Below, one piece after another: positions 1 through 64,000 of a stretch of DNA of 64,000 nucleotides. The translations under genes were made by a program, and so were the position numbers. Positions within the stretch are counted from its first letter, which is position 1. Each line of letters starts with the position of its first letter. This DNA comes from Octopus vulgaris (Eukaryota): the NCBI GenBank assembly GCA_951406725.2, contig OX597843.1:3224001-3288000 (forward strand). The letters run 5' to 3'. Under the pieces are notes generated by a model. That model saw only the letters and a list, made by a program, of their open reading frames with translations, ran no database searches and had not been told where the DNA came from.

Positions 1-2
1 AC

Positions 3-191
<189 letters not shown>

Positions 192-734
192 AAGCCATAT
201 CACTGTGATGAATCATTCTCTCAAAATAATCAGCTAACTAAACACAAATCCATTCTTGCGGGTGAAAAATCTATAATACATCCTTCTATGAAGATGGTAA
301 CTTAACTATACATAAGTAAATTTTTGCATGGGAGAAGCCATATCACTGCGATATCTGTGATAAATCATTCCCCAAAAAGACAATTCATTACACAAGTAAT
401 GTGTTCATACAAGTGAGTAATTGTATCTGTATCATAATTCTTTCTATGAAGGTAATATCTTCTATAAGATTATCTTAGGAATAATAAAACACAACACACG
501 TCCTGTTTGTGTCGCTAGTAGAATAAGAATACCACAATGAAAAAGAGAGAGTGCCTGATTAAATGCAGGTGAACTGTTGTAAAAAGTTTTGCTCTGACAT
601 TGCTGGTATTTTAATCCTAATAAAACTACACCTGAACGTGTACTTAGTTTATCAGTTTCACACACACAAATATATATAAAATAATGCCTTGATATGGGAC
701 ACAGACAAGAACAAGCACACGCGCCAGCTAGTCA

Positions 735-1079
735 TGACTAGTCGATCCTTACATTGTGTTTTTGTGTTATTTACTTTAATAGGTAGGTCGTCGTAGGATC
801 GACTAGTCACGGCTCCTCAAACTCGCGCGCACAAAGTTCGGTCTTCTAAAATCGTATGTGTGGGCATTATGGGTTTTAATGAGCTCTGGGGTGATGGTCA
901 CGGGGATTGCATATTGAGGTAAACGGAAGTGAAGACTGCAGGCCCCGGCGAAAGAGCCACGGGCGCATGCGCGGACGGAAAGCACGTTGGCGCAATTCAA
1001 TGATAGACGGCAAGGGTGGCAGGACCCTGTTTTTCTTCAATTTAAGGGCAGCGATCGCTCGTCCCGCCTCGGTCGACAG
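735..1079 (+). promoter_or_regulatory. Putative promoter and non-coding exon 1 of ZNF unit 1
   Basis: CpG-rich block with ETS-like CGGAAGTG (~924), NRF1-like GCGCATGCGC (~963), donor CAG|GTAAGG at 1079/1080; matching acceptor tttcAG| at 4536/4537. Confidence 0.6.
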
Positions 1080-1114
1080 GTAAGGCCTCTCTATGGTTAA
1101 ACTATTATTTCGCT

Positions 1115-1568
1115 GGCGATCTTACGGTATAAGTACCGGATACATTTAAAAAAAGTGTGTGTTTTTTTTATATATGGGGGGTCAGGGATAGGGTTTGTGT
1201 TAGGGGTGGGAGAAAAGGGTTTCTCTTATCTTCAGGAATGTAAACTCACGTGTGTACATGTACCGAAGGATCGCCACATACCCTAACCCCCCATATATAT
1301 AAAAGAAACCCTTTTTTGAAACATATCCCGTACTTGCGGTACTTATACCTATTTCTTTACTACCCACAAGGGGCTAAACATAGAGGGGACAAACAAGGAC
1401 AGACAAAAGGATTAAGTCGATTATATGGGCCCCAGTGCGTAACTGGTACTTAATTTATCGACCCCGAAAGGATGAAAGGCAAAGTCGACCTCGGCGGAAT
1501 TTGAACTCAGAACGTAACAGCAGACGAAATACCGTTAAGCATTTCGGTACTTATACCGTAAGATCGCC
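1115..1568. mobile_element. MITE with ~24-bp TIRs and a nested SINE (paralogues ~9642-10093, ~17699-21052, ~28633-29088; right TIR missing in unit 5)
   Basis: GGCGATCTTACGGTATAAGTACCG ... CGGTACTTATACCGTAAGATCGCC; 4-bp CACT duplication flanks the copies in units 2-4; internal ttaggg/ccctaa motifs. Confidence 0.75.
1350..1545 (-). mobile_element. SINE with Meta-like central domain (also ~9890-10070, ~20833-21030, ~28880-29065; + strand pair ~58880-59280)
   Basis: Reverse complement has B-box-like GAGTTCAAATTCC followed by GCCGAGGTCGACTTTGCCTTTCATCCTTTCGGGGTCGATAAATTAAGTACC, resembling the MetaSINE domain as recalled. Confidence 0.7.
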
Positions 1569-1954
1569 CACTTCCGGAAGTACACGATCGCCATTTCACT
1601 TCGATAGTGTTGGTGAATGGGTCAAACTAAAGCCTTTGACCCGGGCACAAAAAAGAAAAAAAAAGGGTCCATGGCCTTTAAACTATAAGTGTTTGACCCA
1701 GGCCAGAAAAAAAAATGGACAAAATAGTGTAATAGGTGTAAAACTACTTGTTCTAAACGATTATCAAAAACATACACACACACACACACAAAGAGAAATG
1801 GTTGGTTGAAGGCAAGTGTGCATTGAACTGAATTTAAATAAGCAAGAAAGATATTATCAAAGAAAAGGCCATGGTACCATCTTTAGGATCTGTTGTTGTT
1901 GTTGTTATTATGGGGTTGAATGTGTGGGTGTGCGGTGAAGTTATTAATATCAAT

Positions 1955-2077
1955 ATGTATGCATATATATATACATACATATATATATATCTATGTATGT
2001 GTATACATATATATATATAAATACATACATACATATATATGTATGTATATACATATATATGTATGTATATATATATG

Positions 2078-2108
<31 letters not shown>

Positions 2109-2226
2109 GTATGTATATACATATATATGTATGTATATATATATATATGTATGTATATATATATATATATATATAATATATATATATAAATGCATATATA
2201 TATTTATATATATATACATATATAAT

Positions 2227-2258
<32 letters not shown>

Positions 2259-2291
2259 TAATTATATATATGTACACACACACATACATTC

Positions 2292-2322
<31 letters not shown>

Positions 2323-2377
2323 TAATTATATATATATATATATACATACATGCATGTATATATATACATATATATAA

Positions 2378-2408
<31 letters not shown>
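1955..2408. repeat. Degenerate (TA)n/(TACA)n microsatellite (paralogues ~10476-10900, ~21444-21932, ~30845-31141, ~37810-37998, ~42263-42551)
   Basis: Directly visible; source of the IYIYIY ORFs. Confidence 0.98.
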
Positions 2409-2664
2409 CTAGCAGTATAACCCAGCTTTGCCCGGCATCAAGTTAGGATTATTAAGCTAAAGAAGTTCTTTATTTCAAACCAAACAAAATATATTCCTTG
2501 CCACCGGTACAACACTCACCGACAAACCGCCGCCAAGCAGCTCAAGAAATTCTGTTCGTCTCGTCAAAAGCCAGCACACCAAACTGACCGACGCATGCGC
2601 GGGAAGCAAGCTTCTTACCCTGCAGCCATGCCTGCACCTATGGTAGAATTCTTCAGAAATTCTA

Positions 2665-3790
2665 CAGGATTGGTTGTGTGGTAAGTAGCTTGCTAACCAA
2701 CCACACGGTTCCGGGTTTGGTCCCACTGCGTGGCATCTTGGGCAAGTGTCTTCTGCTATAGCCCAGGACCGACCAATGCCTTTTGAGTGGATTTGGTAGA
2801 CGGAAACTGAAAGAAGCCTGACGTATATATGTATATATATCATCATCATCATCATCATTTAATGTCCGCTTTCCATGCTAGCATGGGTTGGAAGGTTCAA
2901 CTGGGGTCTGGGGAGCCCGAAAGCTGCACCAGTCCAGTCAGATCTGGCAGTGTTTCTACAGCTGGATGCCCTTCCTAATGCCAGCCACTCCGAGAGTGTA
3001 GTGGGTGATTTTAGGTGCCAGACGAGGCTGGCAGACGGCCACGCTTGGATGGTGTTTTTATGTGCCACCGACACAGGTGCCAGATGAGGCTGGCAAACGG
3101 CCACGATTGGATGGTGTTTGTTACGTGCCCACAGCACGGAGGCCAGTCGATGTGGTACTGGCTACGGCCACGTTCGGATGTTTTCTTGTGTGCCACGTTC
3201 CACCGGCACTTGTACCACAAAGATACAAATTCCATTGATGTTCATCTATTTTGATTTGTTTTGATTTTCAATTGCCTCAACAGGTCTTCACAAGTGTCAC
3301 AAGAAGGAAGGTATGCACAGGTGGGCTGACTACGTCCCAGGTAGGGGCCACAGGTTATGGCCTGACTAGTCTTGCCGGGTCTTCGGATGGTGTTTTTATG
3401 TGCCACCGACACAGGTGCCAGATGAGGCTGGCGAACGGCCACGATCGGATGGTGTTTGTTACGTGCCCACAGCACGGAGGCCAGTCGGTGCGGTACTGGC
3501 TACGGCCACGTTCGGATGGTTTTCTTGTGTGCCACCGGCACTGGTACCACATAGATACAATTCCATTAATGTTCATGCGTGTGTGTATATGTCCCCCTAG
3601 CATTGCTTGACAACCGATGCTGGTGTGTTTACGTGCCCGTCACTTAGCGGTTCGACAAATAAGACCGATAGAATAAGTACTGGGCTTACAAAGAATAAGT
3701 CCCGGGGTCGATTTGGTCGACTAAAGGTGGTGCTCCAGCATGGCCGCAGTCAAGTGACTGAAACAAGTCAAAGAGTAAAGAGTAAGAGTA
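2665..3790 (+). mobile_element. tRNA-derived CORE-type SINE interrupted by an RTE 3' fragment (paralogues ~11157-11510, ~22189-22584, ~31398-31799, ~42807-43162)
   Basis: A-box-like TGGxTGTGTGG, B-box-like GGTTxxGTCCC, CORE-like TTGGGCAAGT, TA spacer, tail ACAAGTxAAAGAGTAAAGAGTA. Confidence 0.8.
2841..3575 (-). mobile_element. 5'-truncated RTE 3'-UTR fragment with (ATG)n tail (others ~7389-7705, ~15565-15765, ~26403-26725, ~35107-35425, ~52618-52760, ~61930-62377; some on + strand)
   Basis: Matches the 3' end (37999-38700) of the long RTE; starts catcatcatc..tttaa..gtccgctttccatgctagcatggg. Confidence 0.8.
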
Positions 3791-3929
3791 TCTAACCTTC
3801 CAGCAGCGTATAAACAGAACATCAGGACATCTATTTCTTTGGCTTCACTTAAATTTTACTTCCAGATTGATTCTAATATGAGACTGCCAAGGAATTTTCA
3901 ATTTGTCAACTACTGTCAAATTTGTATTA

Positions 3930-4483
3930 TTCCTACCGCTCTATGTCACGCTGGTGAGACCCATATTGGAGTACGGGATTCAAGCCTCTTCTCCTTATCT
4001 CCTCATAGACATACAGCATCTCTAAAGAGTCCAGAAGTTGGCTACCCGCATGGTTCTTGGTGTCAAGAATTTGTCTTATGAAGAAAGGCTGAAGACGCTC
4101 GACCTTTATTCTCTAGAAAAACGACGATGCCTTGGTGATCTCATTCTTGCTCACAACATCATAAGCGGAAAGTGTAACCTCTCGACAAAGCTGTTCTTCA
4201 CTCCTGCTCTAGAGCGTCGGCTGCGGGGTCATTCCGAAAAGCTCTATCTGCGACGATTTCATCTCAATCGAAGGAGAGGGGCTTCCTCCGTCCAGGTTGC
4301 AGATCTGTGGGATAAGCTGCCAGACGAGATGGTGAAGATGCCGACAACCGCTCGGTTCAAAGTCTCCCTTGACCACAAGTGGCCTGAACTCTTTACATGA
4401 ACACCACCCTGTACATAACTCCATGTCTTCCTACATGGCCTTGCTTTTTCCTTTTCGAGCCAAAAAATTAACTAACTAACTAA
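3930..4483 (+). mobile_element. 5'-truncated CR1-clade LINE fragment present in every unit (~11650-12205, ~22720-23280, ~31935-32492, ~43300-43858)
   Basis: Translates to LVRPILEYG..SPYLLKDIQHLERVQKLATRMV..LSYEERL..LYSLEKRR.RGDLI..RGHSEKL..WDKLP; (AACT)n tail. Confidence 0.88.
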
Positions 4484-4902
4484 CCTTAAATTTCTATGTC
4501 TCCTCCCTGATTGACGCAGTTTCTCTGATATTTCAGATAACCAGAAGACATTGGCAGCAAAGAATACTTCAATGGTCAGAATCGACGTTTGCCATCTTTC
4601 AAAGATTAAAGGAGAACATCACAGGGAACAGATATCACACGGAATATGTAAACACATGGTGGAATTACTGTGGAATATTTCTTCCGAGTAAGACTGTTAG
4701 CGAAATATCTCTACTTCTTCACTGTCTGGAATGTTTTGAAGATGATATGGTATTCTAATTAAACTTGGATGACAAAGGAGTTTGAGGCATCTTCAGATAA
4801 CAGAAGATTCAAGAAATATAAAGAGAATAAATATTTGTTAATAAAAACAAAATTTAGTTCGGAAAAAGTAAAACATCTGAACATTGTGGTAAGAGGAAGA
4901 AA

Positions 4903-6597
4903 ATGATGGAAAACGAATTCTGTGAAGGCGGCAGTGTTAAATGTAAATCAGAGTTTGACAATAATGATTTTCTTGATGAGAAGCGAAAAGACGGAGGGCA
5001 AAAACCCTATTCTTGTGATATATGTAAAATGTCATTGTCTCAAAAAGGTAAACTCATTGTTCACAAACGTGTTCATACAGGAGAGAAACCATTTGACTGT
5101 AACGTTTGTGGCAAATCACTCACTCGTAGCAGTGACTTAACCAAACACAAACGTATTCATACGGGAGAAAAGCCATATCATTGCGATATCTGTGATAAGT
5201 CATTCTCTCAACGTGATCACTTAACAAAACACAGACCTGTTCATAAAGGAGAGAAGACATATCACTGTGATATCTGTGGTAAATCATTCTCTCAAAATAG
5301 TCACTTAACTAAACACAGACGTGTTCATACAGGAGAGAAGCCATATCAGTGTGATATCTGTGGTAAATCATTCTCTGATCAAACATATGTAACTGGACAC
5401 AAACGTATTCATACAGGAGAGAAACCCTATCACTGTGAGATCTGTGGTCAATCATTCTCTGTGAGCAGTACTCTAATTACACACAAACGTATTCATACAG
5501 GAGCAAAGCCATATCAGTGTGATATCTGTGGTAAATCATTCTCTCAAAAGCATACCTTAACTATACACAAACGTGTTCATACAGGAGAGAAGCCATATCA
5601 GTGTGATATCTGTGGTAAATCATTCTCTGAACAAAAACATGTAACTAGACACAAACGTATTCATACAGGAGAGAAACCCTATCACTGTGATATCTGTGAT
5701 AAATCATTCCCTATGAACAGTAGCTTAATTACACACAAACATATTCATACAGGAGAGAAACCCTATCAGTGTGATATTTGTGGTCAATCATTCTCTGTGA
5801 CCAGTAGCTTAAATACACACAAACGTATTCATACAGGAGAGAAGCCATATCAGTGTGATATCTGTGGTATATCATTCTCTCTAAGGCATGAATTAACTAG
5901 ACACAAACGCATTCATACAGGAGAGAAGCCACATCACTGCGATATCTGTGGTAAATCATTCTTTGAAGAAAATAAACTATCTATGCACAAACGTGTTCAC
6001 ACAGGAGAGAAACCCTATCACTGTGAAATCTGTGGTAAATCGTTCGCTTTGACCAGTAGCTTATCTAAACACAAACGTGTTCATACAGGAGAGACGCCAT
6101 ATCAGTGTGAGATCTGTGGTAAATCATTCTCTCGAAGTGATAACTTAGCTAATCACAGACGTGTTCATACAGGAGAGAAGCCGTATCAGTGTGATATCTG
6201 TGGTAAAACATTCTCTGACGGAAATCAACTATCTATACACAAATTCACTCACACAGGAGAGAAACCCTATCACTGTGAGATCTGTGGTAAATTATTTACG
6301 CAGAAATGTAATTTAATTACACACAAACGTATTCATACGGGAGAGAAGCCATATCGGTGTGATATCTGTGGTAAATCATTCTCTGTTGGCAGTAGCTTAA
6401 CTAGACATAAACTTGTTCATATTGTAGAGAGGACATTCCACTGTGACATTTGTGGTAAATCATTTACTCGGAAAGATTCTCTAATTATGCACATACGTGT
6501 TCATACAGGAGAGAAGCCATATTACTGTGAGATCTGTGGTAAATCATTTTCTATAAAAAATAGCTTGGCTAGACACAAACTTACACATACGGGATAA
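4903..6597 (+). CDS. Poly-C2H2 zinc-finger protein, 564 aa, 19 fingers (ZNF unit 1)
   Basis: 35-aa leader then 28-aa CxxC..HxxxH repeats with TGEKPY linkers; no KRAB/SCAN/BTB seen. Confidence 0.95.
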
Positions 6598-7105
6598 AAG
6601 CCATATCACTGTGATGAATCATTCTCTCAAAATAATCACCTAACTAAACACAAATCCATTCTTGCGGGTGAAAAATCTATAATACATCCTTCTATGAAAA
6701 TGGTAACTTAACTATACATAAGTAAATTTTTGCATGGGAGAAGCCATATCACTGCGATATCTGTGATAAATCATTCCCCAAAAAGACAATTCATTACACA
6801 AGTAATGTGTTGATACAAGTGAGTAATTGTATCTGTATCATAATTCTTTCTATGAAGGTAATATCTTCTATAAGATTATCTTAGGAATAATAAAACACAA
6901 CACACGTCCTGTTTGTGTCGCTAGTAGAATAAGACTACCGCAATGAAAAAGAGATAGTGCCTGATTAAATGCAGGTGAACTGTTGTAAAAAGTTTTGCCC
7001 TGACATTGCTGGTATTTTAATCCTAATAAAACTACACCTGAATGTGTATTTAGTTTATCAGTTTCACACACACAAATATATATAAAATAATGCCTTGATA
7101 TGGGA

Positions 7106-7373
7106 GTTCCCAGGGTCTGCTTGTAAACCGGAAACTTGTTAAACAGAACAATAATCTCCCATAGGAGCAGTGTTTCACAGGGTCTGCTTGTAAACCAGAA
7201 ACTTGTAAAACAGAACAATAATCTCCCATAGGAGCAGTGTTTCACAGGGTCTGCTTGTAAACCAGAAACTAGTAAAACAGAACAATAATCTCCCATGGGA
7301 GCAGTGTTTCACAGAGTCCGCTTGTAAACCGGAAACTTGAAAACAGAACAATAATCTCCCATAGGAGCAGTGT
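7106..7373. repeat. 67-bp minisatellite, ~4 copies
   Basis: Unit ttcacagggtcYgcttgtaaaccRgaaacttgtaaaacagaacaataatctcccataggagcagtgt. Confidence 0.9.
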
Positions 7374-8176
7374 TTTAAATCCTAATTCGTCATCATCATC
7401 ATCATCGTTTAACGTCCGTTTTCCATGCTAGCATGGGTTGGACGGTTCAACTGGGAAGCCAGAAGGCTGCACCAGGCTCCAGTCTGATCTGGAAGTATTT
7501 CTACAGCTGGATGCCCTTCCTAACGCCAACCACTTTGTGTGTGTAGTTGGTGCTTTTTACGTGCCACCTGTACAGGTGCCAGGCGAGTCTGGCAACGTCC
7601 ACGATTGGATTGGTGAATTTTACGTGCCACCGACACAGAAGCCAGTGGAGGCGGCACTGGCATCGGCCACGATACGGATGGCGCTTTTTACGTACCTCCA
7701 GTCAGGGAGTCCTGGCAATTGGTTCCCAGAAAAATATTCTACCTGTAAAATTTATAATACTCATAAGTAAATGGCAATAAAACAACAGGAGAATGTAAAA
7801 AATATTTTTTGTAAAATAAAAAGAATGTCAAGATCATTTATAATAAAAATTATTATTATTATTATTATGGTTTTCTGAATTACTTTCATTTTCACTGGAC
7901 TTAAACACACCATCACTTGTGGACACAATCACCAATTCACAAGCACTCATGGACAGACCTGTTAGATCTCTTTTTAAAAAACAAGTCTAGAGTTTTTGCC
8001 CTCTATAAATTTCTTGGTAATACGCAAAAGCATTTGTTATGGTAGTAGAAACTTTTGGAATTCATTCAATATATGGATCTTGTGCTTGAAAGATTTCAGC
8101 TCATCATAGAAAAGTGAGGTGAAAAAAAACTTGTAAACCCAGGGTCTCGTAGAGCAGGTTTTCATAAGGTGAGGTA

Positions 8177-8782
8177 TTACTCTTTTAGTCTTTTACTTGT
8201 TTCAGTCATTTGACTCCGGCCATGCTGGAGCTCCGCTCTTAGTTTAGCAAATCGACCCTGGGACTTATTCTTTGTAAGCCCAGTACATATTCTATCGGTC
8301 TATTTTGCCGAACCGCTAAGTTACGGGAATGTAAACACACCAGCATCGGTTGTCAAACAATGCTAGGGGGATAAACAGACACACATATATATATATATAC
8401 ATATATACGACAGGCTTCTTTAAGTTTCCGTCTACCAAATCCACTGACAAGGCTTTGGTCGACCCGAGGCTATAGTAGAAGACACGTGCCCAAGGTGCCA
8501 CGCAGTGGGACTGAACCCGGAACCATGTGGTTGGTTAGCAAGCTACTTACCACACAGCCAATCATGCGCCTATATATATATATAAATATGTGTGTATGTT
8601 TGTCCCCCAACAACGCTCGACAACCGATGCTGGTGTGTTTACGCCCCCGTAAATTAGCGGTTCGGCAAAATAGACCCATAGAATAAGTACTGGGCTTACG
8701 AAGAATAAGTCTTGGGGGTCGAATTGCTAAACTAAATGGCGGTGCTCCAGCATGGCCGCAGTCAAATGACTGAAACAAGTAG
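8177..8782 (-). mobile_element. tRNA/CORE SINE (-) plus adjacent SINE 3' half (+); paralogues ~16222-16855, ~27197-27800, ~35870-36210, ~48614-49055
   Basis: Reverse complement of the 2665 SINE family. Confidence 0.75.
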
Positions 8783-9002
8783 AAGAGTAGTATAACCGAT
8801 ACGGCATTCTGGTTTCCTGATATTTGCGATGCATAAACTTCGATTCTGTTTTTCTTGTTGGAAATTGGCGGATTTTACATACACACCTGAAGCAGGTGAG
8901 AAGAAATAAGCAAGGTTTTTTTTTAAGATGAGACATTGCTGGTATAATGTCGTTATATCTATACTCGAGAAACCCAGGGAAAAACATAGAAACAGAATGG
9001 AA

Positions 9003-9190
9003 AAGAACAAGCACACACACACACAGACAAGAACAAGCTTACACACACACACACATACAAGAACAAACGCACACACACACGGACAAGAACAAGCACACAC
9101 ACACACACACACGGACAAGTACAAGCACACACACACACACAGACAAGAACAAGCGCACACACACACACACACAGACAAGAACAGGCACAC
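9003..9190. repeat. ACAAGAACAAGC(AC)n compound minisatellite (also ~17078-17245, ~28023-28180, ~36436-36531)
   Basis: Directly visible. Confidence 0.9.
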
Positions 9191-9204
9191 GCGCCAGCTA
9201 GTCA

Positions 9205-9606
9205 TGACTAGTCGATCCTTACATTTTGTTTCTGTGTTATTTACTTTGCTAGGTAGGTCGTCGTAGGATCGACTAGTCACGGCTAGCTTACGCGAGTGCG
9301 CGCACCGGGACCACTGTTCTCGAGTAGTACCATCGTAAAGCTCCTCGAACTCGCGCGCACAAAGTTCGGTCTTCTAAAATCGTATGTGTGGGCGTTATGG
9401 GTTTTAATGAGCTCTGGGGTGATGGTCACGGGGATTGCATAGTGAGGTAAACGGAAGTGAAGACTGCAGGCCCCGGCGAAAGAGCCACGGGCGCATGCGC
9501 GGACAGAAAGCACTTTGGCGCAATTCAATGAGAGACGGCAAGGGTGGCAGGACCCTGTTTTCTTCAATTTAAGGGCAGCGATCGCTCGTCCCGCCTCGGT
9601 CGACAG
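9205..9606 (+). promoter_or_regulatory. Putative promoter/exon 1 of ZNF unit 2
   Basis: Same motifs; donor 9606/9607; acceptor 12257/12258. Confidence 0.6.
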
Positions 9607-12600
9607 GTAAGGCCTCTCTATGGTTAAACTATTATTTCACTGGCGATCTTACGGTATAAGTACCGGATACATTTAAAAAAAGTGGGGTTTTTTTTATATA
9701 TGGGGGGTCAGGGATAGGGTTTGTGTTAGGGGTGGGAGAAAAGGATTTCTCTTATCTTCAGGAATGTAAAGTCACGTGTGTACTTATACCGAAGGATCGC
9801 CACATACCCTAACCCCCCCCCATATATATAAAAGAGACCCTTTTTTGAAACGTATCCCGTACTTGCGGAAGTACAGCGGTACTCATACCTATTTCTTTAC
9901 TACTCACAAGGGGCTAAACACAAAGGGGACAAAGGGATTAAGTCGATTACATGGGCCCCAGTCGTAACTGGTACTTAATTTATCGACCCCGAAAGGATGA
10001 AAGGGAAAGTCGACCTCGGCGGAATTTGAACTCAGAACGTAACGGCAGAAGAAATACTGTTAAGCATTTCGGTACTTATACCGTAAGATCGCCCACTTCC
10101 GGAAGTAGACGATCGCCATTTCACTTCGATAGTGTTGGTTAATGGGTCAAACTAACGCCTTTGACCCGGGCACAAAAAAGGAAAAAAAAGGGTCCATGGC
10201 CTTTAAACTATAAGTGTTTGACCCGGGCCAGAAAAAAATGGACAAAATAGTGTAATAGGTGTAAAACTACTTGTTCTAAACGATTATCAAAAACATACAC
10301 ACACACACACAAAGAGAAATGGTTGGTTGAAGGCAAGTGTGCATTGAACTGAATTTAAATAAGCAAGAAAGATATTATCAAAGAAAAGGCCATGGTACCA
10401 TCTTTAGGATCTGTTGTTGTTGTTGTTATTATGGGGTTGAATGTGTGGGTGTCCGGTGAAGTTATTAATATCAATATGTATGCATATATATATACATACA
10501 TACATATATATGTATGTATATATATATGTATGTATATATATATGTATGTATGTAAATATATATATATATACATATATATGTATGTATATATATATATATA
10601 AATGTATATATATATATATATAGATACATATATATATATATAAATGCATATATATATTATATATATATACATATATAATTATATATATATATATATATAT
10701 ACGTACATGCATATATATATGTACATACATATATATATATATACACATACATACATATATATATATGTACACACTCACATACATACATTCATATATATAT
10801 ATATATATACGTTTAAATATTTGTTGTGCAAGATTATTGGCTAAACTGGCAATATGACCATTCCGAAATATAACAATATATATATATATATATATATATA
10901 CTAGCAGTATAACCCAGCTTTGCCCGGCATCAAGTTAGGATTATTAAGCTAAAGAAGTTCTTTATTTCAAACCAAACAGAATATATTCCTTGCCACCGGT
11001 ACAACACTCACCAACAAACCGCCACGAAGCAGCTCGAGAAATTCCATTTGTCTCGTCAAAAGCCAGCACACCAAACTGACCGACGCATGCGCGGGAAGCA
11101 AGCTTCTTACCCTGCAGCCATGCCTGCACCTATGGTAGAATTCTTCAGAAATCCTACAGGATTGGTTGTGTGGTAAGTAGCTTGCTAACCAACCACACGG
11201 TTCCGGGTTTGGTCCCACTGCGTGGCATCTTGGGCAAGTGTCTTCTGCTATAGCCAAGAACCGACCAATGCCATGTGAGTGGATTTGGTAGACGGAAACT
11301 GAAAGAAGCCTGTCCCCCTAGCATTGCTTGACAACCGATGCTGGTGTGTTTACGTCCCCGTCACTTAGGGTTCGACAAATAAGACCGATAGAATAAGTAC
11401 TGGGCTTACAAAGAATAAGTCCAGGGGTCGATCTGCTCGACTAAAGGCGGTGCTCCAGCATGGCCGCAGTCAAATGACTGAAACAAGTCAGAGAGTAAAG
11501 AGTAAGAGTATCTAACCTTCCAGCAGTGTATAAACAGAACATCAGGACATCTATTTCTTTGGCTTCACTTAAATTTTACTTCCAGATTGATTCAATTATG
11601 AAACTGCCAAGGAATTTTCAATTTGTCAACTACTGTCAAATTTGTATTATTCCTACTGCTCTATGTCACGCTGGTGAGACCCATATAGTGGAGTACGGGA
11701 TTCAAGCCTCTTCTCCTTATCTCCTTAAAGACATACAGCATCTCGAAAGAGTCCTGAAGCTGGCTACCCGCATGGTTCTTGGTGTCAAGAATTTGTCTTA
11801 TGAAGAAAGGCTGAAGACGCTCGACCTTTATTCTCTAGAAAAACGACGATGCCGTGGTGATCTCATTCTTGCTCACAACATCATAAGCGGAAAGTGTAAC
11901 CTCTCGACAAAGCTGTTCTTCACTCCTGCTCTAGAGCGTCGGCTGCGGGGTCATTCCGAAAAGCTCTATCTGTGACGATTTCATCTCAATCGAAGGAGAG
12001 GGGCTTCCTCCGTCCGGGTTGCAGATCCGTGGGATAAGCTGCCGGACGAGATGGTGAAGATACCGACGACCGCTCAGTTCACACTCTCCCTTGACCACAA
12101 GTGGCCTGAACTCTTTACATGAACACCACCCTGTACATAACTCCATGTCCCCCTACATGGCCTTGCTTTTTGCATTTTGAGCCAAAAATTAACTAACTAA
12201 CTAACCTTAAATTTCTATGTCTCCTCCCTGATTGACGCAGTTTCTCTGATATTTCAGATAACCAGAAGACATTGGCAGCAAAGAATACTTCAGTGGTCAG
12301 AATCGACGTTTGCCATCTTTCAAAGATTAAAGGAGAACATCACAGGGAACAGATATCACACGGAATATGTAAACACATGGTGGAATTACTGTGGAATATT
12401 TCTTCCGAGTAAGACTGTTAGCGAAATATCTCTACTTCTTCAATGTCTGGAATGTTTTGAAGATGATATGGTATTCTAATTAAACTTGGATGACAAAGGA
12501 GTTTGAGGCATCTTCAGATAACAGAAGATTCAGGAAATATAAAGAGAATAAGTATTTGTTAATGGAAACAAAATTTAGTTCGGAAAAAGTAAAATATCTG

Positions 12601-12623
12601 AACATTGTGGTAAGAGGAAGAAA

Positions 12624-14402
12624 ATGATGGAAAACGAATTCTGTGAAGGCGGCAGTGTTAAATGTAAATCAGAGTTTGGCAATAATGATTTTCTTGATGA
12701 GAAACCAAAAGACAGAGGGCAAAAACCCTATTCTTGTGATATATGTAAAATGTCATTCTCTCAAAAAGGTAAACTCATTGTTCACAAACGTATTCATACA
12801 GGAGAGAAACCATTTGACTGTAACGTTTGTGGCAAATCACTCACTCGTAGCAGTGACTTAACCAAACACATACGGATTCATACAGGAGAGAAGCCATATC
12901 ATTGCGATATCTGTGATAAATCATTCTCTCAACGTGATCACTTAACTAAACATAAACGTATTCATACGGGAGAGAAGCCATATCAGTGTGATATCTGTGA
13001 TAAGTCATTCTCTCAACGTGATCACTTAACAAAACACAGACCTGTTCATACAGGAGAGAAGACATATCACTGTGAGATCTGTGGTAAATCATTCTCTCTA
13101 AGTCATAACCTAGCTAATCACAGACGTGTTCATACAGGAGAGAAGCCATATCAGTGTGATATCTGTGGTAAATCATTCTCTAAAAATGATCACTTAACTA
13201 CACACAAACGTATTCATACAGGAGAGAAACCCTATCACTGTGAGATCTGTGGTCAATCATTCTCTGTGAGCAGTACTCTAATTACACACAAACGTATTCA
13301 TACAGGAGAAAAGCCATATCAGTGTGATATCTGTGGTAAATCATTCTCTCAAAACCCTACCTTAACTATACACAAACGTGTTCATACAGGAGAGAAGCCA
13401 TATCAGTGTGATATCTGTGGTAAATCATTCTCTGAACAAAAACATGTAACTAGACACAAACGTATTCATACAGGAGAGAAACCGTATCACTGTGATATCT
13501 GTGATAAATCATTCTCTATGAACAGTAGCTTAATTACACACAAACATATTCATACAGGAGAGAAACCCTATCAGTGTGATATTTGTGGTCAATCATTCTC
13601 TGTGACCAGTAGCTTAAATACACACAAACGCATTCATACAGGAGAGAAGCCATATCAGTGTGATATCTGTGGTATATCATTCTCTCTAAGGCATGAATTA
13701 ACTAGACACAAACGCTTTCATACAGGAGAGAAGCCACATCACTGCGATATCTGTGGTAAATCATTCTTTGAAGAAAATAAACTATCTATGCACAAACGTG
13801 TTCACACAGGAGAGAAACCCTATCACTGTGAAATCTGTGGTAAATCGTTCGCTTTGACCAGTAGCTTATATAAACACAAACGTGTTCATACAGGAGAGAA
13901 GCCATATCAGTGTGAGATCTGTGGTAAATCATTCTCTCGAAGTGATAACTTAGCTAATCACAGACGTGTTCATACAGGAGAGAAGCCGTATCAGTGTGAT
14001 ATCTGTGGTAAAACATTCTCTGACGGAAATCAACTATCTATACACAAATTCACTCACACAGGAGAGAAACCCTATCACTGTGAGATCTGTGGTAAATTAT
14101 TTACGCAGAAATGTAAATTAATTACACACAAACGTATTCATACGGGAGAGAAGCCATATCGGTGTGATATCTGTGGTAAATCATTCTCTCATGTCAGTGG
14201 CTTAACTAGACATAAACTTGTTCATATCGTAGAGAGGACATTCCACTGTGACATTTGTGGTAAATCATTTACTCGGAAAGATTCTCTAATTATGCACATA
14301 CGTGTTCATACAGGAGAGAAGCCATATCACTGTGAGATCTGTGGTAAATCATTTTCTATAAAACATAGCTTGGCTAGACACAAACTTACACATACGGGAT
14401 AA
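12624..14402 (+). CDS. Poly-C2H2 zinc-finger protein, 592 aa, 20 fingers (ZNF unit 2)
   Basis: Same leader; exactly 28 aa longer than unit 1. Confidence 0.95.
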
Positions 14403-14616
14403 AAGCCATATCACTGTGATAAATCATTCTCTCAAAGTAATCAGCTAACGAAACACAAATCCATTCTTGCGGGTGAAAAATCTATAATACATCCTTCTAT
14501 GAAAATGGTAACTTAACTATACATAAGTAAATTCTTGCATGGGAGAAGCCATATCACTGCGATATCTGTGATAAATCATTCCCCCAAAAGACAATTCATT
14601 ACACAAGTAATGTGTT

Positions 14617-15073
14617 TGTAAAGGGAACTGGTTGCTTCTGTACACTTTTGGGGTGCAACCCAATTTCCTTTCTTTTTGTTTCTAGAAACTACCAGTCAGG
14701 AACGAAACGCAAGTTTAAAGATAAATACAATTCTTTATTCTCTTGGTTCAACAATGAAACACGATGGTATACTGGTATCCACCTAGTTCAACACAGCAAG
14801 GCTGAATTCTATCGTTTGTAAGCTTCTTACAATAATTCTGCAGCAATAGAACAGGTGAAATCCTAAGCGTCTGGGACAGGAGAATAGGCTGATCACACGT
14901 TTAAAATACGTCCTTTCTCTTCTTCAGTCTCTAGCGCATGTGCATGGGGGAACTTCCTTATGCCTTTCCAGAAGGTTCCAATCCCGCACACGCACACTGA
15001 AGAAGGACGTTCCGCACACGCACACTTTAGAATGACGTTGCGTGTGCGCACACTGGAATATGACGTCACTACA
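14617..15073 (-). mobile_element. Solo LTR (probably Gypsy-type) in 3' region of ZNF unit 2
   Basis: TGTA...TACA termini, TGTT 4-bp TSD (14613-14616, 15074-15077); empty site aatgtgttcatac in unit 0; AATAAA and TA-rich box on - strand. Confidence 0.8.
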
Positions 15074-17259
15074 TGTTCATACAAGTGAGTAATTGTATCT
15101 GTATCATAATTCTTTGTATGAAGGTAATATCTTCTATAAGATTATCTTAGAAATAATAAAATACAACACACGTCCTGTTTGTGTCGCTAGTAGAATAAGA
15201 CTACCGCAACGAAAAAGAGAGAGTGCCTGATTAAATGCAGGTGAACTGTTGTAAAAAGTTTTGCTCTGACATTGCTGGTATTTTAATCCTAATAAAACTA
15301 CGCCTGAACGTGTATTTAGTTTATCAGTTTCACACAAACAAATATATATAAAATAATGCTTTGATATGCGAGTTCACAGAGTCCGCTTGTAAACCGGAAA
15401 CTTGTCAAACAGAACAATAATCTCCCATAGGAGCAGTGTTTCACCGAGTCCGCTTGGAAACCGGAAACTTGTAAAACAGAACAATAATCTCCCATAGGAG
15501 CAGTGTTTCACAGAGTCTGCTTGTAAATCGGAAATTTGTAAAACAGAACAATAATCTCCCATAGGGGGCTGGTAACGGCCACGATTGGATTCGTGCATTT
15601 TATGTGCCACCGGCACGGAAGCCAGTTGAGGCGGCACTGGCATGGGACACGATTCGGATGGTGCTTTTTACGTGCCACCGACACAGAAGCCAGTCGAGGC
15701 GATGCTGGCATCGGCCACGATACGGATAGCGCTTTTTACGTACCACCAGTCCAGGGGTCCTGGCAATTGGTTCCCAGAAAAATATTCTACCTGTAAAATT
15801 TATAATACTCATAAATAAATGTCAATAAAACAACAGGAGAATGTAAAAAATATTTTTTGTAAAACAAAAAGAATGTCAAGATCATTTATAATAAAAATTA
15901 TTATTATTATTATGGTTTTCTGAATTACTTTCATTTTCAGTGGACTTAAACACACCATCACTTGTAGACACAATCACCAATTCACAAGCACTCATGGACA
16001 GACCTGTAGATCTCTTTTTAAAAAACAAGTCTAGAGTTTTTGGCCTCTATAAATTTCTTGGTAATACGCAGAAGCATTTGTTATGGTAGTAGAAACTTTT
16101 GGAATTCATTCAATGTATGGATCTTGTGCTTGAAAGATTTCAGCTCATCATAGAAAAGTGAGGTGAAAAAAAACTTGTAAACCCAGGGTCTCGTAGAGCA
16201 GGTTCTCGTAAGGTGAGGTATTACTCTTTTAGTCTTTTGCTTGTTTCAGTCATTTGACTGCAGCCATGCTGGAGCACCGCTTTTAGTCGAGCAAATCGAC
16301 CCCGGGACTTATTCTTTGTAAGCCCAGTACATATTCTGTCGGTCTCTTTTGCCGAACCGCTAACTGATGGGGACGTAAACACACCAGCATCGGTTGTCAA
16401 ACAGTGCTAGGGGGGCAAACGCAAATGCATACATATATATATATATATATATATATAAATATAAATACATATATACGACGGGCTTCTTTCAGTTTCCGTC
16501 TACCAAATCCACTCACAAGGCTTTGGTCGGCCCGGGGCTATAGCAGAAGACACTTGCCCAAGGTGCCACGCAGTGGGAGTGAACCCGGAACCATGTGGTT
16601 GGTTAGCATACTACTTACCACAAAGCCACTCCTACGCCTATATATATATATATAAACGTGTGTGTGTGTATGTTTGTCCCCCAACAACGCTCGACAACCG
16701 ATGCTGGTTTGTTTACGTCCCCGTAACTTAGCGGTGTGGCAAAATACCCCGATAGAAAAAATACTGGGCTTACGAAGAATAAGTCTTGGGGGTCGATTTG
16801 CTCGACTAAATGGCGGTGCTCCAGCATGGCCGCAGTCAAATGACTGAAACAAGTAGAAGAGTAGTATAACCGATACGGCATTCTGGTTTCCTGATATTTG
16901 CGATGCATAAACTTCGATTCTGTTTTTCTTGTTGGAAATTGGCGGATTTTACATACACACCTGAAGCAGGTGAGAAGAAATAAGCAAGGTTTTTTTTTAA
17001 GATGAGACATTGCTGGTATAATGTCGTTATATCTATACTCGAGAAACCCAGGGAAAAACATAGAAACAGAATGGAAAAGAACAAGCACACACACACACAG
17101 ACAAGAACAAGCTTACACACACACACACATACAAGAACAAACGCACACACACACGGACAAGAACAAGCACACACACACAGACAAGAACCAGCACACACAC
17201 ACACAGAGAACAGGCACACACACACACAGACAAGAACAAGCACACGCGCCAGCTAGTCA

Positions 17260-17663
17260 TGACTAGTCGATCCTTACATTGTGTTATTGTGTTTATTTAC
17301 GTTGCTCGGTAGGTCGTCGTAGGATCGACTAGTCACGGCTAGCTTATGCGAGTGCGCGCACCGGGACCACTGTTCTCGAGTAGTACCATCGTAAAGCTCG
17401 TCAAACTCGCGCGCACAAAGTTCGGTCTTCTAAAATCGTATGTGTGGGCGTTATGTGTTTTAATGAGCTCTGGGGTGATGGTCACGGGGATTGCCTATTG
17501 AGGTAAACGGAAGTGAAGACTGCAGGCCCCGGCGAAAGAGCCACGGGCGCATGCGCGGACAGAATTCAGTTTGGCGCAATTCAATGAGAGACGGCAAGGG
17601 TGGCAGGACCCTGTTTTTCTTCAATTTAAGGGCAGCGATCGCTCGTCCCGCCTCGGTCGACAG
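17260..17663 (+). promoter_or_regulatory. Putative promoter/exon 1 of ZNF unit 3
   Basis: Same motifs; donor 17663/17664; acceptor 23332/23333. Confidence 0.6.
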
Positions 17664-17871
17664 GTAAGGCCTCTCTATGGTTAAACTATTATTTCACTGG
17701 CGATCTTACGGTATAAGTACCGGATACATTTAAAAAAAGTGGGGGGTTAGGGTTAGGGGTTGGAGAAAAGGGTTTCTCTTATCTTCAGAAATGTAAAGTC
17801 ACGTGTGTACATGTACCGAAGGATCGCCACATACCTTAACCCTAACCCCCCATATATAAAAAAAAAAAAAC

Positions 17872-19248
17872 TTGGTACTTGTCAATTGTCGTGGTCCCGG
17901 TTTTGCACACGCGAATTCGCGCGCGCGCGCGCGCCAGACGTAGGTACTCGATACTCGAGATCCTACGAGGTGAAATGCGCAGCGCAGAATTCGCGCGTGC
18001 GCGTTAAACCCCCCCCCTAAAAAAAAAGGTGTTGGATTTCACTAAAAATATATGTGTGTGTGTGTGTGTGTGTATATATAACATTTTCAATTTTACACAA
18101 AAAAATTACATAGTCGCTTTCCTCGCGGATTTACAGAGAAATGAATTAATTACTATTTTACAGAATAAAATTAATGAATTAATTATATAAATTAAATAAT
18201 TCTTGAAAATTAATTAATATTAATAATATTTTTTGAACAAAGTAAATAATTTATAAAACTTGGTTAATAATTTTTTTACACAAACGCGAACGTATATAAT
18301 TTGTGAAATTTTTTTTTTTTTACAGACGTATATAATTTGGTAAACTTAATGAATTAATTTCTTCTCATCATCATCATCGTTTAACGTCCGTTCTCCATGC
18401 CAGCATGGGTTGGACGGTTCGACCGGGGATCTGGGAAGCCAGAAGGCTGCACCAGACTCCAGTCTTATCTGGCAATGTTTCTACAGCTGGATGCCCTTCC
18501 TAACGCCAACCACTCCGAGAGTGTAGTGGGTGCTTTTTACATGCCACCCGCACAGGTGCCAAGCGAGGCTGGCAACGGCCACGGTCGGATTGGTGCCAGT
18601 CGAGGCGGCTCTGGCATCGGCCACGATTCGGATAGTGCTTTTTACGTACCACCAGTCCAGGGGTCCTGGCATTTGCCGGGTGCCACACTTGCCCCAACAT
18701 GTCTTCGCAAGCAAAGGGGGTTGGCATGGGTGCCTGTCGTGGGATGAGGTTCGATATCAACTTCGCTTGCCTCAACAGGTCTTTGTGTATAAATGTATAA
18801 ATTTTTCGCACTAAATTCTTTCCGTAGAATTTATAAAAAAACGCGCAAAATTATTCCGTAGACTTTATCAAATTAAAAAACGCAAAATTAATATATTTTT
18901 TGAAATTGCAAATTATTTAGAATATAAAACAAATTAAGTTAAATTTTAAAAATAAATGTCATATACTTATACTCTGTAAAGTGCTGTGTTCACACTTCAA
19001 TTTACTATTTTCTAGAAATGTTGCTTTTCTAATTGAAACAATTTTTCTCAATCTCCATTTAAAAGTCCATAATGCCTCTTGAGCCATATCAAAATGAACA
19101 ACTTTGAATTACCCGGTGGTGGTGGTGGTGGTGGTGTGAGGTTCTAATTTTTTTCTGATCTCTCTTTGCCCCCCCTAGATGGAGGTGTGGTGGGGAGACA
19201 GATGAAAGATGTTTCATTCTCTACTATATATGTATATATATATCTATA

Positions 19249-19281
<33 letters not shown>

Positions 19282-20780
19282 CTTAAACCTACACGATATA
19301 GTCTATAAATTTGGGATGTTTTTGAAAGATAATATATTTTGTCATCAGAATATATATACTTTCTCACACTACAATTAAGATATATTTATTTTAAATCGTT
19401 CATCTTTTCCCGCGACAACAAAAATTGGGCGCGAAAATTTTTCTAAATATTAGCTGAATGAACAACTGAGATAAAGAGGGGGCAAAGAGAGATCAGAAAA
19501 AAAATTAGAACCTCACACCACCACCACCACCACCACCGGGTAATTCAAAGTTGTTCATTTTGATATGGCTCAAGAGGCATTATGGACTTTTAAATGGAGA
19601 TTGAGAAAAATTGTTTCAATTAGAAAAGCAACATTTCTAGAAAATAGTAAATTGAAGTGTGAACACAGCACCTTACAGAGTATAAGTATATGACATTTAT
19701 TTTTAAAATTTAACTTAATTTGTTTTATATTCTAAATAATTTGCAATTTCAAAAAATATATTAATTTTGCGTTTTTTAATTTGATAAAGTCTACGGAATA
19801 ATTTTGCGCGTTTTTTTATAAATTCTACGGAAAGAATTTAGTGCGAAAAATTTATACATTTATACACAAAGACCTGTTGAGGCAAGCGAAGTTGATATCG
19901 AACCTCATCCCACGACAGGCACCCATGCCAACCCCCTTTGCTTGCGAAGACATGTTGGGGCAAGTGTGGCACCCGGCAAATGCCAGGACCCCTGGACTGG
20001 TGGTACGTAAAAAGCACTATCCGAATCGTGGCCGATGCCAGAGCCGCCTCGACTGGCACCAATCCGACCGTGGCCGTTGCCAGCCTCGCCTGGCACCTGT
20101 GCGGGTGGCATGTAAAAAGCACCCACTACACTCTCGGAGTGGTTGGCGTTAGGAAGGGCATCCAGCTGTAGAAACATTGCCAGATAAGACTGGAGTCTGG
20201 TGCAGCCTTCTGGCTTCCCAGATCCCCGGTCGAACCGTCCAACCCATGCTGGCATGGAGAACGGACGTTAAACGATGATGATGATGAGAAGAAATTAATT
20301 CATTAAGTTTACCAAATTATATACGTCTGTAAAAAAAAAAAAATTTCACAAATTATATACGTTCGCGTTTGTGTAAAAAAAATTATTAACCAAGTTTTAT
20401 AAATTATTTACTTTGTTCAAAAAATATTATTAATATTAATTAATTTTCAAGAATTATTTAATTTATATAATTAATTCATTAATTTTATTCTGTAAAATAG
20501 TAATTAATTCATTTCTCTGTAAATCCGCGAGGAAAGCGACTATGTAATTTTTTTGTGTAAAATTGAAAATGTTATATATACACACACACACACACACACA
20601 TATATTTTTAGTGAAATCCAACACCTTTTTTTTTAGGGGGGGGGTTAACGCGCACGCGCGAATTCTGCACTGCGCATGCGCAAGTCACCTCGTAGGATCT
20701 CGAGTATCGAGTACCTACGTCTGGCGCGCGCGCGAATTCGCGTGTGCAAAGCCGGGACCACGACAATTGACAAGTACCAA
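17872..20780. mobile_element. Foldback-type element, 1.3-kb inverted arms around a ~300-bp spacer
   Basis: 17872-19173 is the near-perfect reverse complement of 19478-20780 (mirrored ORFs in the track); AAAC on both flanks; absent from the other units. Confidence 0.88.
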
Positions 20781-21901
20781 AAACTTTTTTGAAACGTATC
20801 CCGTACTTGCGGAAGTACAGCGGTACTCATACCTATTTCTTTACTACCCACAAGGGGCTAAACACGGAGGGGACAAACAAGGACAGACAAAGGGATTAAG
20901 TCGATTATATCGACCCCAGTGCGTAACTGGTACTTAATTTATCGACCCCGAAAGGATGAAAGGCAAAGTCGACCTCGGCGGAATTTGAACTCAGAACGTA
21001 ACGGCAGACGAAATACCGTTAAGCATTTCGGTACTTATACCGTAAGATCGCCCACTTCCGGAAGTAGACGATCGCCATTTCACTTCGATAGTGTTGGTTA
21101 ACGGGTCAAACTAAAGCGTTTAACCCGGGCACGAAAAAGAAAAAGGAAAAAAAAAAAGGGTCCATGGCCTTTAAACTATAAGTGTTTGACCTTGGCCAGA
21201 AAAAAATGGACAAAATAGTGTAATAGGTGTAAAACTACTTATTCTAAACGATTATGAAAAACATACACACACACACACAAAGAGAAATGGTTGGTTGAAG
21301 GCAAGTGTGCATTGAACTGGATTTCAATAAGCAAGAAAGATATTATCAAAGAAAAGGCCATGGTACCATCTTTAGGATCTGTTGTTGTTGTTGTTATTAT
21401 GGGGTTGAATGTGTGGGTGTGCGGTGAAGTTATTAATATCAATATGTATGCATATATATATATACATACATATATATCTATGTATGTGTATACGTATATA
21501 TATATATAAATACATACGTACATATATATGTATATATATATATATATATAAATATATATGTATGTATATATATATATATATATACATATATATGTATGTA
21601 TATATATATATATATAAATGTATATATATATATATAAATACATATATATATATATAAATGCATATATATATTTATATATATATATATATATACATATATA
21701 ATTATATATATATACATACATGCATGTATATATGTACATACATATATATATATATACACACACATATATATATATACACACACACATACATACATTCACA
21801 TATATATATATACATATATATATGCATATATATTTATATATATATATATACATACATGCATGTATATATAGACATACATATATATATATATATATGTATA
21901 A

Positions 21902-21932
<31 letters not shown>

Positions 21933-23698
21933 CTAGCAGCATAACCCAGCTTTTCTCGGCATTAAGTTAGGATTATTAAGCTAAAGAAGTTCTTTATTTC
22001 AAACCAAACAGAATATATTCCTTGCCACCGGTACAACACTCACCGACAAACCGCCGCGAAGCAGCTCGAGAAATTCCGTTTGTCTCGTCAAAAGCCAGCA
22101 CACCAAACTGACCGACGCATGCGCGGGAAGCAAGCTTCTTACCCTGCAGCCATGCCTGCACCTATGGTAGAATTCTTCAGAAATTCTACAGGATTGGCTG
22201 TGTGGTAAGTAGCTTCCTAACCAACCACACGGTTCCGGGTTCAGTCCCACTGTGTGGCATCTTGGGCAAGTGTCTTCTGCTATAGCCTCAGGCCGACCAA
22301 TGCCTTTTGAGTGGATCTGGTAGACGGAAACTGAAAGAAGCCTGTCGTATATATGTATATATATATATATGCGTGTGTGTATTTGTCCCCCTAGCATTGC
22401 TTGACAACCGATGCTGGTGTGTTTACGTGCCCGTCACTTAGCGGTTCGACAAATAAGACCGATAGAATAAGTACTGGGCTTACAAAGAATAAGTCCCGAG
22501 GTCGATTTGCTCGACTAAAGGCGGTGCTCCAGCATGGCCGCAGTCAAATGACTGAAACAAGTCAGAGAGTAAAGAGTAAGAGTATCTAACCTTCCAGCAG
22601 TGTATAAACAGAACATCAGGACATCTATTTCTTTGGCTTCACTTAAATTTTACTTCCAGATTGATTCTAATATGAGACTGCCAAGGAATTTTCAATTTGT
22701 CAACTACTGTCAAATTTGTATTCTTCCTACCGCTCTATGTCACGCTGGTGAGACCCATATTGGAGTAAGGGATTCAAGCCTCTTCTCCTTATCTCCTCAA
22801 AGACATACAGCATCTCTAAAGCGTCCAGAAGTTGGCTACCCGCATGGTTCTTGGTGTCAAGAATTTGTCTTATGAAGAAAGGCTGACGACGCTCGACCTT
22901 TATTCTCTAGAAAAACGACGATGCCGTGGTGATCTCATTCTTGCTCACAACATCATAAGCAGAAAGTGTAACCTCTCAAAAGAGCTGTTCTTCGCTCCTG
23001 CTCCAGAGCGTTGGCTGCGGGGTCATTCCGAAAAGCTCTATCTGCGACGATTTCATCTCAATCGAAGGAGAGAGGCTTTCCCTGTCCGTGTTGCGGGTCC
23101 GTGGCATAAGCTGCCGGACGAGATGGTGAGGATGCCAACGACCGCTCGGTTCAAAGTCTCCCTTGACCACAAGTGGCCTGAACTCTTTACATGAACACCA
23201 CCCTGCTGTACATAACTCCATGTCCCCCTACATGGCCTTGCTTTTTGCATTTTGAGCCAAAAATTAACTAACTAACTAACCTTAAATTTCTATGTCTCCT
23301 CCCTGATTGACGCAGTTTCTCTGATATTTCAGATAACCAGAAGACATTGGCAGCAAAGAATACTTCAATGGTCAGAATCGACGTTTGCCATCTTTCAAAG
23401 ATTAAAGGAGAACATCACAGGGAACAGATATCACACGGAATATGTAAACACATGGTGGAATTACTGTGGAATATTTCTTCCGAGTAAGACTGTTAGTGAA
23501 ATATCTCTACTTCTTCACTGTCTGGAATGTTTTGAAGATGATATGGTATTCTAATTAAACTTGGATGACAAAGGAGTTTGAGGCATCTTCAGATAACAGA
23601 AGATTCAGGAAATATAAAGAGAATAAGTATTTGTTAATGAAAACAAAATTTAGTTCGGAAAAAGTAAAACATCTGAACATTGTGGTAAGAGGAAGAAA

Positions 23699-25810
<2,112 letters not shown>

Positions 25811-28194
25811 AAAGCCATATCACTGTGATGAATCATTCTCTCAAAATAATCACCTAACTAAACACAAATCCATTCTTGCGGGTGAAAAATCTATAATACA
25901 TCCTTCTATTAAAATGGTAACTTAACTATACATAAGTAAATTTTTGCATGGGAGAAGCCATATCACTGCGATATCTGTGATAAATCATTCCCCAAAAAGA
26001 CAATTCATTACACAAGTAATGTGTTGATACAAGTGAGTAATTGTATCTGTATCATAATTCTTTCCATGAAGGTAATATCTTCTATAAGATTATCTTAGGA
26101 ATAATAAAACACAACACATGTCCTGTTTGTGTCGCTAGTAGAATAAGACTACCGCAACGAAAAAGAGAGAGTGCCTGATTAAATGCAGGTGAAATGTTGT
26201 AAAGAGTTTTGCTCTGACATTGCTTGTATTTTAATCCTAATAAAACTACACCTGAACGTGTATTTTGTTTATCACTTTCACACACACAAATATATATAAA
26301 AAATGATGCCTTGATATGGGAGTTCACAGAGTCCGCTTGTAAACCGGAAACTTGTAAAACAGAACAATAATCTCCCATAGGAGCAGTGTTTTAAATCCTA
26401 ATTCATCATCTTCGCTTAGCGTCCGCTTTCCATGCTAGCATGGGATGGACGGTTCGACCGGGGATCTGGGAAGCCGGAAGGCTGCACCAGGCTCCAGTCT
26501 GCTCTGGCAGTGTTTCTACAGCTGGATGCCCTTCCTAACGCCAACCACTCCGTGAGTATAGTGGGTGCTTTTTACGTGCCACCTGTACATGTGCCAGGGG
26601 AGGCTGGCAACGGCCACGATCGTATTGGTGCTTTTTACATGCCACCGGCACGGAAGCCAGTCGAGGCGACGCTGGCATCGGCCACGATACGGATAGCGCT
26701 TTTTACGTACCACCAGGCAAGGGGTCCTAGCAATTGGTTCCCAGAAAAATATTCTACCTGTAAAATTTATAATACTCATAAATAAATGTCAATAAAACAA
26801 CAGGAAAATGTAAAAAACATTTTTTGTAAAATAAAAAGAATGTCAAGATCATTTATAATAAAAAATATTATTATTATTATTATTATTGTGGTTTTCTGAA
26901 TTACTTTCATTTTCACTGGACTTAAACACACCATCACTTGTGGACACAATCACCAATTCACAAGCACTCATGGACAGACCTGTAGATCTCTTTTTAAAAA
27001 GCAAGTCTAGAGTTTTTGCCCTCTATAAATTTCTTGGTAATATGCAGAAGCATTTGTTGTGGTAGTAGAAACTTTTGGAATTCATTCAATATATGGATCT
27101 TGTGCTTGAAAGATTTCAGCTCATCATAGAAAAGTGAGGTGAAAAAAAACTTGTAAACCCAGGGTCTCGTAGAGCAGGTTCTCGTAAGGTGAGGTATTAC
27201 TCTTTTAGTCTTTTACTTGTTTCAGTCATTTGACTCCGGCCATGCTGGAGCACCGCTTTTAGTCGAGCAAATCGACCCCGGGACTTATTCTTTGTAAGCC
27301 CAGTACTTATTCTATCGGTCTATTTTGCCGAACCGCTAAGTGACGGGGACGTAAACACACCAGCATCGGTTGTCAAACAATGCTAGGGGGACAAACACAA
27401 ACACACACAAGCATATATATATATATACATATATACGACAGGCTTCTTTCAGTTTCCGTCTACCAAATCCACTCACAAGGCTTTGGTCGACCCGAGGCTA
27501 TAGTAGAAGACACTTGCCCAAGGTGCCACGCAGTGGGACTGAACCCGGAACCATGTGGTTGGTTAGCAAGCTACTTACCACACAGCCACTCCTGCGCCTA
27601 CATATATATAAATATGTGTGTGTGTATGTTTGTCGCTCGACAACCGATGCTGGTGTGTTTACGTCCCCGTAACTTAGCGATTCGGCAAAAGAGACCCATA
27701 GAATAAGTACTGGGCTTACGAAGAATAAGTCTTGGGGTCGATTTGCTCAACTAAATGGCGGTGCTCCAGCATGGCCGCAGTCAAATGACTGAAACAAGTA
27801 GAAGAGTAGTATAACCGATACGGCATTCTGGTTTCCTGATATTTGCGATGCATAAACTTCGATTCCGTTTTTCTTGTTGGAAATTGGCGGATTTTACATA
27901 CACACCTGAAGCAGGTGAGAACAAAGAAGCAAGGTTTTTTTTTTAAGATGAGACATTGCTGGTATAATGTCGTTATATCTATACTCGAGAAACCCAGGGA
28001 AAAACATAGAAACAGAATGGAAAAGAACAAGCACACACACACACACACACTGACAAGAACAGGCACACACACACACACAGACAAGAACAAGCACACACAC
28101 ACAGACAGACAAGAACAGGCACACACACACACACAGACAAGAACAGGCACACACACACACACAGACAAGAACAGGCACACGCGCCAGCTAGTCA

Positions 28195-28597
28195 TGACTA
28201 GTCGATCCTTACATTTTGTTTCTGTGTTAGTTACTTTGCAAGGTAGGTCGTCGTAGGATCGACTAGTCACGGCTAGCTTACGCGAGTGCGCGCACCGGGA
28301 CCACTGTTCTCGAGTAGTACCATCGTAAAGCTCCTCAAACTCGCGCGCACAAAGTTCGGTCTTCTAAAATCGTATGTGTGGGCGTTATGGGTTTTAATGA
28401 GCTCTGGGGTGATGGTCACGGGGATTGCATAGTGAGGTAAACGGAAGTGAAGACTGCAGGCCCCGACGAAAGAGCCACGGGCGCATGCGCGGACAGAAAG
28501 CACTTTGGCGCAATTCAATGAGAGACGGCAAGGGTGGCAGGACCCTGTTTTTCTTCAATTTAAGGGCAGCGATCGCTCGTCCCGCCTCGGTCGACAG
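28195..28597 (+). promoter_or_regulatory. Putative promoter/exon 1 of ZNF unit 4
   Basis: Same motifs; donor 28597/28598; acceptor 32544/32545. Confidence 0.6.
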
Positions 28598-29565
28598 GTA
28601 AGGCCTCTCTATGGTTAAACTATAATTTCACTGGCGATCTTACGGTATAAGTACCGGATACATTTAAAAAAGGTGGTTTTTTTTTTTATATATGGGGGGT
28701 TAGGGTTAGGGTTTGTGTTAGGGGTGGGAGAAAAGGGTTTCTCTTATCTTCAGGAATGTAAAGACACGTGTGTACTTATACCGAAGGATCGCCACATACC
28801 CTAACCCCCCCATATATATAAAAGAAACCCTTTTTTGAAACGTATCCCGTACTTGCGGAAGTACAGCAGTACTTATACCTATTTCTTTACTACCCACAAG
28901 GGGCTAAACACAGAGGGGACAGACAAAGGGATTAAGTCGGTTATATGGGCCCCAGTGCGTAACTGGTACTTAATTTATCGACACCGAAAGGATGAAAGGC
29001 AAAGTCGACCTCGGCGGAATTTGAACTCAGAACGTAACGGCAGACGAAATACCGTTAAGCATTTCGGTACTTATACCGTAAGATCGCCCACTTCCGGAAG
29101 TAGACGATCGACATTTCACTTCGATAGTGTTGGTTAATGGGTCAAACTAAAGCGCCTTTAACCCGGGCACGAAAAAGAAAAAGGAAAAAAAAAAGGTCCA
29201 TGGCCTTTAAACTATAAGTGTTTGACCCGGGCCAGAAAAACTGGACAAAATAGTGTAATAGGTGTAAAACTACTTGTTCTAAACGATTATGAAAAACATA
29301 CACACACACACACAAAGAGAAATGGTTGGTTGAAGGCAAGTGTGCATTGAACTGAATTTAAATAAGCAAGAAAGATATTATCAAAGAAAAGGCCATGGTA
29401 CCATCTTTAGGATCTGTTGTTGTTGTTGTTATTATGGGGTTGAATGTGTGGGTGTGCGGTGAAGTTATTAATATCAATATGTATGCATATATATATATAC
29501 ATACATATATATTTATATATAAATACATATGTATATATATATATAAATATATAAATACATACATC

Positions 29566-30845
29566 ATCATTATCATCATCTAGCGTCCGCTTTCCATGCT
29601 AGCATGGGTTGGACGGTTCAGCTGGGGTCTGTGAAGCCAGAAGGCTGCATCAGGCCCAGTCAGATCTGGCAGTGCTTCTACGGCTGGATGCCCTTCCTAA
29701 CGCAAACCACTCCGTGAGTGTAGTTGGTGTTTTTTACATGCCACCCGCACAGGTGCCAGACAGAGCTGGCAAACAGCCACGAACGGATGGTGCTTTCACG
29801 TGTCACTGGCACGGGGGCCATGCGAGGCTGGCAGCGGACACGAACGGATGGTGCTTTTACTTGCCACCGGCACAGAGGCTGGGCGGCGCCGGCAACGACC
29901 ACGATCGGATGGTTCGCTTAACCACAGCTGCAATTCCCACTGATGTTGATTGACCTCAATTTTGGTTCTGCTTTCTGATATATGATTTGATTTGGTTTGA
30001 TTTTGATTGTTCTCACTGGTCTTGCCGGGTCTTCTCACGCACAGCATACTTGCATAGGTCTCGGTCTCTGGTCATTTCCTCGGTGAGACCTAAAGTTCGA
30101 AGGTCGTGCTTCACCACCTCGACCCAGGTTTTCCTGGGTCTACCTATTCCATAGGTCCCCTCAACTGCCAGGGTGTGGCACTTTTTCACACACCTATCTT
30201 CATCCATTCTCGCCACATGACCATACCAGCGCAATCGTCTCTCTTGCACACAACATCTGATGCTTCTTAGGTCCAACTTTTCTCTCAAGGTACTTACACT
30301 CTGTCAACTATGAACACTGACATTACACATCCAACGGAGCATACTAGCTTCATTTCTTGCGAGCTTACACAAATCCTCAGAAGTCACAGCCCAAGTTTCA
30401 CTACCATGTAGCATGGCTGTACGTGCACAAGCACCATACAGTCTGCCTTTTACTTTGAGCGAAAGGCCTTTTGTCACCAGCAGGGATAAGAGCTCTCTAA
30501 ACTTTGCCCAGGTTATTCTTACTCTAGCAGTTACACTTTCAGCACACCCGCCCCCGCTACAGACTCGGTAACCTAGGTAGCGGAAGCTATCAACTACTTC
30601 TAGTTTTTCTCCCTGAAACGTGATAGAAGTTGGTCTCTGCATATTTTCAGAGTTTATTGCTCCTGAGCATCTGCCACAGATAAAAACTATTTTCCTAGTT
30701 AGTCTTCCTTTGACATTACTACATCTCTTATGTGTCCATAGCTTACATTTGGTGCATCTTATAGAGTTTCTACCTACGCTTCTTCTACAGATCGAGCAAG
30801 GCCATCTACCTGAAGGCGTTTGTGATTGGTCTACCTTCCTACTTA
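29566..30845 (-). mobile_element. 5'-truncated RTE LINE (PHD-like region to tail)
   Basis: ORFs 30304-30845 and 30013-30288 match the C-terminus of the 38742-41285 ORF. Confidence 0.9.
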
Positions 30846-30851
30846 TGTATG

Positions 30852-30883
<32 letters not shown>

Positions 30884-30914
30884 TATATAAATACATATAT
30901 ATGTATGTATATAA

Positions 30915-30951
<37 letters not shown>

Positions 30952-30971
30952 CATATATATGTATGTATATA

Positions 30972-31003
<32 letters not shown>

Positions 31004-31564
31004 AATGTATATCTATATATATACATATATATATATATATAAATGCATATATATATATATAAATGTATATCTATATATATATATATATATATATATAAAT
31101 GCATATATATATATAAATACATACGTATATTTATATATATACTAGCAGTATAACCCAGCTTTGCCCGGCATTAAGTTAGGATTATTAAGCTAAAGAAGTT
31201 CTTTATTTCAAACCAAACAGAATATATTCCTTGCCACCGGTACAACACTCACCGACAAACCGCCGCGAAGCAGCTCGAGTAATTCAGTTCGTCTCGTCAA
31301 AAGCCAGCACACCAAACTGACCGACGCATGCGCGGGAAGCAAGCTTCTTACCCTGCAGCCATGCCTGCACCTATGGTAGAATTCTTCAGAAATTCTACAG
31401 GATTGGCTGTGTGGTAAGTAGCTCGCTAACCAACCACATGGTTCCGGGTTCAGTCCCACTGCGTGGCATCTTGGGCAAGTGTCTTCTGCTATAGACCCGG
31501 GCCGACCAATGCCTTGTGAGTGGATTTGGGAGACGGAAACTGAAAGAAGCCTGTCATATATATG

Positions 31565-31597
<33 letters not shown>

Positions 31598-32910
31598 TTG
31601 TCCCCCTAGCATTGCTTGACAACCGATGCTGGTGTGTTTACGTGCCCGTCACTTAGCGGTTCGACAAATAAGACCGATAGAATAAGTACTGGGCTTACAA
31701 AGAATAAGTCCCGAGGTCGATTTGCTCGACTAAAGGCGGTGCTCCAGCATGGCCGCAGGCAAGTGACTGAAACAAGTCAGAGAGTAAAGAGTAAGAGTAT
31801 CTAACCTTCCAGCAGCATATAAACAGAACATCAGGACATCTATTTCTTTGGCTTCACTTAAATTTTACTTCCAGATTGATTCAATTATGAAACTGCCAAG
31901 GAATTTTCAATTTGTCAACTACTGTCAAATTAGTATTATTCCTACCGCTCTATGTCACGCTGGTGAGACCCATATTGGAGTACGGGATTCAAGCCTCTTC
32001 TCCTTATCTCCTCAAAGACATACAGCATCTCGAAAGAGTCCAGAAGTTGGCTACCCGCATGGTTCTTGGTGTCAAGAATTTGTCTTATGATGAAAGGCTG
32101 ACGACGCTCGACCTTTATTCTCTAGAAAAACGACGATGCCGTGGTGATCTCATTCTTGCTCACAACATCATAAGCAGAAAGTGTAACCTCTCAAAAGAGC
32201 TGTTCTTCGCTCCTGCTCCAGAGCGTTGGCTGCGGGGTAATTCCGAAAAGCTCTATCTGCGACGATTTCATCTCAATCGAAGGAGAGGGGCTTCCTCCGT
32301 CCGGGTTGCAGATCCGTGGGATAAGCTGCCGGACGAGATGGTGAAGATGCCGACGACTGCTCAGTTCACAGTCTCCCTTGACCACAAGTGGCCTGAACTC
32401 TTTACATGAACACCACCCTGTACATAACTCCATGTCCCCCTACATGGCCTTGCTTTTTGCTTTTTGAGCCAAAAATTAACTAACTAACTAACCTTAAATT
32501 TCTATGTCTCCTCCCTGATTGACGCAGTTTCTCTGATATTTCAGATAACCAGAAGACATTGGCAGCAAAGAATACTTCAGTGGTCAGAATCGACATTTGC
32601 CATCTTTCAAAGATTAAAGGAGAACATCACAGGGAACAGATATCACACGGAATATGTAAACACATGGTGGAATTACTGTGGAATATTTCTTCCGAGTAAG
32701 ACTGTTAGCGAAATATCTCTACTTCTTCACTGTCTGGAATGTTTTGAAGATGATATGGTATTCTAATTAAACTTGGATGACAAAGGAGTTTGAGGCATCT
32801 TCAGATAACAGAAGATTCAGGAAATATAAAGAGAATAAGTATTTGTTAATGAAAACAGAATTTAGTTCGGAAAAAGTAAAATATCTGAATATTGTGGTAA
32901 GAGGAAGAAA

Positions 32911-33597
32911 ATGATGGAAAACGAATTCTGTGAAGGCGGCAGTGTTAAATGTAAATCAGAGTTTGACAATAATGATTTTCTTGATGAGAAGCCAAAAGAC
33001 GGAGGGCAAAAACCCTATTCTTGTGATATATGTAAAATGTCATTCTCTAAAAACGGTAAACTCATTGTTCACAAACGTGTTCATACAGGAGAGAAGACAT
33101 ATCGGTGTGATATCTGTGGTAAATCATTCTCTCGAAGTGATAACTTATCTAGACACAAACGCATTCATACAGGGGAAAAGCTATTTGACTGTGACATTTG
33201 TGGTGAATCATTTACTCAGAAAGATATTCTAATTAAACACAAACGTATTCATACACGAGAGAAGTCATATCAGTGTGAGATTTGTGGTAAATCATTCTCT
33301 GTGAGCAGTAGCTTAAATACACACAAACGTATTCATACAGGAGAGAAACCCTATCACTGTGAGATTTGTGGTAAATCATTCTCTGTGAGCAGTAGCTTAA
33401 ATTCACACAAACGTATCCATACAGGAGAGAAGCCATATCGGTGTGATATCTGTGGTAAATCATTCTCTCGAAGTGTTCACTTAGCTAATCACAGACGTGT
33501 TCATACAGGAGAGAAGCCATATCACTGTGAGATCTGTGGTAAATCATTTTCTATAAAACATAGCTTGGCTAGACACAAACTTACACATACGGGATAA
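32911..33597 (+). CDS. Poly-C2H2 zinc-finger protein, 228 aa, 7 fingers (ZNF unit 4)
   Basis: Same leader; first three fingers match unit 3; terminal IKHSLAR finger matches units 2 and 5. Confidence 0.93.
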
Positions 33598-33759
33598 AAG
33601 CTATATCACTGTGATGAATCATTCTCTCAAAATAATCACCTAACTAAACACAAATCCATTCTTGCGGGTGAAAAATCTATAATACATCCTTCTTTCAAAA
33701 TAGTCACTTAACTATACATAAGTAAATTTTTGCATGGAAGAAGCCATATCACTGTGATA

Positions 33760-34143
33760 TATTTATATATAAAAGTGAAGTTGTGTGTCTGTCTCCTACG
33801 ATTTAGATTCCTAACTACTCCCACATTTTGCGGTGCAGTTTAACCAGAAGCGGGTATCTTATAGTCGTGATTCATATCGAGCCCTTCTGGGTATTAGCGT
33901 GAGTCTACAATTTTAGAAATGATTTACCATAATTTTTCACCATTTTTAATTCAATTTTTTGCAATTATATAAGGGAAGTAACTCTCTAAAAATGTATTAT
34001 TAAATCTCAGAACTTTAAAAGCTACAGTAACACCCCACTTTGTGGTTTGCCATATTGGGATTGCTATTATACTTTACATCTCTAAAAATGCTTATATAGT
34101 TATTTCCCTTACAAACCCGAGCAACGCCGGGCGATACTGCTAG
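33760..34143 (+). mobile_element. Non-autonomous Helitron-like insertion (384 bp)
   Basis: Inserted between A and T of gata|tctg with no TSD (compare other units); ends with hairpin CCCG..CGGG then atactgCTAG; 5' end is TA rather than canonical TC. Confidence 0.8.
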
Positions 34144-34490
34144 TCTGCGATAAATCATTCCCCAAAAAGACAATTCATTACACAAGTAATATGTTCATAC
34201 AAGTGAGTAATTGTATCTGTATCATAATTCTTTCTATGAAGGTAATATCTTCTATAAGATTATCTTAGAAATAATAAAACACAACACACGTCCTGTTTGT
34301 GTCGCTAGTAGAATAAGACTACCGCAACGAAAAAGAGAGAGTGCCTGATTAAATGCAGGTGAACTGTTGTAAAAAGTTTTGCTCTGACATTGCTGGTATT
34401 TTAATCCTAATAAAACTACACCTGAACGTGTATTTAGTTTATCAGTTTCACATACAGAAATATATATAAAATAATGCCTTGATATGGGAG

Positions 34491-35093
34491 TTCACAGAGT
34501 CCGCTTGTAAACCGGAAACTTGTAAAACAGAACAATAATCTCCCATAGGAGCAGTGTTTCACAGGGTCCGCTTGGAAACCGGAAACTTGTAAAACAGAAC
34601 AATAATCTCCCATAGGAGCAGTGTTTCACAGGGTCCGCTTGGAAACCGGAAACTTGTAAAACAGAACAATAATCTCCCATAGGAGCAGTGTTTCACAGGG
34701 TCCGCTTGTAAACCGGAAACTTGTAAAACAGAACAATAATCTCCCATAGGAGCAGTGTTTCACAGGGTCCGCTTGGAAACCGGAAACTTGTAAAACAGAA
34801 CAATAATCTCCCATAGGAGCAGTGTTTCACAGGGTCCGCTTGGAAACCGGAAACTTGTAAAACAGAACAATAATCTCCCATAGGAGCAGTGTTTCACAGG
34901 GTCCGCTTGGAAACTGGAAACTTGTAAAACAGAACAATAATCTCCCATAGGAGCAGTGTTTCACAGGGTCCGCTTGGAAACCGGAAACTTGTAAAACAGA
35001 ACAATAATCTCCCATAGGAGCAGTGTTTCACCGAGTCCGCTTGGAAACCGGAAACTTGTAAAACAGAACAATAATCTCCCATAGGAGCAGTGT
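34491..35093. repeat. 67-bp minisatellite, 9 copies
   Basis: Exact 67-bp period, also seen as staggered 62-aa ORFs. Confidence 0.95.
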
Positions 35094-36545
35094 TTTAAAT
35101 CCTAATTCATCATCATCATCGTTTAGCATCCGCTTTCCAAGCTAGCATGGGTTGGACAGTTCAACCGGGGATTTGGGAAGCCAGAAGGCTGCACCAGGCT
35201 CCAGTCTGATCTGGCAGTGTTTCTACAGCTGGATGCCCTTCCTAACGCCAACCACTCCGTGAGTGTAGTGGGTGCTTTTTATGTGCCACCTATACAGGTG
35301 CCTGGCGAGGCTGGCAATGGGCACGATTGGATTGATGCATTTTACATGCCACCGGCATGGAAGCCAGTCGAGGCGACGCTGGCATTGCCCGCGATGCGGA
35401 GAGCGCTTTTTACGTACCACCAGTTTCTGGCAATTGGTTCCCAGAAAAATATTCTACCTGTAAAATTTATAATACTCATAAATAAATGGCAATAAAACAA
35501 CAGGAGAATGTAAAAAATATTTTTGTAAAATAAAAAGAATGTCAAGATCATTTATAATAAAAATTATTATTATTATTATTATTATGGTTTTCTGAATTAC
35601 TTTCATTTTGACTGGACTTAAACACACCATCCATTGTAGACACAATCACCAATTCACAAGCACTCATGGACAGACCTGTAGATCCCTTTTTAAAAAACAA
35701 GTCTAGTGTTTTTGCCCTGCATAAACTTCTTAGTAATACGCAGAAGCATTTGTTATGGTAGTAGAAACTTTTGGAATTCATTCAATATATGGATCTTGTG
35801 CTTGAAAGATTTCAGCTCATCATAGAAAAGTGAGGTGAAAAAAAACTTGTAAACCCAGGTTCTCATATATACGACAGGCTTCTTTCAGTTTCCGTCTACC
35901 AAATCCACTCACAAGGCTTTGGTCGGCCCGAGGCTATAGTAGAAGACACTTCCCCAAGGTGCCACGCAGTGGGACTGAACCCGGAACCATGTGGTCGGTA
36001 AACAAGCTACTTACCACACAGCCACTCCTGCGCGTATATATATATAAATATGTGCGTGTATGTTTATCGCTTGACAACCGATACTGGTGTGTTTACATCC
36101 CCGTAATCTAGCGATTCGGCAAAAGAGACCCATAGAATAAGTACTGGGGTCGATTTGCTCAACTAAATGGCGGTGCTCCAGCATGGCCGCAGTCAAATGA
36201 CTGAAACAAGTAGAAGAGTAGTATAACCGATACGGCATTCTGGTTTCCTGATATTTGCGATGCATAAACTTCGATTCCGTTTTTCTTGTTGGAAATTGGC
36301 GGATTTTACATACACACCTGAAGCAGGTGAGAAGAAATAAGCAAGCTTTTTTTTTAAGATGAGACATTGCTGGTATAATGTCGTTATATCTATACTCGAG
36401 AAACCCAGGGAAGAACATAGAAACAGAATGGAAGAGAACAAGCACACACACACAGACAAGAACAAACACACACACACACAGACACACACTGACAAGAACA
36501 AACACACACACACACACAAGAACAAGCACACGCGCCAGCTAGTCA

Positions 36546-36948
36546 TGACTAGTCGATCCTTACATTGTGTTTTTGTGTTATTTACTTTGCAAGGTAGGTC
36601 GTCGAAGGATCGACTAGTTACGGCTAGCTTACGCGAGTGCGCGCACCGGGACCACTCTTCTCGAGTAGTACCATCGTAAAGCTCCTCAAACTCGCGCGCA
36701 CAAAGTTCGGTCTTCTAAAATCGTATGTGTGGGCGTTATGGGTTTTAATGAGCTCTGGGGTGATGGTCACGGGGATTGCATAGTGAGGTAAACGGAAGTG
36801 AAGACTGCAGGCCCCGGCGAAAGAGCCACGAGCGCATGCGCGGACAGAAAGCACGTTGGCGCAATTCAATGAGAGACGGCAAGGGTGGCAGGACCCTGTT
36901 TTTCTTCAATTTAAGGGCAGCGATCGCTCGTCCCGCCTCGGTCGACAG
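36546..36948 (+). promoter_or_regulatory. Putative promoter/exon 1 of ZNF unit 5
   Basis: Same motifs; donor 36948/36949; acceptor 43910/43911. Confidence 0.6.
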
Positions 36949-37998
36949 GTAAGGCCTCTCTATGGTTAAACTATTATTTCACTGGCGATCTTACGGTATA
37001 AGTACCGGATACATTTAAAAAAAGTGGGGTTTTTTTATATATGGGGGGGTCAGGGATAGGGTTTGTGTTAGGGGTGGGTGAAAAGGGTTTCTCTTATCTT
37101 CAGAAATGTAAAGTCACGTGTGTACATGTACCGAAGGATCGCCACATACCCTAACCCCCCCATATATATAAAAGAGACCCTTTTTTGAAACGTATCCCGT
37201 ACTTGGGAAGTACAGCGGTACTCATACCTATTTCTTTAGGTTAATATAGGGCGTTACGATTATCAGAAAATCAAAAAAAAAATGTGTGTAATAGGTGTAA
37301 AACAACTTCCTATGAACGAATATGAAAAAAAAATTCGCGCACGCGAAAGGGGGTTGGGGAGAGGCCTCGGAAAATTCACATCGGGAAGTTCCGAAAGCGT
37401 CTGAGGAGCTGACCCGGGCACCAAAACAAAAAAAAAAAATAGTGTAATATGTGTAAAACAACTTGCTCTAAACGAATATGACAAAAAAAATGCGCTCTCG
37501 CGAAAGAGGGGTGGGGGAGAGGCCTCGGAATATTTATATCGGGAATTTCCGAAAGCGTCTGAACCGGGCACAAAAACTGGACAAAATAGTGTAATAGGTG
37601 TAAAACTACTTATTCTAAACGATTATGAAAAACATACACACACACAAAGAGAAATGGTTGGTTGAAGGCAAGTGTGCATTGAACTGAATTTAAATAAGCA
37701 AGAAAGATGTTATCAAAGAAAAGGCCATGGGACCATCTTTAGGATCTGTTGTTGTTGTTGTTATTATGGGGTTGAATGTGTGGGTGTGCGGTGAAGTTAT
37801 TAATATCAATATGTATGCATATATATATATACATACATATATATCTATGTATGTGTATACATATATATATAAATACATACATACATATATATGTATGTAT
37901 ATATATATATATATAAATACTTATATATGTATGTATATATATGTATATATATATACATATATATGTATGTATATATATAAATGTATATATATATAAAT

Positions 37999-40900
37999 CA
38001 TCATCATCGTTTAACGTCCACTTTCCATGCTAGCATGGGTTGGACGGTTCAACTGGGGTCTGGCAAGCCCGAAGGCTACACCAGGCCAGTCAGATCTGGC
38101 AGTGTTTCTACAGCTGGATGCCCTTCCTAACGCCAACCACTCCGAGAGTGTAGTGGGTGATTTTATGTGCCACCGACACAGGTGCCAGACGAGGCTGGCA
38201 GACGGCCACGCTCGGATGGTGTTTTTTATGTGCCACCGACACAGGTGTCAGACGAGGCTGGCAGACGGCCACGCTCGGATGGTGTTTTTTATGTGCCACC
38301 GACCAGGTGCCAGACGAGGCTGGCAGACGGCGACGCTCGGATATGGTGTTTTTCTTATGTAATACCGACACAGGTGCCAGACGAGGCTGGTGAATGGCTA
38401 CGATCGGATGGTGTTTGTTACGTGCCCACGGCACGGAGGCCAGTCGATGCGTTACCGGCTACGGTCCCGTTCGGATGGTTTTCTTATGTGCCACCGGCAC
38501 TGGTACCACAAGGATACAAATTCCATTGATGTTCATCTATTTTGATTTGGTTTGACTTGATTCGATTTGCCTCAACAGGTCTTCACAAGTGTCACAAGCA
38601 GGAAGGTATGCACAGGTGGACTGACTATGTCCCAGGTAGGGGCCACGGGTTATGGCTTCACTAGTCTTGCCGGGTCTTCTCACGCACAGCATACTTCCAT
38701 AGGTCTCGGTCTCTAGTCATTTCCATGGTGAGACCTAACGTTCAAAGGTCGTGCTTCACCACCTCGTCCCAGGTTTTCCTGGGTCTACCTCTTCCACGGT
38801 TTCCCTCAACTGCTAGGGATTGGCACTTTCTCACACACCTATCTTCATCCATTCTCGCCACATGACCATACCAGCGCAATCGTCTCTCTTGCATGCAACA
38901 ACTGATGCTTCTTAGGTACAACATTTCTCTCAGGGAACTAACGCTCTGTCGAGTAAGTACACTGACATTACACATCCATCGGAGCATACTGGCTTCATTC
39001 CTCATGAGCTTACGCATGTCCTCAGCAGTCACGGCCCATGTTTCACTGCCATGTAGCATGGCAGTTCGAACACATGCATCATACAGTCTGCCCTTTACTC
39101 TGAGCGAGAGGCCTTTAGTCACCAGCAGAGGTAAGAGCTCCCTAAACTTTGCCCAGGCTATTCTTATTCTAGCAGTTACACTCTCAGCACACCCACCCCC
39201 ACTACTGACTTGGTCACCTAGATAACGGAAGCTATCAACTACTTCTAATTTTTTCCCCTGGAAAGTGACGGAAGTTGTTTTCTGCAGATTTTCGGAGGTC
39301 AATGCTCCCGAGCATCTGCCACATACAAAAACTATCTTCCCAGTTAGCCTACCTTTGACATTGCTGCACCTCTTATGTGTCCATAGCTTACACTGGGTAC
39401 ATCTTATAGAGTTTCTACCTACACCTTTTCTACAGATCGAGCAGGGCCATCTTCCTGAGGACATTTGTGGATTGCCTACCTTTCTACTTATTAGTACTTT
39501 GGTTTTAGCTAGGTTGACTCTAAGGCCCCTCGATTCTAAACCCTCCTTCCACACCTGGAACTTCTCCTCCAGTTCTGATAGTGACTCAGCAATTAGAGCG
39601 AGGTCGTCAGCATAGAGGAGCTCCCAGGGGCAACCTGTCTTGAATTCCTCTGTTATTGCCTGGAGGACTATGATAAATAGGAGGGGGCTTAGTACTGAAC
39701 CCTGGTGGACCCCAACCTCTACTTTGAATTCTTCTGTGAACATGTTGCCAACCCTAACCTTGCTTACGGCATCTCTGTACATGGCTTGCACAGCCCTCAC
39801 CAGCCATTCATCTATCCCTAGTTTCCTCATTGACCACCAGATGAGGGATCGGGGGACCCTATCAAAGGCTTTCTCCATGTCAATGAAAGCCAGGTATAGG
39901 GGCTTATCTTTGGCTAGGTATTTCTCCTGCAGCTGCCTTACCAGGAATATAGCATCAGTGGTGCTTTTCCCTGGCACAAACCCAAACTGCATCTCATCTA
40001 AACTAACTCTCTCTCTAATTAGTTGGGCTATGACCCTCTCCGTAACCTTCATTACCTGATTCAACAGCTTGATACTTCTGTAATTATTTGTATCTAGGGC
40101 ATCACCTTTACCTTTGTAGCAGTTGACTAGTACGCTGCTACACCAGTCATTGGGTATGACTCCTTCGTGTATCACCTGGTTGACTATACGGGTGACTAGG
40201 TTATAGCCGACACTGCCAGATATTTTGAGCATCTCTGCAGTAATTCCTGATGGGCCTGGGGCTTTCCCTGTCTTCATGCTTCTAATTTCCTTAGCTACCA
40301 CGGAACTATCAACTCGGATAGCTGGTCCCTCTGTTGGGTCAACATTCGGCAAACTCTCTTTATCCCATTCATTTTCTTTATTCAGCAACCTTTCATAGTG
40401 GCATCTCCAAACCTCTCTCTTTGCATCCTCATTTAGCGCAAGTGAACCATCATCCATGCGAACACACTTCTCTCCTACCACATCACGATTCTCTCTCACA
40501 CACTGTCTTGCAACACGAAATACCTCAAGTCTTTCATCCTCACGGCGCAGAACATTGGCAAATTTTTTCTTATCCGCTTCCCCTCTGGCTAAATAAACCT
40601 GTCTCCTAGCTTCCCTTCTGGCTGTCTGATACAATTCCCTGCTACCACCGTTCTTCCAGTCCTTCCAAGCCTGTCTCTTTTGTCTAATAGCCCTGTCAAC
40701 CACAGTGTTCTGCCACCATGTTACTCTGGGTTGAGATGGTACTTTGCTCCATCCACAGATCTGGTCAGTGGCTGTCAGCAGATTGTCCCGTAGAAATCTC
40801 CAGTTGTCTTCCACATTAAGTGAAGCTATATCCCCTTCTATTTCGTCAAAGGCTTCGAGTAGTATGTCTCTAAATCTCTGTCCATTTGCAGGATCTTTAA

Positions 40901-42262
40901 GCTTCCAGACCCTTCTCCTCCAAGCAGGTCTTCTTCTGGGCAACCATTTAGCTCTGATCCTGAAGTCGCTAACTACTAATCTATGTTGAGGAGTGCATTC
41001 TTCGCCTGGAAAGGTTTTGGCATTTATAATCAGCCCTCTTTCCCTTTTTCTGGCAAGGATGTAGTCAATCTGGCTGGTGTGTCTGCCAGAACGGTAGGTG
41101 ACTAGGTGAGAGGAGAGTTTCCTGAAGTTGGTATTGCAGACCATAAGGTCATTTGCATCGCAGCCTGGTTCCCTCCTCATTACGAGAGCCGAAACCGTAG
41201 CCTCCATGGACGCCATGGAAGCCCCCGACATGCCGTCCGACATGTCCATTGAAATCACCTGCCACGAAGAGAAGGTCACTGTCATTTGTCAACGAGGTAG
41301 TTCGCAATAGGGTGTCATAGAATTGGTCTTTTTGTCCTTCCGGTAGCCCTGGTTGAGGGGCATATGCCGAGATGATGGTAACTGTCCTGTGGTGAAGGAC
41401 TAATCTAATTTTAATTACTCTGTCACTTACTCTGACTACCTCAATTACCTTACCTACCCATTTCTCTGCAAGAAGTATACCAACGCCCCCGACCCCGTCA
41501 GTGTTCCCTGCCCAGAAAATCTTGTACCTGTGTTCCTTGCCTGTGAGGAGCCTAGCGGAACCTCCTCTCCACCTTACTTCCTGGATACAACATAAATCCA
41601 CAAGTCTCTGTTCAAGCAGCTCTACAATCTCTCCAGACCTACCTTTCAATGTGCCAACTCTGGGGGTGTGGGAGGTGTGGGCATCTGAGACCCTGGGATG
41701 AGGGACAGCCGTGTCATGTACCTGAAAAGAAAGCTTGCATTTGGCAGATTTCATATGGAAACACTAGACTACAACCTGCATACATTTCACATATATTGCG
41801 CTATATGATCAGATAAACCCTACATAGGTGCTAGTGGGGGGGGTAGTTAGGTAAGACAGGGGTAGAACTTCCGGTATTTTGGTAGAAACTTCCGGTATTG
41901 GTGGAGGGGGTGGGAGGGCGTGCGAGAACATAGAGGCAACTAGTTTGAATATTATATTTAGGGGAAAATAATAAGATAAATGAAAGAGAGCCAGATAGAG
42001 AATGAAAATAAATAATAAATACGGTATGGTAATGATACGAGGGGGCAATATTTTGAGGGATAATGGAATAAACAACGAAGATGGCACTGAAAGAAACGGT
42101 AAACTTTAAAAGAATGCATTGAAGACGCTATGTTTTAGCGAAGGGAAACGAAAGGGGAACAGATTAAGGTTATCTAAACAAACGCTTAAAAATATGAAAG
42201 TAGCAGTTGAGGTTTAAAGTCTTAACTGGCCATTTTGAAAATCCGTCTTTTCTCTGGAGGCG
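37999..42262 (-). mobile_element. Apparently full-length RTE-clade LINE, inactivated
   Basis: APE endonuclease (IQEVRW, GDFNGH, IDYIL), RT (KAFDRV, GVHQGSVLSPLLF, YADD), (ATG)n tail; whole span absent from other units; AAAT on both flanks. Confidence 0.92.
38742..41754 (-). pseudogene. RTE ORF (endonuclease + RT + PHD-like finger), frameshifted near 41160
   Basis: ORFs 41149-41754 and 38742-41285 overlap at NEEGTRL/CDANDL; stop after KHDL where other copies continue KHDLRTLGLTEEM. Confidence 0.88.
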
Positions 42263-44276
42263 AAATGCATATATATATTTATATATATATATATATACAT
42301 ACATATATAATTATATATATATATATATACATACATGCATGTATATATGTACATACATATATATATATACACACACACACATACATACATATATATATAT
42401 GTACACACACACATATACATACACATACATACATTCATATATATATATATACATATATAATTATATATATCTATATATATATACATACATGCATGTATAT
42501 ATATACATACATATATATATATATGTATAAATACATATATATATATATATACTAGCAGTATAACCCAGTTTTGCCCGGCATCAAGTTAGGATTATTAAGC
42601 TAAAGAAGTTCTTTATTTCAAATCAAACAGAATATATTCCTTGCCACCGGTACAAAACTCACCGACAAACTGCCGCCAAGCAGCTCGAGAAATTCCGTTC
42701 GTCTCGTCAAAAGCCAGCACACCAAACTGACCGACGCATGCGCGGGAAGCAAGCTTCTTACCCTGCAGCCATGCCTGCACCTATGGTAGAATTCTTCAGA
42801 AATCCTACAGGATTGGCTGTGTGGTAAGTAGCTTGCTAACCAACCACACGGTTCCGGGTTCGGTCCCACTGCGTGGCATCTTGGGCAAGTGTCTTCTGCT
42901 ATAGCCCAGGGCTGACCAATGCCTTGTGAGTGGATTTGGTAGACGGAAACTGAAAGAAGCCTGTCCCCCTAGCATTGCTTGACAACCGATGCTGGTGTGT
43001 TTACGTCCCCGTCACTTAGGGGTTTGACAAAAGTGACCGATAGAATAAGTACTGGGCTTAAAAAGAATAAGTCCCGAGGTCGATTTGCTCGACTAAAGGC
43101 GGTGCTCCAGCATGGCCGCAGTCAAATGACTGAAACAAGTCAAAGAGTAAAGAGTCAGAGTATCTAACCTTCCAGCAGTGTATAAACAGAACATCAGGAC
43201 ATCTATTTCTTTGGCTTCATTTAAATTTTACTTCCAGATTGATTCAATTATGAAACTGCCAAGGAATTTTCAATTTGTCAACTACTGTCAAATTTGTATT
43301 ATTCCTACCGCTCTATGTCACGCTAGTGAGACCCATATAGTGGAGTACGGGATTCAAGCCTCTTCTCCTTATCTCCTCAAAGAGATACAGCATCTCGAAA
43401 GAGTCCAGAAGTTGGCTACCCGCATGGTTCTTGGTCTCAAGAATTTGTCTTATGAAGAAAGGCTGACGACGCTCAACCTTTATTCTCTAGAAAAACGACG
43501 ATGCCGTGGTGATCTCATTCTTGCTCACAACATCATAAGCAGCAAGTGTAACCTCTCAAAAGAGCTGTTCTTCACTCCTGCTCCAGAGCGTTGGCTGCGG
43601 GGTCACTCTGAAAAGCTCTATCTGCCACGATTTCATCTCAATCGAAGGAGAGGGGCTTTCCCTGTCCGGGTTGCGGCTCCGTGGGATAAGCTGCCGGACG
43701 AGATGGTGAAGATGCCGACGACCGCTCGGTTCAAAGTCTCCCTTGACCACAAGTGGCCTGAACTCTTTACATGAACACCACCCTGTACATGACTCCATGT
43801 CCCCCTACATGGCCTTGCTTTTTGCTTTTTGAGCCAAAAAATTAACTAACTAACTAACCTTAAATTTCCATGTCTCCTCCCTGATTGATGCAGTTTCTCT
43901 GATATTTCAGATAACAAGAAGACATTGGCAGCAAAGAATACTTCAGTGGTCAGAATCGACGTTTGCCATCTTTCAAAGATTAAAGGAGAACATCACAGGG
44001 AACAGATATCACACGGAATATGTAAACACATGGTGGAATTACTGTGGAATATTTCTTCCGAGTAAGACTGTTAGCGAAATATCTCTACTTCTTCACTGTC
44101 TGGAATGTTTTGAAGATGATATGGTATTCTAATTAAACTTGGATGACAAAGGAGTTTGAGGCATCTTCAGATAACAGAAGATTCAGGAAATATAAAGAGA
44201 ATAAGTATTTGTTAATGAAAACAAAATTTAGTTCGGAAAAAGTAAAATATCTGAACATTGTAGTAAGAGGAAGAAA

Positions 44277-46811
44277 ATGATAGAAAACGAATTCTGTGAA
44301 GGCGGCAGTGTTAAATGTAAATCAGAGTTTGACAATAATGATTTTCTTGATGAGAAACCAAAAGACAGAGGGCAAAAACCCTATTCTTGTGATATATGTA
44401 AAATGTCATTCTCTCAAAAAGGTAAACTCATTGTTCACAAACGTATTCATACAGGAGAGAAACCATTTGACTGTAACGTTTGTGGCAAATCACTCACTTG
44501 TAGCAGTGACTTAACCAAACACATACGGATTCATACAGGAGAGAAGCCATATCATTGCAATATCTGTGATAAGTCATTCTCTCAACGTGATCACTTAACT
44601 AAACATAAACGTATTCATACGGGAGAGAAGCCATATCACTGTGATATCTGTGATAAGTCATTCTCTCAACGTGATCACTTAACAAAACACAGACCTGTTC
44701 ATACAGGAGAGAAGACATATCACTGTGAGATCTGTGGTAAATCATTCTCTCTAAGTCATAACCTAGCTAATCACAGACGTGTTCATACAGGAGAGAAGCC
44801 ATATCAGTGTGATATCTGTGGTAAATCATTCTCTAAAAATGATCACTTAACTACACACAAACGTATTCATACAGGAGAGAAACCCTATCACTGTGAGATC
44901 TGTGGTCAATCATTCTCTGTGAGCAGTACTCTAATTACACACAAACGTATTCATACAGGAGAAAAGCCATATCAGTGTGATATCTGTGGTAAATCATTCT
45001 CTCAAAACCCTACCTTAACTATACACAAACGTGTTCATACAGGAGAGAAGCCATATCAGTGTGATATCTGTGGTAAATCATTCTCTGAACAAAAACATGT
45101 AACTAGACACAAACGTATTCATACAGGAGAGAAACCGTATCACTGTGAGATCTGTGGTCAATCATTCTCTATGAACAGTAGCTTAATTACACACAAACAT
45201 ATTCATACAGGAGAGAAACCCTATCAGTGTGATATTTGTGGTCAATCATTCTCTGTGACCAGTAGCTTAAATACACACAAACGCATTCATACAGGAGAGA
45301 AGCCATATCAGTGTGATATCTGTGGTATATCATTCTCTCTAAGGCATGAATTAACTAGACACAAACGCATTCATACAGGAGAGAAGCCACATCACTGCGA
45401 TATCTGTGGTAAATCATTCTTTGAAGAAAATAAACTATCTATGCACAAACGTGTTCACACAGGAGAGAAACCCTATCACTGTGAAATCTGTGGTAAATCG
45501 TTCGCTTTGACCAGTAGCTTATCTAAACACAAACGTGTTCATACAGGAGAGAAGCCATATCAGTGTGAGATCTGTGGTAAATCTTTCTCTCGAAGTGACA
45601 ACTTAGCTAATCACAGACGTGTTCATACAGGAGAGAAGCCGTATCATTGTGATATCTGTGGTAAAACATTCTCTGACGGAAATCAACTATCTATACACAA
45701 ATTCACTCACACAGGAGAGAAACCCTATCACTGTGAGATCTGTGGTAAATTATTTACGCAGAAATGTAAATTAATTACACACAAACGTATTCATACGGGA
45801 GAGAAGCCATATCGGTGTGATATCTGTGGTAAATCATTCTCTGTTGGCAGTAGCTTAACTAGACACAAACCTGTTCATATAGGAGAGAGGAAATTTGACT
45901 GTGATATCTGTGATAAATCATTCTCTATGAACAGTAGCTTAATTACACACAAACATATTCATACAGGAGAGAGGAAATTTGACTGTGATATCTGTGATAA
46001 ATCATTCTCTATGAACAGTAGCTTAAATACACACAAACGCATTCATACAGGAGAGAAGCCATATCAGTGTGATATCTGTGGTATATCATTCTCTCTAAGG
46101 CATGAATTAACTAGACACAAACGCATTCATACAGGAGAGAAGCCACATCACTGCGATATCTGTGGTAAATCATTCTTTGAAGAAAATAAACTATCTATGC
46201 ACAAACGTGTTCACACAGGAGAGAAACCCTATCACTGTGAAATCTGTGGTAAATCGTTCGCTTTGACCAGTAGCTTATCTAAACACAAACGTGTTCATAC
46301 AGGAGAGAAGCCATATCAGTGTGAGATCTGTGGTAAATCATTCTCTCGAAGTGATAACTTAGCTAATCACAGACGTGTTCATACAGGAGAGAAGCCGTAT
46401 CATTGTGATATCTGTGGTAAAACATTCTCTGACGGAAATCAACTATCTATACACAAATTCACTCACACAGGAGAGAAACCCTATCACTGTGAGATCTGTG
46501 GTAAATTATTTACGCAGAAATGTAAATTAATTACACACAAACGTATTCATACGGGAGAGAAGCCATATCGGTGTGATATCTGTGGTAAATCATTCTCTGT
46601 TGGCAGTAGCTTAACTAGACATAAACTTGTTCATATTGTAGAGAGGACATTCCACTGTGACATTTGTGGTAAATCATTTACTCGGAAAGATACTCTAATT
46701 ATGCACAAACGTGTTCATACAGGAGAGAAGCCATATCACTGTGAGATCTGTGGTAAATCATTTTCTATAAAACATAGCTTGGCTAGACACAAACTTACAC
46801 ATACGGGATAA
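44277..46811 (+). CDS. Poly-C2H2 zinc-finger protein, 844 aa, 29 fingers (ZNF unit 5)
   Basis: Unit-2-like array plus an internal 9-finger (252 aa) duplication. Confidence 0.95.
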
Positions 46812-47025
46812 AAGCCATATCACTGTGATAAATCATTCTCTCAAAATAATCAGCTAACTAAACACAAATCCATTCTTGCGGGTGAAAAATCTATAATACA
46901 TCCTTCTATGAAAATGGTAACTTAACTATACATAAGTAAATTCTTGCATGGGAGAAGCCATATCACTGCGATATCTGTGATAAATCATTCCCCAAAAAGA
47001 CAATTCATTACAAAAGTAATGTGTT

Positions 47026-47530
47026 TGTAAAGGGAACTGGTTGCTTCTGTACATTTTTGGGGTGCAACCCAATTTCCTTTCTTTTTGTTTCTAGAAACTA
47101 CCAGTCAGGAACGAAACACAAGTTTAAAAATATATACAATTCTTTATTCTCTTGGTTCAACAATGAAACACGATGGTATACTGGTATCCACCTTGTTCAA
47201 CACAGCAAGGCTGAATTCTATCGTTTGTAAGCTTCTTACAATAATTCTGCAGCAATAGAACAGGTGAAATCCTAAGCGTCTGGGACAGGAGAATAGGCTG
47301 ATCACACGTTTAAAATACGTCCTTTCTCTTCTATCGCTGTGTCTCAAGTCCCCGACGCTATTAAGGAACGCGATAGAATTTCTTCTTCAGTCTCTAGCGC
47401 ATGTGCATGGGGGAACTTCCTTATGCCTTTCCAGAAGATTCCAATCCCGCACACTGAAGAAGGACGTTCCGCACACGCACAGTGTAGAATGACGTTGCGT
47501 GTGCGCACACTGGAATATGACGTCACTACA
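47026..47530 (-). mobile_element. Solo LTR at the homologous site in ZNF unit 5
   Basis: Same termini and TGTT TSD; ~50 bp longer than the unit-2 copy. Confidence 0.8.
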
Positions 47531-48836
47531 TGTTCATACAAGTGAGTAATTGTATCTGTATCATAATTCTTTCTATGAAGGTAATATCTTCTATAAGATT
47601 ATCTTAGGAATAATAAAACACAACACACGTCCTGTTTGTGTCGCTAGTAGAATAAGACTACCGCAACGAAAAAGAGAGTGCCTGATTAAATGCAGGTGAA
47701 ATGTTGTAAAAAGTTTTGCTCTGACATTGCTGGTATTTTAATCCTAATAAAACTACACCTGAACGTGTATTTAGTTTATCACTTTCACACACACAAATAT
47801 ATATAAAATAATGCCTTGATATGGGAGTTCACAGGGTCCGCTTGTAAACCGGAAACTTGTAAAACAGAACAATAATCTCCCATAGGAGCAGTGTTTCACA
47901 GAGTCTGCTTATAAACTGGAAACTTGTAAAACAGAACAATAATCTCCCATAGGAGCAGTGTTTCAAAGAGTCTGCTTGTAAATCGGAAATTTGTAAAACA
48001 GAACAATAATCTCCCATAGGGGGCTGGCAACGGCCACGATTGGATTCGTGCATTTTATGTGCCACCGGCACGGAAGCCAGTTGAGGCGCCACTGGCATCG
48101 GACATGATTCGGATGGTGCTTTTTACGTGCCACCAGTCCAGGGGTCCTGGCAATTGGTTCCCAGAAAAATATTCTACCTGTAAAATTTATGATACTCATA
48201 AATAAATGGCAATAAAACAACAGGAGAATGTAAAAAATATTTTTTGTAAAATAAAAAGAATGTCAAGATCATTTATAATAAAAATTATTATTATTATTAT
48301 TATTATGGTTTTCTGAATTACTTTCATTTTCACTGGACTTAAACACACCATCACTTGTAGACACAATCACCAATTCACAAGCACTCATGGACAGACCTGT
48401 AGATCTCTTTTTAAAAAACAAGTCTAGAGTTTTTGCCCTCTATAAATTTCTTGGTAATACGCAGAAGCATTTGTTATGGTAGTAGAAACTTTTGGAATTC
48501 ATTCAATATATGGATGTTGTGCTTGAAAGATTTCAGCTCATCATAGAAAAGTGAGGTGAAAAAAAACTTGTAAACCCAGGGTCTCGTAGAGCAGGTTCTC
48601 GTAAGGTGAGGTATTACTCTTTTAGTCTTTTACTTGTTTCAGTCATTTGACTCCGGCCATGCTGGAGCACCGCTTTTAGTCGAGCAAATCGACCCCGGGA
48701 CTTATTCTTTGTAAGCCCAGTACTTATTCTATCGGTCTCTTTTGCCGAACCGCTAAGTTACGGGGACGTAAACACACCAGCATCGGTTGTCAAGCAATGC
48801 TAGGGGGATAAACACAGACACACAAACACACACATG

Positions 48837-48890
<54 letters not shown>

Positions 48891-49112
48891 TACGACAGGC
48901 TTCTTTCAGTTTCCGTCTACCAAATTCACTCACAAGGCTTTGGTCGGCCCGAGGCTATAGTAGAAGTCACTTGCCCAAGGTGCCACGCAGTGGGACTGAA
49001 CCCGGAACCATGTGGTTGGTAAACAAGCTACTTACCACACAGCCACTCCTGCGCCTTCTTGTGAAAAACATCAAACTTGTATTTTATTCCATCACTATCT
49101 TCATCCATTCTC

Positions 49113-49817
49113 ATCATGTGGTGAGAATGGATGAAGATAGATGTGTGAAAAAGTGCCACACCCTAGTGGCTGAGGGAACCTGTAGAAGACGTAGACCTAG
49201 AAAACCCTGGGACAAGGTGGTGAAGCACGACCTTCGAACTTTAGGTCTCACCGAGGAAATGACTAGAGACCGAGAACTTTGGAAGTATGCTGTGCGTGAG
49301 AAGACCCGGCAGGACAAGTGAGACCATAACCCGTGGCCTCTACCTGGGACGTAGCCAGTCCACTTATGCTTACCTTTCCTTCTTGGGACACAAAACTCTA
49401 CTTGTGAAGACCTGTTGAGGCAAGTGAAAATCAAAATCAATATCGATGGAAATTGTAGCTGTGATACCAGTGCCGGGAACCATCCGAACGTGGCCATTGC
49501 CAGTGCCGCCCCGAATGGCCTCCGTGCTGGTGGCACGTAAAAGGCACCATCCGATCGTGGCCGTTACCAGCCTCGCCTGACCTCCATGCCGGTGGCACGT
49601 TAAAAGCATCATCCGATTGTGGCCATTTTCCAGCCTCGCATGGCACGTAAAAAGCACCCACTACACTCACGGAGTGGTTGGCGTTAGGAAGGGTATCCAG
49701 CAGGAGAAACACCGCCAGATCTGACTGGCCTGGTGCAGCCTTCTGGCTTCCCAGACCCAAGTTGAACCGCCCAACCTATGCTAGCATGGAAAGTGGACGC
49801 TAAACGATGATGATGAT
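49113..49817 (+). mobile_element. RTE 3' fragment
   Basis: HVVRMDEDRCVKKCHTL...KYAVREKTRQDK* then 3' UTR and (GAT)n tail. Confidence 0.88.
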
Positions 49818-49934
49818 TTGTGGAGCTTGTTGTTGTAACACTCACAGCTTCAAGAGTTTGGTATCATGTGCTGTGAGATTTTTTTTTATATTTGCTGTGT
49901 AATAATGCATCTTATGAGATTTCTTTCACACACT

Positions 49935-52106
49935 GACAGATAAGAAAGCTGAGGGTGTCTTGACATCACTCACCAAGTCCTTTGTGAGCCGCTCTCCGGC
50001 TATCTATCTGTGGCTTTATATAGCTATGGTGCGACCTCACCTGGAATTTGCATCACCAGTCTGGAACCCCTACCTAGCCCAGGATATCAATCGTCTGGAA
50101 GCCGTTCAGTGATGTGCAACCAAGAGAATACCCCCCCCATCAGGCATTTGCCATATCCTGAACGCCTTACTTCCCTGGGCATGGACACATTGAAACTCCG
50201 ATGTCTGGCAGCTGATTTGGCAGACACCCATAAAATTATTAACCATCTTACTAACAATAACTCTGAGTACCTTTTCAAACTCCACCCGTCTAACACTCGA
50301 GGACATGTTTACAAAGTCAGAAAACAGCACAGCTCCTTCCATGACTTTCGGAAATATTTTTCCACGCTAAGAATTGCCGAAGCATGGAACAAACTGCCGG
50401 CATCGGTTGTTAGTTGTTGGAGCACTGCATCCTTCAAAACTTCCATGCTTCCTGAGATTCGCCAACACTACACCTGATCTTCTCCCCTCCATACACACAC
50501 TGAAGCATGGAACAAACTGCCAGCATCGGTTGTTAGTTGTTGGAGCACTGCATCCTTCAAAACTTCCATGCTTCCTGAGATTCGCCAACACTACACCTGA
50601 TCTTCTCCCCTCCATACACACGCTGAAGCATGGAACAAACTGCCGGCATCAGTTGTTCGTTGTCGGAGCACTGCATCCTTCAAAACTTCCATGCTTTCTG
50701 AGATTCGCCAACACTACACCTAATCTTCTCCCCTCCATACATACACTGAAGCATGGAACAAACTGCCGGCATCAGTTGTTAGTTGTTGGAGCACTGCATC
50801 CTTCAAAACTTCCATGCTTCCTGAGATTCGCCAACACTACACCTGATCTTCTCCCCTCCATACACACACTGAAGCATGGAACAAACTGCCAGCATCGGTT
50901 GTTAGTTGTTGGAGCACTGCATCCTTCAAAACTTCCATGCTTCCTGAGATTCGCCAACACTACACCTGATCTTCTCCCCTCCATACACACGCTGAAGCAT
51001 GGAACAAACTGCCGGCATCAGTTGTTAGTTGTCGGAGCACTGCATCCTTCAAAACTTCCATGCTTTCTGAGATTCGCCAACACTACACCTGATCTTCTCC
51101 CTCCATACACACAGTGAAGCATGGAACAAACTGCCGGCATCAGTTGTTAGTTGTCGGAGCACTGCATCCTTCAAAACTTCCATGCTTCCTGAGATTCGCC
51201 AACACTACACCTGATCTTCTCCCCTCCATACACACGCTGAAGCATGGAACAAACTGCCGGCATCAGTTGTTCGTTGTCGGAGCACTGCATCCTTCAAAAC
51301 TTCCATGCTTCCTGAGATTCGCCAACACTACACCTGATCTTCTCCCCTCCATACACACGCTGAAGCATGGAACAAACTGCCGGCATCAGTTGTTAGTTGT
51401 CGGAGCACTGCATCCTTCAAAACTTCCATGCTTCCTGAGATTCGCCAACACTACACCTGATCTTCTCCCCTCCATACATACACTGAAGCATGGAACAAAC
51501 TGCCAGCATCGGTTGTTAGTTGTTGGAGCACTGCATCCTTCAAAACTTCCATGCTTCCTGAGATTCGCCAACACTACACCTGATCTTCTCCCCTCCATAC
51601 ACACACTGAAGCATGGAACAAACTGCCGGCATCAGTTGTTAGTTGTCGGAGCACTGCATCCTTCAAAACTTCCATGCTTCCTGAGATTCGCCAACACTAC
51701 ACCTGATCTTCTCCCCTCCATACACACACTGAAGCATGGAACAAACTGCCGGCATCAGTTGTTAGTTGTCGGAGCACTGCATCCTTCAAAACTTCCATGC
51801 TTCCTGAGATTCGCCAACACTACACCTGATCTTCTCCCCTCCATACACACGCTGAAGCATGGAACAAACTGCCGGCATCAGTTGTTAGTTGTCGGAGCAC
51901 TGCATCCTTCAAAACTTCCATGCCTCCTGAGATTCGCCAACACTACACCTGATTGTCTCCCCTCCATAAACACACAAGCATGTATCTGACTCATGCATTG
52001 TTCACTTCCCAGACATTTGTACATTACTGCATATACTCTATACACACTTTGGACAAGTTGTGGGGCACCTGAGCACTGTATACAATAATTTCATTATTAT
52101 TATTAT
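49935..52106 (+). mobile_element. CR1-clade LINE 3' fragment with internal tandem amplification
   Basis: LPYPERL..LG..TL..NTRGH.YK..AEAWNKLPASVV..FK; (ATT)n tail near 52093-52106. Confidence 0.82.
50379..51975. repeat. 123-bp tandem repeat, 13 copies
   Basis: gaagcatggaacaaactgcc at 50379, 50502, 50625 ... 51854 (one copy 122 bp). Confidence 0.96.
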
Positions 52107-52769
52107 ATATCTTATGATTCAATACATATAAGATAAGAATACAAATTATAAAAATCATAATAAATTATTGAAATCATATATATATATATATATATATATA
52201 CACCACAAAGTAAGTTAGGGGTTATGGGTGTAACCCACTAGGGGATATCATTTATCCAATATACTGTTGGTAAAGTACACAGTTTCTTAATAGATAAATG
52301 TTTTTAATTGCAATGCAATTAACGTATTTATTGTATTAAACAGGTGAATGTAAAGAAATATTTTTACCGTTAATTTATAAATACCCTTTTACTTGTTTCA
52401 GTTATTTGACTGCGGCCATGCTGGAGCACCGCTTTTAATCGATGAACTCGACCCCGGGACTTTTTCTTTTGTAAGTCCAGTACTTATTCTATCGTTCTCT
52501 TTTTGCCGAACCGCTAAGTTACGGGGACGTAAACACACCAGCATCGGTCGTCAAGCAATGCTAGGGGGACAAACACAGACACACAAACGTATACATACAC
52601 ATACATATATATATATATGGCGTTAGGAAGGGCATCCAGCCGTAGAAACACTGCCAGATCTGACTGGGCCTGATGAAGCCTTCCAGCTTCACAGACCCCA
52701 GTTGACCCGTCCAACCCATGCTAGCATGGAAAGCGGACGCTAAACGATGATGATGATGATATACATATA

Positions 52770-53862
52770 TACGACAGGCTTCTTTCAGTTTCCGTCTACC
52801 AAATCCACTCACAAGGCTTTGGTCGGCCCGAGGCTATAGTAGAAGACACTTGCCCAAGGTGCCATGCAGTGGGACTGAACCCGGAACCATGTGGTTGGTA
52901 AACAAGCTACTTACCACACAGCCAGGGACGTAAACACACCAGCATCGGTCGTCAAGCAATGCTAGAGGGACAAACATATACATACACATACATATATATA
53001 TATACATATATACGGCAGGCTTCTTTCACTTTCTGTCTACCAAATCCACTCACAAGGCTTTGGTCGGCCCGAGGCTGTAGTAGAAGACACTTGCCCAAGG
53101 TGCCACGCAGTGGGACTGAACCCGGAACCATGTAGTTGGTAAACAAGCTACTTACCACACAGCCACTCCTGCACCTATATATATACATATATATATACGA
53201 TGGGCTTCTTTCAGTTTCCGTCTACCAAATCCACTCACAAGGCTTTGGTCGGCCCGAGGCTATAGTAGAAGACACTTGCCCAAGGTGCTACCCAATGGGA
53301 CTGAACCCGGAACCATGTGGCTGGTAAAAAAGCTACTTACCACACAGCCACTCCTACGCCTATATATATACATATATATACATATATACGACAGGCTTCT
53401 TTTAGTTTTCGTCTACCAAATCCACTCACAAGGCTTTGGTCGGCCCAAGGCTATAGTAGAAGACACTTGCCCAAGGTGCCACGCAGTGGGACTGAACCCG
53501 GAACCATGTGGTTGGTAAACTAGCTACTTACCACACAGCCACGACAAGCTTCTTTCAGTTTCCAATCTACCAAATCCACTCACAAGGCTTTGGTCGGCCC
53601 GAGGCTATAGTAGAAGACACTTGCCCAAGGTGCCACACAGTGGGACTGAACCCGGAACCATGTGGTTGGTAAACTAGCTACTTACCACACAGCCACGACA
53701 AGCTTCTTTCAGTTTCCAATCTACCAAATCCACTCACAAGGCTTTGGTCGGCCCGAGGCTATAGTAGAAGACACTTGCCCAAGGTGCCACGCAGTGGGAC
53801 TGAACCCGGAACCATGTGGTTTGGTAAACAAGCTGCTTACCACACAGCCAGTCCTGTGCCTA
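52770..53862 (-). repeat. Tandem cluster of ~6 tRNA/CORE SINE heads
   Basis: ggcttctttcagtttcc...cttaccacacagcca recurs at ~52770, 53012, 53197, 53388, 53542, 53695. Confidence 0.85.
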
Positions 53863-54239
53863 TGTAAATGGAAAAACAATTTTCTTATACAAATAAGAAA
53901 CTGGGGAAACAAATTAGGGAAATTATAATGTCAGATTATTTATTCATTTTACAAACGAGATCACATACACACACGTGTATATATATATAGCTTCGTCAGG
54001 GCCTTAAATATAGAGGGTATTTTATTTAGGAAAATTATATTTTTGAAACTGTATATGTACAGACGTTACAGGTGAGCATCAATGGTTTCTCGCATGTCAT
54101 ATTACCTTCCATCACTTGAAATAAATTGTTACCTGACAATCCATACACCTCTGGTCTTTCTCATTTCCACCTGTCCCAAACTGACTTTTGCAGTTTTTTA
54201 CTTTTTCTGTAGCCCCCGCCCCCCTCCTTTCCAAATTAT

Positions 54240-55189
54240 GGATCTTTTCGGTTTGAACGGCAGTTTTTTTCTAGTGGTGTCATATGAAATTGTCACCCAT
54301 AATTATGACCCTAGTATCGATCTATTGCATTTCAATCTGTTTTAGGGTTAGGGTTAGAGTTAGGGTTAGTTAGGGCTGGGGGGAAAAGGGTATCTTTTTT
54401 TTCTTCGCAAATGTAAATAAACCCAATCTGTTTCTTAAACGAGGGACATTTTCATATGGCACAGAATGTTTTTTTTTACCTCAATAGACGTCATTGATTG
54501 GTTGAAATTGCAGAAACTGAAGAAAAAAAACCAACAAATATCTTACAAACTATAGAATTCTTTTTTTCTTCACAAATGTAAATAAACCCAATCTGTTTCT
54601 TAAACGAGGGACATATTCATACAGCACAGAATGTTTTTTTACCTCAACAGACATCATTGATTGGTTGAAATTGCAGAAACTGAAGAAAAAAAACAACAAA
54701 TATCTTACAAACTACAGAATTTTCTCAATAAAGCCAAGAGAAAAAGATGTTTTATGTAACACATTCTACCAGTATACGAAGTCTAAAAGTGTTTAGTTAC
54801 GTGGAAATTATTTAAAAAACTTCCGGTCAAACCAAAAAGATCCAGGTGTTTTCCTCAAGAACCACTGGATTAAAGTTTCAGGGTTAGGGGTGGGAGAAGG
54901 GTATCTTTTTTTCTTCCCAAATGTAAATAAACCCAATCTGTTTCTTAAACGAGGGACATTTTCATACGGCACAGAATGTTTTTTTACCTCAATAGACGTC
55001 ATTGATTGGTTGAAATTGCAGAAACTGAAGAAAAACAACAACAAATATCTTACAAACCATAGAATTTTCTCAATAAAGCCAAGAGAAAAAAGATGTTTTA
55101 TAAACACATTCTACCAATATATGAAGTTTAAAAGTGTTTAGTTACATGGAAATTATTCTAAAAAACTGCCATTCAAACGGAAAAGATCC
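54240..55189. mobile_element. Compound MITE with GGATCTTTTCGGTTTGAACGGCAG TIR and internal (TTAGGG)n (related pieces ~56702-56889, ~61170-61655)
   Basis: TIR at 54240; reverse copies end at ~54843 and 55189; internal segments duplicated. Confidence 0.75.
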
Positions 55190-55197
55190 ACAATGTC

Positions 55198-55522
55198 TTA
55201 TGTCCACCGGTCCTTCCCAATGCACACCCCTTTCCCTGCATACCAAGCGCCAAAGTTTTCATACCAGATTTGTTTCTTATCGTCCAAAGCATGGTGCAAC
55301 ATCGAACAGACGTGACACCAAAGGTCGACATCGTAGAATTGTCCTGTTCCTTTCCATTTGAAATACTCGTTATAAAGAGTATCATTTTTATCAAGTTTAT
55401 GCAGGTAAGCAGCTAATTCTTTCGCTGAATTGAAATCCTCGTAGTGGATGTACGAATTCTCCGGTGCTATTTTGCGGTAATCGTCTGGATGGGCGCCCAT
55501 TACAATTGGAATGACATCGTGT
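55198..55522 (-). CDS. Alpha-1,3-fucosyltransferase (GT10), coding exon 2
   Basis: Acceptor tattccAG|A at 55523/55522; phase-2 join gives NALQHDVIPIVMGAHPDDY...SYIHYEDF...LAAYL...YFKWK; spliced product 416 aa. Confidence 0.92.
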
Positions 55523-55626
55523 CTGGAATAGATAAAAACGTGAACATATATTTTCTATAAAACATATTCAAAGGAGAAATAAAGGTTCACATGAGTAAAT
55601 TATAAATAAATCTTATATGACTTATA

Positions 55627-55803
55627 GGCACAGGAGTGGCTGTGTGGTAAGTAGCTTGCTTACCAACCACAGAGTTCCGGGTTCAGCCCCACTGCATGGC
55701 ACCTTGGGCAAGTGTCTTCTACTATAGCCCCAGGCCGACCAAAGCCTTGTGAGTGGATTTCGTAGACGGAAACTGAAAGAAGCCTGTCGTATATATGTAT
55801 ATA

Positions 55804-55870
<67 letters not shown>

Positions 55871-55970
55871 ATTATGTATATATATATATGTATGTATGTA
55901 TATTATGTATATATATATATGTATGTATGTATATTATGTATATATATATATATGTATGTATGTATATTAT

Positions 55971-56008
<38 letters not shown>

Positions 56009-56149
56009 ATATATATATATATGTATGTATATTATGTATATATATATATATATATAATATATATATATATATTATATATATATATATGTATGTATATATA
56101 TATATGTATTTTATATATATATGTATATACATTTATATATATATATATG

Positions 56150-56193
<44 letters not shown>

Positions 56194-56211
56194 AATATAT
56201 GTATATTATAT

Positions 56212-56250
<39 letters not shown>

Positions 56251-56263
56251 AATATATGTATAT

Positions 56264-56297
<34 letters not shown>

Positions 56298-56392
56298 ACG
56301 TATATAACGGAAGCTTTATGAAAATAGACAAAAGACGAAGGCAGGTTTATATATATATGTATATACATTTATATATATATATGTATGTATAT

Positions 56393-56430
<38 letters not shown>

Positions 56431-56476
56431 GTATATTATATATATATATATGTATGTATATATATATATATATGTA

Positions 56477-56517
<41 letters not shown>

Positions 56518-57470
56518 TAAAAACGGTAAGATAACAAAAGAAAGAAAGAGACCTCAATATTATGTAAATAGAGGAATTTATATATATGTATATATATATA
56601 TACATATGTGTGTGTGTGTGTGTATGTTTGTGTGTCTGTGTTTGTCCCCCGACATCGCTTGACAACCTATGCTGGTGTGTTTATGTCCCCGTAACTTAGC
56701 GGTCATAATTATGGGTGACAATTTCATATGACACCGCTAGAAAAAACTGCCAGTTCAAACCGAAAAGACCCCCTAACCCTAACCCTAAAACAGATTGAAA
56801 TGCAATAGATCGATACTAGGGTCATAATTATGGGTGACAATTTCATATGACACCGCTAGAAAAAACTGCCGTTCAAACCGAAAAGATCCAAATTAAAGAA
56901 TAAATTACAAAAAAAAAAAGGGACAAAGACAATCTCAAAATGGGGTGGGGGTGTTCAGTGGAGAGCCAGTCCGGGGCAGAATAAAACCAAGAGTTGCTTA
57001 TTGTCAAGGGTTTATTACCGGTATCTTGAGTAGAGCGATTTGCAAGGGGTTATATCATACGTCGAAACATTTAAAATATATATATAGGTGCAGGAGTGGC
57101 TGTGTGGTAAGTAGCTTGCTTACCAACCACATTGTTCCGGGTTCAGTCCCACTGCATGGCAACTTGGGTAAGTGTCTTCTGCTATAGCCTCGGGCCCACC
57201 AAAGCCTTGTGAGTGGATTTGGTAGACGGAAACTGAAAGAAGCCTGTCGTATATATGTATATATATATGTGTGTGTGTGCGTGTATCTTTGTGTGTCTGT
57301 GTTTGTCCCCCTAGCATTGCTTGACAACCGATGCTGGTGTGTTTATGTCCCCGTCACTTAGCAGTTCGGCAAAAGAGACCGATAGAATAAGTCCCGGGGT
57401 CGATTTGCTCGACTAAAGGCGGTGCTCCAGCATGGCTGCAGTCAAACGACAGAAACAAGTAAAAGAGTAT
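55627..57470 (+). mobile_element. SINEs, long TA microsatellite and MITE pieces inside the fucosyltransferase intron
   Basis: SINE heads at ~55627 and ~57087; TA tract ~55790-56605. Confidence 0.8.
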
Positions 57471-57681
57471 ATATATATATAATGGTGTGGAGAGGAGAGG
57501 CCGGTATGCATGGGTGACTGCTGGTCTTCCATAAACAACCTTGCCCAGACTTGTGCCTCGGAGGGTAACTTTCTAGGAGCAACCCCATGGTCAGTCATGA
57601 CTGAAGGGGGTCACAACACAACTTAATCTCATTAATTCAAATACAAAGACACTTATACATATTTAAAATCCAAGTACTTAC

Positions 57682-58607
57682 TGCAAAGCGTTGCGCATGA
57701 ATTTCTCCGTAATATAATCTCTACAGTTGGAATTTTCAAATGCCAAGTAAAATTTATATTCTTTTTCTAGCATTTCGAAACATATCGGATCGTCCTTTTT
57801 TGTACAGGTTTTTGTACCACAAAACCCGTAAATATCCACCTGGATATATTTTCCAAGTTCCTCGGCATAGCCCATTCGATTATTGGTAGGACAGCAATTA
57901 GAAGTGAACCAAGCGACCTTCTTTGTTTTTCCCTTGGCATAATTTACGTCTTGTTTTCTCTGCCTTACTGAATCGATAAAATATAAATATCTCAGGTAAG
58001 GATATACAATCGTACTGTCCTCGCGATATGTAATCGTCCAATTGATTCTGTTCCCCAAGTGTCTAACCGACGGGTTGAAATTAGGGGACTCCTGTGTCAT
58101 GTATATCCATATCTGATTTGGGTTCTTTGGTTTCTCTGATATTCCTACTGTCTCATAAAAGAAAATAGCGTCCACGCTCTCATGCTTTGTTTTGTCATGT
58201 GTAACCAGGCATTCATTGACTGGGCAGTTCTGTTCCAAGAAAGTCCCTTGATTTTCTTTCAATGGTCGCAGATACATCAAATTGTGTATTAATAATGTCT
58301 TAAACCTTCGTCGGATCGGTTTCGACTTGACATTTTCATCAGCATCTGACCGATTTGGGGACACGTTCCGGTCATCATTACCCCGTCTTTTCTTTGCCGA
58401 TAAGGTATATCCTAGCTGAGCATCCATACGATCATTACCGGATTGTTCTCCCGGAACGAGTAGAGGCGAATAGCTTGTGTAGGAAACAGGTTGCTGTATC
58501 CCTATTACGACGTTTTGTTTGAATTTACAAAAATAGAGATAACAAATGAATGCGATTATTATCACGAGAAAGATAAACGCAAAACATTTTCGCCTGCACG
58601 TTCTCAT
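57682..58607 (-). CDS. Alpha-1,3-fucosyltransferase (GT10), coding exon 1
   Basis: N-terminal TM anchor (FAFIFLVIIIAFICYLYF), ESP and NWTITYR motifs, alpha-3 motif YKFYLAFENSNCRDYITEKF; donor TTGCA|GTAAGT at 57682/57681. Confidence 0.93.
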
Positions 58608-59647
58608 TGCTTTCTGAGTGTTGCAAATAGTGTGAATTTACTGTTTACGTAGTCGGCAGCATTTGTTGGTTGTGAGGGAGAGACGGATTGGACAGGAGAG
58701 AGAAAGGGAGAGCGCGACAGCGACGTGAAACAGCTTGGATAGGAAATACAAAATATGTATATGTGTATATATGTATATATATATATATGTATATATATGT
58801 ATACATGGAAAAATGAGAGAAAATAAATAGTAAAAGCTTTCAAGTGCTGAATATTAAAGTTCAGATATATTGATATAGAGATTCCGTCTGTCGTTACGTT
58901 CTGAGTTCAAATTCCGCCGAGGTCGACTTTACCTTTCATCCTCTCGGGGTCGATAAATAACATACCAGTTTCGCACTGGGGTCGATGTAATCGACGTAAT
59001 CCCTTTGTCTGTCCTTGTTTGTCCCCTCTGTGTTTAGCCCCTTGTGGGTAATAAAGAAATAAGAAACGTTAGCACACTGGGCAAAATGCTTTGTGGTATT
59101 TTGTCCACCGTTGCGTTCTGAGTTCAAATTCCGCCGAGGTCGACTTTACCTTTCATCCTCTCGGGGTCGATAAATAAAGTACCAGTTACACACTGGGGTC
59201 GATGTAATCGACGTAATCCCTTTGGCCGTCCTTGTTTGTCCCCTCAATGTTTAGCCCCTTGTGGGCAGTAAAGAAATATATATTAATATAGAGGTCCAGT
59301 GTAATTTTCTCTGCCTTTGTATTTACAAAGGAGAGGAAATAAGGGGTTGTAAGTCCAGCAGCTGTCTTTAGGGGCTTCGAGGTCCATCACGATGCTAGTA
59401 GATGTCACAATATGCAGGCTGTAAAGGAAGCAATCAACAGTGGATGAGACGATCCTCCAGTACCAGGGTAGGAAATATCTTACATTTCAGACGACAGTAC
59501 AAAGAGGTTAAAAACTAGAATGATTAAATGTGGAGAGCAAGTAGTGGGGGGGGGGGGTCAATAGAGTTGTGGGGAGTGGTAAGACGGAATGACGAGGGGA
59601 AATAAGGGAGCTAGTTCATGAAAGAGGGGACACTGATAATGGAGGGT

Positions 59648-59974
59648 ATTCTTCTTCTTCTTTTTCTCCTTCCTCCCCTTCTTCTTCTCCTCCTTCCTCT
59701 TCTTCTCTTCCTCCTCCTCCTCCTTCACCTTCTTCTTCTCTGTCTTCTTCTTCTCCCTCCTTCTTCTCCTCCTCCTGCACCTTCTTCTTCTCATCTTCTT
59801 CTTCTTCCTCCCCTTCTCCTCCTCCTCCACCTTCTTCTTGCTCTCCTTCTCCGTCTTCTTCTTCCCCTCCTCCTCCTCCTTCTTCCCCTTCTTCTTCTTC
59901 TTCTCCTCGTCCTCCTCCCCCTTCACCTTCTCCTTTATCTTCTTCTCCTTCCCCTCCTCCTCCTCCTCCTTCTT
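59648..59974. repeat. Polypyrimidine/polypurine (CTT/CCT)n tract
   Basis: Directly visible. Confidence 0.95.
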
Positions 59975-60225
59975 GGTAGTAGAAGTTGGGGAGTCGGTAG
60001 ATGGGTGGGAGGGCCGGGGATAGATAGCAGTCGAATGGTTGATAGGGCTTGTTACATACATGTCAAAGGGAAGAGATAACAAATTAAGAGTCATTGGAAC
60101 TTGAAATAGAGAGAAAAAAAATAAATAAATAAATAAATAACAGAAATTATTTTAGGGAGGGAAAAATGTCTGTAGGGAATGCGACTGTGCGTAAGGGGTT
60201 GGTGACGGAAACGTCCCCTTTAAAC

Positions 60226-60980
60226 GCCGCACGGCCGCCCTAACAGATTGAGGGCCAAATGCATGATATAAAGAATGTGCCACGGCCGCCCTTACAAATT
60301 AAGGGCCGCCCTACAAATTAAGGGCCAAATACATGATATAAAGAATATGTGCCACGGCCGCCCTAACAAATTAAGGGCCGCCCTACAAATTAAGGGCCAA
60401 ATACATGATATAAAGAATATGTGCCACGGCCGCCCTAACAAATTAAGGGCCGCCCTACAAATTAAGGGCCAAATGCATGATATAAAGAATATGTGCCACG
60501 GCCGCCCTAACAAATTAAGGGCCGCCCTACAAATTAAGGGCCAAATGCATGATATAAAGAATATGTGCCACAGCCGCCCTAACAAATTAAGGGCCGCCCT
60601 ACAAATTAAGGGCCAAATGCATGATATAAAGAATATGTGCCACAGCCGCCCTAACAAATTAAGGGCCAAATGCATGATATAAAGAATATGTGCCACAGCC
60701 GCCCTAACAAATTAAGGGCCAAATACATGATATAAAGAATATGTGCCACGGCCGCCCTAACAAATTAAGGGCCGCCCTACAAATTAAGGGCCAAATGCAT
60801 GATATAAAGAATATGTGCCACAGCCGCCCTAACAAATTAAGGGCCAAATACATGATATAAAGAGTATGTGCCACGGCCGCCCTTACAAATTAAGGGCCAA
60901 ATACATGATATAAAGAATATGTGCTACAGCCGCCCTAACAAATTAAGGGCCAAATACATGATATAAAGAATGTGTGCCAT
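60226..60980. repeat. Satellite with 72-bp and 53-bp unit variants
   Basis: gccacggccgccctaacaaattaagggcc[gccctacaaattaagggcc]aaatgcatgatataaagaatatgt; starts 60279 and 60351 (72 bp), 60639 and 60692 (53 bp). Confidence 0.93.
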
Positions 60981-62374
60981 AGGAATAAGGAGGACGACAA
61001 CCGTTCTACTGTTTGAGAGGAGAAAGGCTTTATTTACAAATGGGTGCAATAAGATAAAGTATGGGTGCTAGCAAAGAGGGGTGGCTTTGTGCATGCAACA
61101 AGTGTTTGTGTCTGTGTGTTCGTGTGTGCGATAGAAGTACAAACAAGGTGTATGCGTATAAAAGGGGTCAGGTGAAGGGTATCTTTTTTCCTTCATAAAT
61201 ATAAATAAACAGCGGTGGTGCCCCAGCATGGCCGTGGACTTCGAGCTAAAACATTTTTAAGGATTTAAGGATTTAAACCCAATCTGTTTCTTAAACGAGG
61301 GACATATTCATATGGCACAGAATGTTTTTTTTTTACCTCAATAGACGTCAGTGATTGGTTGAAATTGCAGAAATTGAAGAAAAAAAACAACAAATATCTT
61401 ACAAACTATAGAATTTTCTCAATAAAGCCAAGAGAAAAAGATGTTTTATAAACACATTCTACCAGTATAAGAAGTTTAAAATTTTTTAGTTACCTAGAAA
61501 TTATGTTAAAAACTGCCGTTCAAACTGAAAAGATCCCTAACTAATCCTAGCCCTAAAACATTGAAATGCAATAGATCGATACTAAGGTCATAATTATGGG
61601 TGACAATTTCATATGACACCGCTAGAAAAAACTGCCGGTCAAACCGAAAAGATCCGGCCTCTGTATTATTCTGGATACATGACACACATACAACCACAGG
61701 TGTTAACATGCAATAAATCATCTCTTCAACGTCCTAAGCAGTTGCGTCTTCCTTTCTCTCTCTGGCACTTACATACACTATTCAATTTTATATTTATTGT
61801 ATCATTTTGTATACATTTCGCGCACACATGTTTACATACCAATAAATCTTCTTTTAACCATTCTTCATCGTTATGTCTTTCTTTTTCTCTCCGGTACTTA
61901 CATATACTATTCAATTTAATATTGACAGAGCAGCTAACTGGCTTTTGTGCCAGTGGCACTTAAAGGGCACCATTCGAGCATGATCGTTACCAGCGTTACC
62001 TTACTGGCACTTGTACCCATGCTTGTAGGGTGCCAAGGGTACCATCCGAGCGTGATTGTTGCCAGAGCAGGGAACTGGCTTCCGTGCCGGTGGCACGTAA
62101 AACGGCACCATTCGAGCGTGATCATTACCAGCATCGCTTCACTGGCACCTGTGCAGGTGGCATGTATAAAAAGTTTTGAGCGAGGTCATTGCCAGTGCCG
62201 CCTGACTGGCCCCGTGCCGGTGACACATAAAAAGCACCCGCTACACTCTCGGAGTGATTGGCGTTAGGAAGGGCCAAGATTGGAGTCTGGTGCAGCTATC
62301 TGGTTCGCCAGTCCTCAGTCAAAATCGTCCAACCCATGCTAGCTTGGAAAGCAGACGTTAAATGATGATGATGA

Positions 62375-62415
<41 letters not shown>

Positions 62416-62442
62416 TGCATATATATTTATGTGCATATATAT

Positions 62443-63050
62443 ATACTCTTTTACTCTTTTACTTGTTTCAGTCATTTGACTGCGGCCATGCTGGAGCACC
62501 GCCTTTAGTCGAGCAAATTGACCCCGGGACTTATTCTTTGTAAGCCCAGTACTTATTCTATCGGTTTCTTTTGCCGAACCGCTAAGTAACGGGGACGTAA
62601 ACACTCCAGCATCGGTTGTCAAGCAATGCTAGGGGGACAAACACAGACACACAAACACACACACACACACATATATATATACATATATACGACGGGCTTC
62701 TTTCAGTTTCCATCTACCAAATCCACTCACAAGGCTTTGGTCGGCCCGAGGCTATAGTAGAAGACACTTGCCCAAGGTGCCACGCAGTGGGACCGAACCC
62801 GGAACCATGTGGTTGGTAAGCAAGCTACTTGCAACACAGCCACTCCAGCACCTATATATATATATATATATATATACATATATACGACGGGCTTCTTTCA
62901 GTTTCCGTCTACTAAATCCACTCACAAGGCATTGGTCGGCCCGAGGCTATAGTAGAAGACACTTGCCCAAGGTGCCATGCAGTGGGACTGAACCTGGAAC
63001 CATGTGGTTGGTAAACAAGCTACTTGCAACACAGCCACTCCTGCGCCTAT
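62443..63050 (-). mobile_element. tRNA/CORE SINE with duplicated head
   Basis: Same family as 8177. Confidence 0.8.
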
Positions 63051-63393
63051 ATATATATATATATATATATATCTTTTCTACTATAGTAATACTCTTGTGT
63101 TTTTCTCCGTCACAATATATGAATGAGACCGGAAGGAAGAAGTGATAGCCAACTGGTAGTGGGAACATTTTAATTCTGTTTGTGTATATGTGTGTATATA
63201 TGTGTGTGTGTGCAAGGCAGGTATGCAAACGTTTGCATGCGTGAACCAGCATGCTTTCGATAACAAGCGATGACTGATGTCACATCTCAAAAGATAAACC
63301 ACTAGAAAGCATTGACATTTGATTTACCGTCCATATTTATACATGAAATATTACAATTTAGCTGTCACTTTCGACGGTATGCGGCCAGCTGTT

Positions 63394-63446
<53 letters not shown>

Positions 63447-63447
<1 letters not shown>

Positions 63448-63720
63448 CACCTCAATTGGACCCGCTCTCTTCAACATTACACCAGGACACGTCAAAAAAG
63501 AAACTGACCACACAAAATTCAAGAAGTCTTTGGACAAATTCCTTCAAACACTACCGGACAAACCACCCACACCCGGATATGTCTCCGCAAACAATAACTC
63601 TCTGCTCGAATGGGCCTTGGTGCCCAAATCCTGAACTGAAAAAATTCGCCAGGAGGTGCTATTAAGTTAGACATGGCCTGGGCCAATACTGGCCAAAACC
63701 TTTCTAAGTTATTCTAAGTT
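63447..63720 (+). mobile_element. CR1-like LINE extreme 3' fragment
   Basis: Translates to GPALFNITP..FKKSLDKFLQTLPDKPPTPGYVSANNNSLLEW..*. Confidence 0.7.
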
Positions 63721-63723
63721 ATA

Positions 63724-63826
<103 letters not shown>

Positions 63827-64000
63827 GTATATGCCAATTAAGGACCAAACACGAAAAGTGGACAGTCAACATGCTAGATATAGATGTCAAATCGCCATTC
63901 TCCACAAAAGATTATGTTCTCAAATCAAACTCGTCACAAACCCAAGCAATAAACAAGTGTCCAGTCCTTAATTGGTATATATAAATATTTTAATCTTCGG

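Follow-up and report, generated by a model that had tools for sequence, protein, structure and literature searches.

The octopus genome carries a young family of clustered, multi-copy C2H2 zinc-finger genes, in which neighboring copies differ by in-frame blocks of 84-bp fingers, likely because unequal crossing-over and gene conversion have acted inside the copies as well as from one copy to another. The gene units, each 8-11 kb long, stem from recent duplication; what sets their arrays apart is that runs of 1-11 fingers have been deleted, duplicated or swapped, with junctions that are sharp and in register. As a whole, the cluster behaves like one of the young KRAB zinc-finger (KZFP) clusters, with no KRAB found, and is not a PRDM9. 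The first-pass annotation, which had described shuffled finger modules framed by a fixed first and a fixed last finger, holds overall, and what it observed extends beyond the 64,000 nucleotides of DNA on which it was based (the window, C30:3224001-3288000 of a 2.8-Gb genome).

Copies of the gene and layout of the cluster

The window contains five whole zinc-finger genes, their starts spaced 7.7-11.4 kb apart, and the end of a sixth (Unit 0; Table 1). A search of the genome with the leader that precedes the fingers returned 19 close matches and 24 more distant ones, and the family comprises 19 copies in all, 14 on contig C30, four on C7 and one on C28. Twelve of the C30 copies lie at 3.13-3.27 Mb on both strands and two at 5.92-5.93 Mb; those in the window are referred to as U0-U5 (Units 0-5) and the additional ones as m2-m7, d1 and d2. 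Each of the genes is embedded in a larger duplicated unit, and the flanking parts of these units align with one another at about 88-97%. In all 19 copies, an open frame runs from an ATG through a leader of 34-35 amino acids into 7-29 fingers, which are tandem 28-residue CxxC-x12-HxxxH modules of the Kruppel C2H2 type, joined by TGEKP linkers in an uninterrupted frame. A recount with coordinates bore out the finger numbers first given for the five arrays (19, 20, 20 plus four dead, 7 and 29). A neighboring gene encodes a fucosyltransferase that shares 98% identity with an O. sinensis protein and 89% with one from O. vulgaris. By its tandem fingers, octopus origin and clustered copies, the family fits the octopus expansion of Kruppel-type C2H2 genes, for which expression mostly in nervous tissue would be expected.

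Ahead of the fingers, the leader (33-35 amino acids) is weakly constrained, with a dN/dS of 0.70-0.85 over 29 leaders, and no Pfam domain was matched in it; on both counts, a conserved leader effector of the KRAB or FiNZ kind was rejected. An in-frame stop is found 16 codons before the ATG, m3 and m4 lack an AG that the other copies have close by, and the C7 copies carry frame-breaking indels in the same region; no upstream coding exon is apparent. Protein searches for orthologues in other octopus species returned no octopus zinc-finger protein among 24 matches or among the best 120 of 1438, which is not evidence of absence.

Table 1. Features of the zinc-finger genes and their surroundings, in window coordinates
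Feature	Position	Strand	Description
Unit 0, last two fingers and stop	1..191	+	whole gene: 8 canonical fingers and one with a 3-bp deletion, 283-aa frame
Unit 1	4903..6597	+	35-aa leader and 19 C2H2 fingers (array 5008-6603), 564 aa
Unit 1, fingers 4-5	5260..5427	+	nearest to Unit 3 / m2 fingers; rest of array Unit-2-like
Unit 2	12624..14402	+	leader and 20 fingers (array 12729-14408), 592 aa
Unit 3	23699..25492	+	leader and 20 fingers (23804-25817 including dead ones); 2-bp deletion ends the frame near 25488; 597 aa
Unit 3, out-of-frame fingers	25482..25817	+	four, with stops in two; untranslated IKHSLAR finger among them
Unit 4	32911..33597	+	leader and 7 fingers (array 33016-33603), 228 aa; fingers 1-2 Unit-3-like, 3-7 m2-like
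Unit 5	44277..46811	+	leader and 29 fingers (array 44382-46817), 844 aa
Unit 5, internal 7-finger duplication	45306..46649	+	blocks 45306-45893 and 46062-46649 flank two junction fingers; 7 differences in 588 bp
Unit 5, finger 20	45978..46061	+	hybrid helix MNSSLNT
Dead finger remnant behind stop	6604..6678	+	further ones at 198, 14409, 25818, 33604, 46818
Insertion A	14617..15073	.	TG...CA ends, 4-bp target duplication; common to U2, U5, m3, m5, m6; presumably of a solo-LTR-like class
Insertion B	33761..34143	.	between A and T, ends CTAG; common to U4, m2, m4, d1; presumably of a Helitron-like class

Among the sources named below by accession, we take PMC5519329 to be by Baker et al., PMC5363842 by Kauzlaric et al., PMC11952569 by Bruno et al., PMC3890296 by Buard et al. 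and PMC10547256 by Wells et al.

Finger blocks, their junctions and probable exchange between copies

Over the proximal 500 aligned columns, the leaders of the 14 C30 genes diverge by a mean of 1.9% (0.4-3.2%), and the wider flanks of the nine that were aligned (m4, m5, m7, d1 and U0 left out) differ by 2.4-4.7% on the 5' side and 2.0-5.2% on the 3' side. Collinear sharing of internal fingers among these 14 genes has a median of 0.25 and reaches at least 0.7 in 3 of 91 pairs, with no relation to leader divergence (rho -0.003). On C7, where the four genes diverge by 2.7%, sharing is 0.87-1.0 in each of six pairs. Since these equally old copies stay 87-100% collinear, remodelling is a local property of the C30 cluster. 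The leaders may themselves be homogenised by conversion, so that the genes look younger than their arrays. As the arrays differ by blocks of fingers, each copy would be predicted to recognise a different DNA sequence.

The helices singled out at first as recurring in changed order (RSDNLAN, EQKHVTR, KNDHLT, QNSHL and QNPTLT) do recur among the arrays, and genuine changes of order exist. For instance, RSDNLAN follows EQKHVTR in Units 1, 2 and 5 and precedes it in Unit 3, and KNDHLT precedes EQKHVTR in Units 2 and 5 and follows it in Unit 3. Such changes are nevertheless less common than conserved order: when the 14 C30 genes are compared in all 91 pairings, 220 of the 249 internal fingers that match keep a collinear order and 29 do not, compared with 152.5 collinear under a shuffled null. 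Because order is mostly kept, it is blocks that have moved, and the fingers have not been freely shuffled. Duplication or deletion within one gene can alone yield some of the order changes.

The junctions between blocks are mostly sharp. In Unit 0, the direct joining of the QNPTLT finger to the terminal finger, noticed early on, is confirmed by 40 informative sites, the first 18 of which match the left parent and 21 of the following 22 the right parent; the gene corresponds to a Unit-2-like array minus 11 fingers, with a clean switch at the linker region. Six of the seven junctions inspected are sharp, and the seventh (Unit 5 fingers 18-19) is mixed. Two-parent hybrid fingers make up 17 of the 237 fingers on C30, where column shuffling gives a mean of 3.6 and a maximum of 6 in 30 shuffles, and hybrid helices occur in Unit 5 finger 20 and m5 finger 17. 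Sharp mosaics were also counted, without a null, in 22 of 217 two-finger windows; their breakpoints lie mostly in linker or framework, two of them wholly within the helix. The original proposal that 84-bp fingers were unequally exchanged or converted, here in register, is thus supported by both the sharp junctions and the hybrid fingers.

Several observations bear on whether different genes take part in this exchange. The tract of Unit-3-like fingers inside the Unit-2-like array of Unit 1 would reflect conversion or a double crossover. The type of finger 2 and insertion A, whose site lies 205 bases behind the array, are present in all four combinations (U2/U5, U0/U1, m3 and U3). In nine genes, the tree of the 5' flank and that of the 3' flank are mutually incompatible by the AU test (p=5e-7 and 0.0135), the 3' tree being drawn from 403 columns with weak support. 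The 5' and 3' markers have therefore recombined between copies, and finger and flank histories disagree between genes, a comparison that the first-pass annotation had suggested. Together, the junctions, hybrid fingers and recombined flank markers suggest that the copies have undergone unequal crossover and conversion with one another. It is unlikely that ordinary tandem duplication was followed by finger gains and losses inside each gene only, with near-neutral drift of the contact residues and no exchange between genes. Such a history would agree with the collinearity of 88% of matched fingers, with a dN/dS near 1 for isolated point changes (see below) and with the 5 of 14 C30 copies in which the shared last finger has ceased to be the last one translated, yet it is at odds with the four marker combinations around a unique insertion, the conflicting flank trees, the Unit-3-like tract within Unit 1 and the missing relation between leader divergence and array sharing.

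All copies come from one assembly, and misjoined reads or the placement of both haplotypes in tandem could mimic part of the pattern, the copies being 95-99% alike and the two duplicated blocks of Unit 5 nearly identical (Table 1). The flanks, however, differ by 2-5%, different copies carry different insertions, the junction fingers are distinct in sequence, and some related blocks lie in the reverse orientation or at a distance of 2.7 Mb, so that an artefact of this sort is very improbable. Exchange between genuine copies remains the preferred reading.

Fixed ends and possible selection on the contact residues

All five whole arrays in the window have the YSCDICKMS finger first and the IK(N/H)SLAR finger physically last, as first described. 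Across C30, this constancy of the last finger stands as a physical one, seen in 12 of 14 genes, and less so as a translated one: translation ends with this finger in 9 of 14 genes; in U3, m3 and m4 it is dead, m5 has lost it, and m7 carries it internally. Counted from the 5' end, the proportion of gene pairs whose finger types agree is 1.0, 0.13, 0.09 and 0.09, and counted from the 3' end it is 0.82, 0.42, 0.49, 0.36 and 0.27; ten genes entered this comparison, without m3, m5, m7 and U0. The division into two N-terminal types is correct insofar as Units 1, 2 and 5 differ from Units 3 and 4 in fingers 1-2, and too narrow for the wider cluster, which holds more finger-2 types.

Behind the stop, all six window units keep a dead finger similar to the one that ends the C7 arrays, where it is live, and hence DNA that is not translated is fixed to the same degree as the last finger. 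The constancy of that finger therefore calls for no functional explanation. The fixed ends are better seen as an edge effect, in which the unique flanks would anchor the end units, although finger 1 may have a function as well. Misaligned pairing would start in these flanks and resolve in the framework of 16 amino acids that the fingers share, which would keep the frame, move whole helices and leave the end units in place.

To what extent selection acts on the exchanged fingers was estimated from dN/dS along short finger-to-finger links, with a mutation spectrum taken from 190 changes in the flanks. On C30, contact sites give 2.2-2.6 along these links, framework sites 0.84-0.98 and structural sites 0.12-0.22. 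When only the window units are taken, contact sites stand at 1.4 (p=0.16), and on C7 they stand at 1.7 (p=0.07). Codon models on a single tree give 3.0-3.4, 1.1-1.2 and 0.07 for the three classes, with a gain in twice the log-likelihood of 17-22 over a dN/dS of 1; the model stuck at its start values for linker sites and in one structural-site fit, and a single tree is described as invalid under conversion in passages of PMC5519329 and PMC3890296. Both approaches exclude seven in-frame fingers (U0 6-8 and m7 8-11), whose inclusion in later tests gave the same result. Purifying selection on zinc-binding and core residues is clear, with structural-site dN/dS at about 0.1.

The contact residues leave more room for doubt. 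Changes private to one finger give a contact dN/dS of 1.9-2.8 (p 0.0002-0.024), and the isolated ones among them, with no neighbor within 6-9 bases, give 0.9-1.4 from 7-12 changes, which is not significant. When a true dN/dS of 2.2 was simulated, the isolated estimate exceeded 1.3 in 95% of 25 runs; when neutral contacts received conversion from unsampled donors, 2.1 was reached in 12% of 25 runs and the clustering was reproduced. Isolated changes account for 16 of the 36 helix changes observed; helix changes being mostly clustered, new helices arise largely as clustered changes. No donor was found for any of 30 clustered helix changes among 310 background fingers from other ZNF loci, a small part of the genome's fingers. 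The excess at contact residues, which had been put forward as a check, is therefore confirmed in that contacts change faster than framework and disappears for isolated point changes. As the excess (2-3 in most tests) is gone when these alone are counted, positive selection on contact residues is moderately probable; selection would, on that view, favor new contact residues.

Comparison with known systems

The arrays had initially been compared to PRDM9, and the comparison is apt for the mode of turnover. In Prdm9, according to parts of PMC3890296, 84-bp units change in register, helices can be hybrid, the first repeats are distinct, the last ones bear the stop, and there is polarity; the octopus arrays similarly combine 84-bp in-register turnover and hybrid fingers with a distinct first unit, a stop-bearing last unit and polarised variation. 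In the strict sense the comparison fails. A PRDM9-type coding minisatellite, with internally homogenised arrays, fast turnover, variation in the contacts only and many alleles per gene, is a very unlikely description of these genes. The arrays of this family are not homogenised internally and exchange takes place among many paralogues: of the 107 fingers in the six window units, only 7 are nearest to another finger of their own array, most being nearest to a finger of another gene. The masked identity between fingers of one array (0.80-0.82) falls inside the range of 30 other octopus arrays (0.61-0.86, with a contact-site diversity share of 0.17-0.31), which were picked by leader or PR/SET similarity and hence are not random. 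Contact sites hold 0.687 of amino-acid diversity in human and 0.910 in mouse PRDM9, and 0.33-1.0 in complete orthologues, according to passages of PMC5519329; the share here is 0.24-0.26 for three sites and 0.32-0.34 for four, the latter touching the lowest complete orthologues (0.33-0.35), although the site set behind the published values may differ. The PR/SET domain gave 15 PF21549 matches genome-wide, none of them at C30 3.1-3.3 Mb and the closest some 350 kb beyond the end of the cluster. Searches of the genome for KRAB and SSXRD, which were likewise not found in the octopus genes, gave no match, their controls being equally without one.

The closest known case is that of the young mouse KZFP clusters, and the mechanism is already known from them. 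Mouse KZFP paralogues display duplications, deletions and repeats of 2-7 fingers, including in non-adjacent and opposite-strand units (in parts of PMC5363842), and strain-specific arrays have been reported for which non-allelic recombination is proposed (in parts of PMC11952569). As far as these passages go, both systems consist of recent tandem paralogues in which the finger part is the least conserved and arrays are remodelled by duplication, deletion and exchange of blocks. In both, units that are not adjacent or that lie on opposite strands carry related signatures, and in octopus related blocks are also separated by 2.7 Mb. The octopus genes differ in having no KRAB that could be found and only the short leader, and they represent an independent expansion; moreover, TE binding has been shown for mouse proteins and is conjectural for the octopus ones.

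Lineage-specific, clustered multi-finger genes are also what the family shares with cephalopod C2H2 and fish FiNZ-ZNF genes, as far as described in portions of PMC12513265 and PMC10547256, from which it differs in that its leader is not strongly conserved. Holzinger et al. report cephalopod C2H2 expansions and treat an arms race with transposons as an open question (parts of PMC12513265). Portions of PMC10547256 find predicted motifs of octopus ZNFs enriched in TEs, positive selection on contact residues of FiNZ-ZNFs in some clades, and agreement with experiment for 11 of 236 human motif predictions. Finger-level recombination in octopus is not described in the available text of PMC12513265, where 'recombination' has 0 matches, or in that of PMC10547256, and a literature search covering main texts and few subscription papers found no report of finger-level exchange in octopus.

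By analogy with these systems, young transposons are our favored guess for the targets. A bolder proposal would make C30 a multi-gene specificity generator, a dozen effector-less genes drawing on one finger library, recombined so quickly that individuals would differ in it, and under positive selection to track young transposons; this seems possible and rather doubtful. If true, it would be an invertebrate parallel to KRAB zinc-finger defense without KRAB. On the reading preferred here, the C30 cluster shows how new octopus binding arrays likely arise, namely by swaps of finger blocks between copies. What it adds to the mouse clusters is the documentation of inter-gene junctions and the contrast between C30 and C7: with the equally old and barely changed C7 copies as a built-in control, the arms-race question becomes testable on 14 versus 4 genes.

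PRDM9-like candidates on the same contig

Sequence similarity points to a tandem PR/SET and finger-array pair elsewhere on C30 (contig OX597843.1) as candidate octopus PRDM9-like genes. When one PR/SET exon of the pair was compared with solved structures, PRDM9 was the top match (E 3.5e-24, next family 2.4e-16). The arrays that follow the pair, in which the helix QSGALTK recurs, have a masked identity (finger-to-finger likeness within one array) of 0.84-0.86, the top of 30 octopus arrays examined, a non-random set chosen by leader or PR/SET similarity. Additional PR/SET matches lie on C30 at 4.17 Mb and 5.46 Mb.

Atypical arrays of the zinc-finger cluster

An array unrelated to the family lies within the cluster interval and carries unusual helices, for example WKKSLAI. 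Among the family's further C30 copies, d2 (in stretch L009) has a second, untranslated block of 9 fingers 3' of the stop, with IKNSLAR, a form of the cluster's shared last finger, at the block end; m7 (in stretch L001) contains IKNNLAR two times in mid-array.

Putative promoter, repeats and other coding sequence

The palindrome GCGCATGCGC, which we take to be NRF1-like, occurs once per unit and once in the inverted copy of the 1.3-kb duplication, and these sites possibly mark a promoter; a related site falls within window 10898-11157, a stretch that the window has in common with C7 copies (the family's four relatives on another contig). The 67-bp minisatellite is a non-coding repeat that also varies in copy number within the zinc-finger units. 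A LINE-like frame lies immediately before the 123-bp repeat, which is similar to that frame's 3' end. The reverse-strand LINE, which includes a weak PHD-like match, is frameshifted, as an overlapping upstream frame has the look of its endonuclease.

Features in the window and elsewhere on C30 of the same genome (G000)
Feature	Position	Strand	Details
GCGCATGCGC palindrome	window 963, 9491, 17547, 20672, 28481, 36832		
67-bp minisatellite	window 7107-7375, 15373-15565, 34491-35095, 47828-48020		3 to 9 copies, 3' flank of units
Inverted duplication	window 17872-19176 and 19475-20780		1.3 kb, 98.4%; between units 2 and 3
LINE	window 38742-41763	-	reverse transcriptase RVT_1, E 4e-32
123-bp tandem repeat	window 50379-51982		13 copies at 96%
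Alpha-1,3-fucosyltransferase (Glyco_transf_10) ORF	window 57678-58637	-	one of multi-copy Octopus family
PR/SET exons, tandem pair, then 14- and 16-finger arrays	G000:C30 about 2.767-2.787 Mb	-	stretches L037, L038, L057
Divergent zinc-finger array	G000:C30 about 3.148-3.150 Mb	+	stretches L023-L024; about 21 fingers

Follow-up and report, generated by a model that had tools for sequence, protein, structure and literature searches.

The foldback described here, which lies in a stretch of 64,000 nucleotides of the Octopus vulgaris genome (contig OX597843.1, hereafter the window), is a young non-autonomous element of the Merlin type, whose composite arms are unusually long and evolve in concert. 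We consider it highly probable that it inserted recently as a copy of a non-coding DNA transposon family, likely moved by a Merlin transposase, and that new mutations are shared between the two arms within copies of this family far more often than by chance, likely by means of recurrent gene conversion.

The element extends from 17874 to 20778 and ends in GGTAC..GTACC, termini that were fixed by comparison with other copies (Table 1). The near-identical 1.3-kb arms noticed in an earlier reading of the letters alone, the sequence-only reading, are borne out by an alignment of 1313 columns with 98.4% identity, where the differences are mostly confined to the outer 140 bp. Inside the true termini, these differences consist of four clear substitutions (17901, 17983, 18562, and 18980) and five indels, two of 6 bp close to the tip and three of 1 bp in runs, and the longest perfect runs between the arms measure 417, 291, 264, and 167 bp. 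The flanking target-site duplication is the 8-mer AAAAACTT, and the same site is found unbroken, with no foldback, in four paralogous zinc-finger (ZNF) units of the window. The TTGG..CCAA ends and the AAAC duplication originally proposed were wrong, as both had taken in flank bases, which became evident from 62 copies with different flanks. The absence of coding capacity holds as far as intact ORFs are concerned, but each arm carries a decayed fragment of a Merlin transposase (tblastn E 4e-8). An assembly fold-back chimera, named by the same reading as what would overturn it, is ruled out by three observations, namely the target duplication, the sites left empty in paralogous units, and the dispersal of the family.

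Table 1. Features of the foldback and of its probable host unit (window positions).
Feature	Position	Strand	Basis or remark
First exon of the host ZNF unit (probable, non-coding); putative donor AG|GT at 17663/17664	17490..17663	+	Donor common to five units
Older short-TIR repeat (23-bp inverted ends), found in ZNF units; received the Merlin insertion	17699..21052	.	
Target-site duplication, left copy, AAAAACTT	17866..17873	.	Other copies; site intact in four paralogous units
Left arm (terminal inverted repeat), 1303 bp, GG start	17874..19176	+	Arm alignment, family copies
Tip and outer arm, common to the transposase-bearing Merlin copy L123 (84%, 419 columns)	17874..18258	+	
RTE-type LINE 3'UTR, 5'-truncated, (GAT)n end, without clean duplication	18366..18783	-	L146 has the empty site
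Body of second Merlin family (L190-L203 type), internally deleted; transposase remnant ~18989-19090	18811..19136	-	
Single-copy spacer, 298 bp, contains a TA run	19177..19474	.	
Spacer part matching the region upstream of the L123 transposase (96% over 78 bp)	19336-19411		
Right arm, mirror of the left; RTE piece ~19869-20286, transposase remnant ~19565-19663	19475..20778	-	
Target-site duplication, right copy	20779..20786	.	Other family copies
Probable second exon; intact 597-codon C2H2 ORF, ATG at 23699, 20 fingers	23333..25492	+	Contigs of presumed RNA runs start at 23330/23338

Exact-motif searches of the 2.8-Gb assembly returned 117 matches for the A-type tip (3 for the control), 71 for the B-type, 19 for the C-type, and 195 for an inner-arm motif, counts that put the family at around 100 dispersed copies, broken ones included. 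Candidate counts of 597 and 703 were rejected as copy numbers, as they are counts of seeds. Two full arms were present in 62 of the 121 stretches examined, and all 124 arms of these full copies start with GG. An 8- or 9-bp target duplication flanks 56 of the 62 (9 bp in 33 and 8 bp in 23), the other six having no exact one. Divergence from the subfamily majority is as low as 0.09% for A copies and 0.49% for B copies, and the family is therefore young. B-type tips are frequent on four small contigs (C26-C29), where 21 of the 71 lie on 5.2% of the genome, these tips being paired and hence not independent. At loci L112, L151, L152, and L153, C2H2 zinc-finger ORFs adjoin the element, as they do in the window. 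A second tip type, with 107 exact matches and subterminal tandem repeats (L099, L111, L112, and L131-L135), sits both on short elements and on long foldbacks sharing the spacer or the arm of the window element; two of its carriers, L111 and L133, have 8-bp duplications.

Merlin elements have been described as GG-ended, with target duplications of 8/9 bp and TIRs of 24-462 bp, and 191 Merlin sequences were counted in Octopus bimaculoides (PMC8101967, in whose main text the term "foldback" is absent). The octopus family resembles them in its terminal 5'-GG, its 8/9-bp duplications, and its link to a DDE_Tnp_IS1595 transposase, present in relatives with nearly the same tip. At three loci (L123, L118, and L124), the window-type tip and outer arm adjoin such an ISXO2/IS1595 transposase, and the ORFs of L123 and L118 match PF12762 with E values of 1.4e-19 and 1.8e-20, respectively. 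The L123 tip is identical to that of the window element at 25 of 27 bases, and the likeness extends 385 bp into the arm (84%) and includes 78 bp of spacer (96%). The L123 ORF comprises 298 open codons and has the motifs EIDE, HSD, and NSVE. Contrary to the Merlin elements of PMC8101967, the octopus arms reach 1303 bp, around three times the reported 462-bp maximum; this range is descriptive rather than diagnostic, and the part of the arm common to the transposase-bearing copy, 385 bp, falls within it. Also unlike in those elements, these arms are composites of two Merlin families and an RTE tail, without a transposase of their own. The remnant in the inner part of both arms comes from the second of these families (E 4e-8), which is the inner-arm donor and the more widespread one, with open transposase frames of ~300 codons at several loci (L190-L203).

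No complete autonomous partner with two such tips was seen among the 30 transposase loci fetched out of 134 matches, each with ~1.5 kb of flank. Nor were both tips found at any of the three loci with at least 92% protein identity, of which L123 shows a single tip in 9.4 kb, L118 and L124 being broken copies. We therefore infer the mobilization of the element, which a Merlin-type transposase supplied in trans has likely brought about. One of these loci, L118:3192-6525 (contig C9, ~89.44 Mb), is a Merlin copy whose transposase region is itself mirrored. A Pif1-helicase fragment lies between its arms, which measure 1.1 kb and are 98.5% alike, the arm extension having reached over the gene.

The retroposon piece, whose presence in both arms had been correctly recognized from the letters, matches the 3'UTR of a LINE of the same window at 37997-38221 (88%), together with the start of its upstream UTR. 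This LINE (~38000-41763, minus strand) has Exo_endo_phos and RVT_1 domains, and we place it provisionally in the RTE clade, following the sequence-only reading and C-terminal motifs. The insert has what is expected from an RTE-clade LINE, being the 3' end of an element with endonuclease and reverse transcriptase and ending in a short tandem tail. Past its reverse transcriptase domain, the window LINE has a PHD-finger match that is weak and does not reach the cut-off (E 6e-4). A search for copies with and without the RTE piece, suggested by the earlier reading, found it in both arms of every full copy, and found one relative lacking it: L146, one-armed, with the other tip, a longer transposase remnant, and a visible empty site, and with a tip-only copy of 122 bp inside. 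From the empty site of L146 and the presence of the piece in all full copies, it follows that the RTE piece was inserted later and was mirrored before the burst, which upholds the proposal that an arm was mirrored after this insertion and that the element then transposed. On L099 and L112, the other tip is found on RTE-bearing arms, at both sides, and thus mirroring affected both the RTE insertion and an exchange of tips.

Mirroring did not stop there. Variants were compared in a single assembly over 61 copies (dropping L140, a segmental duplicate) and 1061 columns, with simple runs masked, resulting in 79 variants present in one arm only and 30 present in exactly two arms. Both arms of one and the same copy hold 22 of these 30, where around one would be expected: shuffling arm pairs within subfamilies gave a mean of 1.03 same-copy variants and a maximum of 9 in 10,000. 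With CpG changes removed, 18 of 22 two-arm variants are still within one copy. Arms are also closer within than between copies (1.26 vs. 1.81 for A; 3.89 vs. 8.98 for B), and in a tree of 19 arms, the two arms are sisters for all seven two-armed copies placed (support 92-96; one pair identical). The six sites separating the A and B subfamilies are in both arms in most copies of each, specifically in 12-16 of 19 B copies per site, and variant 609 is mirrored in all four arms of the segmental duplicates L139 and L140.

Half-converted intermediates were found as well. Variants 271 and 736 are shared by L085, where both are one-armed, and L080, where 271 has been mirrored and 736 is confined to a single arm. 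L082 carries one A-type and one B-type tip, and L043 and L093 stand stepwise between B and A. We conclude that arm-to-arm gene conversion is likely recurrent; a simple two-copy model gave a conversion/mutation ratio of ~1000 (740-1260), with unsampled ancestors counted into the branch of each copy. None of the four one-arm variants of L139 and L140 (three arising after the duplication and one older) is mirrored, and thus there is no sign of conversion in place in that pair. The eight listed indels of at least 20 bp are one-armed, save one of 37 bp in L101. Along the arm, there is no clear trend, the tip, outer, RTE, and inner bins holding 7, 1, 9, and 5 mirrored variants vs. 27, 11, 26, and 15 singletons. 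The window copy has no mirrored private variant among the unmasked columns; its both-arm difference at 18309, beside a T run, was masked. Finally, three shared one-arm variants on opposite sides are suggestive of spacer flipping: a 36-bp deletion, in the left arm of L061 and L070 and in the right arm of L081, and two point variants that also switch sides. This deletion is flanked by direct repeats and recurs in L096.

Of 25 short copies listed with two tips, 16 were kept for the analysis of broken copies, these being the ones whose two ends tile the element; three tip-only minis and six copies that the script could not resolve were dropped. One end is at most 110 bp long in nine of the 16, the other is at least 1190 bp long in 15, and 15 retain the target duplication. 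Their breakpoints are all distinct, mostly with an overlap of 0-10 bp, which would fit either aborted gap repair or hairpin-loop cutting, the two being indistinguishable here. Two mini palindromes joined tip to tip, L071:401-482 (82 bp) and L130:403-486 (84 bp), come without an exact 8/9-bp duplication.

The surroundings of the window copy are formed by a tandem array of at least five C2H2 ZNF units (812-47500), with ORFs of 19, 20, 20, 7, and 29 fingers, and each unit has the same older short-TIR repeat in its probable first intron. There is a weak hint that an intron of the host unit, at 17664-23332, holds the foldback. It comes from the contigs of four of 24 public runs, which were compared with parts of the window, none of the runs listed being recorded as RNA and seven of the 24 sharing under a quarter of the sequence words; the RNA status of three of the four is a guess, and contigs drop rare variants. 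Contigs of two presumed RNA runs, from two studies, end at 17663 and begin at 23330 or 23338, those of a third run span both donor and acceptor, and the DNA-like run spans the acceptor, with no cover at the donor. The exon-1 contigs have paralogue-type letters, with 8-10 differences from the host unit, and none of the contigs listed has the host unit's own letters in exon 1. The location in a ZNF intron given by the sequence-only reading agrees with the shared donor and the contig ends, and transcription of this particular unit is putative, the exon-1 contigs being of paralogue type. The animal group of the octopus is known for its heavy RNA editing, and the contigs have a few A-to-G rows, which appear also in the DNA-like run or in contigs with other differences. 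Transcription of the window copy would let its arms pair, as a by-product, into an RNA duplex of 1.3 kb with perfect stems of up to 417 bp.

Other explanations have to be weighed, concerning both the nature of the element and the likeness of its arms. Long inverted repeats and 9-bp duplications are typical of the Mutator-like superfamily, and a Mutator-like foldback moved by a MULE transposase would agree with 9-bp duplications being the commonest class (33 of 62), a feature that is shared with Merlin and hence not diagnostic, as well as with the 66 MULE-domain matches in the genome. However, its tip adjoins ISXO2 transposases, its arm holds a Merlin remnant, and none of the 20 MULE loci fetched out of those 66 (~1.5 kb of flank per side) matches the tip, the arm, or the spacer, which makes a MULE origin highly improbable. 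It is also very unlikely that the foldback or the identity of its arms was generated by assembly or polishing. All variants come from a single assembly, single-site polishing between arms is conceivable, and N gaps lie inside two copies (L103 and L076); even so, 56 of the 62 copies have target duplications, with different flanks, the window arms differ from each other, subfamily-level changes are consistent over 42 A copies, variant 609 recurs in the four arms of L139 and L140, and arm sequence is also present in the contigs of four public runs.

Regarding how the arms came to be alike, the sequence-only reading had one arm copied from the other after the RTE insertion, as a single event, with both arms independent since. 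The copying and its timing stand, the mirrored variants showing that it happened more than once. The RTE piece in both arms of all full copies and the 79 one-arm singletons would suit a single event, but hardly the 22 of 30 two-arm variants confined to one copy, the subfamily-separating sites occupying both arms in most copies, or the two tip types, each two-sided, on the same RTE-bearing arm, and we find this version scarcely credible. Selection might instead have kept the mirrored arms for a useful RNA duplex, which might act as a sink for ADAR, restrain the ZNF gene, or give rise to small RNAs directed at the abundant RTE tail. The perfect stems of 417, 291, 264, and 167 bp, the insertion at only 210 bp past the probable donor, and the presence of non-RTE arm sequence in contigs of three presumed RNA runs (at the family level, with RNA status guessed) would be in line with such a role. 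The window copy is, however, very young (0.09% for A copies) and absent from the four paralogous units, and thus conservation gives no argument for function; moreover, the exon-1 contigs are of paralogue type, and a DNA-level process explains the family-wide mirroring without selection. Usefulness of the duplex therefore appears improbable, and recurrent conversion between the arms of a Merlin foldback is the reading that we develop below.

According to the mechanism that we propose, an internally deleted Merlin body would have acquired the RTE 3'UTR. Repair of a break in one end would then have used the other end as the template, so that the inverted repeat grew inward as far as the spacer, as has been proposed for Galileo. 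Later breaks, either at excision sites or in the extruded palindrome, may have been repaired with either arm as the template: because both arms read alike from the tip inward, a broken end that has copied the tip could continue on either one. Such repair would mirror or erase new variants and sometimes flip the spacer, and when aborted, it would leave one-armed copies. A bolder version, which we regard as unlikely although not far-fetched, has mirroring built into the life cycle, with post-excision ends copying either arm of the sister template, so that cargo is doubled, subfamilies are spawned, and 1.3-kb dsRNA cassettes against the retroposon tail are scattered into ZNF clusters. If this were true, a mobile palindrome would duplicate any cargo, be it an RTE tail, a piece of transposase, or an entire new tip.

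In sex-chromosome palindromes and plastid inverted repeats, arm-to-arm conversion keeps the two arms alike, with a single-copy spacer between them. Contrary to these large single loci, the octopus unit is mobile, measures 2.9 kb, and has ~100 dispersed copies. A closer counterpart is Galileo, a P-superfamily element of Drosophila mojavensis, whose non-autonomous 2-TIR and extended-TIR copies are nearly all long arm; according to PMC3573991, its arms grow by taking up internal sequence, one TIR is proposed to serve in the repair of the other, and long TIRs are said to draw recombination and conversion. The octopus copies share with Galileo (PMC3573991) that they are mostly long arm, that internal sequence has been recruited, and that inter-TIR repair is proposed, and differ from it in coming from another superfamily. 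Whereas conversion in Galileo is proposed from structure in the text of PMC3573991 considered here, the octopus family provides counted mirrored single-base variants, intermediates, and a rate estimate. TIR-TIR recombination within one element, which inverts its interior, has been described for insertion sequences of Wolbachia (PMC3004938); contrary to these bacterial elements with short TIRs, the evidence for a spacer flip in octopus is suggestive only. This kind of system is thus known from Galileo and from palindromes, and it is the superfamily setting and the countable conversion record that were not found in the literature searched. Neither a Merlin foldback with long arms nor this octopus family was the subject of any paper found there, Repbase, Dfam, subscription journals, and supplements being outside the scope of the search.

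What the family offers is a set of ~60 full-length copies, dispersed and nearly identical, in which mirrored variants can be counted and intermediates have been caught midway, making it testable whether the homogenization of a palindrome is tied to the breaks made by a transposase or proceeds with time. With this family, the Merlin superfamily also comes to include foldback elements, whose arms exceed the lengths reported, and mirroring accounts for a retroposon piece found at mirrored sites. A copy located in a transcribed intron would represent a natural test substrate for editing, a role that is putative. Elsewhere in the window, there are a young tandem array with a period of ~122 bp and repeats 96-97% alike (50376-51982), and a minus-strand ORF with fucosyltransferase domains (57681-58637).
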